This document shows positions 1-34,992 of a stretch of 34,992 bases of DNA, in pieces. The notes beneath the pieces were generated by a model. That model was not told where the DNA came from and did no database searches. It saw only the letters and a program-made list of their open reading frames with translations. The DNA comes from Fibrobacter sp. GTDB lineage: Bacteria > Krumholzibacteriota > Krumholzibacteriia > LZORAL124-64-63. The translations under genes and the position numbers were made by a program. Position 1 is the stretch's first letter. Every line of letters begins with the position of its first letter. Where the stretch lies: positions 765 through 35,756 of the forward strand of contig DYDD01000004.1 in assembly GCA_020718045.1 (NCBI GenBank), written 5' to 3'.

Positions 1-2
1 AG

Positions 3-533
3 GTGCAGCTCACGATCCAGAGCGTCGTGGTGCGGCGCTTCCCCGCCGAGATGCGGGTCGGCCTGCCGGCCGGGCATCCCGAGACCTGGCCCGCCACGGT
101 CTTCAAGCTCCACTCGGGCCTGCCGGAGTTCGAGCGCCCCGTGATCCGCCCGCCCGACAAGCCGGTCGTCGACACGCGGACCACCGGGCCGGCGGCGCCC
201 GCGGTGCCCGACACCGGCGCCTCGGCGAAGAAGTCCCCCGACGACCTGCTGGACGAGCGCAACCGCGCGCTGGCCGGCGTGCCCACGGTCTACGTCCTGC
301 ACTTCGATCCCGGGCTGGACCTCCTGGTGCGCGGCGAAGCCGAGGCCAAGGGGTTCTCCGGGCGGTGGAAGAAGGCCTGGGCCTCCCTGGCCGAGGGCGT
401 CCGGCGAGGCTATGCCAGGCTGACCGGCAAGCCGCGGACCCTGCACATCGTGCTGCAGATGGATCCCGAGGACGCCCGCCGGCTCGGCCTCGCGCTTTCG
501 CCCCAGACGCCGCTGCTGATCCGCGCCGGGTAG
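3..533 (+). CDS. Hypothetical protein, 3' part (probably 5'-truncated by the window edge)
   Basis: Open from the window start, strong GC3 bias, TAG stop just before the RBS (GGAGG) of the next gene; no family motif recognised. Confidence 0.7.
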   Translation: MQLTIQSVVVRRFPAEMRVGLPAGHPETWPATVFKLHSGLPEFERPVIRPPDKPVVDTRTTGPAAPAVPDTGASAKKSPDDLLDERNRALAGVPTVYVLHFDPGLDLLVRGEAEAKGFSGRWKKAWASLAEGVRRGYARLTGKPRTLHIVLQMDPEDARRLGLALSPQTPLLIRAG

Positions 534-567
534 CCCGCGCCCGGACACCCACCTTACGGGAGGTCCG

Positions 568-1470
568 ATGCCACACCTTCGCCGTCCGGCCGTCATGCTC
601 CCGCTTGCACTGCTGGCCTGCGGTTGCGCCCGCGAGGCCGGGCCCGGCCCGCGCGCCCGCGACGGCGCCGTCGCGGTGGAGTTGCTGACGGCCGAGAAGG
701 CCGCCGTTCCCGGCCGCATCCTGACCCTGGGCTGGCGCTTCCGGATCGACGAGGGCTGGCACCTGTACTGGCACGGCGCCAGCGACACGGGCGTGCCGCC
801 GAGCGTCGCGCTGACCCTGCCCGCGGGCTGGGAAGCCGGTCCGCTGCGCTGGCCCGCGCCCTCGCGCCACGTGTCTCCCGGCGACATCCTGGACCACGTC
901 TACGTCGGCGAGGTGGTGCTGCTGCAGACCGTGCGGGTGGCGGCCGACGCGCCGCTGGGCGGCCGCGCCGAGATCCGCGCGCGCCTGGACTGGCTCGCCT
1001 GCTCGCAGAACTGCGCGCCGGGGAGCGCGGAGCTGGTCCTGTCGCTGCACGTGGAGCGCCACGCCGCGCCGACGCCCGACGCGGACGCGATCACCCGGGT
1101 CTACCAGGGGCTGCCGCAGCCGCTGCCGGAGGGGCTCGCGACGGTCGTCCTGTCGGGAGCCGAACTGTCGGTGGCGGTTCCCGGCGCCGAGCGTCTGGAG
1201 TTCTACCCGCTGGATTCCGGCGGGTCCCTTCTGGTCGCACCTTTGGTCGCGCCCCTGGCCGACGCCGCCGCCGACGGCGGTACCCTGCGGTTGCGCCTGC
1301 GCGAGAGGGATGGGCACGTCGGGCCGGTCCGCGGTATCCTGTACGTCCGGAGCGGCGACGGTGCCGCCCGCAGCTACGAAATGAACGTCACGGCGGCCCC
1401 GGTCACCGGCGGCAAGCCGGCCGTAGCCGAGACCAAGCCGTACGGTTGCAGCGTGAAGTACGCCGACTGA
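568..1470 (+). CDS. DsbD N-terminal-domain (disulfide reductase-like) exported protein, possible lipoprotein
   Basis: IDEGWHLYW, G.PPSV...LPAGW...GPLRWPAP and WLACSQNC.PG motifs of DsbD-N; signal peptide with LLAC; RBS GGAGG. Confidence 0.8.
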   Translation: MPHLRRPAVMLPLALLACGCAREAGPGPRARDGAVAVELLTAEKAAVPGRILTLGWRFRIDEGWHLYWHGASDTGVPPSVALTLPAGWEAGPLRWPAPSRHVSPGDILDHVYVGEVVLLQTVRVAADAPLGGRAEIRARLDWLACSQNCAPGSAELVLSLHVERHAAPTPDADAITRVYQGLPQPLPEGLATVVLSGAELSVAVPGAERLEFYPLDSGGSLLVAPLVAPLADAAADGGTLRLRLRERDGHVGPVRGILYVRSGDGAARSYEMNVTAAPVTGGKPAVAETKPYGCSVKYAD

Positions 1471-1485
1471 GCCGAAAGGAATGCC

Positions 1486-2313
1486 GTGAGCGGGGAGACG
1501 GACGGCCGCCGGGGCTGGTGGGGGACGTACGACGTGCCGTCGGGCGGCGGCCTCGTGTGGTCGATCGCCACGCGCCGCACCTGGGTGCGCCGCGCGCCCT
1601 GCGAGTGGCAGATCGCAACGCTCGTCACTCCGCAGGACGGTCCCGACGGCCCCGCCGGCGAGGCGTCGCCGCGCCGGCTCGAGACGGCGGAAGCTCCCGA
1701 CCCCGCCGCCGAGCTGCGCCGGTTCGGCTTCCGCGAATCGCCGGGTACCCTGCGGATCCACCCGGCGCTGGCCGACCGCCCCCTGGTGGTGGATGCCCGC
1801 ACGCCGTTCGCCCTGACCCCGGGCGAGGAGCTCACCCTGTACGTGGGCCAGCCGGTCTGGGCCAGGTTCCTGGTGGGCCCGCCCGAGGTCAGCCTGCTCG
1901 AGTTCCCCATCGTGCGGCCCCACGACACCTGGTTCGGCGCCAACACCCGCGCGGGCGATCTCTGTTACTCTGAAAAGATCGGCGCGCGCATGGACCTGGC
2001 CAACCTGGCGATCCGGCCGCACCGCGCGATCTCGGTCGTGCACATCCAGAACCGGGCCTCGACGCAGCTCGCCCTCGAGAAGCTCGAACTGCCGGCGCCG
2101 AACATGTCCCTGTTCGCCGACGGGCAGGGGCGGCTGTGGACCGAGGCGGTCACGATCGAGCGGCGCGAGGACGGCGAGGAGGCGGCGATCCGCCTCGACC
2201 GCGGCGCGCCGCCCCAGGCCTTGTCGCCGCGCATCGTGGGCGGGCCCCGCGCGGCGCTGGCCCGCGGCGGCCTCGGGCGGGTCTTCGGCGGCGTCTTCGG
2301 CGGGGGGTGGTGA
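1486..2313 (+). CDS. DUF432-like protein
   Basis: PALADRPLVV, DTWFG.NT..G.LCY and LPAPNMSLF..G.LWT motifs; overlaps the downstream mscS start, an arrangement I recall for this family. Confidence 0.65.
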   Translation: MSGETDGRRGWWGTYDVPSGGGLVWSIATRRTWVRRAPCEWQIATLVTPQDGPDGPAGEASPRRLETAEAPDPAAELRRFGFRESPGTLRIHPALADRPLVVDARTPFALTPGEELTLYVGQPVWARFLVGPPEVSLLEFPIVRPHDTWFGANTRAGDLCYSEKIGARMDLANLAIRPHRAISVVHIQNRASTQLALEKLELPAPNMSLFADGQGRLWTEAVTIERREDGEEAAIRLDRGAPPQALSPRIVGGPRAALARGGLGRVFGGVFGGGW

Positions 2314-3173
2314 CCGTGCCGGCGGAATGGAGCCTCGGACTGGAGAAGCTGTTCACGGCCGTGAGCCTGACGGCCGTGCTGCGCACCGTCGTGGTGCTGG
2401 TGGTCGGGCTGGGCCTGGCGCGGCTGCTGAGCGTCGCGGCCGAGAACATCATCGGCCGCCGCACGAGCCCCCAGGGTGCGATGCTGCTGCGCCGCGCCAT
2501 CAACTACGTGTTGGTCTCGCTGGTGATCCTCGGGGCGCTCAACAGCCTGGGCATCGAGCTGGGCTTCCTGCTCGGCGCCGCCGGCGTGCTGACCGTCGCG
2601 CTGGGCTTCGCCTCGCAGACCTCCGCGTCGAACCTGATCAGCGGCCTGTTCCTGGTCGTGGAGCGCCCCTTCGTGGTGGGCGACGTGATCACCGTCGACG
2701 ATGTGACCGGCGAGGTGCTGACCATCGACATGCTGTCGACCAAGCTGAGGACCTTCGACAACCTCTACGTGCGGATGCCCAACGAGACGATCATCAAGTC
2801 GCGGGTCACCAACCTGACGCACTTCCCGATCCGCCGCATCGACCTGCGCCTGGGCGTGTCGTACCGCGAAGACCTCGCCCGCGTGCGCAAGGTGCTGGAC
2901 GCCGTGGCCGCGGCCAACCCGCTCTGCCTCGACGACCCGCAGCCGCTGTTCCTCGTGCAGGGCTTCGGCGACTCCGCCCAGCAGTTCCAGTACTCGGTGT
3001 GGGCGACGCGCGACAACTACCTGGAGCTGCGCAACTCGATCCAGATGCAGATCAAGGCGGCCTTCGACCGCGAGGGCATCGAGATCCCGTTCCCGCACCG
3101 CACGCTGCGCCTCGAGGGCGCGACGCTGCCGGTGCACGTGATCGAGGACGGTCGCGACGGCGGCGACTCGTGA
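2310..3173 (+). CDS. mscS: Small-conductance mechanosensitive channel (MscS family)
   Basis: GAAGVLTVALGFASQ..SNLISG, RPF.VGD.I, PNE...N.T and GIEIPFP motifs; GTGA overlap with the upstream stop. Confidence 0.92.
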   Translation: MTVPAEWSLGLEKLFTAVSLTAVLRTVVVLVVGLGLARLLSVAAENIIGRRTSPQGAMLLRRAINYVLVSLVILGALNSLGIELGFLLGAAGVLTVALGFASQTSASNLISGLFLVVERPFVVGDVITVDDVTGEVLTIDMLSTKLRTFDNLYVRMPNETIIKSRVTNLTHFPIRRIDLRLGVSYREDLARVRKVLDAVAAANPLCLDDPQPLFLVQGFGDSAQQFQYSVWATRDNYLELRNSIQMQIKAAFDREGIEIPFPHRTLRLEGATLPVHVIEDGRDGGDS

Positions 3174-4864
3174 GCGACGCCGGCGGGAGATCGCGGGGGA
3201 TCGCGCTGCCGCTGGCGCTGGGGCTCGTGACAATCGGCCTCGGGCTGCCCGCCATGCGGATCTTCTTCAGTCTCGACGACCATCTCTTCCTGGAAAGAGC
3301 CGCCGGACTCGTACCATGGGACGAAGGATTCCGGCGCCTGCTGTCCGTCCGGGCCTTCTTCATCGCAGCCTGGCGCCTCTTCGGAGACAACGCGGTCGGT
3401 TACCACCTGACGATCATGTCGATCCACGCCCTGAACGGTTGGCTGGTGACCCGCGTCGCGCGGCGGCTGGGCCTCGGCGACGCCGCGGCCGCCGCCGCCG
3501 GCCTCGCCTTCGTCGCCGCACCGGCCGCGTTCACCGTCCTGCATTGGATCAGCTGCGTCCAGGAGGCGCTGCTGGCCTGCGGGGCTCTTCTCGCGACGCT
3601 GCTGGTGCTGGAGGGACGGGTTCCCGTCGCCTTCGGCGCTTTCGCGCTCACGCTGCTCTGCAAGGAGTCCGGCGCGTTGCTGCTCCCCGCGCTGGCCCTG
3701 GTCCTGCCGATGCCCCCTCGGCGGCGCCTGCTGCTCGGCGCGGGCGGCGCGGCCCTGGCGACCGCTTTGCTCGTCGTGATGGGGACGTTCGCGCCCCGCC
3801 CCGCAGGCAGCCCCTACGAGACGGCGTTCGGCCTGAACCTCGTCGCGAACCTGTTCACCTACCTTGCCTGGCTGGGACGTCCCTGGGATTGGTTTCCCGA
3901 CCGGGCCGCCGTCCCCGCGCCGCAGATCTGGGCCTGGGGGCTGGTGCCGGTCGCGGCGTCGATCGCGGCCGTATGGGGCAGCCCGACCCGCCGGCGGGTC
4001 CTGCTGCGGGGCGCCCTGGTGTTCCTGGCCTTGCTCTCCCCGGTTCTTCCCCTGGTCCGTCACAGCTATTCCTATTATCTCTACCTGCCCCTGGTGCCGG
4101 TCTGGATCCTGGCGGCGGCCGCTTTGGGCCGGGCGTCCGGACGGCTCCGTCGCGCGGTGTGGGCCCTGCCGATCTTCATGATCCTGCTGTCCGGGTGGCA
4201 AGGTCACCAGCGACGTACGGGAACGATCGCGGAAGGCGTGCTCGCCGATCCCGTGCTGCGCTATGCGGCGTCGGCCCGGGGCATGGTGGAGGACCTGCGC
4301 GCCGCGGGGGCGGCGGGCGACCTGCTCATCGTCGGGCCGCCGGCGTCCGGAGCGGTCGATCTGATCGACGAAGACGAGATCGAGGGCGACGTTCAGAGGG
4401 AGGTCTTCCTGCTGGCGGGTCGGGCGCTCGATGACGGCCGCAGCGTGCCCGTATTCCTGCCGCGGGTGACTTCGGCCGCCCTGGTCGTCGACATCGGCGA
4501 CGACACGGTCTGGCGGGACCGCAAGTTGTACCTGACACGAGGCGAGGGTCGCCTGCACTATCTCGGCGACGGAGCGGACGGGCGGCGGAAGCTGGCCGCC
4601 TACTTCTACCGCACCCGGGACTATCCACGTGCGCGGCGGGAAATCCTCGCGTTGATGGTCCGGGCGCCGAACGATCCTCAACTGATCGGTGAACTTGGTG
4701 CGATCGCCCTGGCCCAGGGGCTGGCTGCGGAGGCGGACAGCATCTTGTCGCGGCTCGACGAACTCGTCCGCCGCGAGGCTGTTCCCGGCGGCGCGGCGGC
4801 TTCCAGGAACGACTTGGCGCGGTGGATCCAAGAGGATCGCAGCCGCCTGTCCGGAGTGCATTGA
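3170..4864 (+). CDS. Polytopic GT-C-fold glycosyltransferase-like membrane protein (TMTC/ArnT-like) with C-terminal TPR-like helices
   Basis: DD after the first TM, YHL...H.LN..LV, WIS..E and LLCKES motifs; many TM helices; GTGA overlap. Confidence 0.6.
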   Translation: MSDAGGRSRGIALPLALGLVTIGLGLPAMRIFFSLDDHLFLERAAGLVPWDEGFRRLLSVRAFFIAAWRLFGDNAVGYHLTIMSIHALNGWLVTRVARRLGLGDAAAAAAGLAFVAAPAAFTVLHWISCVQEALLACGALLATLLVLEGRVPVAFGAFALTLLCKESGALLLPALALVLPMPPRRRLLLGAGGAALATALLVVMGTFAPRPAGSPYETAFGLNLVANLFTYLAWLGRPWDWFPDRAAVPAPQIWAWGLVPVAASIAAVWGSPTRRRVLLRGALVFLALLSPVLPLVRHSYSYYLYLPLVPVWILAAAALGRASGRLRRAVWALPIFMILLSGWQGHQRRTGTIAEGVLADPVLRYAASARGMVEDLRAAGAAGDLLIVGPPASGAVDLIDEDEIEGDVQREVFLLAGRALDDGRSVPVFLPRVTSAALVVDIGDDTVWRDRKLYLTRGEGRLHYLGDGADGRRKLAAYFYRTRDYPRARREILALMVRAPNDPQLIGELGAIALAQGLAAEADSILSRLDELVRREAVPGGAAASRNDLARWIQEDRSRLSGVH

Positions 4865-4948
4865 CCGGTCGGCGGGGTTTCGAGGATCATCAGGGACCGC
4901 CGAGCGGGCGGCGGCGCGTCTCCGTCGTGCGTTGCATTGGGAGGCAGC

Positions 4949-5608
4949 ATGGGCTTCGTCAAGATCAGGACCCGGTTGGGATTACTCATCCTCACGTTGC
5001 TGGCGTCGTCGGCTCCGTCGGCCGTCGCGGGCGGCCACGGCCCCGAGGTGCTGCTGGAGGCGGGAGCGGTGGCGCCCCTCGGTGATCTCGGCGACGATTA
5101 CGAGGAACCGCTCGGCTTCGGCGCCGGTCTCGGGTACCAGGTCGGCTTCCGCTTCAGCCTGCCGGTCGCGTCGCGCTGGTCCGTCGCCCCCTGCTTCCAC
5201 TACGTGAAGCCGCGATCCCGAACCGGGACCGACGCGACGCTCGGCGAGATCGAGACGGCCACCTCGATGTACCGCTACGGCATCGACGCGCGGTACGCCC
5301 TGCCGTCGCGCCCGGGCGCGGTGCGCCTGTTCCTGACCGGCGGCCTCGCCGTGGTGCGCGACCGGCTGCGCGAACGGGACGGCGAGGGCCAGTTCTTCGC
5401 CGAGAGCTGCAACGCCGTCGCCGTGGCCGCCGGCGTCGGCTTGCGCCTGGACCTGCTGGAGGTCACGTTCCAGTACGAGGCGAACCGGTTCACCACGAAC
5501 CGCTTCTGGTCGCCGCGGGACACCGGGTACGACTGGGACACGATCTCGATACGGGTGGGCGTCGCGCTGCCGCGGTCGTTCGGGGTTCCCATCCAGCGCG
5601 CCCAGTAG
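4949..5608 (+). CDS. Outer-membrane beta-barrel protein (OmpA-like TM domain)
   Basis: Signal peptide, alternating hydrophobic/aromatic beta-strands with Gly/Tyr, about 220 aa. Confidence 0.65.
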   Translation: MGFVKIRTRLGLLILTLLASSAPSAVAGGHGPEVLLEAGAVAPLGDLGDDYEEPLGFGAGLGYQVGFRFSLPVASRWSVAPCFHYVKPRSRTGTDATLGEIETATSMYRYGIDARYALPSRPGAVRLFLTGGLAVVRDRLRERDGEGQFFAESCNAVAVAAGVGLRLDLLEVTFQYEANRFTTNRFWSPRDTGYDWDTISIRVGVALPRSFGVPIQRAQ

Positions 5609-5633
5609 CCGGACCGCTGCGGGACGACATGCG

Positions 5634-5661
5634 GAAGGCGCCGCCCAATGGCGGCGCCTTC
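5634..5661. terminator. Hairpin between convergent genes, probable bidirectional terminator
   Basis: Perfect 12-bp stem GAAGGCGCCGCC-CAAT-GGCGGCGCCTTC; weak U-tracts. Confidence 0.65.
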
Positions 5662-5687
5662 GCTGTCCCTGCTGACCGGGGTGGCCC

Positions 5688-6047
5688 CTAGAAGACCGCG
5701 ATGGGCCGGCCCGGCTGGCCGGGCGCGCCGAGGGTCGGCGTGTACGGCTCGGAGGAGACGGACCAGGGCCCCTGGCGGCTGAGGGCGTCGACGCCCGCCA
5801 CGCGGACGCTGTGCTCCACGTCGTAGGCGGCCGTCAGGATGTACGTCGTCGCCTGCAGGTTGTCGCTGACCGTGGTCCAGGCGGCGCCGTCGGCGGAATG
5901 CTGCACCACGTAGTGGTGCACCACGGAACCGGTGGTCGGGGCGGTCCAGGTGTAGGTCACGCTTTCCTGGGCGAGGGCCGTGCCGGCGACGAGGAGACCC
6001 GAGGCGATCAGCACGGCCAGGAGGAGTACGCGTTGTCCTTGCTTCAT
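5688..6047 (-). CDS. Small secreted fibronectin type III domain protein
   Basis: Signal peptide ending ALA; TWTAP...Y.VQ...W...Y...VRVAGV...G.WS..S FN3 pattern; RBS GAGGCGGAG before ATG 6047. Confidence 0.75.
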   Translation of the reverse strand: MKQGQRVLLLAVLIASGLLVAGTALAQESVTYTWTAPTTGSVVHHYVVQHSADGAAWTTVSDNLQATTYILTAAYDVEHSVRVAGVDALSRQGPWSVSSEPYTPTLGAPGQPGRPIAVF

Positions 6048-6454
6048 CTTGATCTCCGCCTCTTGATCGATGGGCCCGGGGGCCCGGTGCGCCGCCCGCG
6101 TGGGCGGTCTGGGTTGCGATTCCGGGGGGTCGATTGCAAGGTCGGTGCCAGTTCGGCCGGCAGGGCCGGACACGACAGACCGGCGGTGACGGCGCGCTCC
6201 CATTGCCCCGGTGGCCTTCATCCTGCGCGCTGTCCGGGGAACAGGTCGCGGGATTTCGGGTCGCGGGCGGCCGGTGACGGGATCCCGTCTCTTCCGCGCA
6301 TATTGCGAAAGGGTTGCCCGCGCTCCTTATTATCGCTCACAATGCGAACCGGCGGCGGCGGCGGGGACCGGGCGAAACCGGAGCCGCGGCATGGCGGTTC
6401 GACTTCGACCTGAATGTCGGGTAACGGGACGCCCGGTGCAAAGGAGAATCTGCG

Positions 6455-6997
6455 ATGAATCCGCAAGTGCTTGCGCTGTGGCCGGAACTGGAATGGATCC
6501 GCGACGTGGAACTGCGCGAGCAGACCGCCCGGACCTGGGAAGCGGCCCTTCAGGAGAGCCCGCTGGAGGCCGCCGACCTCGAGCGCATCCCCTTCACCTT
6601 GCTGGTTCCGGGGCTGAAGGTCAGCTTCATGGCGCACAAGCGGTGCGTGGTCCACGTGGCCCGCGACGCGGCGTTGAAAATGAATGAATTCTTCGGCGAC
6701 GAGCTGCGCTGCGACGTCGACACGGTCATCGCCGGCGCCATCCTCGCCGACGTGGGCAAGCTGCTCGAGTACACCAGGAACGCCGACGGGACGACGGGCA
6801 CCAGCGACTGCGGCAAGTACCTGCGCCACCCGTTCACCGGCGTGGCTCTGGCGAGGAAGTGCGGCGTGCCGGATCGGGTCTGCCACATCATCGCGGCGCA
6901 CGCAGGCGAGGGGGACCTGGTCAAGCGGACGGTGGAGGCGTACGTCGTCCACCATGCAGACTTCATGACCTTCCTGCCGTTCAAGCACAAGTTCTAG
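6455..6997 (+). CDS. HD/HDIG-superfamily metal-dependent phosphohydrolase
   Basis: H...V, GAILADVGK, RHP..G, HII.AH and HHAD motifs; RBS AAGGAG. Confidence 0.8.
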   Translation: MNPQVLALWPELEWIRDVELREQTARTWEAALQESPLEAADLERIPFTLLVPGLKVSFMAHKRCVVHVARDAALKMNEFFGDELRCDVDTVIAGAILADVGKLLEYTRNADGTTGTSDCGKYLRHPFTGVALARKCGVPDRVCHIIAAHAGEGDLVKRTVEAYVVHHADFMTFLPFKHKF

Positions 6998-7028
6998 CAG
7001 CGCGCGGAACGTCCGCCGAAGGAGCCAC

Positions 7029-8480
7029 ATGTCCGATCGAGTCGCGCGCCGCCGGTTCGTCCCGGTCGCTTGCCTACTGGCCGTCGCGGCGACGCTGCTG
7101 CCCGGGTGCCAGGGAAGCGCGAAGCAACCGAACATCCTGATCGTCGTGCTGGACACCGTGCGCCGCGACGCCGCCGGCTGGCCGACCGCCGCCACGCCCC
7201 CGGAGCTGACCGGCGCCGTCCTGACGCCGAACGTGGCCGCGCTGGCCCGCCGCGGCGTCGCCTGGAGCAACGCCTGGTCCGCCGCGCCGTGGACGGTGCC
7301 GTCGCACGCCTCCCTGTTCACGGGGCTGCTGCCGTCGGGCCACGGCTGCAACGGCCTGCGGCCGCGACTGAAGGCGGACCTGCCCACCCTGGCGGGTCGG
7401 CTCGGCGACGCCGGCTACGAGACGGCGGCCTTCTTCAGCAACCCCTGGCTGGCCGACCGCTCCTCCTGGCTGCTGAGGGGCTTCCAGCTGCGCCAGGAGG
7501 CCTCCATCGGCGGGCTGACGCGCATGATGGTGGGGGAGTCGGCGCACGACCAGGGCGGCGCGGCCTCCGTGGCCGGCTTCCGCAAGTGGCTGCTCGGCCG
7601 CGAGCCCGGCCGGCCCTTCCTGGCCTTCGTGAACATCCTGGAGGCGCACCTGCCGTACGCGCCGCTGCCGGCCGACCTCGCCGTGGCCGCGCCGGGCCGG
7701 GAGGCGGGCGGGGGCGTCCCCATCGGCTGGGGCCACGAGTACAATGCGGGCCTGCGTGACGACGCCGTCGTGGACTGGTCGCTCGTGCGGGCCTGCTACG
7801 CCGGCGACGTGGTGGCAGCCGACCGGCTGTTCGGCTTGATCCTGAACGCACTGCGGGAAGCCGGGCTCGACGGGGAGACCGTCGTGGTGGTGACCTCGGA
7901 CCACGGCGAGAACCTCGGCGATCATCGGCTCTTCGAGCACCAGTTCTCGGTCCACGAGACCCTGCTGGCCGTGCCGCTGGCGATCGCGGGCCCGGGCATC
8001 GACTCCGGCGGCGCCGTGCGCGACGAGCCCGTGATGCTGACCGACCTGTTCGCCACCATCCTGGACCTGGCCGGTTTGCCCGACGAGTCGGCGCCGCCGG
8101 GCAGCCGCTCCCTGTTCGGCGCCGCCGCCGCGGACGACCGGCCGCTGGTCGGCGAGTACGAGGGGCCGAGCCCGGGGCTGGTGAGCATGCTCGAGGGGAT
8201 CAACCCGCACCTGGACGCCGCGCGCCTGCGACCCGCGCGCCGGACCGTGCGCGCCGGCGACCTGCGCCTGTCCTGGGCGTCGGACGGCTCGTTCGCGCTG
8301 CACGACATGGCGTCCGACCCGGCGCAGGCGCGGGATCTGGCACCCGCGCGCCCCGGCGACGTGGAGCGCCTGCGGATCCTGTTGGACGCCCTGTCGGGCG
8401 CCGCCCCCGGTACGGTCCCGGCCGGGAAGCTGGACGAGGCGACGCGGCGGCAGCTCGAATCGCTGGGCTACGTCCACTGA
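7029..8480 (+). CDS. Sulfatase-like hydrolase/transferase (alkaline phosphatase superfamily), probable lipoprotein
   Basis: PNILIVVLDT.R.D, PWT.PSHASLFTG, H.PY, TSDHGE and L..LGY motifs; lipobox LPGC. Confidence 0.88.
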   Translation: MSDRVARRRFVPVACLLAVAATLLPGCQGSAKQPNILIVVLDTVRRDAAGWPTAATPPELTGAVLTPNVAALARRGVAWSNAWSAAPWTVPSHASLFTGLLPSGHGCNGLRPRLKADLPTLAGRLGDAGYETAAFFSNPWLADRSSWLLRGFQLRQEASIGGLTRMMVGESAHDQGGAASVAGFRKWLLGREPGRPFLAFVNILEAHLPYAPLPADLAVAAPGREAGGGVPIGWGHEYNAGLRDDAVVDWSLVRACYAGDVVAADRLFGLILNALREAGLDGETVVVVTSDHGENLGDHRLFEHQFSVHETLLAVPLAIAGPGIDSGGAVRDEPVMLTDLFATILDLAGLPDESAPPGSRSLFGAAAADDRPLVGEYEGPSPGLVSMLEGINPHLDAARLRPARRTVRAGDLRLSWASDGSFALHDMASDPAQARDLAPARPGDVERLRILLDALSGAAPGTVPAGKLDEATRRQLESLGYVH

Positions 8481-8504
8481 CAGGAGCGCCCGCGTTTTTT
8501 CCCG

Positions 8505-8533
8505 TTGACACGCGCCGAATGTGCTTTATTTAA
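8505..8533 (+). promoter_or_regulatory. Possible sigma70 promoter of the ferredoxin gene
   Basis: Perfect TTGACA at 8505-8510 followed by AT-rich TTTATTTAAA in a GC-rich background; the -10 match is imperfect. Confidence 0.4.
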
Positions 8534-8610
8534 AGCAGGGGTTTTCACGGACACGGTCCGGGGCTCGCGCTCCGGCGATTTGCGGAGTCATCGAGCCGGA
8601 GGAACTGAAC

Positions 8611-8841
8611 ATGGCCGATCCTACCGACAAGGTCGGGAGCAACATCGAGGGCACCTGGTACGTCGACAGCAACTGCATCGACTGCGATCTCTGCCGGCAG
8701 ACCGCCCCCGACAACTTCGAACGCAACGAGGACGAAGGCTACAGCTTCGTCTATAAGCAGCCCGAGTCGCCCGAGGAGGAGGAGCTCTGCCGGGAAGCCC
8801 TGGAGGAGTGCCCCGTCGAGGCGATCGGCGACGACGGCTAG
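8611..8841 (+). CDS. Acidic single-cluster [4Fe-4S] ferredoxin
   Basis: CIDCDLC...CPVEAI; RBS GGAGG; 76 aa. Confidence 0.92.
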   Translation: MADPTDKVGSNIEGTWYVDSNCIDCDLCRQTAPDNFERNEDEGYSFVYKQPESPEEEELCREALEECPVEAIGDDG

Positions 8842-8867
8842 CCGAACCCTCGCCAGCGATCCGATCC

Positions 8868-8895
8868 GGGCCCGGTCGCCGTACCGGGCCCTTTT
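8868..8895 (+). terminator. Rho-independent terminator
   Basis: GGGCCCGGT-CGCCGT-ACCGGGCCC followed by TTTT. Confidence 0.8.
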
Positions 8896-9027
8896 ACCTA
8901 TGCTGGAGCCTCGCGCCGGCGGCCGGCCGCCGGTGCGGGAGCCCGGGAACCGGCGGTCCGGCGAGGCGTAGAAGCGCCCGGCACCGATGCCGGCAACCCC
9001 TGAATCCGCTTCCGGAAAGGCAACGTC

Positions 9028-10509
<1,482 letters not shown>

Positions 10510-10626
10510 CGTCGGACCGCGGCGGACGGGGAGATGCGGGGCCGGAGGGATCCGGCCCCGCTTTGCGACGGGGAGCGGCGTGAAGGCTTTCTACCGGTAG
10601 GTGCCCCCCTTCCCCGGGTGGCGTCG

Positions 10627-10660
10627 GGCGCCGGCTCTCCCGCAGGGCCGGCGCCTTCGT
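10627..10660 (+). terminator. Possible terminator hairpin downstream of degQ
   Basis: 12-bp stem (one G-U) GGCGCCGGCTCT/AGGGCCGGCGCC followed by a weak TTCGTT tail. Confidence 0.4.
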
Positions 10661-10743
10661 TCGCCCCGCGGCGGGAAAACTGTTTCCGTGGCGAGGCGGC
10701 GTCCGTATCATGGCCCGATCGGTCCGAACGAGAGGGGGTGGTC

Positions 10744-12795
10744 ATGTCGGCGCGGGTCAGGGTGCTGCTGGTCGACGACGACGCGGTCTACCGCGCCGCG
10801 CTCGGCGCCCGTCTGCGGGCCGCCGCCTGCGAGGTGGTCGAGACCGGCGACGGGCAGGAAGCCGTCCGGCTGGTCCGTTCGGACCGCGGTCTCGACATCG
10901 TCGTGGTCGAACTCGCGCCCCCCGGGCTGGACGGCAGCGAGATCATCGGCGAGATCAAGAAGTTCCGCCCGGAGATCCCCGTGCTCGTGCTGACGGGCTC
11001 GGGGTCCGTCGCCTCGGCCATGGACATGGGCAGCCGCGGCGCCTACCGCTACCTCGAGAAATCCGCCGATTTCGAGCTTATCGTCGCGGCCCTCGGCGAG
11101 GCCCGCCACGAGAAGCTGCGCACCATGGCGCGCCACGACATGGCCCTGCCCACCCTGGCCTCGGCGCGGGCCCGCCTGTGGGGGGGGCACAACCACCGGC
11201 CCGCCGTCGTCATCCTGGGGATGCTCCTGCTCGGGGCCGCCTACGCGCTGCCGCCGCCGCCCGGCCTGCTCTCCCTGCTCGGCGCCCCCAAGTCCGCCGC
11301 GACCGCCGTCGCCGCCGACCAGATCGCCGGCTACGCCGAATACCGGGAGATGGACGCCGGGGAGACGATTGCGTCGCACTACGCCCGCTGGCACGGGACG
11401 GCCGCGGATCGGGACGGGCGCGACGGCGGGAGCGCGGCGGCCACCGCCGGCGTCGCCCGCAAGGCCATGCTGATGGTGGCGCTGTTGATGGCGGGAGCGA
11501 TGTTCTGGGCCACCGCCGCGGTGCCGATCGGGATCACGGCGATCTTCGTGGCGGCCGCGCTGTACGCGTTCGGCATCATGCGGCCCGACCAGGTCGCCCA
11601 GGCCTTCGCCAAGGACTCGGTGGTCTTCATCTTCGGCGTGCTGGCCATGTCGCGGGTCATCACGCGCACGGGGCTGGACCGCCGCCTCGGGATGGTGCTG
11701 CTGGCGCCGGTGCGCAGCCTGCCGCTGTTCCTGTTCCTCTTCCTGCCGGTGTTCGCCCTGTCCTGCTCGTTCATCTCGGAGTCGGTGCTGGTGGCGGTGA
11801 TGATGCCGCTGCTGTTGGTCGTCCACGCCGCCTCGGTGCGCGAGCGCGGGGTCGGGCAGGACCGGCAGTTGCTGACGCTGCTGGCGCTGGGGCTGTGCTT
11901 CGCCTCGAACCTGGGCGGGCCGGGCTCGCCGGCGGCGGGTGCCCGCAACGCCGTGATGATCGGCATCCTCGAGGAGTACGGCCGGGCGCCGTCCTTCGTC
12001 GAGTGGCTGCGCTACGGCCTGCCCTTCGTCCCGGTCGCGACCCTGCTGCTGGGCGCGTACCTCGCGGTCGCCTTCCGCAAGACCGTGTTCGGGGTCCGGC
12101 TGGACGCCGCCGCCGCCATCCGGCGCACGGCCGTCACCATGGGTCCCGCCAACCGCGACGAGCGCCTGACCGGCATCGTGTTCGGCGGGGTGATCCTGCT
12201 GTGGATCGCGGCGGGATCGCGCATGGGCATGGGCGGCCCGATCCTGCTCGGCCTGGTGGCCCTGAACCTGCTACAGGTCCTGAAATGGCGCGACGTGATC
12301 AGGATCCCTTGGGAGGTCGTCTTCCTCTACGCCGGCGCCAGCGCCATCGGCAAGGGGCTCGCCGCCACCGGCGGCGCCCTCTACCTGGCCGAGAGCGCGG
12401 TGCGGCTCCTGCCCGAATCCTGGCTGCAGGGATCGGGCCTGCCCCTGGTCGCGGCGCTGCTGGCGGGCGTGACCACGAACTTCATGAGCGACGGCGCCAC
12501 CGTGGCTGCCGTCGGCCCGATCACGGTGCCCATGGCCCGCGCGGCGGCGCAGCACCCCTGGGCGGTGGGCCTGGCCACCGCGTTCGCGTCCTCGTTCGCC
12601 CACATGCTGATCATCGGCACGCCGAGCAACGCCATGGTCTACGCGATGTGCCGGGACCCGATGACGGGCGGGCACCCCGTCTCGCAGCGCGATTTCCTGC
12701 GTCATGGCGCGGCCGTCTTCGTGCTGAGCTTCGTCGTGCTGTGGTTCTGGACGATGACGACGTACTGGCAATGGCTCGGTTTCCCCGCGTCATGA
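10744..12795 (+). CDS. SLC13/DASS-family anion permease fused to an N-terminal receiver-like domain
   Basis: N-terminal VLLVDDD...LTG..S...YLEK receiver fold; then W...VP.G.T, GLDRR, SNLGG.GSP..G.RN, IPW.V..L, TNFMSD.AT and GTPSNA DASS motifs. Confidence 0.88.
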   Translation: MSARVRVLLVDDDAVYRAALGARLRAAACEVVETGDGQEAVRLVRSDRGLDIVVVELAPPGLDGSEIIGEIKKFRPEIPVLVLTGSGSVASAMDMGSRGAYRYLEKSADFELIVAALGEARHEKLRTMARHDMALPTLASARARLWGGHNHRPAVVILGMLLLGAAYALPPPPGLLSLLGAPKSAATAVAADQIAGYAEYREMDAGETIASHYARWHGTAADRDGRDGGSAAATAGVARKAMLMVALLMAGAMFWATAAVPIGITAIFVAAALYAFGIMRPDQVAQAFAKDSVVFIFGVLAMSRVITRTGLDRRLGMVLLAPVRSLPLFLFLFLPVFALSCSFISESVLVAVMMPLLLVVHAASVRERGVGQDRQLLTLLALGLCFASNLGGPGSPAAGARNAVMIGILEEYGRAPSFVEWLRYGLPFVPVATLLLGAYLAVAFRKTVFGVRLDAAAAIRRTAVTMGPANRDERLTGIVFGGVILLWIAAGSRMGMGGPILLGLVALNLLQVLKWRDVIRIPWEVVFLYAGASAIGKGLAATGGALYLAESAVRLLPESWLQGSGLPLVAALLAGVTTNFMSDGATVAAVGPITVPMARAAAQHPWAVGLATAFASSFAHMLIIGTPSNAMVYAMCRDPMTGGHPVSQRDFLRHGAAVFVLSFVVLWFWTMTTYWQWLGFPAS

Positions 12796-12820
12796 CGGCG
12801 CGGGCAGCAAGGAGAAGACC

Positions 12821-13681
12821 ATGACCCCCAAGTCGAAGGACAAGGCGCCCGACGGCGACCGCACCGCCCGGCACGTCGAGCCCGAGACGAGCCGCCATCG
12901 CAGCAAGCTGCCCGGCGACCTGTACGACAAGGAGATGGCCCGGCTCGAGGTCGAGCTGGTCAAGCTCCAGGCCTGGATCCGGCACGCCGGCCTGAAGGTC
13001 GTGGTGATCTTCGAGGGGCGCGACGCGGCCGGCAAGGGCGGCGTCATCAAGCGGATCACCGAACCGCTGAACCCCCGCATCGCGCGCGTCGTCGCCCTGG
13101 GCGTGCCGACCGAACGCGAGAAGACCCAGTGGTACTTCCAGCGCTACATCGCCCACCTGCCGGGGGCCGGCGAGATGGTGCTGTTCGACCGCAGCTGGTA
13201 CAACCGCGCCGGCGTCGAACGGGTCATGGGCTTCTGCAGCGACGAGGAGCACCAGGAGTTCCTGCGCTGCTGCCCCGAGTTCGAGCGCATGCTGGTGCGT
13301 TCCGGGATCCTGCTGGTCAAGTACTGGTTCTCCGTCAGCGACGACGAGCAGGAGCGGCGCTTCAGGGACCGCCTCTCCGATCCCACCAAGCGCTGGAAGC
13401 TCAGTCCCATGGATGTGGAGTCGCGGTCCCGGTGGGTGGAGTACTCGCGCGCCAAGGACGAGATGTTCGCCCACACCGACATCAAGCAGGCGCCGTGGTA
13501 CGTGGTCGACGGGGACGACAAGAAGCGCGCGCGGCTGAACTGCATCAGCCATCTGCTGGGCTTGATCCCCTACGAGGACCTGACGCCTGAGCCGGTCACG
13601 CTGCCGCCGCGGCTGACGGGGGCGGAGTACGTGAGGCCGCCGCTGAGCGACCAGACGTTCGTGCCGGAGCTGTATCCGTAG
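12821..13681 (+). CDS. ppk2: Polyphosphate kinase 2 (single-domain)
   Basis: FEGRDAAGKGG Walker A, WYFQRY, FDRSWYNRAGVERVMGF and WKLSPMD motifs. Confidence 0.96.
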   Translation: MTPKSKDKAPDGDRTARHVEPETSRHRSKLPGDLYDKEMARLEVELVKLQAWIRHAGLKVVVIFEGRDAAGKGGVIKRITEPLNPRIARVVALGVPTEREKTQWYFQRYIAHLPGAGEMVLFDRSWYNRAGVERVMGFCSDEEHQEFLRCCPEFERMLVRSGILLVKYWFSVSDDEQERRFRDRLSDPTKRWKLSPMDVESRSRWVEYSRAKDEMFAHTDIKQAPWYVVDGDDKKRARLNCISHLLGLIPYEDLTPEPVTLPPRLTGAEYVRPPLSDQTFVPELYP

Positions 13682-13688
13682 GTGGTCG

Positions 13689-15191
<1,503 letters not shown>

Positions 15192-15430
15192 GCCGGTCCC
15201 TCCCTTCCCCCGCGGCATCGGCGGGTGGCGCCGCAGGCACAATGTAGCGGCGATCGGGGGTGCATGTCCAGGTTCGGCGACGACCCGGCCTCGACGCTGA
15301 CGCCGGCATGGTGCATTCTGGTGGGACGCGGCGGCCGGCGCCCGGGGTCGTCCCGCAGGAACGGGCCCGATCGCGCGTTCCGTGGCGTTGGCGTTCCTGG
15401 ACGACGGACCGGTGCGACCCGAGGTGGGGC

Positions 15431-16714
15431 ATGAAGAAATGGCTGATCCTGGCGGCGATCGCGGCGGCGGCTGGTGCCGTCGCCTGGTTCCTGACCCGCG
15501 GCGACGACGGGGGGGGCGAGACCTACCGTCTGGCGGAGGTGTCCCGCGGCGACGTCGAGGAGGTCGTCACCAGCACCGGCACCCTCGACGCGGTGACCAA
15601 GGTGCAGGTCGGCACCCAGGTGTCCGGCCTGATCGCGACCATCGGCGCGGACTTCAACGACCGCGTGTCGGCCGGCCAGGTCATCGCGGTCATCGACACC
15701 ACGCTGCTGGCGAGCGAGGTGCGCAGCGCCCGGGCGAACGTGGCCCGCGCCGAGGCCGAGCGCAACGACGCGCAGCGGGAGCTGGCCCGCACGCAGGAGC
15801 TGTTCCGCGAGCAGCTGGTGTCCCAGACGGACCTCGACAAGGCGCTCTACGCGGCCGAATCGTCCGCGGCCTCGCTGGTCTCGGCCAGGGTCGGGCTGGA
15901 CCGCGCGAGCAACAACCTGAAGTACGCCACGATCCGCGCGCCCATCTCCGGCACCGTGGTCGAGCGCAACGTGGACGTGGGGCAGACGGTCGCGGCCAAC
16001 TTCTCGGCGCCCCAGCTCTTCCTGATCGCCGAGGACCTGGCGCGGATGCAGATCCTGGCCGCGGTCGACGAGAGCGACATCGGCAAGATCGTCGAGGGCC
16101 GGCCCGCCCGCTTCACCGTCCAGGCCCACGACGACGAGCAGTTCCAGGGGACGGTGCGCCAGGTCCGGCTGCAGTCGACGGTCGCGGAGAACGTCGTCAA
16201 CTACACCGTGGTGGTGGACGTGGACAACACCGACGGCCGCCTGCTGCCCGGCATGACCGCCACCGTGGACTTCGTCGTCAGCCGGGCGGAATCCGTCCTG
16301 ACCGTCCCGAACGCCGCGCTGCGCTTCAAGCCCACCGAGGCCATGGTCGCGGCCCTCCAGGCGCGCCGCGCGAAGATGGCCGCCGAGGGGGGGCGCGGCG
16401 CGGGCGCAGGCGGACCGGGCGCAGGCGGATCGGGTGCTGGAGGTCAAGGCGCCGGCATGCACGGCGGCGGCGCGGGCTTCGCCGGCGGCGCGAAACCGAC
16501 GCTCCTGTGGTACCAGGACGAGGACGGCACGATCGGCGCCCGGCCGGTGCGCGTCGGCGTGAGCGACGGCACGGTCACCGAGATCACGGCGCCCTGGCTC
16601 CGGGAGGGGCTCCAGGCGGTGGCCGGGGTCACCGGCGGGACGGTCGCCGCGACATCGACCAACCCGTTCCAGTCCCAGCCCGCCGGCTCGCGCCCGCCGC
16701 CGGGCGGGTTCTAG
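15431..16714 (+). CDS. MacA-like periplasmic adaptor (membrane fusion protein)
   Basis: N-terminal [36 protein letters not shown] and LLPGMTA motifs; Gly-rich insert. Confidence 0.92.
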
Positions 16715-16751
16715 GCCGCACCGATCGGGAACGCAGCCGGGAGGACCGCGC

Positions 16752-17485
<734 letters not shown>

Positions 17486-17489
<4 letters not shown>

Positions 17490-18703
17490 GGGCGACGACC
17501 CTGGTGCGCCTGGCGGCGCGCAGCATCCGCCGCAACGTCATGCGGACCCTGCTGACCATGCTGGGGATCATCATCGGCGTGGCGGCGGTCCTGGTGATGG
17601 TCGCCGTGGGCGAGGGGGCGCGCTCCCAGATCCGCCACAGCATCCAGAACCTGGGCTCGAACATGATCGTGATCACGCCCGGCGCCAGCCAGCAGGGCGG
17701 CGTCAGCCACGGCGCCGGCAGCTTCAACCGCCTGACGGTCGATGACGCGACCGCCCTGCGGCGCGAAAGCACGCTGCTGGCGGCCGTCTCCCCCGTGATC
17801 TTCGCGCCGGCGCAGATCGTCGGCGGCACCGGCAACTGGCGGGCGGTGTGCTACGGCGTCGACGCCGGCTACCGCGAGATCCGCGACTGGGACGTCTCGA
17901 GCGGCCGCTACTTCGACGCCGCCGACCAGCGCGGCATGAAGAAGGTCTGCCTGCTCGGTGCCACCGTCGCCAAGCAGCTCTTCCCGGACGCCGACCCCGT
18001 CGGCCAGACGGTCCGCCTGCGCGACGTGCCCTTCCACGTCATCGGCGTGCTGGCGGCCAAAGGGCAGAACGCCCAGGGCGCCGACCAGGACGACGTCGTG
18101 CTGGCCCCGTACACGACCGTCCGCACCCGCCTGGCCGGCCGCATGTTCATCGCGCAGATCCTGGCCAGCACGTCCAGCCCCGGCGACCTGCCCGCCGCCC
18201 AGCAGGAGATCGCCGCGATCATGCGCGAGGCGCACGGGCTGGCCGCCTGGGAGGCCGACGACTTCCAGGTGCGCAACCAGACCGATCTGGCCGAGACGGC
18301 GTCGGCCACCACCGAGGTGATGACGATGCTGCTGGCGGCCATCGCCAGCATCTCGCTGCTGGTGGGCGGCATCGGCATCATGAACATCATGCTGGTGTCG
18401 GTGACCGAGCGCACGCGCGAGATCGGCATCCGCATGGCCGTGGGCGCCCGCGGCTCCGACGTGCTGACCCAGTTCCTGGTCGAGAGCACGGTGCTGTGCC
18501 TCGGCGGCGGCGTCATCGGCGTGGGGGTGGGCGTCGCCGGCGCCTGGATCCTGGGGCGCACCGCCGGCTGGGCCACCGTGGTGCAGCCGCAGACGATGCT
18601 GTTGGCGCTGGGGTTCGCGGCGGCGGTCGGGATCTTCTTCGGGTATTACCCGGCGCGCAAGGCGGCGGCGCTGGATCCGATCGAGGCGCTGCGGTACGAG
18701 TAG
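17486..18703 (+). CDS. MacB-like ABC transporter permease
   Basis: LTMLGIIIGVAAV, ISLLVGGIGIMNIMLVSVTERTREIGIR and PARKAA.LDPIEALRYE motifs; ATGA overlap. Confidence 0.95.
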
Positions 18704-18935
18704 GTTCTGGCCACGGAATTGTCCCTGCCCATGCGGTGTTGCGACTTGGCTCCACACATCCTGCGGTGACAGGGGGCGCTCGTCGGGCACATCCTGTGCC
18801 CGACTCGCTTGGCCTTCCGGCCCTTTCGCCATCCTGGCTCCAGGGCCTGCAGGACACCCCTGTCACCACAGGATGTGTGGAGCCAAGTCGAACGGCAGCG
18901 TGGATATGGGCAGGGACGATTTCGTGGCTTGGACC
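18703..18935. mobile_element. MITE-like non-autonomous element (233 bp) with long inverted repeats and 9-bp target-site duplication
   Basis: 30-bp terminal IRs (18703-18732/18906-18935, 25/30 match), inner 34-bp IR (18742-18775/18857-18890, 33/34), internal 10-bp-stem hairpin 18782-18804, flanking direct repeats GTACGAGTA (18694-18702) and GCACGAGTA (18936-18944). Confidence 0.75.
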
Positions 18936-19018
18936 GCACGAGTAGACCATGGCCAGGATCGATGCTCGGGCCGACTTCGGGCTTGATCAGTGCCTCTGCT
19001 CTTGTACAATCCACGGAC

Positions 19019-20182
19019 ATGAGCACGCGGCCCCACCTTCGAGCGCATCTAGGACTGCACGGATGGAGCGGAGCCGTTCGGTGGTTCTGCCTCGCCGCTT
19101 CAGGTCTGGTCTGCGTTGCGGGTGCCGCCGCCGAGATCCCGTATCTGGGAACGTCCCTGCATGATTCCACGCAGATCCGGGGGATCTGCGCCGCGATCAG
19201 TGCCGTCGACGCTCCCGCGGAGGCCCGAGCCGAGTTCGTGACCGGGCTGCCCCTGGATCGCGATCGTCTGGACCTGGCCCTGGTCGACGTTCCGGTCGGC
19301 CTCACGCGGTTCCATGTCTCCATGTCCGCCGGGGGATACGACAGCGTGGCGGTGCGCGTCTATGCGCAATTCTGGCTGCGTTCGGTGGCCGCCGATTCGC
19401 TGCTGGCGCGGCGCACCCTGATCCACGAGTACATCCATGCGATCCTGCGACAACACATGCATCAGGACGACTACTCGCGATTGCCGGAGTGGTTCCAAGA
19501 GGGTGTCGCGACCTATCTCAGCGGAGAGCACGGCGATCGGTTGCGGGTGGCGCTCGCCCATCACTGGCGCGACCCGCAGGCCCTCCACGTTGGATTGGCC
19601 GAAGGTCCGGCAGTCGCGGAGCGTGTCGCCGGCTCCTGGTGGTTCGCCGCTCTCGACCACCGCTACGGGCCGGAATCCACCCGGCGGTGCCTCGCGGCGC
19701 TGGTCGCCGGCCACAACCTGGTGGATGCGCTCGCGCCGTTCGGTTGCAGCATCGATGATCTCTGGCGGGTCGCGGAAGGGATCGCCGCGTCAGAGGTGCA
19801 GTCGTTGACCGGCGAGTGCGCCGCCCGATTGCGCGAGTGCATGGAGGCCGGGTCCCTGGACTCGGAGCAACGCCGGAAGCGTTTCGGGGAGCTGATCAAG
19901 AAGCACCGCGGCACCTATGCCGCCGAATTCGCCCTTTATTTGGCGGCGAAACTCTCCTACGAGTTGCTGTACCTGCAGGATGCCCGCAGGTACCTGGACG
20001 AGCTGGCGAGCTGCCCCCGCGACTACGGGTACGGAGACGATGCCCTCTACTTGCGACTCCGGATCGCAGCCGAGTGCCACCGCGACGCCGAGGCCCGACG
20101 GTACTGTCGAGAATACTTCTCGCTGTGGCCGGACGGCGCATACTGGGGAAGGGTCATGACGATCTGCAGGGAACTGCCTTGA
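19019..20182 (+). CDS. Secreted gluzincin-like (peptidase MA-type) protein with C-terminal TPR-like repeats
   Basis: HEYIH plus LPEWFQEGVATY zinc-ligand pattern; hydrophobic N-terminus; C-terminal A.FALY..A / DDALY TPR-like helices; start uncertain. Confidence 0.65.
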   Translation: MSTRPHLRAHLGLHGWSGAVRWFCLAASGLVCVAGAAAEIPYLGTSLHDSTQIRGICAAISAVDAPAEARAEFVTGLPLDRDRLDLALVDVPVGLTRFHVSMSAGGYDSVAVRVYAQFWLRSVAADSLLARRTLIHEYIHAILRQHMHQDDYSRLPEWFQEGVATYLSGEHGDRLRVALAHHWRDPQALHVGLAEGPAVAERVAGSWWFAALDHRYGPESTRRCLAALVAGHNLVDALAPFGCSIDDLWRVAEGIAASEVQSLTGECAARLRECMEAGSLDSEQRRKRFGELIKKHRGTYAAEFALYLAAKLSYELLYLQDARRYLDELASCPRDYGYGDDALYLRLRIAAECHRDAEARRYCREYFSLWPDGAYWGRVMTICRELP

Positions 20183-20370
20183 GGGCGCCGCATGCCGGCG
20201 TGTCTTGTGAGGCACCCCGGCCAGGTCCGTGATCCGGCTAGCCTCTTCCCCGCCCGCACGATCAACGAAACCGGACATAATGTTCCGTCGGGTGCCTGCT
20301 TCGCGGCATTGCTGGATGAGGAATCCCGACGCCCGGCGTTGTGCAGGTTGACCCTGATCAGATAGGCAAC

Positions 20371-21636
20371 ATGTCTGAGCATGGCCACACATTCGGACTG
20401 AAGCGGCTCTTGCTGCGAATCCTGCTCGCGATCGCGCTGATCTGGCAATTCGGCGGCGTGCTGCTGCCCTTCCCACGCTGTAAGGTGGAGAAAATCCAGG
20501 TTGCATCCCTGATCGCCTTGGCCGTGGACCTGGATGTCGCCGGGAGGCGCATCTACCTGGACATGCACTATCCCGAGGACAAGGTGCTGCTCTGCGATCC
20601 CGGGGATGACGGGAGCAATGGCATCCCCTACGAACCCAATTATAAGATCGGTTCGCCTTTCATCGAGCCTCATCGGCGAGAGGGGGTCTTTCTGCCGTCC
20701 CCCGGGTTCCCGCTGTCGCCGGTGAAGTGTGCGCCCGAGGCTCTGGGCACGGTGCTGACCCTGTACGGCATGAGCGGCGAGGCCATGGCCCGGGTCGAGG
20801 GGAAGCCTTGGGAGAAACCGCTGCTGGACATCGCGGTACGAGGATTTCTCGGCCGGCAGGACACCCTGGCGGTGACCTACATCCCGAGGCTGCGCGTCGA
20901 GCAGTTGATTCGCGGGGAATGGATGCAATTGACTCAATTCAACATCGTGGGGATGTGGTACTACTGCGCTCCCGAGGATACGGTGCGCATCCGGATGTGC
21001 GCGGCGGCGATGAAGGCCGTGTTTCTTCGGGATCGCGTGCTGGTGAAGCCGGCGACCGAGGAAGAACGATCTGCACTCGACGTGATCGTCCGTACACCGC
21101 GCACCGAGGGCAGCGGTTGGCCCTACTACCATTCCTGGGAGTGGAAGAACGGCAAGGAGTTCTTTAAAACGTTCCAAGCGGATACGTTGTCGATCGGCGA
21201 GTGGTTCGAGTTGGATTACCCGCTTATGCCACGTACCAGGCTGTTCTCACTCGATGTGATCGTCGAATGCCGGGGATTACCCGATTATGTGCAACTAACC
21301 GAATTCCACGACCCCACACTAGCCATCCTGGGCCATGAATCACCGAACACCCTCATGCGCTGGCCGTTGGTCCCGACACCATCCGGGCTTGCGGCCGGAG
21401 ACTCCGCAGGCGTCAGCTACCCCGGCGGCTACGTCTTCCCGCGCTGGGCGTTTTTGAAGCAGCTCGAGATGGGGTTCTGGTCTGGTGGCGATGACATCAC
21501 GAACCCGAATGTCCAGCACTACAAGATTGAGATCGATCGTCGGAATGAGGAGATCCGCCGCGAGCGTCTGGCAGAGCGGGAGCGGAAACGTCGGCATGGT
21601 CCGATACCGGAAACGCCGAAACAGGACGATCAATAA
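20371..21636 (+). CDS. Hypothetical membrane-anchored protein, atypical low-GC codon usage
   Basis: Long ORF with one N-terminal TM segment; no family recognised; start uncertain. Confidence 0.55.
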   Translation: MSEHGHTFGLKRLLLRILLAIALIWQFGGVLLPFPRCKVEKIQVASLIALAVDLDVAGRRIYLDMHYPEDKVLLCDPGDDGSNGIPYEPNYKIGSPFIEPHRREGVFLPSPGFPLSPVKCAPEALGTVLTLYGMSGEAMARVEGKPWEKPLLDIAVRGFLGRQDTLAVTYIPRLRVEQLIRGEWMQLTQFNIVGMWYYCAPEDTVRIRMCAAAMKAVFLRDRVLVKPATEEERSALDVIVRTPRTEGSGWPYYHSWEWKNGKEFFKTFQADTLSIGEWFELDYPLMPRTRLFSLDVIVECRGLPDYVQLTEFHDPTLAILGHESPNTLMRWPLVPTPSGLAAGDSAGVSYPGGYVFPRWAFLKQLEMGFWSGGDDITNPNVQHYKIEIDRRNEEIRRERLAERERKRRHGPIPETPKQDDQ

Positions 21637-21678
21637 TTCTGCAATGGATGGAACTAGGGATCCCGGGCGACGGCCGGG

Positions 21679-22239
21679 CTAGTGCCGCGTCCCGGCCAAC
21701 TTCCGCCCTGCCCGCACGACCGCCGTCACCAGCCCCGCGACCAGCACCAACCCCAGCACCGGCACCAGCAGCGCGATCGCCGCCAGGGCGACGGCGCCAC
21801 CCGTCTCGGCGGCGGCGACGAACGGGTTGCCGAAGCCGGCGGTCATGACGGTCGAGAGGGCGCGCGTGCCGACCGACGCGGCCTGGACCAGGCCGGCCAG
21901 GCCGCCGCCGGCGATGATCGCCAGGGGCCAGCGGGCGTAGGGCGGCAGGTCGACGGCCACGGCGGCCATCAGCGCGGCGCCCGCGATCGCGGCGGCCGGT
22001 GTGGCGAGCGTGTCCAGGGCGTGGTCGAGCCAGGGGACGAAGTAGGCGAGGGCCTCGGCCAGGGAGGCGGTGCCGAAGATCACCAGAGCCGTGGTCGAGC
22101 CGAGCCAGCCGAATCCGGAGGCCGGCTCCAGGTGGCCGGTGTGCACGGCGATCGCCGCCAGCAGCAGCGGCACGAAGACGCGCAGGCCGGCCGCGGCGGC
22201 CAGCCCCAGCCCGAGCGTGATCCCGATCGCCGTGTCCAT
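21679..22239 (-). CDS. DUF4126-family membrane protein
   Basis: GLGLAAAAGLR.FVPLL, E.LAY.VPW.DH.LD and R..ST..TAG.GNPFV...E motifs; RBS GAGGAG. Confidence 0.8.
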   Translation of the reverse strand: MDTAIGITLGLGLAAAAGLRVFVPLLLAAIAVHTGHLEPASGFGWLGSTTALVIFGTASLAEALAYFVPWLDHALDTLATPAAAIAGAALMAAVAVDLPPYARWPLAIIAGGGLAGLVQAASVGTRALSTVMTAGFGNPFVAAAETGGAVALAAIALLVPVLGLVLVAGLVTAVVRAGRKLAGTRH

Positions 22240-22256
22240 GGTGCTCCTCGCCGGGT

Positions 22257-23594
22257 TCAGGGACGGTCGTGCGGCTCCGACGGCTCGCGCGGCTCCTGGG
22301 ATGTCTGAGACGTCTGGGGCGCGAAGAGCCGGTGCAGCGTCGCCAGGTGCTGCTGGCGCTCCTGCTCGCTCTCGGCGCTCTTGAGCGACTCCATCGAGCG
22401 ACCCAGGACCTTCTTGATGAACTGCTGCAGGCTGGCGTCGACCGCCGCGGCCACCTCGTCGGACTGCTTGCGGCGCACGTAGCCGACCTGCTTCTCCTTG
22501 AGGTCCTCGAGGTAGGCGCGGAACTCGGCCACGCTGGGGCGCAGGTCCATCTCGCGGACCCAGGCGCGGAACTCCGCCAGCTCCTCCTCGACGATGCGCT
22601 CGGCCCCGGGCAGCTGCTTGCGGCGCGCGGCGAGGTTGGACTGGACGATCTCGTCGAGGTCGTCCAGACCGAAGACATAGGTCTCGTCCACCCGCGCGAC
22701 GTCGGGATGGACATCGCGCGGGACGGCGATGTCCAGGACGTACAGCGGCCGTCCGCGGCGGCGGCGCATGGCGGCGCGCACCATCTCCGGCAGGATCACG
22801 GGCTCGAGGCTGCCGGTGGTCGAGAGCACGACGTCCACGTCGGCCAGCGCGGCGGGCAGGTCCTCCCAGGGACGCGCGCGCACGAGTTCGCCCTTGCCGC
22901 CGTTGAGGTCGTCCGCCAGGGTCCGCGCGCGCTCGGGGCTGCGGTTCACCACGATCAGGCCGCCGATGCCCTGCTGCAGGAAGTGGCGGGCCGCCAGGGC
23001 GCCGGTCTCGCCGGCGCCGACCAGCAGGGCGCGGTGCCGCGGCAGGTCGGCGAAGAACTTGCGGGCCAGTTCGACGGCGGCGAAGGCGACGCTGACCGCC
23101 CCCTCGCCGATCTTCGTCTCGGTGCGGACGCGCTTGCCGGCGCGGAACGCGCCCTGGAAGGCGCGCATGAGCACCGGGCCGAGCTCGTGGTGCTCCTTGG
23201 CCAGCCGGTAGGCGTCCTTGAGCTGGCCGGAGATCTGGGGCTCGCCCAGCATCATGCTCTCCAGGCCGGCCGACACCCGGTAGAGGCGGCGCACGGCCTC
23301 CCCGTCGGTCAGGCGCACGGCGTGCTCGCCGGTGAACAGCGAGGGGTCGAGCCCGGCGCCGGCCAGGCTGCGGGTCATGCTGTCGAAGGGCGCGAAACCG
23401 GGCAGGGCCTCGACGTAGATCTCGGTGCGGTTGCAGGTGCTGACCGGCACGGCCGAGACGAACCCCGGCTCCCGCGACAGGGCCGCCAGCAGTCCGCCCA
23501 CGCGCTCGGGGTCGATGTGCGCGCGCTCGCGCACCTCGGTCGGCGCGAGCCGGTGGTCGATCCCCCACAGGTGCAGGCCGGCGCGCCCCGCCAT
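22257..23594 (-). CDS. hemA: Glutamyl-tRNA reductase
   Basis: STCNRTE, GLESMMLGEPQI.GQ, GAGETG, NRS and DIAVPRD motifs; TGATG overlap with the upstream gene. Confidence 0.96.
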   Translation of the reverse strand: MAGRAGLHLWGIDHRLAPTEVRERAHIDPERVGGLLAALSREPGFVSAVPVSTCNRTEIYVEALPGFAPFDSMTRSLAGAGLDPSLFTGEHAVRLTDGEAVRRLYRVSAGLESMMLGEPQISGQLKDAYRLAKEHHELGPVLMRAFQGAFRAGKRVRTETKIGEGAVSVAFAAVELARKFFADLPRHRALLVGAGETGALAARHFLQQGIGGLIVVNRSPERARTLADDLNGGKGELVRARPWEDLPAALADVDVVLSTTGSLEPVILPEMVRAAMRRRRGRPLYVLDIAVPRDVHPDVARVDETYVFGLDDLDEIVQSNLAARRKQLPGAERIVEEELAEFRAWVREMDLRPSVAEFRAYLEDLKEKQVGYVRRKQSDEVAAAVDASLQQFIKKVLGRSMESLKSAESEQERQQHLATLHRLFAPQTSQTSQEPREPSEPHDRP

Positions 23595-24457
23595 CACACG
23601 CCCCCGCGCAGGCTGAAGTTGTGGAAGCTGGGGATGAAGTGGTGGATGGCGCCCATCGCCAGGACCACCGCGAGGTAGGTCAGGATCGCCAGCGTGTTCA
23701 TGCGGCGGCCGCGCCAGCCCCACCAGCGGTGGCCGGCCAGGCCCGCCAGGTAGACCAGGAAGATCAGCCAGGAGGTCAGGATCTTCGGGTCGAAGGGGGT
23801 CAGGCTGCGCGCCGTCTCGGGGTCGAGCTTGTCGGCCAGGTCGTAGAGCCACAGGTGACCCAGCGCGAGGGCCCCGAACAGCAGGGGCACGCCCAGCTTG
23901 GCCGCGCCCACGCTCATGCGCTCCAGGACCTCCAGCGGCGGCAGCCGGCGGAAGAGCAGCCCGAACGTCTTGCGGGCGAGCTGGCGCGCCAGCACCAGGT
24001 AGAGGGCCGCGTAGAGGAAGCTGAGGCTCAGCGCGGTGTACGCCAGCAGCACCAGCACGGCGTGGCCGGCGTAGCCGGGGTCCTCCAGCAGTGGGTTGGC
24101 CGCCGGTTCGGCGATGGAGAACGCGCTGGCGATGAACTGCAGCAGGAACGCCACGCCCGTGACCAGGAACCCCGTCTCGCGCACGCGCAGACGGCGTTCG
24201 ACCACGGCGTAGATCAGCAGCAGGGACAGCGCCAGCAGCGACAGGAACTCCAGGGGCGAGGCCATCGGCAGGTGGTGGTGTACCCGCGCGTGGATGACGG
24301 ACGCCGCAAGGTGGGCCACCACGGTCGTCGCGAGCAGCCGCCGCGCCCAGCGGTGGGCGAACTTGCGGTTCTCGTAGAAGACCCACAGGTAGGCCACGAA
24401 GAGCAGCAGGTACAGCAGCGGTAGCAGGACCTCGCCCACCGTCAACGCGAGCCTCAT
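23594..24457 (-). CDS. CcsA/HemX-like cytochrome c assembly family membrane protein
   Basis: About 8 TM helices, HLP, H...L.Y, LPPLE.LE and DPK...W..Y motifs; lacks the full WGxxWxWD signature; ATGA overlap. Confidence 0.8.
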   Translation of the reverse strand: MRLALTVGEVLLPLLYLLLFVAYLWVFYENRKFAHRWARRLLATTVVAHLAASVIHARVHHHLPMASPLEFLSLLALSLLLIYAVVERRLRVRETGFLVTGVAFLLQFIASAFSIAEPAANPLLEDPGYAGHAVLVLLAYTALSLSFLYAALYLVLARQLARKTFGLLFRRLPPLEVLERMSVGAAKLGVPLLFGALALGHLWLYDLADKLDPETARSLTPFDPKILTSWLIFLVYLAGLAGHRWWGWRGRRMNTLAILTYLAVVLAMGAIHHFIPSFHNFSLRGGV

Positions 24458-25935
24458 GCCGCCCCTCCTTCGACGCGGGGACCGGCCGCCGCCAGCCGGT
24501 CGAGCACGGCGGCGGCCATGGTTTCGGATTCCTTGATGCAGGCGTTGACCGACACGCCGCGGTACGAGCTGCCGGACAGGTGCAGGCCCGGCAGGGCGGC
24601 GAGCCGCGTCTCCATTCGGCGCAGGCGGTCGAGGTGGCCGGGTTCGTACTGGGCGATGGCCCGCGGGTGGCGGAACACCCGGGTCATCACGGGGTTGTCG
24701 CGCAGGCCCATCAGCCCGCGCAGCTCGGCGACGGCGCGGTCCCGCAGGGCGTCGTCGCCGTCGTCCAGGACGTGCGGGTCGCCCGGACCGCCGGCCATGC
24801 AGTGCAGCAGGACCCGGCCGTCCGGCGCGCGGCCGGGGAAGATGCTGCTGGTCCACAGGGCGCCCAGCAGGCGGCTGTGTTCGCAGGTGGGGATCAGCGC
24901 GCCGAAGCCGTCGAGGTCGTGCGCCACGTCGCCGCGCGCGTAGCCCAGGGCGATCACGGCCATCGGCACGTAGGGGATGCCGTCCAGCAGGCCGGACAGC
25001 GCGGGGTCGAGCTCGCGCAGGTGGGCGGCGGCCGCGTGGGCCGGCGCGGCGTGGACGACGGCGTCGGCGTCGAAGGATGCGCCCTCGTCGACCCGCACGC
25101 GCCAGACCGCGCCGTCGCGGCTGATCGACGCGACCGCGCGGCCCGTGACGAGGGAGGCGCGCGGATCGTCGCGCAGGGCCCGCGCCAGGGCGGCGGGCAG
25201 CGCCGCCATGCCGTCACGGAAGGAATGCAGGGTGCCGGAGGGGCCGGCATCGGCGGCCCGCTTGCGCTGCTTCGAGATCGCCGCGAGCGCGCGGAACAGG
25301 CTGCCGTGGTCGCGCTCCAGCTCGACCATCCGCGGGAACGCGGCCGCGAGGCTGAGCCGGCGGGCGTCGCCGCCGAAGATGCCCTTGACCATCGGGTCGA
25401 GCATCAGCTCCGCGAAGTCGCTCCCCAGGCGCCGGCGCCCGAACTCCCAGACCGACTCGTCGGTGGCGGGATCGTCGGCGGCGCGGCCCAGGTCCCGCCG
25501 GCGCGGCACCAGGAGTTCGCCCAGCACGCGCAGCTTGGCGCGGGGGGTGAACAGATCGGTCTTGAGGAAGGCGAGCGGCGAGGCGGGGATCTCGCGCAGG
25601 CGGCCGCCGACCACCAGGAAGCGGCGCCGGGCCGCGTCGCTGCTGCGCACCAGCTCGTCGTGCAGGCCCAGGCGGTCGACCAGGCGCAGCGTCGCCGGCT
25701 CGTTGTCCAGGAAGCCGTTGGGGCCCCACTCCAGGCGCCAGCCGTCGTGGACGCTGGTGCGCAGGTTGCCGCCGACCTGCGGCGCGGCCTCCAGGACGTC
25801 GACCCGCAGGTCGAGCCCGCGCGCCGTCGCCCCCTCCAACAGCCGCAGGGCCGTGGCCAGGCCCGACACCCCGCCGCCGACCACGACCGCGCGCCGCGCG
25901 TTCCCTTGCAGCTTCGTCGTGACCTGCTCAGTCAA
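24454..25935 (-). CDS. hemY: FAD-dependent protoporphyrinogen/coproporphyrinogen oxidase (HemY type)
   Basis: VVGGGVSGL, E....GG, E.GPNGF, GIFGGD...LS...FP, GFG.L and AI.QY..GH motifs; TTG start overlapping the hemH stop. Confidence 0.93.
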   Translation of the reverse strand: MTEQVTTKLQGNARRAVVVGGGVSGLATALRLLEGATARGLDLRVDVLEAAPQVGGNLRTSVHDGWRLEWGPNGFLDNEPATLRLVDRLGLHDELVRSSDAARRRFLVVGGRLREIPASPLAFLKTDLFTPRAKLRVLGELLVPRRRDLGRAADDPATDESVWEFGRRRLGSDFAELMLDPMVKGIFGGDARRLSLAAAFPRMVELERDHGSLFRALAAISKQRKRAADAGPSGTLHSFRDGMAALPAALARALRDDPRASLVTGRAVASISRDGAVWRVRVDEGASFDADAVVHAAPAHAAAAHLRELDPALSGLLDGIPYVPMAVIALGYARGDVAHDLDGFGALIPTCEHSRLLGALWTSSIFPGRAPDGRVLLHCMAGGPGDPHVLDDGDDALRDRAVAELRGLMGLRDNPVMTRVFRHPRAIAQYEPGHLDRLRRMETRLAALPGLHLSGSSYRGVSVNACIKESETMAAAVLDRLAAAGPRVEGGAA

Positions 25936-27016
25936 GGGTCGCCTCCGCGCGGAAGGGGTCGCCGGCCAGGCGCGCCGCCAGCGAGGCGAGCCAGGTCTCG
26001 TCGAGGTTGAGCGCGGCGCCGCGGTCGAATTCGCGCACGCCCAGCTCCTCGGCTTCGCGACGCAACTCGCGGTCGAGTTCGTGCAGCGTCTCGATGTGCT
26101 CGCAGGTGAAGCTGACCGGCTGCACCAGCAGCCGGCGGCAACCGGCTCCGGCCAGGCGCCGCGTCTCGGCCGTGATCTCGGGGCCGAGCCACTTGATGGG
26201 GCCGACCTTGCTCTGGAAGGCCAGCAAGGGCGCGGGCCCGCCCGGCAGTCGGGCCAGCCAGGCGGCGTGGCCGTCCGCGGCGAGGGCCGTGCGCACGCGC
26301 TCGTGGACGGCGCTGACCGTGGCGCGGGTCTGGCTGAGGTATGGGTCCCCGCGCTTGATGAAGCTCTCGGGCAGGGAGTGCGCCACGTAGATCAGGGCGC
26401 ACTGCTGCGGGTCGGCGCCCTCGTCGGCCCAGCGTCGCAGGCCGCGGCCCGCGTTGGCGGCCAGCGTCGCGACGAAGCCGTCCAGCAGATGCCAGGCCTC
26501 GATCACGTGGACCGCGGTGCCGGGGGCGAGGCGGTCCAGCGACCGCTGCACGAAGGACAGCGTGCTGCCGTTGGTGGCGTCGGAGTACTGGGGGTACATC
26601 GGCAGGACCAGGAACTGCTCGGCGCCGCGCTCGCGCAGCCCGCGCACGGCCTCGTCGGGAAAGGGCCGCCAGTAGCGCATGGCCGGCAGCGCGATCGTCG
26701 GCCTGCCGGCTTCGCCCAGCAGCGCGGCCAGCCGGTCCCCCTGGGCGCGGGTGGTCGGGACCTGCGGCGAGCCGCCGCCGAGCCCCATCTCGAGGTACCG
26801 CCGGCGCACGGCTGGCGCGCGCCGCCAGGCGATCAGGCGGCCCAGGAGCGGGGAGAGCAGGCGCGGGATGGGGATGATCTGCGGGTCCTGGAACAGGTTG
26901 CGCAGGAAGGGCTGCACCGCGTCGGGCCCGTCGGGCCCGCCCATGCCGCACAGGATCAGGCCCGTGGTCCGGGCCGGGTCGAGGTGGTCCTGCCGGAAGC
27001 GACGCGGTGCGGTCAT
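25928..27016 (-). CDS. hemH: Ferrochelatase
   Basis: MGGPD...V.PFL.NLF.D, GGSP, MRYW.PF, PMYPQYS, AHSLP, GDPY, FQSKVGP..WL.P and EHIETL.ELD motifs. Confidence 0.95.
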   Translation of the reverse strand: MTAPRRFRQDHLDPARTTGLILCGMGGPDGPDAVQPFLRNLFQDPQIIPIPRLLSPLLGRLIAWRRAPAVRRRYLEMGLGGGSPQVPTTRAQGDRLAALLGEAGRPTIALPAMRYWRPFPDEAVRGLRERGAEQFLVLPMYPQYSDATNGSTLSFVQRSLDRLAPGTAVHVIEAWHLLDGFVATLAANAGRGLRRWADEGADPQQCALIYVAHSLPESFIKRGDPYLSQTRATVSAVHERVRTALAADGHAAWLARLPGGPAPLLAFQSKVGPIKWLGPEITAETRRLAGAGCRRLLVQPVSFTCEHIETLHELDRELRREAEELGVREFDRGAALNLDETWLASLAARLAGDPFRAEATLD

Positions 27017-27023
27017 CCTCGCC

Positions 27024-28400
27024 TCAGATGGTCTTGGAGAACAGGGGTTTCCCGCTCGTGCGGTCCAGGTAGGCGTCGAACTCCATGCACAGGTTGCGCA
27101 CGAAGAAGCGTCCCAGGTCGGTCACGCGCACGCGGTCGGGCAGGAACTCCACGAAGCCCTCGTCCTGGTAGGGGAGCAGGCGGGCCAGCCCGTCGGCCAG
27201 CAGCTCGTCCGCCGGCGCGCCGAAACCGGGCACGGTCAGCGCGTAGGGCAGCTCCAGGTTGCACATCAGGTTCAAGATCGCCAGGCGCCGCAGGCGGTCG
27301 TCGTCGCTGAGGCGGTGCCCCTTGACGACCGGCAGGTGGCCGGCGTCGACCGCGTTCTGGTAGCCGTCGAGCTCGGCGTCGTTCTGGACGAAGCGGTCGC
27401 ACACGTCGCCGATGCCGCTCATGCCGAAGGCCAGCATGTGGGGCGCCGGGCGCGTCGTGTAGCCCATGAAGTTGCGGTGCAGGCGCCGCTCCCGCAGCGC
27501 GACGGCGAGCTCGTCGTCGCGCCGGGCGAAGTGGTCGATGCCGATCCAGTCGTAGCCGGCCTCGGCGAACAGGTCGATCGCCAGGCGGAACAGCTCGAAC
27601 TTCTCGAAGCCCGACGGCATGTTGTCGGTGTTGATGAGCTTCTGCCGCGGGCGCACCCAGGGCACGTGGGCGTAGCTGAAGCAGGCCACGCGGTCGGGTC
27701 CCTGTTCGATGATGTCGCTCAGGGTGCGAGCGAAGGAGTCGCGCGTCTGCTCCGGCAGGCCGTAGACGAGGTCGAGGTTGACGCCCTCGTAGCCGGCCTC
27801 GCGGCAGGCGTGGTACAGCTCCAGCGTGCGGTCGCGCTTCTGCAGGCGGCCGATGGCCTTCTGCACCGCGGGCTCGAAGTCCTGCACGCCCAGGCTGATG
27901 CGGTTGAAGCCCTGCGCCCGCAGGAAGCGCGCCTGCTCGGGCGTGCCGATGCGCGGGTCGACCTCGATCGAGACCTCGCCCCGCGGGTCGACGGCGAAGG
28001 CGGCGCGCAGCAGCCCCAGCGCGCGCTCGACCTGCGGGTCCTTGAGGAAGTTGGGCGTGCCGCCGCCCCAGTGCAGTTGCACGACGCGCCGGCCCGGACC
28101 CAGCACGTCCACCACCGCGGCCAGCTCGCGCTCGACGCGGTCGAGGTAGGCGTCGACGGCGCCCTTCTCGGTGGAGACGACGGCATTGCAGCCGCAGTAG
28201 TGGCAGTGCTTGGCGCAGAAGGGCAAGTGCAGGTAGACCGACAGCTCGTCGCCGGGCCGCGCCGCCAGCTCGCGCAGCGCCGCGCGGAAGTCGTCCTCGC
28301 CGAAGCCGCTCGTCCAGGCCGGCACCGTCGGGTAGCTTGTGTACCGGGGGCCCGGCTTGTCGTGCTTCTCGAGAAGGTTGCGCGGCACGTCCAGGGCCAT
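27024..28400 (-). CDS. hemN: Oxygen-independent coproporphyrinogen III dehydrogenase (radical SAM)
   Basis: GPRYTSYPT, YLHLPFC...C.YCGC, HWGGGTP, IGIDHFA, LHRNFMGY motifs and FSKTI C-terminus. Confidence 0.96.
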   Translation of the reverse strand: MALDVPRNLLEKHDKPGPRYTSYPTVPAWTSGFGEDDFRAALRELAARPGDELSVYLHLPFCAKHCHYCGCNAVVSTEKGAVDAYLDRVERELAAVVDVLGPGRRVVQLHWGGGTPNFLKDPQVERALGLLRAAFAVDPRGEVSIEVDPRIGTPEQARFLRAQGFNRISLGVQDFEPAVQKAIGRLQKRDRTLELYHACREAGYEGVNLDLVYGLPEQTRDSFARTLSDIIEQGPDRVACFSYAHVPWVRPRQKLINTDNMPSGFEKFELFRLAIDLFAEAGYDWIGIDHFARRDDELAVALRERRLHRNFMGYTTRPAPHMLAFGMSGIGDVCDRFVQNDAELDGYQNAVDAGHLPVVKGHRLSDDDRLRRLAILNLMCNLELPYALTVPGFGAPADELLADGLARLLPYQDEGFVEFLPDRVRVTDLGRFFVRNLCMEFDAYLDRTSGKPLFSKTI

Positions 28401-28401
28401 C

Positions 28402-29439
28402 TCAGTCCCCCTCGCGGTACGCCTGCACGGTCGCGACCAGGGTCTCGACCGCGTCCAGGGGCGCCTCCGGCAGGATGCCGTGCCCGAGGTTGAAGACGTG
28501 GCCGGCGGCGTCGCGGCCGGCGCGGCAGATCTCCAGCGCGCGGCGGCGGATCTCCTCGTGGCTGCCGAACAGGCACAGCGGGTCCAGGTTGCCCTGCACG
28601 GCCCGGCCGGGATAGGCGCGTGCGGCGACCGCCAGGTCGAGCGTCCAGTCCACGCCGAACGCCTCGGCGTCGAGCGTGCGCACGTGGTCGAGGTAGGGGG
28701 CGCTGCCCTTCAGGAAGTAGACGCGGGGCACGCCCGCGCCCTTCAGGCCGGTCAGGATCCGCCGCAGCCCGGGCATGATGATGCGCTCGTAGTCCTGCGG
28801 GTGCAGGATGCCGCCCCAGGTGTCGAAGATCTGGACCGCATCGACGCCCGCCTCGACCTGCATCAGCAGGTAGTCGGTGATCTGGTCGGCGAGCTTGTCC
28901 AGCAGGCGCGACAGCAGCGCCGGGTCGGAGTAGAGCATCGCCTTGAGGTGCCGGTAGTCCTTGGAACCGCCGCCTTCGATCATGTAGGCCGCCAGCGTGA
29001 ACGGCGCGCCGGCGAACCCGATCAGGGGCGTGCGGTCCCCGAGCTCGCGCTTGATCATCCGCACGGCCTCGGCCACGTAGCCGGTGTGCTCGCGCGAGTC
29101 GACGACGCGCAGGGCGTCCACGTCGGCCGCCGCGCGCACGGTGTGGTGCATGCGCGGGCCGTGGTCGTCGAAGGAGAAGGGGGCGCCCATGGGCTCCAGC
29201 GGCACCAGGATGTCGCTGAACAGGATGGCCGCGTCGAAGCCGAAGCGGCGGATCGGCTGCAGGGTGACCTCGCAGGCCAGCTCCGGCGTCTTGCAGAGGC
29301 CGATGAACGAGGTCTTCTCGCGCACGGCGCGGTACTCGGGGAGGTAGCGGCCCGCCTGGCGCATGATCCAGATCGGCGTGCGCTCGTGCGCCTCGCGACG
29401 CAGGGCGGACAGGTAGGGGAGATGCTGCAGCGTGTCCAT
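28402..29439 (-). CDS. hemE: Uroporphyrinogen decarboxylase
   Basis: PIWIMRQAGRYLPEYR, DAAILFSDIL, LIGFAGAPFTLA.Y, QGNLDP and FNLGHGI motifs. Confidence 0.97.
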   Translation of the reverse strand: MDTLQHLPYLSALRREAHERTPIWIMRQAGRYLPEYRAVREKTSFIGLCKTPELACEVTLQPIRRFGFDAAILFSDILVPLEPMGAPFSFDDHGPRMHHTVRAAADVDALRVVDSREHTGYVAEAVRMIKRELGDRTPLIGFAGAPFTLAAYMIEGGGSKDYRHLKAMLYSDPALLSRLLDKLADQITDYLLMQVEAGVDAVQIFDTWGGILHPQDYERIIMPGLRRILTGLKGAGVPRVYFLKGSAPYLDHVRTLDAEAFGVDWTLDLAVAARAYPGRAVQGNLDPLCLFGSHEEIRRRALEICRAGRDAAGHVFNLGHGILPEAPLDAVETLVATVQAYREGD

Positions 29440-29536
29440 CGTGTCTCCGGGATGGGGCCGCCGCTGCGGGGCGGCGCCGGGGCGCGGTCGACCGCCGCGC
29501 GCCGGGAGGAAATCTAGTCGCGAAACCGGCGAATTG

Positions 29537-29553
29537 TGTCACGGAGACGTCAT
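29537..29553. promoter_or_regulatory. Candidate operator upstream of hemE, shared with the NHL/omcS promoter
   Basis: TGTCACGGAGACGTCAT, 15/17 identical to 32004-32020; GTCAY half-sites with 11-bp period. Confidence 0.55.
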
Positions 29554-29610
29554 GTCGGCGGATTTTCGGGGACGGCGGAGCCGGGTCAGCGGCCGCGGGA
29601 GTCCCGGCTT

Positions 29611-29647
29611 GAGAAACGGGCCCCGCACCGTCCTGGTGCGGGGCCCG
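29611..29647 (-). terminator. Rho-independent terminator downstream of the omcS-like gene
   Basis: Perfect 13-bp stem CGGGCCCCGCACC/GGTGCGGGGCCCG (29617-29647) followed on the - strand by TTTCTC. Confidence 0.75.
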
Positions 29648-29691
29648 CCGGATTGTCGCGATCACCCGGCTGGGGCCGGGTAGGCGTCGGA

Positions 29692-30813
29692 TCAGGGCGC
29701 CGTGTAGGGAGCGTCGCCGAAGTCCTTCACGTGGCACTTGTTGCACAGCGACCGCTGGTTGGTCACCAGGGTGTAGCCGTAGTCCTTGTTCGCCACGTCG
29801 TCGGCCGAGGCGCCGGTGTCGGTGGCCAGCGGGTGCGAGCTGATCAGGTGCGTGGACGTGAAGTCCCAGCGGCCGGCGTCCGCGAAGGGCGACGCGTGCG
29901 AACGGTGGCAGGTCAGGCACATGACCTGGTCTCCGGCCACGGGGCCCTGGGTGTAGTTCAGGGGGTCGATGGCTTCGAGGTCGACGTTGACGGCCTCGAA
30001 GGGCACCAGACCGCGGTACGAGGTGGCGGGGTCGCCGCCGGTGGTCTGGTCGGTGCTGATGTAGGCGTTGTAGGTCGCCACGACCAGGCTGCTCATGTCC
30101 TCGCCCGTCGGGTGCACGAAGTCGGTGGTGTTGCCGGCATGCAGGTCGGTGTGGCAGTTGGCGCACCACTCGCTCATGCCCGACTTGTACACGGTGTGCG
30201 AGAGGTCGGTCTCGGGCACGCCCGAGGGGCTGTTGCCCAGGGTGCGGCGGCTGTTGCCCAGGGCGATCGGGGCGGGGCTGTCGAAGTTGTAGCGGGCGCC
30301 GCCGTAGATCGGGCCGGCGCTCTCGTCGCCGTAGAGCAGACGGTAGTTCTGGTTGCCGTGCGGGTCGTGGCAGCTCGTGCAGGTCAGGTACTGGCTGTCG
30401 AAGTCGCCGCCGGGGGCCGCGGCCAGGACGGGATCCCGGACGATGCCGTAGGCCGGCGAGATGACGTTGTGGCCGTGGGTGTAGCCCTGACGGGAGCCGG
30501 CCCGGGGCGTGGTCCACGAGAAGGTCTTGGTGATCCAGTAGAAGTCGCCGCCGGCGCCCCAGCCGAAGCCGCCGGCGAGCTGGCCGTACGCGGCGTGGCA
30601 GCGCAGGCAGGTGTCGCTGGCGTTGCCGTTGTTCAGCAGGTAGGCGTTGCCCGTGGGGTGATTGACGTCCACGAGGGCGCCGTTCTGGCTGTTGTGCATG
30701 GTGTGGCAGCCGGCGCAGTAGGCCACGCCGCCGTCGTGGAACGCCAAAGCGGCGCCGCTGCTCAGGGCGAGAGCCAGGACGATGGTTGCGGAGATCAACA
30801 GTTTGTGTTTCAC
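29692..30813 (-). CDS. OmcS-like secreted hexaheme c-type cytochrome (nanowire family)
   Basis: Signal peptide ALA|FHDGGVAYCAGCHTMHNS; 6 CxxCH; blocks GGDFYWITKTFSW, GHNV, APGG..LTCTSCHDPHG, GMSEWCANCHTD, VMCLTCHRSHAS and QRSLCNKCHVKD match my recollection of G. sulfurreducens OmcS; GTG start with RBS GGAGG. Confidence 0.9.
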   Translation of the reverse strand: MKHKLLISATIVLALALSSGAALAFHDGGVAYCAGCHTMHNSQNGALVDVNHPTGNAYLLNNGNASDTCLRCHAAYGQLAGGFGWGAGGDFYWITKTFSWTTPRAGSRQGYTHGHNVISPAYGIVRDPVLAAAPGGDFDSQYLTCTSCHDPHGNQNYRLLYGDESAGPIYGGARYNFDSPAPIALGNSRRTLGNSPSGVPETDLSHTVYKSGMSEWCANCHTDLHAGNTTDFVHPTGEDMSSLVVATYNAYISTDQTTGGDPATSYRGLVPFEAVNVDLEAIDPLNYTQGPVAGDQVMCLTCHRSHASPFADAGRWDFTSTHLISSHPLATDTGASADDVANKDYGYTLVTNQRSLCNKCHVKDFGDAPYTAP

Positions 30814-30990
30814 AGAATCGCCTCCGAGTTGTGCCGGCGGGCGAGGCCGCCGGTTGGGGTTGAGCTGGCGACCGGGTCGCCGCGACCGTGCTTCGCGCCG
30901 GCCGCCACTTCATCCGACGAGGACCAGGACCACTGCCGATACCGGAACATGCTGACAATCCGTGCGGCCCCGCGCGGGCGGAGCCTCCCT

Positions 30991-31914
30991 CTACTCTCCT
31001 GCTTCCGTGCTGAAGATCCCGAAAGCCTGGACGCGCCCTTCGTAGCCTTGGGCCACCAGGATGCGACCGGGCGTCGCGGCGATGGCCAGGGGGTGGTAGA
31101 GCTGCCCCGGCGCGCCGCCGAACGATCCGAATTCCGACGTGAAGTTGAAGTCTCGGTCGTAGACCAAGACCGTGTGCCGCATGCGGTCCAGGACCAACAC
31201 CTCGTCGGCGGGTCCGAACGCGACGCCGACGGGGAAGGCGAGGCGCCCCGGGCTGGTGCCGGGGCGGCCGAAGGAGCCGGCGTCCGCGCCTTCGGCCGTG
31301 AGGACCAGCACGACGTGCAGCTCGCCGCCGGGAACGAAGAGACGGCCGTCGGGCGCTTCGGCGGGCCGGCCGAGTTCCGACTGTTCAGTGACGCCTTCGA
31401 GGGCGCGGTGCCAGAGCACGCGGCCGGTCGCGGCGTCGTGCTTGGTCAGCGTGCCGGCGCGCTTGTCGAGGGACATATAATGGCCGTCGGCGGTGACGAT
31501 CAGGTGGTCGGGCTGCCATTGCGGCGCGGGCCGTTCGACATCGAAGCGCACCGGTTCGCCGTGCAGGTCGAGCTTGCGCAGCGTGCGCTCCCCGGCGGCG
31601 TCGCGGTCGGCGAAGACGAAACCGCCGTCACGGTCCAGGCAGCCGTCGGCGGGGGTCGAGAGGGAGGCGGCGATACTGCTGGTGAACAGGGTGATCCCGT
31701 GTCCATCGACCACATGGAAGCACACGCCCCGCTCGTCGGTGACGCACACGTCGCCGGTCGCCGGGTCGACGCTCAGAGCGATGGGGCGGACATGGCCGGA
31801 TGTTCCCACGCCCAACTGCAGCATGCCCTCGTAGCGATAAGCGATCGTTCCTTTCGCCGCGAGCGGGCAAAGGAACAGCGTCAGGGCGGTGCAGATTGCA
31901 AGGCATCTTGTCAT
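30991..31914 (-). CDS. Secreted NHL-repeat beta-propeller protein
   Basis: Signal peptide; FG..G..PG.L.FP.GVA and FGSFGGAPGQLYHP.AIA NHL repeats; ATG 31914 preferred over the upstream GTG. Confidence 0.85.
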   Translation of the reverse strand: MTRCLAICTALTLFLCPLAAKGTIAYRYEGMLQLGVGTSGHVRPIALSVDPATGDVCVTDERGVCFHVVDGHGITLFTSSIAASLSTPADGCLDRDGGFVFADRDAAGERTLRKLDLHGEPVRFDVERPAPQWQPDHLIVTADGHYMSLDKRAGTLTKHDAATGRVLWHRALEGVTEQSELGRPAEAPDGRLFVPGGELHVVLVLTAEGADAGSFGRPGTSPGRLAFPVGVAFGPADEVLVLDRMRHTVLVYDRDFNFTSEFGSFGGAPGQLYHPLAIAATPGRILVAQGYEGRVQAFGIFSTEAGE

Positions 31915-32003
31915 GGGGCTGTCACCGAATCTGTTGGTGGATTCACAGCGAGGGCGAGTCGGAGTCGCAAGCAACGCTGTTGTTGTCACCCATTGTGAAC
32001 GCT

Positions 32004-32020
32004 TGTCACGGAGATATCAT
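32004..32020. promoter_or_regulatory. Candidate operator overlapping the -10/start region of the NHL/omcS promoter
   Basis: TGTCACGGAGATATCAT, 15/17 identical to 29537-29553. Confidence 0.55.
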
Positions 32021-32045
32021 AGCGGTTCTGTTACTAATCCGTCAA
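32016..32045 (-). promoter_or_regulatory. Sigma70-type promoter for the NHL-omcS-like unit
   Basis: - strand TTGACG-N18-TATGAT within an AT-rich intergenic island. Confidence 0.7.
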
Positions 32046-32132
32046 AGGCAAAGTGAAGTGAACGATGTCATATTGCGAACAATCTTCATTTTTGACAATA
32101 AATGCCAAAATCGACATTTTGGAGTTGAGATG

Positions 32133-32159
32133 AAAAACCGGCCCCCTCGCGGGGGCCGG
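32133..32159 (-). terminator. Rho-independent terminator after the giant cytochrome
   Basis: - strand CCGGCCCCC-GCGA-GGGGGCCGG-TTTTT (GNRA loop). Confidence 0.88.
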
Positions 32160-32203
32160 CCTGTTAAAATAGTATCCGGATTGTCGGTCTCTGGTCCCGA
32201 CGA

Positions 32204-34992
32204 TCAGCGCTTCTCGCGGATCTTCTCGGTGTGACATCCGATGCACAGCTTCCCGCCGGCATCCTCCCGGAGGACCTTTTCGAACTCAGAGCCGTGAGGG
32301 TCGTGGCAACTGGAGCAGACGATCTCGCCGCCATGGACCGGATCCGTCGTGCCGGCGCCCAGAGGGTGGTCGGTGTGCTCCTGCCAGGTGTGGCAGCGCA
32401 GACAGGGGTCGGGACCGGCGGGTGCCGACCCGGGAGCGCCTACGGCGGCATGGGGGTTGTGGCACATCGTGCACTGACGGCCCTCGGGATCGGGGTGCCG
32501 GTGGCTCGACGACTTCATGCGCTCGGCCTGCTCGGCGTGGCAGCGTCCGCAGACGGCGACCTGGCTGCGGGGCAGCAGGTTGGACACCGGCGAGGCGTGG
32601 GGAGTGTGGCACTCCAGGCAGGCCCGCTCGCCCGCAAGCGGGGCGTGGAGGGTCGCGCCCTTGAGTTCCTCGGCCAGACCGGGATGGCAGGCCAGGCACA
32701 GGCGCTTTTCGGCTCCCGTCTGCACCTTGCCGCCGGCGTCGTGGCAAGCCTTGCAGTCGCGCTTGGCGTACGGCTGGTGGACGTGCCCGTGCGTCAAACC
32801 GGCGTGCGTGCTGGCGTGCGGATCGTGGCAGGCCATGCAGTCGGCCGTCCCGAGATCGAAGTTCAAGTGCGGTTTGGCCAGCGCGGCGCCCGCGAGGTCG
32901 TGGCAGGTCGCGCAGAGGGCGGGCACCGCCTTGGACAGGAGATCCGCTTGGTCCGTGCCGTGGGCGTCGTGGCAGGTGGCGCACTTCCCGTCGGCGAACG
33001 GTTGGTGCCGCCTCGGCAGCGACTGGGCCGTTTGCAGGTCCTGGTGACAGGTCCAACAGAGAGCCGTGCGCGCCGTGCGCAGCAGGGCGGGCTGGTCCGA
33101 GCCGTGGGGATCGTGGCATGCGGCGCAGTCGCCGTCGCGGGCGGGCCGGTGGGCCAGATCCGCCCGGGGGAACAGCGTGCCGCCGCCGTGGCAGACCGCG
33201 CAGGCGGCGCCGACGCCGCCGGCTTTCAACAAGTGCTCGCCGCGGGCGGCGTGGGCGTCGTGGCAGGCGCTGCACTCGCCGTCGTCGAAGGGGGCGTGGG
33301 GGTGTTTGCGCGTCGCCGTCAGCCCGTCGTGGCAGCCGGCGCACAGCGCCTTCTGGTCGGCGATGGGCGCGGGGCCGTCGTGGCAGGTCGCGCAGTCACG
33401 GTCGTCGAAGGGCGGGTGCGAATTCGGCCGGATCAGCGCCGCCTGCGTCGAGTGGTGCGGCGCGTGGCAGCCGGTGCAGTCCAGCCCGAGGAGGTCGCGC
33501 CCGAGGTGGGCGCCCTTCAGGGCGTCGTCGTTCTCGTCGTGGCAGCGGAAGCAGAGCTCGGTCGCCGGCGCCGCCAGTAGCGAGGGCTGCGCGCCGCCGT
33601 GCGGGAGGTGGCAGGTCGTGCAGTCGTCCTGGATCGGGGGATGGACCGACTTGGCCGCCGCGACGTCGACGATGTCGTTGTGGCAGATCGTGCAGAGCAG
33701 GGGCTCCGGTGCGGAGAGCAGGTCGCCGCGAGCCGCGCGGTGGGCGTCGTGACAGGCCGTGCAGTTGCCGGCGGCGACCGGCGCGTGCGCGTGGCCGCCG
33801 GCGCCCGGGCCGGTGTCGTGGCAGACCAGGCAGATCTCCGCAGCCGGGCGGCGCAGCATGGCGACCTCGTCGCCGCCGTGGGGGCGGTGACAGTCGCCGC
33901 AGAGGCCGTCCGCGACGGGCGGGTGCAGGCTGCCCCCCTCGGGGCGGACGGCCTGGTCGGCGTGGCAGGCCAGGCAAGTCGCCGCGGGCGTCGTCTTCAA
34001 CAGCGATGGCTGATCGGCGCGGTGCGGCACGTGGCAGGCCAGGCAGTCGCCGCGCGCCGCCACATCGTGGGGATGGGAGGTGACGAGCTCGACCTTGACC
34101 TTGAGGTGGCAACCGAGGCAGAGGGTCCCGGCCTTGGCGGTCAGCAGGCCCGGTTCGGTCGAGCTGTGCGGGTCGTGGCAGGCGGAACAGTCCCTCTTGA
34201 CGAAGGGCGTGTGGTCCGAAACGGCGGCGGCCGCACCGTCGTCGATCTCGCTGTGGCAACCGAGGCACAGTTCTCCGGGCTGTGCGGTCAGCAGCGCGGC
34301 CCGTTCGCCGCCGTGGGCGTCGTGGCAGGCGGCGCAGTCGCCCCCGGCGACCGGTGCGTGGACCACGTTGCGGCGGAACGGATCGTCCCCGTGGCACCCG
34401 AAACAGAGTCGGCGCAGTTCGGTCCTGATCATCCCGGAGTGCGCGCTGCCATGGGCGGCGTGGCAGTCCAGGCAGGAGCCGTCGGCGACGGGGGCGTGGG
34501 GCGTCGCGGCGCCGGCGCCGGGCTGGTCGTGGCAGGACAGGCACAGGTCGTTACCCTGGGCGACCAGCGCGGTGCGGCCGTCGGCGTCTTTCACGTGGCA
34601 GGCGGCGCAGTCGCGGTCCCGGACGGGCGCGTGCTGCACGGCCAGCAGGAGCTTCGACGCGTCGGCGCTGTGGGGGTCGTGGCAGGACGTGCAGCCGACG
34701 GTCGCGTCCGCGTCGCCGTGCGCCTGCGCGAGCTTGCGGACATCGCGGTGGCAGGACAGGCAGAGGGCGTCGACGGCGACGTCCAGCAGATGCGGCTCGG
34801 CGCTGCCGTGGGGCCGGTGGCAGGCGGCGCAGCCCTGCTTCTTCAGCGGGGCGTGGACGAACGCGCGCGAGAAAGCGGCGCTGTCGTGGCAGGTCAGGCA
34901 GGACGCGTCGCCCTTCGCGGGCAGCAGGTCCGGCTGTCCGCTGCCGTGGGGGTCGTGGCAGGCGACGCAGCCGCCGTCCCGCACCGGCGGGT
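32204..34992 (-). CDS. Giant multiheme cytochrome c with doubled-CXXCH repeats (5'-truncated, at least 39 hemes)
   Basis: 39 CxxCH motifs counted in 926 aa; repeating H.P....CxxCH.PH.S....LL......LCxxCH unit; frame open to the window edge. Confidence 0.95.
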   Translation of the reverse strand, partial: PPVRDGGCVACHDPHGSGQPDLLPAKGDASCLTCHDSAAFSRAFVHAPLKKQGCAACHRPHGSAEPHLLDVAVDALCLSCHRDVRKLAQAHGDADATVGCTSCHDPHSADASKLLLAVQHAPVRDRDCAACHVKDADGRTALVAQGNDLCLSCHDQPGAGAATPHAPVADGSCLDCHAAHGSAHSGMIRTELRRLCFGCHGDDPFRRNVVHAPVAGGDCAACHDAHGGERAALLTAQPGELCLGCHSEIDDGAAAAVSDHTPFVKRDCSACHDPHSSTEPGLLTAKAGTLCLGCHLKVKVELVTSHPHDVAARGDCLACHVPHRADQPSLLKTTPAATCLACHADQAVRPEGGSLHPPVADGLCGDCHRPHGGDEVAMLRRPAAEICLVCHDTGPGAGGHAHAPVAAGNCTACHDAHRAARGDLLSAPEPLLCTICHNDIVDVAAAKSVHPPIQDDCTTCHLPHGGAQPSLLAAPATELCFRCHDENDDALKGAHLGRDLLGLDCTGCHAPHHSTQAALIRPNSHPPFDDRDCATCHDGPAPIADQKALCAGCHDGLTATRKHPHAPFDDGECSACHDAHAARGEHLLKAGGVGAACAVCHGGGTLFPRADLAHRPARDGDCAACHDPHGSDQPALLRTARTALCWTCHQDLQTAQSLPRRHQPFADGKCATCHDAHGTDQADLLSKAVPALCATCHDLAGAALAKPHLNFDLGTADCMACHDPHASTHAGLTHGHVHQPYAKRDCKACHDAGGKVQTGAEKRLCLACHPGLAEELKGATLHAPLAGERACLECHTPHASPVSNLLPRSQVAVCGRCHAEQAERMKSSSHRHPDPEGRQCTMCHNPHAAVGAPGSAPAGPDPCLRCHTWQEHTDHPLGAGTTDPVHGGEIVCSSCHDPHGSEFEKVLREDAGGKLCIGCHTEKIREKR

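What the first reader, a model, noticed from the sequence alone, without database searches (positions are those of the whole stretch)
21679..34992. Integrated wire-plus-heme-supply locus: giant cytochrome, beta-propeller, OmcS-like gene, then hem operon
Seen: ten co-directional genes in three units separated by two clear terminators. Knowledge: Geobacter omcS lies in a companion (osc) cluster with a beta-propeller protein and large multiheme cytochromes. Inference: this is an extracellular electron transfer module physically coupled to its own heme supply (hemE/N/H/Y, ccsA/hemX, hemA), with at least 45 heme sites encoded in view. I do not recall a hem operon abutting omcS. PPIase, porin and maturation genes would be expected beyond the right edge.
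Basis: partly seen in the sequence, partly recalled or inferred. Interest (0 to 1): 0.85.

Follow-up and report, generated by a model that had tools for sequence, protein, structure and literature searches.

The report
Nanowire cytochrome genes nested in heme operon
An uncultured groundwater bacterium keeps the genes for an OmcS-type conductive cytochrome filament inside its only heme-synthesis gene cluster, and both carry the same short control sequence, which suggests the cell tunes heme production to the needs of its heme-rich electron wires.

Summary
There are ten co-directional minus-strand genes in three units, split by two strong intrinsic terminators, with 45 CXXCH sites in view.

The cytochrome part is an osc-type OmcS cluster: an OmcS homologue (E 4e-44 to 6EF8), an NHL propeller and a 41-42-heme cytochrome. 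Beyond the right edge lie a PPIase and a 736-aa outer-membrane beta-barrel.

The hem genes are not a private supply. All nine pathway genes are single copy. hemL, hemB, hemD and hemC lie on the far side of the cytochrome genes, so the osc cluster sits at the hemL|hemE junction of a hemCDBL-hemENHY-hemX-hemA supercluster.

This nesting is found in 7 of 7 genomes of the genus and in a second genus, with one origin on the osc tree. A paralogous osc cluster occupies the same junction in two other genera. In 23 of 40 family loci the junction is uninterrupted.

New here: an 18-nt box, RTGAYR-N5-GTGACAM, occurs three times in the assembly, upstream of hemC, hemE and NHL-omcS. It is conserved at these promoters across genera. 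A histidine kinase/OmpR-type regulator pair lies beside the hem genes.

I read this as transcriptional coupling of heme supply and nanowire subunit. The regulator is inferred and nothing is shown experimentally.

The parts
21679..22239 (-). DUF4126 membrane protein, last gene of the hem unit
   Evidence: PF13548 E 1.1e-44. It follows hemA in all 6 other genomes of the genus.
22257..23594 (-). hemA, glutamyl-tRNA reductase
   Evidence: GlutR_N, Shikimate_DH and GlutR_dimer domains. Single copy in the assembly.
23594..24457 (-). HemX-like membrane protein of the cytochrome c assembly family; not a CcsA/CcsB equivalog
   Evidence: PF01578 E 1.3e-20. TIGR03144 CcsB 49.9 bits against a 187.6 cut-off. 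A stronger PF01578 match lies on C115.
24454..25935 (-). hemY, protoporphyrinogen oxidase
   Evidence: TIGR00562 290 bits against a 97.85 cut-off.
25928..27016 (-). hemH, ferrochelatase
   Evidence: PF00762 E 1.8e-84.
27024..28400 (-). hemN, oxygen-independent coproporphyrinogen III oxidase
   Evidence: TIGR00538 499 bits against a 325 cut-off.
28402..29439 (-). hemE, uroporphyrinogen decarboxylase, first gene of the hemENHY-hemX-hemA unit
   Evidence: PF01208 E 2e-128.
29536..29553 (-). 18-nt box ATGACGTCTCCGTGACAC, 97 nt upstream of the hemE ATG
   Evidence: One of only 3 matches to RTGAYR-N5-GTGACAM in the 3.24-Mb assembly. Conserved upstream of hemE: 24 of 54 loci score at least 11 of 13.
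29618..29646 (-). Intrinsic terminator after the OmcS-like gene
   Evidence: -38.2 kcal/mol, z -3.52, followed by a U-run. Sequence read.
29692..30813 (-). OmcS-like hexaheme cytochrome, 373 aa with signal peptide
   Evidence: phmmer E 4.2e-44 to OmcS 6EF8 over the whole length. Six CXXCH. The His aligned with OmcS His16 is present, and kept in 117 of 122 homologue HSPs.
30991..31914 (-). NHL-repeat beta-propeller. The likely start is ATG 31914, which gives a signal-like N-terminus; the longest ORF starts at GTG 31989.
   Evidence: PF01436 NHL. E 2.5e-29 to NHL-domain structures. Always just upstream of the OmcS gene in related loci.
32003..32020 (-). 18-nt box ATGATATCTCCGTGACAA at the NHL-omcS promoter; its first half-site overlaps the -10 hexamer
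   Evidence: Nearly identical boxes lie upstream of NHL in G001-G006, G007, L112, L113 and L114.
32016..32045 (-). Sigma-70-like promoter TTGACG-18-TATGAT in an AT-rich spacer
   Evidence: 10 of 12 consensus match. A consensus match only.
32135..32162 (-). Intrinsic terminator after the giant cytochrome gene
   Evidence: -27.7 kcal/mol, z -4.15, followed by UUUUU. Sequence read.
32204..34992 (-). 3' 928 codons of a roughly 1030-aa multiheme cytochrome; the gene starts outside the window
   Evidence: 39 CXXCH in the window and 41 in the whole frame, which holds a 54-nt N gap. 19 Paired_CXXCH_1 stretches, E 2e-196. Orthologues carry 41-42 CXXCH.

Best explanation
The locus belongs to a high-GC MAG. 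Family-level relatives are mostly labelled Candidatus Krumholzibacteriia.

It holds an osc-type OmcS filament cluster. The genes are a divergent 7-heme cytochrome, a 736-aa outer-membrane beta-barrel, an unknown secreted protein, a PPIase, a 41-42-heme cytochrome, an NHL propeller and an OmcS-like hexaheme subunit.

This cluster sits between hemL and hemE of the genome's single heme-biosynthesis supercluster, hemC-D-B-L | osc | hemE-N-H-Y-hemX-hemA.

The units are separate transcripts, with terminators after the giant cytochrome and after omcS. Three promoters, for hemC, hemE and NHL-omcS, carry the same 18-nt box of two TGAC-type direct half-sites 11 nt apart.

I propose that one regulator binds this box. 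The most likely candidate is the OmpR-type response regulator of the kinase/regulator pair about 2 kb upstream of hemC. It would raise or lower tetrapyrrole synthesis together with the filament subunit. Each subunit takes six hemes and is made in bulk.

Shown: gene identities, the nesting and its distribution, the box and its conservation, and the neighbouring two-component genes.

Inferred: that the box is an operator, which protein binds it, that OmcS here polymerises, and that the nesting is favoured because regulator and targets sit together.

My confidence by part: anatomy and nesting about 0.95; shared box meaning co-regulation about 0.65; the C223 regulator as the binder about 0.35. The figure given is for the statement as a whole.
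For: Anatomy:
- Pfam and NCBIfam hits for all genes.
- OmcS homology E 4.2e-44 to 6EF8.
- The 736-aa protein models as a large beta-barrel (pLDDT 82.6). Its top Foldseek hit is MtrB, 6r2q_B, E 5.9e-10, though TM is only 0.31-0.34.
- All nine hem genes are single copy.

Nesting:
- Found in 6 of 6 other genomes of the genus.
- Found in G048 and G049 of genus g10, with hemL-B-D-C on the far side. In the third g10 genome, G015, the OmcS gene and hemE both sit at contig ends.
- On a 5-protein osc tree the 10 hem-nested clusters are one side of a branch with 100% SH-aLRT, against 17 clusters located elsewhere.
- A paralogous cluster lies between hemL and hemE in G019; in G053 it abuts hemE, but the contig ends before any hemL.
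- In G107 such a cluster follows hemY directly.

Box:
- 3 hits in the assembly against 0-2 in 10 shuffles.
- 25 hits in the 7 genomes of the genus. 24 of them lie at hemC, hemE or NHL. The reversed control pattern gives 0 hits.
- 117 hits against 21 control hits over 91 family genomes.
- Loci scoring at least 11 of 13 in the 260 nt upstream: hemC 22 of 29, hemE 24 of 54, NHL 19 of 41.
- Genes inside operons: hemY 0 of 51, hemN 0 of 53, hemL 0 of 36, hemB 0 of 35, OmcS 0 of 96, PPIase 0 of 27.
- The NHL box is also present where the osc cluster lies away from the hem genes (G007, L112-L114). The shared control therefore does not depend on the nesting.
- Of 20 further sites sampled in other genomes, 4 precede multiheme cytochrome genes.

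Regulator:
- The kinase/regulator pair on C223 has PF00072 plus PF00486 domains.
- It is the best match in the assembly to the pair embedded between hemL and hemE in G012. Regulator identity is 52%, against at most 40% for full-length matches elsewhere; shorter matches covering only the receiver domain reach 43%.
- Orthologues lie beside or inside hem clusters in 10 further genomes.
- Orthologues also lie beside osc clusters in 3 Ignavibacteria MAGs.
Against: - No expression data resolve the question. RNA-library contigs cover the whole 20 kb evenly and could be DNA carry-over.
- Strong terminators isolate the units, so the adjacency itself gives no co-transcription.
- The box pattern was derived from the three sites in this genome, so the count of three is partly by construction. 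The independent support is its conservation elsewhere.
- The first half-site at NHL coincides with a -10-like TATGAT. Part of the box could therefore be promoter rather than operator.
- The unit unk736-PPIase-giant cytochrome has no box (giant 1 of 68 and PPIase 0 of 27 loci at 11 or more).
- No g10 locus scored 11 or more upstream of NHL.
- In four loci (G042, G013, G041, G046) hemC leads the cluster but has no box (score 9 of 13). Three more low scores are the clusters led by hemA.
- The hemL|hemE junction also takes unrelated inserts: a Fic-like gene in G087, a sensor gene in G088, and 712 nt in G054. It is a permissive site.
- In 23 of 40 family loci the hem cluster is uninterrupted. At least 6 genera keep the osc cluster elsewhere.
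- No Ignavibacteria box of this form was seen by eye between their regulator and the cytochrome genes.
Confidence: 0.5

Rival explanations
1. The nesting is a neutral accident. The hemL|hemE spacer is an operon boundary that tolerates inserts. An osc cluster landed there once and has simply been inherited. Heme synthesis and the cytochromes have no regulatory link beyond what any cytochrome-rich cell has.
For: - 6 of 40 family loci carry other inserts at this junction: a Fic-like gene, a sensor gene, 712 nt, and a kinase/regulator pair in three genomes.
- The nested type-A arrangement has a single origin.
- Terminators insulate the units.
- Most of the family, and 75 of 76 OmcS loci outside the genus in the wide sample, have no hem genes within 10 kb.
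Against: - The same box sits at hemC, hemE and NHL-omcS and almost nowhere else in 7 genomes: 24 of 25 hits, with 0 control hits.
- Two paralogous osc clusters use the same junction in different genera, and a third arrangement follows hemY in G107. That is hard to get by chance among thousands of intergenic sites.
- The arrangement survived divergence to 64% OmcS identity between the two genera.
Confidence: 0.25
2. The box is a core promoter element, for example for an alternative sigma factor or a lineage-specific -10/-35 form, and not an operator for a dedicated regulator. The shared motif would then say only that these operons use the same promoter class.
For: - At NHL the first half-site is the TATGAT of a sigma-70-like promoter.
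- The box sits at a fairly fixed 73-127 nt before the hemC start.
- hemC and hemE share a further CTAGATT about 20 nt downstream of the box.
Against: - Only about 1-6 perfect hits per genome over 61 of 91 genomes. That is far too few for a general promoter class.
- The two half-sites are direct repeats 11 nt apart. That geometry suits winged-helix response regulators (recalled knowledge).
- A conserved kinase/OmpR-type pair travels with the hem genes.
Confidence: 0.15
3. The OmcS-like protein does not form extracellular filaments in this organism. It acts as a periplasmic or surface monomer, for instance in iron oxidation or another redox role, so the cluster is not a nanowire machine.
For: - No structural or physiological data exist for this lineage.
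- A Krumholzibacteria MAG with OmcS also carried Cyc2, and its role was left open (PMC7914226, passages read).
- Three OmcS paralogues exist in this assembly.
Against: - Homology to the filament subunit runs over the full length, with all six heme motifs and the His aligned with OmcS His16.
- The conserved companions (propeller, PPIase, barrel, 26+16-heme cytochromes) match the published outline of the osc operon (PMC13194489, passages read).
Confidence: 0.2

Closest known systems
Geobacter sulfurreducens omcS with its osc (omcS companion) operon. Shen et al. 2025, Cell Chem Biol, is not held here; I know it only through PMC13194489.
   Same: - An OmcS-like hexaheme subunit with E 4e-44 to 6EF8.
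- Companion genes for a propeller, a PPIase (OscH is said to act in folding), secretion parts and large periplasmic cytochromes (OscI, OscJ).
- Desulfuromonadales MAG loci L145, L175 and L177 show OmcS (preceded by the NHL gene in L175 and L177), a gap of 6.6-8.0 kb, and the 26-heme cytochrome. A PPIase hit appears in L177 only.
   Different: - Gene order is permuted: barrel, PPIase and giant cytochrome come first, then NHL-OmcS.
- The 26-heme and 16-heme cytochromes are fused into one protein of 41-42 hemes.
- The cluster sits inside the heme-biosynthesis supercluster and shares a promoter box with it.
- I made no direct sequence comparison with the Geobacter Osc proteins.
OmcE nanowire cluster of Desulfuromonadia, inserted in a syntenic region next to resB/ccsB (bioRxiv 10.1101/2025.10.22.684050, passages read)
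   Same: A cytochrome-filament cluster with propeller lipoproteins, multiheme cytochromes and a large beta-barrel. It occupies a fixed chromosomal slot beside genes that handle heme for c-type cytochromes.
   Different: - The neighbours there are cytochrome maturation genes, not the tetrapyrrole pathway.
- The subunit family differs: OmcE with four hemes.
- No shared regulatory motif is reported in the passages I read.
Bacillus and Staphylococcus hemAXCDBL operon with HemX (PMC5801465, passages read)
   Same: A PF01578-family membrane protein encoded next to hemA within a clustered early heme pathway. HemX holds down glutamyl-tRNA reductase levels.
   Different: - Here all nine steps are clustered, with hemX-hemA at the 3' end.
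- The lineage is Gram-negative and makes many c-type cytochromes.
- The function of this HemX-like protein is untested.
Direct-repeat operators of OmpR/PhoB-family response regulators, such as the pho box (recalled knowledge)
   Same: Two similar half-sites repeated with an 11-nt period close to or overlapping the promoter. A winged-helix (Trans_reg_C) regulator is encoded nearby.
   Different: - Binding is untested.
- The signal sensed by the kinase is unknown.
- The half-site sequence only loosely resembles the pho box.

Membership tests
OmcS-type hexaheme filament cytochrome | Sequence homology to OmcS over the whole mature protein | tested here: met
   phmmer E 4.2e-44. Two stretches cover query residues 25-364 against chain residues 1-407 of 6EF8.
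OmcS-type hexaheme filament cytochrome | Six CXXCH heme-binding motifs | tested here: met
   Motifs at residues 33, 69, 145, 217, 299 and 357. 120 of 122 homologue HSPs also have six.
OmcS-type hexaheme filament cytochrome | The histidine that ligates a heme of the neighbouring subunit (OmcS His16; its role is recalled, not from a call) | tested here: met
   Query His40 aligns with chain His16 in CHTMH. It is His in 117 of 122 homologue HSPs.
OmcS-type hexaheme filament cytochrome | Polymerises into an extracellular filament | not testable with these tools
   No structure or culture is available. I ran no multimer prediction.
osc (omcS companion) cluster | Companion genes next to omcS: propeller, PPIase, outer-membrane secretion part, large multiheme cytochromes | tested here: met
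   NHL propeller. Rotamase_2 PPIase. A 736-aa beta-barrel model. A 41-42-heme cytochrome. The same set is conserved in 13 family genomes fetched around the OmcS gene (6 of g1 plus G012, G014, G013, G015, G007, G023 and G008; G008's contig shows only NHL and two OmcS genes) and in G048 and G049.
osc (omcS companion) cluster | Orthology of each companion to Geobacter OscD-J | not tested
   No Geobacter sequences were on hand and the defining paper is not held. Only Desulfuromonadales MAG loci with 22-39% identity were compared.
CcsA/CcsB system II cytochrome c synthase | Score above the NCBIfam equivalog cut-off | tested here: not met
   TIGR03144 49.9 bits against a 187.6 cut-off. A stronger PF01578 match, 133 bits, lies on C115.
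HemX-type modulator of HemA | A PF01578 membrane protein encoded beside hemA in a hem cluster | tested here: met
   PF01578 E 1.3e-20, 287 aa, stop overlapping the hemA start. The pairing is conserved in the family. Function was not tested.
Protoporphyrin-dependent heme pathway, complete | hemA, L, B, C, D, E, N, Y and H all present | tested here: met
   Each gene is single copy, on C3 plus C223.
Operator of an OmpR/PhoB-type response regulator | Direct-repeat half-sites about one helical turn apart near a promoter, with a cognate winged-helix regulator | tested here: inconclusive
   The geometry and conservation of the box are shown. A PF00072 plus PF00486 regulator lies 2 kb from hemC. Binding cannot be tested here.

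The most novel reading that the evidence does not exclude
A two-component system dedicated to heme economy. A kinase and an OmpR-type regulator encoded beside the hem supercluster bind a direct-repeat box at the hemC, hemE and NHL-omcS promoters, and in relatives at other multiheme cytochrome genes. Tetrapyrrole synthesis is thereby matched at the level of transcription to the output of a heme-hungry extracellular filament. The osc cluster was drawn into the hem cluster because regulator and targets work best side by side. This would be a supply-and-demand regulon for c-type cytochrome nanowires, so far undescribed in the papers I could search.
Probability: 0.4. Interest if true: 0.8.

Novelty: new variant of a known kind. 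Interest (0 to 1): 0.65.

Why it matters
How bacteria that make very large amounts of multiheme cytochromes keep heme synthesis in step with demand is poorly understood. It also limits attempts to produce cytochrome nanowires in other hosts.

This locus offers a concrete, testable handle: three promoters, one 18-nt box and one candidate regulator, in a lineage where the whole heme pathway and the filament genes lie on one stretch of about 45 kb.

It also extends the osc-type OmcS machinery to a distinct form, with a fused 42-heme cytochrome and a permuted gene order, in probable Krumholzibacteria. It shows that the OmcS cluster has moved into or next to hem clusters more than once.

Tried and rejected
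- The consensus terminator scan missed both terminators. I read the spacers and folded them instead.
- My first GC3 listing missed the three leftmost genes. The ORF listing and Pfam settled them.
- RNA: one aquifer metatranscriptome (X2) holds 67% of the sampled words. Its contigs at 99-100% identity fall in all 30 bins of window 15000-34992 at similar depth. Contigs cannot show starts, ends or levels, and DNA carry-over is possible. Among the pieces listed in table 8 (1063 more were not shown), none bridges either terminator. X22 and X23 gave 1 and 3 pieces. X20's pieces are mostly 95-99% alike and partial, with many chimeric joints, so they probably come from other organisms. I draw no conclusion on expression.
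- I considered an ancestral double island, hemL-[type B]-cyt7-[type A]-hemE. It fits both present layouts, but no genome with both was found. It stays a guess.
- hemE identity is higher in island-bearing G019 and G053 (78-79%) than in typical family members (65-68%). This hinted at co-transfer. The 4-gene hem tree places them with G017, which has no island, so I did not pursue it.
- My first scan for a box upstream of hemC was invalid, because the query was only the C-terminal fragment on C3. I redid it with a full-length hemC from G002.
- My first regex spacings for the box were wrong and gave 0 and 2 unrelated hits (P1 and P2). P3 is the correct form.
- A frame error was corrected.
- No similar box was seen by eye between the regulator and the cytochrome genes in three Ignavibacteria loci.
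- Literature: searches for the osc cluster, for Krumholzibacteria with OmcS, and for heme biosynthesis next to nanowire genes found no report of an omcS cluster inside a hem cluster or of this box. In one search the term hemE matched every word beginning with 'heme', so that search was not specific. The key paper (Shen et al. 2025) and all supplements were not readable and may bear on this claim.
- Not used: the search for homologous proteins, the search of protein representatives, the protein-atlas search, complex prediction.

Full report
**1. What is in the window**

The window is G000:C3:765-35756 of a 3.24-Mb, 431-contig MAG. The assembly is 70% GC and 92% complete.

Between 21679 and the right edge lie ten minus-strand genes. 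I identified them by Pfam and NCBIfam:
- DUF4126
- hemA
- a PF01578 membrane protein
- hemY (TIGR00562, 290 bits)
- hemH
- hemN (TIGR00538, 499 bits)
- hemE
- a 373-aa hexaheme cytochrome
- an NHL-repeat propeller
- the last 928 codons of a cytochrome with 39 CXXCH

Two GC-rich hairpins followed by U-runs lie after the giant cytochrome and after the hexaheme gene. Their z-scores are -4.15 and -3.52. The NHL-hexaheme spacer has no better-than-shuffle hairpin (z +1.15).

An AT-rich spacer upstream of NHL holds a sigma-70-like TTGACG-18-TATGAT.

**2. The cytochrome part**

The hexaheme protein matches OmcS (6EF8) at E 4.2e-44 over its whole length. Its signal peptide would leave a mature N-terminus FHDGGV, which aligns with OmcS FHSGGV. 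The His aligned with OmcS His16 is present and is kept in 117 of 122 near-full-length homologue HSPs in all loci fetched. The inter-subunit role of that His is recalled, not taken from a call.

Contig C3 runs 10 kb past the window. The giant cytochrome is about 1030 aa with a signal peptide. It shows 41 CXXCH and contains a 54-nt N gap.

Upstream of it on the same strand lie three genes:
- A 450-aa PPIase (Rotamase_2).
- A protein with no family hit in Pfam or NCBIfam. It probably starts at an internal Met that is followed by a signal-like stretch.
- A 736-aa protein with no family hit that ends in WSF.

With a 14-sequence alignment, the 736-aa protein models at mean pLDDT 82.6. The model is a large antiparallel beta-barrel with an inserted beta-sandwich at about residues 290-435. 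Its top Foldseek hit is MtrB of the Mtr complex, 6r2q_B, at E 5.9e-10. TM is only 0.31-0.34, so I claim only 'large outer-membrane barrel'.

A 7-heme cytochrome lies on the opposite strand beyond it.

This set fits the outline of the Geobacter osc operon as given in PMC13194489 (passages read). That paper lists OscH for folding, OscE-G for secretion, OscD for morphology, and OscI and OscJ as periplasmic cytochromes. The defining paper, Shen et al. 2025, is not held.

**3. Two forms of the cluster**

I scanned one genome per species with the OmcS protein. It returned 80 loci with 10-kb flanks.

Outside this family, many loci show the layout NHL-OmcS, 5-8 kb of other genes, then in some a PPIase hit, then two cytochrome reading frames. 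This covers MAGs labelled Ignavibacteria, Zixibacteria, Calditrichaeota, Desulfuromonadales, Desulfobacteraceae, Polarisedimenticolia and others. I call this type B. Many other loci in the sample show only the OmcS gene.

Among the 14 loci examined, the two frames carry 26 and 16 CXXCH in seven of the eleven type-B loci. In L160 they carry 26 and 14, and in L143 17 and 16. In the three Desulfuromonadales loci only the 26-heme frame was recovered.

In this family a second form, type A, has the order barrel, unknown protein, PPIase, one fused 41-42-heme cytochrome, then NHL-OmcS.

Record titles of family-level relatives mostly read Candidatus Krumholzibacteriia. Some submitters wrote Gemmatimonas sp., Fibrobacteraceae or Eisenbacteria.

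OmcS genes in Krumholzibacteria were reported in 2021 (PMC7914226, passages read).

**4. The hem genes are the housekeeping pathway and lie on both sides**

Past the 7-heme gene, C3 continues with hemL, hemB, hemD and the 3' part of hemC, which runs off the contig.

The 5' 129 codons of hemC lie at the end of contig C223. 129 + 185 codons match the 313-aa HemC of G002, so the two contigs very likely abut.

All nine pathway genes are single copy in the assembly.

The PF01578 gene beside hemA scores 49.9 bits against CcsB's cut-off of 187.6. A stronger PF01578 match lies on C115. It therefore resembles HemX, the PF01578 protein that restrains HemA levels in Bacillus and Staphylococcus (PMC5801465, passages read).

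**5. Distribution of the nesting**

OmcS orthologues (91-95% identity) occur in 6 of 6 other genomes of the genus. All 6 show barrel ... OmcS directly followed by hemE-N-H-Y-hemX-hemA-DUF4126, as far as their contigs reach. In G001 and G002, hemC-D-B-L and the 7-heme gene lie on the far side.

I then fetched 40 hemE loci from 40 other genomes of the family, out of 78 genomes with a hemE match. I chose them mostly for longer contigs and a spread of genera:
- 23 have hemL 20-183 nt upstream of hemE.
- 6 have other inserts of 712-3211 nt.
- 7 show no hemL in the stretch fetched, two of them at contig ends.
- 4 have an osc cluster upstream of hemE.

Of those four, G048 and G049 (genus g10) have type A, with hemL-B-D-C beyond it. 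G019 and G053 have type B. In G015 (also g10) the OmcS gene and hemE both sit at contig ends.

In G012, G014, G013, G007, G023 and G008, type A lies elsewhere and is followed by a second OmcS paralogue.

In the wide sample, hem genes lie within 10 kb of the OmcS gene in 5 of 80 loci. Four of these are from the genus. One is G107, where type B directly follows hemY.

**6. How often it arose**

On a tree of PPIase, giant cytochrome, NHL, OmcS and barrel (27 rows, quick IQ-TREE, LG+G4), the 10 nested clusters of g1 and g10 form one side of a branch with 100% SH-aLRT. The nested type-A state therefore has one origin.

On a hemE+N+H+Y tree (48 rows), g10 groups with g13, which lacks the island. The type-A label needs 2 changes and the type-B label needs 2. 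These are quick trees without bootstraps, and several rows have unusual composition.

I conclude that osc clusters became neighbours of hem clusters at least twice, and probably three or more times, counting type A, type B and G107. The type-A nesting has been kept since two genera diverged to 64% OmcS identity.

**7. The junction is also permissive**

The other inserts at the junction are:
- a Fic-like gene in G087
- a sensor-type gene plus a small monoheme protein in G088
- 712 nt in G054
- a kinase/response-regulator pair in G012, G014, G020 and G107

They keep a neutral reading alive.

**8. A shared promoter box**

Reading the spacers, I saw TCTCCGTGACA upstream of both hemE and NHL. This 11-mer occurs 3 times in the assembly. 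The third copy lies upstream of hemC on C223.

In the form RTGAYR-N5-GTGACAM it again has exactly these 3 hits, against 0-2 in ten shuffles. The pattern was derived from these sites, so the real test is in other genomes.

| Test | Result |
|---|---|
| Hits in the 7 genomes of the genus | 25, against 0 for the reversed control |
| Of those, upstream of hemC, hemE or at NHL | 24 |
| Hits in 91 family genomes | 117, against 21 control |
| hemC, 260 nt upstream, score at least 11 of 13 | 22 of 29 loci, sited 73-127 nt from the start |
| hemE | 24 of 54 loci |
| NHL | 19 of 41 loci; 14 of them 23-72 nt upstream |
| hemA, in the three clusters where it is the first gene | 3 of 3 (all 43 hemA loci scanned: 3 at 11 or more) |
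| hemY, hemN, hemL, hemB, OmcS, PPIase | 0 of 51, 53, 36, 35, 96, 27 |
| giant cytochrome | 1 of 68 |

Notes on the table:
- In the genus, the second NHL site overlaps the start codon and may partly reflect coding sequence.
- In one search the hemC sites sit 85 nt before the start in the 4 loci checked.
- Some genomes appear twice among these loci.

The NHL box, TATGATATNTCCGTGACAAG, is nearly identical in the genus, in G007 and in L112-L114. In those last four the osc cluster is not near hem genes. The shared element is therefore older than, and independent of, the nesting.

I sampled 20 further perfect sites in 10 other genomes:
- 4 precede multiheme cytochrome genes (10, 4, 11 and 4 CXXCH).
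- 2 precede OmpR-type regulators.
- 1 precedes a DegP-like protease.
- 3 precede one small unknown protein.
- 1 precedes a 372-aa secreted or lipoprotein-like protein with only a weak Pfam hit.
- 1 precedes a 159-aa ORF that I did not examine.
- 3 are inside genes.
- The other 5 had no ORF called.

**9. A candidate regulator**

C223 carries a histidine kinase and an OmpR-type response regulator (Response_reg plus Trans_reg_C) on the hemC strand. They lie about 2 kb upstream of hemC, with one Peptidase_C10 gene between.

They are the best matches in the assembly to the pair embedded between hemL and hemE in G012. Regulator identity is 52%. Full-length matches elsewhere reach at most 40%; shorter matches to the receiver domain alone reach 43%.

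Orthologues at 49-78% regulator identity lie in three settings:
- upstream of hemC in G019, G054, G048 and G049
- directly upstream of hemE in G010 and G021
- between hemL and hemE in G012, G014, G020 and G107

Orthologues also lie directly upstream of type-B osc clusters in three Ignavibacteria MAGs that have no hem genes nearby.

Most other hem loci were not fetched far enough upstream to tell.

Two direct half-sites 11 nt apart suit a winged-helix regulator (recalled knowledge). That this regulator binds the box is inference.

**10. Reading**

Shown:
- An osc-type OmcS cluster of a new layout lies inside the only hem supercluster.
- The arrangement is conserved in two genera.
- An 18-nt element is restricted to the hemC, hemE and NHL-omcS promoters and conserved across genera.
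- A two-component pair keeps company with hem or osc clusters.

Inferred:
- The box is an operator of that regulator.
- Heme synthesis and the filament subunit are switched together.
- Placing targets next to the regulator favoured the nesting.

Against:
- There are no usable expression data.
- The barrel-PPIase-giant cytochrome unit lacks the box.
- No g10 locus scored 11 or more upstream of NHL.
- The junction accepts unrelated DNA.

**11. Novelty**

OmcS in Krumholzibacteria and the spread of osc clusters are already in print. A filament cluster beside resB/ccsB is described for OmcE in Desulfuromonadia (10.1101/2025.10.22.684050, passages read).

I found nothing or 65 on an omcS cluster inside a hem biosynthesis cluster, on the fused 42-heme form, or on the box. 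Shen et al. 2025 and all supplements could not be read.

I rate it a new variant of a known kind. The regulatory link is the part worth an experiment.

Noticed in passing
window 18809-21636: A stretch of lower GC (0.63-0.67 against about 0.72) holds two plus-strand ORFs of 457 and 431 aa next to DUF4126. One has only a weak Peptidase_MA_2 hit (E 4.8e-4, below cut-off) and the other has no hit. It may be foreign DNA.
   Followed up: partly
L004:6419-7324 (+) against hemL, whose stop is at L004:7207 (-): The 7-heme cytochrome ORF overlaps the 3' end of the convergent hemL by about 117 nt. A similar overlap is seen in G002. The overlapping tail is low-complexity and may not be translated.
   Followed up: partly
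L004:758-811, just beyond the window's right edge: A 54-nt run of N lies inside the giant cytochrome gene. It probably hides one CXXCH, since 41 are seen here and orthologues have 41-42.
   Followed up: partly
G004 contig C30 (L125): A second copy of the whole osc-hem locus in the same MAG. Its genes are broken into pieces, and the hemE copy has three in-frame TGA. It looks like a strain variant or an error-rich duplicate contig, not a true duplication.
   Followed up: no
L128, L129, L134 (Ignavibacteria MAGs), about 5.8-7.5 kb: A histidine kinase and an OmpR-type regulator, 48-50% identical to the C223 regulator, lie directly upstream of the 7-heme, NHL and OmcS genes, with no hem genes nearby.
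   Followed up: partly
G012, G014, G020 (L085-L087) and G107 (L143): In these genomes the kinase/regulator pair sits between hemL and hemE. In the three family genomes hemA is the first gene of the cluster and carries the box.
   Followed up: partly
G004 (L038), barrel and unknown-protein genes: Within the same genus these two genes are only 42% and 34% identical to those of the window, while the neighbouring PPIase (68%), giant cytochrome (82%), NHL (81%) and OmcS (94%) genes are much closer. This suggests the outer-membrane part has been replaced.
   Followed up: no
L004:4071-6281 (-), residues about 290-435 of the model: The barrel protein carries an inserted beta-sandwich domain with a run of invariant residues (D280-N328). 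It could be a docking site for the filament or the giant cytochrome.
   Followed up: no
G005:C86:15347-15364 (L188): The only box in the genus that is not at hemC, hemE or NHL. It lies about 60 nt upstream of a signal-peptide ORF that is cut by the contig end.
   Followed up: partly
G000 contigs C304:30-956 and C298:18296-19273: Two further OmcS paralogues, 61% and 45% identical by HMMER. The C298 copy lies in a 690-codon open frame. A 9-mer of the box occurs at C298:7414.
   Followed up: no

What the first reader, a model, noticed from the sequence alone, without database searches (positions are those of the whole stretch)
29692..30813. OmcS-type nanowire cytochrome retaining the polymerisation histidine, in a very GC-rich host
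Seen: cleavable signal peptide, six CxxCH motifs and mature N-terminus FHDGGVAYCAGCHTMH. Knowledge: G. sulfurreducens OmcS starts FHSGGVAECEGCHTMH, and its His16 ligates a heme of the neighbouring subunit in the filament. Here His16 is in the identical position, and several downstream blocks (GMSEWCANCHTD, QR.LCNKCH.KD) match recalled OmcS sequence. Six non-motif His in conserved blocks (FH, TMH, GHN, DPH, VHP, RSH) could supply bis-His ligation. Inference: this organism makes conductive cytochrome filaments. Its very high GC and gene context do not look like Geobacter, so it may be an unstudied electroactive lineage.
Basis: partly seen in the sequence, partly recalled or inferred. Interest (0 to 1): 0.92.

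Follow-up and report, generated by a model that had tools for sequence, protein, structure and literature searches.

The report
OmcS-family cytochrome in a Krumholzibacteriia genome
This gene encodes a six-heme protein clearly related to OmcS, the subunit of the electrically conductive filaments of Geobacter, in an uncultured groundwater-type bacterium of another phylum, so it extends a known kind of system and is not a new one.

Summary
Window 29692-30813 (-) encodes a 373-aa protein with a Sec-type signal peptide, six CxxCH motifs and the quoted N-terminus.

- **Family:** in the PDB it matches only G. sulfurreducens OmcS, over its full length (E 4e-44; family profile E 8.5e-146). Its AF2 model matches 6EF8 (TM 0.72).
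- **Histidines:** six non-motif His are near-invariant across 78 relatives. The one aligned to OmcS His16 is kept in 71 of 78.
- **Host:** not Geobacter. It is a 70% GC MAG whose GTDB family contains four genomes labelled Krumholzibacteriota or Krumholzibacteriia. 48 of 91 species in that family carry a homologue.
- **Gene module:** the gene ends a conserved module of a large beta-barrel, a CsgG-like protein, a PPIase, a 41-heme cytochrome, an NHL propeller and the OmcS-like gene. In part this resembles the Geobacter osc assembly cluster. Here the module sits inside a heme-biosynthesis cluster.
- **Subclade:** the protein belongs to a shorter, structurally uncharacterised branch of the family, separate from the Geobacteraceae rows.

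Filament formation is plausible (about 0.55) but untested. OmcS genes in Krumholzibacteria (2021) and the wide spread of OmcS homologues and their machinery are already published. Verdict: new member of a known kind, moderate interest.

The parts
29692..30813 (-). OmcS-family hexaheme c-type cytochrome gene (373 aa precursor, about 349 aa mature)
   Evidence: ORF and translation. PDB match to OmcS only, E 4.2e-44. Family profile E 8.5e-146. Fold TM 0.72 to 6ef8_A.
30742..30813 (-). Signal peptide (24 codons, ends AALA), cleavage inferred before F25
   Evidence: Sequence. F25 aligns to residue 1 of the mature OmcS chain. The motif A-x-A|FH is shared by 14 of the 16 aligned rows; the other two are L002, cut at the contig end, and L003, which has an N-terminal extension.
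30694..30696 (-). Codon CAC for His40 (mature His16), aligned to position 16 of OmcS chain 6ef8_A
   Evidence: Conserved in 71 of 78 relatives. Lost only in 7 long-clade rows.
30821..30825 (-). Shine-Dalgarno-like GGAGG, 7 nt before the GTG start
   Evidence: Read from the sequence.
29604..29651 (-). G+C-rich hairpin followed by GUUUCUC, about 40 nt after the stop codon; possible intrinsic terminator between the cytochrome gene and hemE
   Evidence: The 92-nt stretch 29600-29691 holding this hairpin folds at -56.4 kcal/mol, z -4.3, 0 of 200 shuffles as good. The consensus scan did not flag it because the T-run is short.
30991..31989 (-). NHL-repeat beta-propeller protein gene directly upstream
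   Evidence: Pfam NHL E 3.4e-7. Homologues lie next to OmcS homologues in 41 of 80 loci, and upstream on the same strand within 2.5 kb in 31 of 70 loci with enough flank.
32204..34992 (-). Giant multiheme cytochrome (runs off the window; the whole gene is G000:C3:32968-36069, 1033 aa, 41 CxxCH, with a signal peptide)
   Evidence: Homologues lie beside OmcS homologues in 18 of the 82 stored loci searched (all except L001).
28402..29439 (-). hemE (uroporphyrinogen decarboxylase), next gene downstream
   Evidence: Pfam URO-D E 2e-128.
27024..28400 (-). hemN-type oxygen-independent coproporphyrinogen oxidase
   Evidence: Radical_SAM plus HemN_C.
25928..27016 (-). hemH (ferrochelatase)
   Evidence: Pfam Ferrochelatase E 1.8e-84.
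24454..25935 (-). Protoporphyrinogen-oxidase-like flavoprotein (HemY type)
   Evidence: Amino_oxidase E 3e-57. The name is inferred from context.
22257..24856 (-). Cytochrome c assembly protein (CcsA/HemX-like) and hemA (glutamyl-tRNA reductase); start codons not resolved
   Evidence: Cytochrom_C_asm E 2e-20 in ORF 23594-24856. GlutR_N/Shikimate_DH/GlutR_dimer in residues 275-689 of ORF 22257-24386.

Best explanation
The gene encodes a secreted hexaheme c-type cytochrome of the OmcS family. It belongs to a shorter subfamily (about 350 aa mature, against 407 in OmcS) found mainly in rows labelled Krumholzibacteriota or Acidobacteriota, with single rows labelled Eisenbacteria, Ignavibacteria, Fibrobacterota, Gemmatimonadota and Alphaproteobacteria and 11 rows with no phylum label. 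Shown: homology, the same order of six heme sites, six conserved distal histidines, an OmcS-like predicted fold, and a conserved gene module. Inferred: after Sec export and heme attachment the protein is folded with the help of the PpiD-like prolyl isomerase. It then passes the outer membrane through the module's large beta-barrel and CsgG-like protein. Outside the cell it polymerises head to tail as OmcS does, with the N-terminal arm of one subunit giving His16 to the fifth heme of its neighbour. That would make a continuous, protein-insulated heme chain. The neighbouring 41-heme cytochrome would feed electrons to, or take them from, the base of the filament. The direction of electron flow (mineral reduction or electron uptake) is not decided. 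The flanking heme-biosynthesis genes would supply the large heme demand.
For: Sequence: OmcS (6ef8/6nef) is the only PDB hit. E is 4.2e-44 for query residues 25-364 against chain residues 1-407, and 8.5e-146 in one stretch covering chain 1-407 for the 89-row family profile. Fold: the AF2 model (pLDDT 82, pTM 0.80) matches 6ef8_A at E 5e-21, TMq 0.72, and the next hit has E 4.7. Ligands: six CxxCH plus exactly six near-invariant non-motif His. This fits the 12 His axial ligands of OmcS, one of which comes from the neighbouring subunit (PMC6584659, passages). His16 is kept in 71 of 78 rows. All 7 rows that lack it are in the long clade, and no short-clade row lacks it. The model's least confident part is residues 21-60, the N-terminal arm, as expected if that arm packs against a neighbour; this is weak evidence. 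Module within the family: 33 of the 34 genomes with a close homologue (best E <= 1e-90) also have the 736-aa barrel. Of the other 57 genomes, 1 has it. In 29 of the 34 barrel-bearing genomes the barrel lies on the same contig, with a gap of 7.5-7.9 kb to the cytochrome gene. The barrel model is all-beta (pLDDT 81) and resembles large outer-membrane barrels, with the best TM (0.33) to MtrB. Parallels to the Geobacter osc cluster: PMC13194489 (passages) summarises it as a prolyl-isomerase folding factor OscH, secretion proteins OscE/F/G and OscD. PMC13712944 (passages) reports large beta-barrels and propeller lipoproteins in OmcE and OmcS regions. The best genome-wide hits of the window's PPIase in Geobacter sp. 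AOG1 and Geomonas silvestris lie 6.5-7.7 kb from their OmcS homologues. NHL genes adjoin OmcS homologues in 41 of 80 loci across phyla. The genome has 21 ORFs with 3 or more CxxCH.
Against: No experiment or structure exists for any member of the short subclade; the PDB holds only G. sulfurreducens OmcS. Identity to OmcS is only 29% in the structural alignment. Identity to the Geobacteraceae loci is 30-35% by tblastn best segment and 35-42% in alignment A2. The protein is about 58 residues shorter than OmcS, including a 17-residue gap after the second heme motif. Interface residues were not examined. Homology alone does not prove polymerisation, because Geobacter itself has OmcS-like paralogues not known to form wires. 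The barrel had no sequence match in 0 of 5 Geobacter-type or Anaeromyxobacteraceae genomes. The CsgG-like call rests only on a language-model similarity of 0.95, with no Pfam or NCBIfam hit. The PPIase matches are weak (21-25% identity, E 1e-5 to 3e-10) and lie near an OmcS homologue in only 2 of 5 genomes. That His16 is the inter-subunit ligand is recalled from Wang et al. 2019, which is not held.
Confidence: 0.55

Rival explanations
1. It is a true OmcS-family cytochrome but does not polymerise. It works as a monomeric or membrane-associated extracellular or periplasmic electron carrier, docked on the barrel, propeller and 41-heme complex, as in a porin-cytochrome conduit.
For: Family membership is all that is shown. 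Geobacter has OmcS-like paralogues OmcT, OmcJ and OscC (PMC6584659 and PMC13194489, passages) for which I recall no filament report. The protein is shorter than OmcS and sits in a different subclade. The barrel's best structural match by TM score is MtrB, the sheath of a porin-cytochrome complex. NHL propellers beside extracellular cytochromes were proposed to stabilise outer-membrane cytochrome complexes in Desulfovibrio ferrophilus (PMC5815863, passages).
Against: The His16 position and the F1-H2 N-terminus are strictly kept in the short clade, while some long-clade relatives have lost His16. That suggests selection on this residue. There are exactly six conserved distal His, as in OmcS. The module contains a PPIase, and a prolyl-isomerase factor (OscH) is the proposed OmcS folding factor in Geobacter (PMC13194489, passages).
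Confidence: 0.3
2. Whatever its assembly state, its physiological role is electron uptake, for example Fe(II) or mineral oxidation under micro-oxic or nitrate-reducing conditions, and not Fe(III)/Mn(IV) reduction.
For: A Krumholzibacteria MAG with OmcS also carried Cyc2 and several oxygen reductases, and its authors left the direction open (PMC7914226, passages). Multiheme wires are reversible in principle (general knowledge). Nothing in the window fixes a direction.
Against: No iron-oxidation marker was searched for or found in this genome here. In Geobacter, OmcS is linked to Fe(III) oxide reduction (PMC12307469, passages).
Confidence: 0.25
3. It is a chance ORF or pseudogene in G+C-rich DNA whose CxxCH motifs arose by chance.
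For: High-GC DNA carries many long spurious ORFs, for example the 820-aa ORF on the opposite strand.
Against: E 4e-44 to OmcS over the full length. Orthologues of 91-95% identity occur in all 6 other species of the genus. GC3 is 0.93. There is an RBS. The frame is intact.
Confidence: 0.01

Closest known systems
OmcS of Geobacter sulfurreducens (PDB 6EF8, 6NEF)
   Same: Six CxxCH motifs in the same order. A mature N-terminus F-H-x-G-G-V-A-x-C-x-G-C-H-T-M-H with His at position 16. Six conserved distal His. Shared blocks GMSEWCANCHTD and QRxLCNKCHxKD. An OmcS-like predicted fold (TM 0.72).
   Different: 29% identity in the structural alignment. About 58 residues shorter, with gaps after heme motif 2 and in the C-terminal half, plus 9 extra C-terminal residues. 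A different phylum. It sits in a separate, well-supported subclade (28 rows, SH-aLRT 99) from all Geobacteraceae rows. Filament formation is unknown.
OmcS-like paralogues of Geobacter (OmcT, OmcJ, OscC)
   Same: Six-heme members of the same family (named in PMC6584659 and PMC13194489, passages). This genome also has paralogues: three OmcS-type genes.
   Different: I could not compare them directly, because no G. sulfurreducens sequence was among the loci fetched. Some Geobacteraceae relatives (L061, L062, L077) lack His16, whereas this protein keeps it.
osc (omcS companion) cluster of G. sulfurreducens (Shen et al. 2025, seen only through PMC13194489 and PMC13712944)
   Same: [quoted passage not shown]
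   Different: The barrel has no detectable sequence similarity in 5 Geobacter-type or Anaeromyxobacteraceae genomes. The module includes a 41-heme cytochrome and a possible CsgG-like protein. It is embedded in heme-biosynthesis genes, a linkage seen only in this genus among the loci examined. One-to-one orthology with OscD to OscH was not tested.
OmcE, OmcZ and the archaeal cytochrome filaments
   Same: They are an analogous solution: polymerised multiheme cytochromes, with inter-subunit His ligation in OmcE (PMC12307469, PMC13712944, passages).
   Different: There is no sequence or fold match. Neither phmmer, the family profile nor Foldseek returned any of them.
OmcS reported in a Krumholzibacteria MAG (Dalcin Martins et al. 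2021, PMC7914226)
   Same: The same phylum and the same kind of gene, called there by the FeGenie marker model. Its authors stated it was the first report for the group.
   Different: That report is a marker-gene call without sequence anatomy or gene context. Whether it is the same subfamily was not checked, and its supplements were not seen.

Membership tests
OmcS family (hexaheme nanowire cytochrome) | Six CxxCH heme-binding motifs in the OmcS order | tested here: met
   Six motifs, each aligned to an OmcS motif. 68 of 80 related loci also have six; the other 12 have 2 to 7, and some of those ORFs are truncated or frameshifted.
OmcS family (hexaheme nanowire cytochrome) | Significant full-length sequence similarity to OmcS, beyond the motifs | tested here: met
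   E 4.2e-44 for query 25-364 against chain 1-407. Profile E 8.5e-146 in a single stretch over chain 1-407.
OmcS family (hexaheme nanowire cytochrome) | OmcS fold | tested here: met
   Foldseek gives 6ef8_A at E 5e-21, TMq 0.72, TMt 0.66, and no other hit below E 4. The model was made without hemes.
OmcS family (hexaheme nanowire cytochrome) | Bis-His ligation of all six hemes (six distal His besides the motif His) | tested here: inconclusive
   Six non-motif His are conserved in 71-78 of 78 relatives, and each aligns to a His of OmcS. Which heme each one ligates could not be measured, because no coordinates are available.
OmcS family (hexaheme nanowire cytochrome) | Signal peptide cleaved to leave F1-H2 ... 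H16 at the mature N-terminus | tested here: met
   F25 aligns to residue 1 and H40 to residue 16 of chain 6ef8_A. Cleavage itself is inferred.
OmcS family (hexaheme nanowire cytochrome) | His16 ligates heme 5 of the neighbouring subunit; head-to-tail polymerisation | not testable with these tools
   This needs a multimer model with all hemes, or a structure.
OmcS family (hexaheme nanowire cytochrome) | Micrometre-long conductive extracellular filament | not testable with these tools
   Experimental only.
osc-type OmcS companion cluster | Prolyl-isomerase chaperone encoded nearby (OscH-like) | tested here: met
   Rotamase_2 E 7e-13 in L084:1063-2415. Its best hits in Geobacter sp. AOG1 and Geomonas silvestris lie 6.5-7.7 kb from their OmcS homologues. 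In 3 other genomes the best hit was not shown to lie nearby.
osc-type OmcS companion cluster | Beta-propeller protein encoded nearby (OscD-like) | tested here: met
   An NHL-repeat protein lies directly upstream. Homologues adjoin OmcS homologues in 41 of 80 loci, including Geobacter sp. AOG1 and two Geomonas. Orthology to OscD itself was not tested.
osc-type OmcS companion cluster | Channel-like outer-membrane components (OscE/F/G-like) | tested here: inconclusive
   The 736-aa protein is modelled as a large all-beta barrel and co-occurs with the cytochrome gene in 33 of 34 genomes. It has no sequence match in 5 Geobacter-type or Anaeromyxobacteraceae genomes. The nearest Atlas clusters are about 720-aa Thermodesulfobacteriota proteins (score 0.99, lead only). 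The CsgG-like call is a lead only.
OmcE / OmcZ / archaeal cytochrome filament families | Sequence or fold similarity to those subunits | tested here: not met
   None appears.

The most novel reading that the evidence does not exclude
The short-form OmcS subfamily makes cytochrome nanowires in groundwater Krumholzibacteriia. It would do so with its own conserved export and assembly module (a large barrel with an inserted domain, a CsgG-like protein and a PpiD-like isomerase) and a 41-heme feeder cytochrome. That would be the first OmcS-type filament outside Geobacter. It would bring the FCB-group phyla and Acidobacteriota into long-range extracellular electron transfer, through secretion parts that are not recognisably the Geobacter ones.
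Probability: 0.45. Interest if true: 0.65.

Novelty: new member of a known kind. Interest (0 to 1): 0.4.

Why it matters
If the protein polymerises, OmcS-type wires are not peculiar to Geobacter. They would then be a tool of abundant uncultured groundwater and sediment bacteria, with consequences for iron, manganese and carbon cycling. The family is common in this lineage: 48 of 91 species carry a homologue, and 34 carry the close type. The constant 7.5-7.9 kb module offers a compact, testable candidate for a minimal nanowire assembly system. The shorter subunit would show which parts of OmcS can be dispensed with. As it stands, the finding confirms and details something already suggested in print.

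Tried and rejected
**Polymerisation.** Complex prediction with two copies of residues 25-373 (alignment A2) plus four hemes returned 'no answer' (score 0.00, controls not run). I draw nothing from it either way.

**Papers.**
- Wang et al. 2019 and Shen et al. 2025 are not held.
- The His16 assignment and the content of the Shen abstract are therefore recalled or second-hand.
- Searches for 'His16'/'His332' and for 'histidine 16' found no usable passage.
Those of PMC7914226 could show whether its OmcS is of this subfamily.

**Barrel versus Geobacter.** There was no match in 5 genomes. I do not read this as absence, because beta-barrels diverge fast.

**Promoters.** The sigma-70 scan found none before the cytochrome gene. 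It found one 27-56 nt before the NHL start, at 32045-32016. That is consensus only.

**Transcription.**
- An aquifer RNA library (X2) holds contigs identical to the stretch in 28 of 30 bins, including 29974-30382 inside the gene.
- These are assembled contigs at depth 2-10 spread over all genes, with no silent control, and DNA carry-over cannot be excluded.
- I therefore do not count this as proof of expression. Bins without cover mean nothing.

**Host label.** One genus-mate carries the NCBI label 'Gemmatimonas sp.' (L006). I reject it in favour of Krumholzibacteriota. Four members of the same GTDB family bear that label: L004=G075, L040=G053, L083=G097 and L023=G086, matched by identical coordinates.

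**Anaeromyxobacter.** I first suspected Anaeromyxobacter because of the GC content. This was rejected by the same evidence.

**First submission.** I corrected the field and sent the same report again.
Full report
**1. Observation**

The minus-strand ORF at window 29692-30813 exists as described and gives a 373-aa protein, P0001.
- Its codon-position GC (0.61/0.53/0.93) is that of a real gene in this 70% GC genome. The 820-aa ORF on the opposite strand is its mirror image.
- A GGAGG motif lies 7 nt before the GTG start.
- The protein begins with a basic n-region, a hydrophobic core and AALA, followed by FHDGGVAYCAGCHTMH.

**2. What it is**

phmmer against every PDB chain returns one sequence only, OmcS of Geobacter sulfurreducens (6EF8/6NEF).
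- E is 4.2e-44. Query residues 25-364 align to chain residues 1-407, so the similarity runs the whole length and is not confined to heme motifs.
- F25 aligns to residue 1 of the mature chain and H40 to residue 16.
- Pfam and NCBIfam offer only generic multiheme models.
- A profile of 89 family members hits OmcS at E 8.5e-146 in a single stretch.
- An AlphaFold2 model (pLDDT 82, pTM 0.80; residues 21-60 are the least confident) matches 6ef8_A at E 5e-21 and TM 0.72. Nothing else scores below E 4.

**3. The histidines**

I extracted the homologous ORFs from 80 loci of species-representative genomes. I dropped L011 (frameshifted) and L042 (too short) and aligned the remaining 78 with P0001.
- Six non-motif His are near-invariant: H26 76/78, H40 71/78, H115 78/78, H152 77/78, H234 78/78 and H306 78/78.
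- Other His are conserved in 0-48 of 78.
- H152 and H306 were part of the search patterns, so those two counts are biased upward.
- Six motif His plus six others equals the 12 His axial ligands reported for OmcS, of which one, on heme 5, comes from the neighbouring subunit (PMC6584659, passages read).
- That this one is His16 is recalled from Wang et al. 2019, which is not held.
- The seven rows without H40 all belong to the long, Geobacter-containing clade (L061, L062, L065, L066, L073, L075, L077). No short-clade row lacks it. The residue is therefore not a trivial family constant.

**4. Host and distribution**

The window is G000:C3:765-35756 of a 3.24-Mb, 431-contig genome that is 92% complete.
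- All 6 other species of the genus have a 91-95% identical orthologue.
- In the GTDB family, 48 of 91 genomes have a hit at E <= 1e-20, and 34 have a close one at E <= 1e-90.
- Four family members can be tied by identical hit coordinates to records titled Candidatus Krumholzibacteriia or Krumholzibacteriota (L004, L040, L083, L023).
- One genus-mate is titled 'Gemmatimonas sp.' and another only 'bacterium'. I take the host to be Krumholzibacteriota.
- The family as a whole is broad. Among the 78 rows of the tree, the labels include Thermodesulfobacteriota 23, Nitrospirota 14, Acidobacteriota 12, Krumholzibacteriota 5 and Myxococcota 3. Single rows are labelled Ignavibacteriota, Fibrobacterota, Eisenbacteria, Schekmanbacteria and others.
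- The tree splits into a 28-row clade (SH-aLRT 99) holding the query, with median length 353 aa, and a 51-row clade holding all Geobacteraceae, with median length 410 aa.
- The genome has two further OmcS-type genes, each with a seventh CxxCH.

**5. Gene context**

All the following genes are on the minus strand, listed from upstream to downstream:
- hemD, hemB, hemL
- a divergently oriented 7-heme cytochrome, on the plus strand
- a 736-aa protein
- a roughly 358-aa protein
- a PpiC-type prolyl isomerase
- a 1033-aa cytochrome with 41 CxxCH motifs
- an NHL-repeat propeller
- the OmcS-type gene
- a strong hairpin that may terminate transcription
- hemE, hemN, hemH, a HemY-like oxidase, a CcsA-like protein and hemA

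The 736-aa protein:
- It ends in an aromatic residue and models as an all-beta protein with an inserted domain (pLDDT 81).
- It resembles large outer-membrane barrels: TonB-dependent receptors, ushers and MtrB, with TM 0.20-0.33 among the 47 rows listed.
- Its nearest Atlas clusters are proteins of about 720 aa, commonest in Thermodesulfobacteriota (0.99, lead only).

The roughly 358-aa protein resembles CsgG-family proteins, but only by language-model features (0.95).

Conservation of the module within the family:
- The barrel occurs in 34 of 91 genomes.
- 33 of the 34 genomes with a close OmcS-type gene have it. The exception, G075, is 66% complete.
- Only 1 of the other 57 genomes has it. 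That genome, G029, has fragmentary hits of 64-70% identity.
- In 29 of the 34 barrel-bearing genomes the two genes share a contig, separated by 7.5-7.9 kb.

Conservation across phyla:
- An NHL homologue lies beside the OmcS homologue in 41 of 80 loci. It lies upstream on the same strand within 2.5 kb in 31 of 70 loci with enough flank.
- PPIase homologues occur in 11 of the stored loci searched and giant-cytochrome homologues in 18.
- The heme-gene linkage was seen only in the genus-mate L011.

**6. Comparison with what is known**

- PMC13194489 (passages) summarises Shen et al. 2025. In that summary, omcS lies in an osc operon proposed to encode folding (OscH), secretion (OscE/F/G) and morphology (OscD) factors.
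- PMC13712944 (passages) notes large beta-barrels and propeller lipoproteins in most OmcE and OmcS regions.
- The module here has the same kinds of parts. The window's PPIase finds its best match 6.5-7.7 kb from the OmcS homologue in Geobacter sp. AOG1 and in Geomonas silvestris.
- The barrel, however, shows no sequence match in five Geobacter-type or Anaeromyxobacteraceae genomes.
- OmcS genes in a Krumholzibacteria MAG were reported in 2021 (PMC7914226). OmcS homologues across bacteria are stated in PMC12307469.

**7. Verdict**

- Family membership is secure (about 0.95).
- Polymerisation into a wire is a reasonable inference (about 0.55) and was not tested.
- The finding is a new, well-documented member of a known kind, from a shorter subfamily that has no structure.
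- The conserved module and the heme-gene setting are the most useful new details.

Noticed in passing
window 32204-34992 (-), continuing to G000:C3:36069: A 1033-aa secreted cytochrome with 41 CxxCH motifs, about one heme per 25 residues. It lies two genes upstream of the OmcS-type gene, and homologues lie beside OmcS homologues in 18 other loci.
   Followed up: partly
window 22257-29439 and L084:7207-10474: Heme-biosynthesis genes flank the cytochrome module on both sides: hemD, hemB and hemL upstream; hemE, hemN, hemH, a HemY-like gene, a CcsA-like gene and hemA downstream. Among the fetched loci this linkage was seen only in the genus-mate L011.
   Followed up: partly
L084:6419-7324 (+): A 301-aa cytochrome with 7 CxxCH motifs and a signal peptide. 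It is transcribed divergently, between the barrel gene and hemL.
   Followed up: no
L002:3-971 (+) and L003:1480-2610 (-): Two paralogues in the same genome, each with a seventh CxxCH. One has it in an insert after heme 3 (61% identity, 5' end cut by the contig end). The other has it in an N-terminal extension before the FH-equivalent position (45% identity).
   Followed up: partly
L084:2387-3460 (-): A 358-aa protein between the barrel and the PPIase. It has no Pfam or NCBIfam hit, but its nearest Atlas clusters are CsgG-family (score 0.95; 65% of the members of the top cluster carry PF03783). This hints at a curli-like secretion component.
   Followed up: partly
window 18809-21636: GC drops to 0.64 in 20001-22000, against 0.70-0.75 elsewhere. 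The two ORFs here have no convincing family: a weak Peptidase_MA_2 hit at E 5e-4, and none.
   Followed up: no
L011 (genus-mate): The OmcS-type match in this contig has 4 stops or frameshifts, while an intact 94% copy lies on another contig of the same genome (G009:C29). A partial barrel copy with 3 TGA also lies there. This looks like duplicated, error-bearing assembly of one locus.
   Followed up: no
L006 / G007 (genus-mate): This record is titled 'Gemmatimonas sp.' although it falls in the same GTDB genus as the window. Four family members are titled Krumholzibacteri*, so the title is probably a legacy label.
   Followed up: partly
window 24000-34992: Contigs identical to this stretch occur in an aquifer RNA library (X2, 28 of 30 bins). 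Contigs 95-99% alike occur in a cave metagenome (X3, 30 of 30 bins).
   Followed up: partly

Follow-up and report, generated by a model that had tools for sequence, protein, structure and literature searches.

The way in which electrons cross the periplasm to reach extracellular cytochrome filaments is still argued, the choice being between small, diffusing triheme cytochromes and fixed conduits. A single chain that acts as a linear periplasmic heme array is represented in Geobacter by the GSU1996-type dodecaheme "nanowire" cytochromes, which are composed of c7-type triheme domains. Closer to the gene analysed here is the omcS-companion (osc) cluster of Geobacter sulfurreducens (Shen et al. 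2025, Cell Chem Biol, as cited in PMC13194489 and bioRxiv 10.1101/2025.11.06.686851). Two cytochromes from this cluster, OscI (GSU2495) and OscJ (GSU2494), are both periplasmic (PMC13194489), and GSU2495 has 26 hemes and a mass of about 70 kDa (bioRxiv 10.1101/2025.11.06.686851; PMC2996986). The cited passages of PMC13194489 propose that OscH functions in folding, OscE-G in secretion and OscD in shaping the filament, and they propose no role for OscI and OscJ. An eight-gene block has been tied to maturation and secretion of the nanowire (bioRxiv 10.1101/2025.11.06.686851).

We analysed a stretch of 34,992 nucleotides (contig DYDD01000004.1), which is referred to as the window. A cytochrome gene is found at its edge on the minus strand (32204..34992), of which the C-terminal 928 codons plus the stop codon, specifying hemes 4-42, are inside the window according to ORF, motif count and Pfam analysis. 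The ORF within the window extends over 32204-34990 and has its stop codon at 32204-32206. Its product (P0001, 928 residues) has 39 CxxCH motifs, one per 23.8 aa, no CxxxCH and no CxxxxCH motifs, and all cysteines (78/78) are within CxxCH motifs. When the same residues were shuffled (n=1000), the mean was 0.62 CxxCH motifs and the maximum 5, so that the 39 motifs counted in the original prediction are upheld. The Pfam scan for Paired_CXXCH_1 (PF09699), which had been suggested along with that prediction, resulted in 635.8 bits (cut-off 20.6) over 19 stretches of P0001, and TIGR01905 matched the 42-heme cytochrome with 602.1 bits over 20 stretches. By these profile matches, the protein is a multiheme c-type cytochrome with doubled CXXCH units (PF09699/TIGR01905). 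Rfam and tRNA scans of the whole window gave no match.

The original prediction had left the heme number open-ended, as the frame was still open at the edge of the window. The frame is indeed open there, but at its 5′ end, which codes for the N-terminus, and the sole cause is that the window stops at a scaffold gap of 54 N (contig C3:35757-35810). Beyond the gap, the frame runs on for 86 codons with two more CxxCH motifs, a signal peptide and a Met start. The first 105 codons (contig C3:35757-36069, minus strand, outside the window), 19 of them within the gap, thus cover the Met, the signal peptide and hemes 1-3. Because same-genus orthologues carry across the gap a 19-residue stretch with one CxxCH, the full count is 42, and the protein ends at 42 hemes and 1,033 aa, corresponding to 23.9 aa per heme. 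A single-chain and very heme-dense c-type cytochrome, as originally predicted, is thus supported.

Four same-genus orthologues all have 42 CxxCH motifs. Two of these are 1,033 aa long and align without any indel (91% and 86% identity), the remaining two having 1,027 and 1,028 aa. Two more same-genus copies are not clean: in G004 the frame holds 38 motifs and the N-terminal part reads in another frame, and in G006 the frame is ended by the contig end after 33 motifs. The whole gene and the gap are covered with 0 gaps by a 4,657-nt contig from a run of another study (X3), and with 0 differences by a 13,701-nt contig from a run that possibly represents the source sample (X1). Considering orthologue lengths, motif counts and the gap-bridging contigs from two runs, we therefore regard the gene as complete at 42 hemes and not misassembled. 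The two faults against which the original prediction had warned were not encountered, the bridging contigs giving no indication of a misassembled repeat and no upstream frameshift being seen. Contigs identical to parts of the gene also occur in an RNA library (run X2), which shows its presence in the library and does not prove transcription.

Among database relatives with at least 986 aa, 62 of 72 have exactly 42 CxxCH motifs, while exactly 26 are found in 33 of the 38 relatives with 600-800 aa. A search for related loci, using an alignment of 10 sequences (A3) as query, provided 73 Thermodesulfobacteriota loci of the 26-heme class. In 48 of these, the 26-heme ORF is directly followed by a 16-heme ORF, with variants of 26+15 (9 loci) and 25+16 (1 locus); a fused 42-heme ORF is found in 4 loci, and 11 are cut or partial. 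The 26-heme ORFs align to P0001 residues 1-540 (33371..34992, minus strand), which represent the OscI-like equivalent, while the second ORF of the split loci aligns to residues 541-928 (32204..33370, minus strand), the OscJ-like 16-heme equivalent. The chain consists of four modules with 9, 17, 9 and 7 hemes, and the OscI-like part ends at the end of a module, with a CxxCH that lacks the following x-P-H; at 17 aa, the motif spacing is shorter there than anywhere else in the protein. In split homologues, the 16-heme protein has its own signal peptide. As judged by these alignments, a 26-heme and a 16-heme cytochrome are fused in the 42-heme protein. One further sequence (P0120, 1,217 aa), in which a prolyl isomerase is joined to a 26-heme cytochrome, was not accepted as a real fusion; it is a single sequence from one contig and has a signal-peptide-like segment in mid-chain.

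Heme number, size, gene order and the presence of an OmcS homologue agree between this gene and the osc cluster, and for this reason we equate the two parts with OscI (GSU2495) and OscJ (GSU2494). A fusion of the OscI+OscJ type within an OmcS cluster is thus very probable. What had been called a giant cytochrome is indeed a single, heme-dense chain, but one that joins two named cytochromes, the 26-heme OscI-like and the 16-heme OscJ-like protein, so that the giant is a known pair in one piece. A homologue search starting from a Desulfuromonadaceae 26-heme protein returned no Geobacter-named match among the 120 matches listed, and the control genomes of the genome search gave a match in E. coli and none in Geobacter. 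No description of a 42-heme form was found in the literature searched; Shen et al. 2025 and its supplements may contain one.

The gene order of the cluster is: large outer-membrane beta-barrel, LpoB-like lipoprotein (Pfam E 3.4e-6), CsgG-like protein, prolyl isomerase, 42-heme cytochrome, NHL propeller, OmcS-family hexaheme cytochrome. This seven-gene order is kept in all inspected other genera of the same family that have the fused gene (5/5) and in two same-genus genomes. The LpoB-like and CsgG-like proteins would be candidates for equivalents of the channel-like OscE/F/G. The prolyl isomerase directly upstream of the cytochrome, in keeping with an OscH-type gene, is a 450-aa Rotamase_2 protein. 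Directly downstream, an NHL-repeat beta-propeller protein of 332 aa is encoded (30991..31989, minus strand; Pfam NHL), which is a candidate for OscD or OscK. The second gene downstream codes for a hexaheme cytochrome of the OmcS family (29692..30813, minus strand; 373 aa, 6 CxxCH), which matches OmcS in PDB entry 6ef8_A with E 4.2e-44 (phmmer). The predicted N-terminus of its mature form (FHDGGVA.C.GCHTMHNS) coincides with residue 1 of OmcS in the alignment, and by sequence the protein is a true, full-length OmcS homologue. An OmcS-like filament gene in the vicinity, which the original prediction had assumed, is thus present two genes away and in conserved gene order. The flanking region (22257..29439, minus strand) contains heme-biosynthesis genes, assigned by Pfam, which are context and not part of the cytochrome: hemE (28402-29439), hemN (27024-28400), hemH (25928-27016), a hemY-type oxidase (24454-25935), a CcsA/HemX-like gene (23594-24856) and hemA (about 22257-23603). 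This arrangement is conserved in G002, G003 and G019.

A comparable neighbourhood is found for the 73 Thermodesulfobacteriota loci, where phmmer identified an LpoB-like protein in 61, the prolyl isomerase in 48 (directly upstream of the cytochrome where inspected), an NHL protein in 58 and an OmcS-like protein in 54. The 736-aa barrel and the 359-aa protein, the CsgG likeness of which is based on language-model features only (0.95, 180 shared), have no counterpart in these loci by tblastn and phmmer, and thus the cluster is not identical to the Thermodesulfobacteriota version. Among 41 related genomes, which are kin and not independent cases, 19 have an OmcS-like match (E≤1e-20), and all 19 also have a large OscI/J-like match (E≤1e-58). 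In 18 of the other 22 genomes, which do not have an OmcS-like match, OscI/J-like matches are weak or absent. Large related cytochromes without an OmcS-like match, with this query and at E≤1e-20, occur in G025, G029, G032 and G035.

As heme is attached to c-type cytochromes outside the cytoplasm, an export signal is to be expected. At the N-terminus, a positively charged start precedes a hydrophobic core and an A-x-A site, and there is no Cys for a lipobox. The signal segment is the sole stretch of 19 residues in the protein with a Kyte-Doolittle mean above 1.6. Export by a Sec signal peptide, with no other hydrophobic segment in the protein, is supported by these predictions, and residence in the periplasm would follow from the signal peptide. 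The product is best explained, and is probably, a soluble periplasmic c-type cytochrome, with a precursor of 1,033 aa and a mature form of about 1,002 aa, for which the predicted mass is roughly 104 kDa for the apoprotein, rising to 130 kDa when the hemes are included. Many of the split homologues carry a lipobox and, for this reason, are probably membrane-tethered.

The regular additional histidines that had been pointed out in H-x-P and CH-x-(P/A)-H contexts are real, with 27 H-x-P and 18 CxxCH-x-[PA]-H, and 14 of the H-x-P are placed 4-9 residues before a motif. In 61 full-length relatives, the 42 conserved motif histidines are accompanied by 40 (at ≥90% conservation) to 41 (at ≥70%) conserved non-motif histidine columns. 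This is about one conserved distal His per heme, which fits the predicted bis-His ligation nearly throughout. We infer that 42 hemes are covalently bound and that nearly all are bis-His ligated. There are also 19 conserved Pro columns (≥70%), most of them beside heme ligands.

In a PDB sequence search, MtrA (6r2q_A) was the sole match (E 2.8e-21). An AF2 model computed without hemes (pLDDT 85.4, pTM 0.59) gives us moderate confidence in the overall shape. MtrA was also on top of the fold search (Foldseek E 1.1e-5), and model residues 201-426 superpose on MtrA residues 78-333 (VIA Z 13.0, rmsd 3.8 Å, 215 residues, 27% identity), the next best match having Z 4.0. Within residues 201-426, a ten-heme stretch, the model thus has the MtrA-like extended heme-rod fold. 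The molecular wire of the original prediction is thus backed for this ten-heme stretch, where the MtrA heme wire is the best match in both structure and sequence. Although the NCBIfam model for the DmsE decaheme cytochrome (TIGR03508) scores 401.7 bits, with 9 stretches distributed along the chain, membership in the MtrA/DmsE decaheme family was rejected, as there are 42 sites in 1,033 aa compared to ten in about 300 aa. A solved structure of the GSU1996 type was found neither in the PDB sequence search nor among the fold matches of the 42-heme model.

Taken together, we favour, at a probability of about 60%, a single-chain periplasmic cytochrome of the OscI+OscJ type that serves an OmcS-like filament. 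The protein would leave the cytoplasm through Sec in an unfolded state and receive its hemes in the periplasm, where the prolyl isomerase encoded next to it may help it to fold. Its low-spin hemes would then be closely packed in an elongated array, which would take up electrons from the pool in the periplasm or the inner membrane and deliver them to the base of the OmcS-like filament at the outer membrane. The array may thereby span the periplasm and feed the filament in the way that the original prediction had suggested. Because no function for OscI and OscJ is proposed in the cited passages (PMC13194489), we infer the conduit role from the features described above, and we consider the chances for it about even; the elongated overall shape and the electron path would likewise be consistent with these features.

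A more far-reaching and rather doubtful idea is that the heme number is a molecular ruler. The 42 hemes of OscI plus OscJ, split or fused, would then line up end to end as one rigid wire of constant length, from the inner-membrane side to the filament base. By extrapolation from the length of MtrA, the wire would measure an estimated 34 nm or so. If the number were such a ruler, the fusion in genomes of Krumholzibacteria, Zixibacteria, Latescibacteria and the Gemmatimonadota type might be taken, just as tentatively, as Rosetta-stone evidence that the Geobacter pair docks head to tail. A corollary would be that the main client of the prolyl isomerase could be the proline-rich cytochrome and not OmcS alone.

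With MtrA as the one clear relative in structure and sequence, a porin-cytochrome conduit has to be considered, where part of the rod is threaded through the beta-barrel of the cluster, as MtrA is in MtrB, and the 42-heme protein itself takes electrons across the outer membrane to an OmcS-like filament outside. The model of the 736-aa cluster protein (pLDDT 86.7, pTM 0.68) shows a beta-barrel of about 28 strands into which a beta-sandwich is inserted; the last residue is aromatic, and the gene is kept beside the cluster in the 2 same-genus genomes and the 5 further genera that were inspected. Of the barrels compared with it, MtrB has the largest number of aligned residues (427, Z 14.2), but its Z is tied with many others, and the modelled barrel is about as similar to one large barrel as to any other (Z 13-16, rmsd 8-11 Å, TM 0.2-0.3). 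Its family is narrow, with 75 representatives in 1.84 billion, and it has no homologue in the 73 split 26+16-type loci, so that it cannot be the general partner of the cytochrome family. Another channel may moreover be provided by the CsgG/LpoB-like proteins of the cluster. Prediction of a complex between the barrel (residues 40-736) and the C-terminal 300 residues of the cytochrome scored 0.00, which counts neither way. Overall, we consider a porin conduit unlikely.

With 23.9 aa per heme in a soluble, unanchored protein, the 42 low-spin hemes might also serve as a periplasmic electron store, a capacitor that buffers electrons when an external acceptor is out of reach, and not as a directional wire. 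Periplasmic cytochromes of Geobacter show capacitor behaviour, and the organism studied here encodes 27 ORFs with at least 3 CxxCH. However, storage alone needs neither a heme number held constant across phyla, at 42 (or 26+16), nor tight linkage to OmcS-type genes, and the probable membrane tethering of many split homologues by a lipobox also argues against a store, which we regard as improbable.

We think it equally improbable that the protein is an assembly factor, acting as scaffold, primer or quality control in polymerisation or export of the OmcS-like subunit instead of carrying electrons. Such a role would be in keeping with the functions proposed for the cluster partners, namely folding (OscH), secretion (OscE-G) and shaping (OscD) of the filament (cited passages of PMC13194489), and with the link of the eight-gene block to nanowire maturation and secretion (bioRxiv 10.1101/2025.11.06.686851). 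But 84 conserved Cys and about 82 conserved His reveal selection at every heme site, which a scaffold does not need, and the closest relative, MtrA, is an electron carrier. Finally, an assembly artefact, with a collapsed or chimeric repeat that makes the heme count meaningless, has a negligible probability: the gene is internally repetitive, contains a scaffold gap and shows short cross-matches of other contigs in run X3, but the joints of the latter have sides of just 20-27 letters and are taken as cross-matches of repeats or other organisms, and the four 42-motif orthologues (two at 1,033 aa without indels), the X1 and X3 contigs spanning gene and gap with 0 gaps, and the 62 of 72 long relatives with exactly 42 motifs all speak for an intact gene.

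Our preferred reading, the single-chain periplasmic cytochrome serving an OmcS-like filament, concerns a single-chain version of two known companion cytochromes and so is striking yet largely explained. Its interest lies in OscI and OscJ being members of the nanowire cluster that have no assigned role in the cited passages (PMC13194489). The one-chain form in several phyla, the heme sum held at 42 and the co-occurrence with OmcS-type proteins lead to a testable hypothesis, that of one long fixed wire. For expression and structural studies, the fused gene provides both units in one natural construct. The known range of the OmcS-type machinery is also widened to Krumholzibacteria-like bacteria from groundwater, where the cluster includes an outer-membrane barrel of its own and is flanked by a heme-synthesis operon; this is of relevance for iron cycling in aquifers.

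Compared to known systems, the 42-heme protein shares with MtrA and DmsE the doubled-CXXCH repeat and a spacing of about 24 aa per heme. It differs from MtrA in having 42 hemes against 10, which is about four MtrA lengths in tandem. In contrast to the MtrA system, no MtrB or MtrC homologue was identified here, and the link is to an OmcS-type filament gene and not to a decaheme surface cytochrome. With GSU1996-type cytochromes it shares the idea of a single chain as a linear periplasmic heme array. From OmcS (PDB 6EF8), the six hemes and the mature N-terminus recur in the neighbouring 373-aa product and not in the 42-heme protein itself, which is related to OmcS only through the CXXCH units and has no sign of being a filament subunit. 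The closest agreement is with OscI and OscJ. In both cases, a 26-heme unit (about 650-690 aa) precedes another multiheme unit, the gene immediately upstream codes for a prolyl isomerase, the cluster includes genes for an NHL protein and an OmcS-family hexaheme cytochrome, and export to the periplasm is predicted. The differences are that both units are joined in one polypeptide, which has a single signal peptide and lacks a lipobox, that the OmcS-like gene is located downstream, that the host, going by the names of the nearest database relatives, is Krumholzibacteria-like and not Geobacter, that the cluster contains a large beta-barrel gene without a counterpart in the split-type loci, and that it is inside a heme-biosynthesis operon. 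In summary, this is a fused variant of a known system and not a new kind of system.

The cytochrome gene lies on the minus strand, and its part within the window (32204..34990, stop codon at 32204-32206) codes for 928 residues. All 39 CxxCH motifs of the original prediction were recovered in this frame. They take up 78 of 78 cysteines at one motif per 23.8 residues; in 1,000 shuffles of the same residues the mean was 0.62 motifs and the maximum 5. The Pfam model Paired_CXXCH_1 matches in 19 stretches (635.8 bits), and the extra histidines that had been described are present as 27 H-x-P and 18 CxxCH-x-[PA]-H motifs.

The frame had been described as still open at the window edge. It is indeed open there, but this edge of the window (C3:765-35756) coincides exactly with a 54-N scaffold gap in an assembly (3.24 Mb, 431 contigs) that has N runs of many sizes all over. 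Beyond the gap the same frame resumes for 86 further codons, which contribute two more CxxCH motifs and a signal peptide with its Met. Six genomes of the same genus also carry the gene. The orthologues from G002 and G003 have 1,033 aa and no indel against the window gene (91% and 86% identity), and those from G005 and G001 have 1,027 and 1,028 aa. Each of these four has 42 CxxCH motifs, with 19 residues and one motif at the gap position, where an alignment of 63 relatives likewise has a single motif. In G004 the frame has 38 motifs, with the N-terminal part in another frame, and in G006 it has 33 and is ended by the contig end. G004 has a second copy of the gene (G004:C30:8632-11622), which is split into several frames, with a TGA inside one match.

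Contigs from public sequencing runs were compared with C3:31471-37254 on the window's contig. Run X1, which may be the source sample, has a 13,701 nt contig that extends over all of this region with 0 differences and 0 gaps. From a different study, run X3 has a 4,657 nt contig that spans the gene in full, including the scaffold gap, with 139 differences and no gaps. On the basis of the same-genus orthologues and these gap-spanning contigs, the gene is complete and codes for 1,033 aa with 42 hemes, and extending the frame has supplied the N-terminal signal peptide. Neither a misassembled repeat nor an upstream frameshift was found; an assembly artefact is excluded by the gap-free contigs and the four orthologues with 42 motifs. 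The ORF is the largest of the 27 in this genome with at least three CxxCH motifs. Contigs from the RNA library X2 match several stretches of the gene, as well as its junction with the upstream gene, without a difference. This fits expression but is no proof of it.

Along the chain, the motif context H-x-P...CxxCH-x-P-H alternates with L-L...L-CxxCH. The alternation is interrupted after hemes 9, 26 and 35, in each case by a CxxCH without the following x-P-H, the next motif being only 17-22 residues away. These breaks suggest modules of 9, 17, 9 and 7 hemes. Across 61 full-length relatives, the conserved columns comprise 84 Cys, 42 motif His and 40-41 further His. The proposed bis-His ligation is thus supported nearly throughout the protein, as judged from the conservation of about one distal histidine per heme.

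A database search found 1,720 relatives, and the following counts are from the 120 listed. Exactly 42 CxxCH motifs occur in 62 of the 72 listed relatives of at least 986 aa, the named sources being Zixibacteria, GN15, Krumholzibacteria, Latescibacteria and Gemmatimonadaceae. Exactly 26 motifs occur in 33 of the 38 listed relatives of 600-800 aa. For this shorter class we analyzed 73 genome loci, mostly from Desulfobulbales and other Thermodesulfobacteriota; the set also takes in one Desulfuromonadaceae locus and Hydrosulfovibrio ferrireducens. In 48 of the 73 loci the 26-heme ORF is directly followed by a 16-heme ORF. Nine loci have 26 plus 15 hemes, one has 25 plus 16, four have a single fused 42-heme ORF, and 11 are partial or cut by contig ends.

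At the split loci, each ORF has a separate signal peptide; the first aligns to residues 1-540 and the second to residues 541-928 of the window part of the protein. By these alignments, the window protein is identified as a 26+16 fusion, whose join coincides exactly with the end of the module that closes with heme 26. Both fused and split forms occur in the class to which the window's genome belongs, G034, G019 and G033 having the split form. Many 26-heme homologues from Thermodesulfobacteriota (at loci L039, L040, L015, L065 and L074) have a signal peptide that ends in a lipobox-like cysteine and may therefore be membrane-tethered; the fused window protein has no lipobox cysteine. In one relative of 1,217 aa (P0120, a single sequence), a SurA-like prolyl isomerase continues in frame into a 26-heme cytochrome, and a segment resembling a signal peptide is still present mid-chain. 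The two may be genuinely fused, or a stop codon may have been lost.

The 42-heme protein begins with a charged stretch and a hydrophobic core, followed by an A-x-A site, and no cysteine occurs in this N-terminal region. As it is the sole hydrophobic segment, we read the protein as soluble and periplasmic. For the mature chain of about 1,002 aa we computed a mass of ~104 kDa without and ~130 kDa with heme, at 23.9 aa per heme. An AlphaFold model from 64 sequences reached a mean pLDDT of 85.4 and a pTM of 0.59. MtrA (6R2Q chain A) is the only PDB sequence match of the protein (E 2.8e-21) and also the only significant Foldseek match of the model (E 1.1e-5). Model residues 201-426 superpose on MtrA 78-333 with Z 13.0 and an rmsd of 3.8 A over 215 residues, the runner-up having Z 4.0, and there are nine matches to the NCBIfam DmsE decaheme model over the length of the chain. 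These matches indicate that the protein is, locally, an MtrA-like heme rod, although it stands outside the MtrA/DmsE decaheme family. The ten hemes of MtrA reportedly span ~8 nm (Edwards et al. 2020); extrapolated to a straight chain of 42 hemes, the length would be ~34 nm.

Along the minus strand, the cluster is preceded by hemC, hemD, hemB and hemL (L001:6507-10040, minus strand, on the own-locus stretch L001). At its edge lies a plus-strand gene (L001:5719-6624) for a 301 aa cytochrome with 7 CxxCH motifs and an N-terminal hydrophobic helix; a homologue adjoins the cluster in 6 of 12 related loci inspected (L084, L085, L086, L091, L092, L093). Then follow, on the minus strand, a 736 aa protein without Pfam or NCBIfam match (L001:3371-5581) and, within L001:1684-3329, an LpoB-like lipoprotein (189 aa, Pfam E 3.4e-6) and a 359 aa protein without family matches, which is CsgG-like by language-model features alone (0.95). 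The latter two may form a CsgG/LpoB-type outer-membrane channel. Next come a prolyl isomerase (450 aa, Rotamase_2), the 42-heme cytochrome, an NHL protein (332 aa) and a hexaheme cytochrome (373 aa). The latter matches OmcS (6ef8_A) over its full length (E 4.2e-44), with a predicted mature N-terminus that coincides in the alignment with OmcS residue 1. This window copy has at least two OmcS-family paralogues elsewhere in the genome (G000:C304:30-956 and G000:C298:18296-19273, with 61% and 45% identity to it). The order ends with hemE, hemN, hemH, a hemY-type oxidase, a CcsA/HemX-like gene and hemA (window 22257-29439, minus strand), so that the OmcS-type cluster sits mid-way in a same-strand heme-biosynthesis gene set.

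Of the genomes inspected, G019 and two of the same genus share these heme-biosynthesis flanks, which do not occur in the five other genera. The seven-gene core, from the 736 aa protein to the hexaheme, keeps its order in two same-genus genomes as well as in these five genera, which are of the window's own family. With phmmer, the LpoB-like protein was found in 61, the isomerase in 48, the NHL protein in 58 and the OmcS-like protein in 54 of the 73 loci, and the 736 aa and 359 aa proteins in none of them. An OmcS-like match at E<=1e-20 occurs in 19 of 41 related genomes, the kin among which are not independent, and without exception it is accompanied by a large match of OscI/J type. A large related cytochrome occurs in four of the 22 genomes lacking such an OmcS-like match, and the remaining 18 show at most weak matches.

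Elsewhere in the window, G+C drops from ~0.72 to 0.63-0.67 at 18800-21700, where two long ORFs lack Pfam matches; one (18809-20182, plus strand) has an HExxH motif. A 753 aa ORF (10534-12795, plus strand) joins a response-regulator receiver to a membrane domain of the sodium:sulfate symporter / citrate-transporter type, and is followed by a PPK2 polyphosphate kinase and a sigma-54 activator.

The 42-heme protein is thus complete, conserved and, by its signal peptide, exported, and its gene has a fixed place beside an OmcS homologue, a prolyl isomerase and putative outer-membrane components. It would be exported by Sec before heme attachment and would then form a long chain of bis-His hemes, which may conduct electrons through the periplasm as far as the base of an OmcS-type filament. 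A rival explanation is that it is threaded through the cluster's barrel as a porin-type conduit. In favor of this, the 736 aa neighbour was modelled as a ~28-strand barrel with a beta-sandwich inserted at 267-430 (pLDDT 86.7, pTM 0.68). In the fold search this barrel is about equally similar to all large barrels, and its family has 75 representatives among 1.84 billion proteins. An electron store and a role in assembly are the other rival functions. That the number is held at 42 hemes whether the protein is split or fused speaks for a constrained length or for contacts that are fixed as a set, and also for the two Geobacter proteins OscI and OscJ acting as one unit. The finding is mainly of value for a testable idea, that OscI plus OscJ would be one wire of fixed length.

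The closest known system is the omcS-companion (osc) cluster of Geobacter sulfurreducens. GSU2495 is given 26 heme motifs and ~70 kDa (bioRxiv 10.1101/2025.11.06.686851; PMC2996986), and GSU2500-2493 is described as an eight-gene block that comes after GSU2501, an OmcS-like hexaheme, in all Geobacter genomes having it (bioRxiv 10.1101/2025.11.06.686851). PMC13194489 names GSU2495 oscI and GSU2494 oscJ within the omcS-companion operon, places both products in the periplasm, and gives the proposal that OscH folds OmcS nanowires, OscE-G secrete them and OscD shapes them. OmcS genes in Krumholzibacteria have been reported previously (bioRxiv 10.1101/2020.09.22.307553). No text on a 42-heme form was found in the literature searched, which did not include Shen et al. 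2025 and its supplements. The window protein is indirectly identified as a fused pair of OscI type and OscJ type, the Geobacter proteins being compared by published description. It differs in being a single chain instead of two proteins and in having no lipid anchor, while its cluster differs in gene order, in an extra barrel gene, in being embedded in a heme-biosynthesis operon and in its host lineage, which is Krumholzibacteria-like to judge by how the closest relatives are named. We rate the 42-heme protein as a fused variant of an already known kind.
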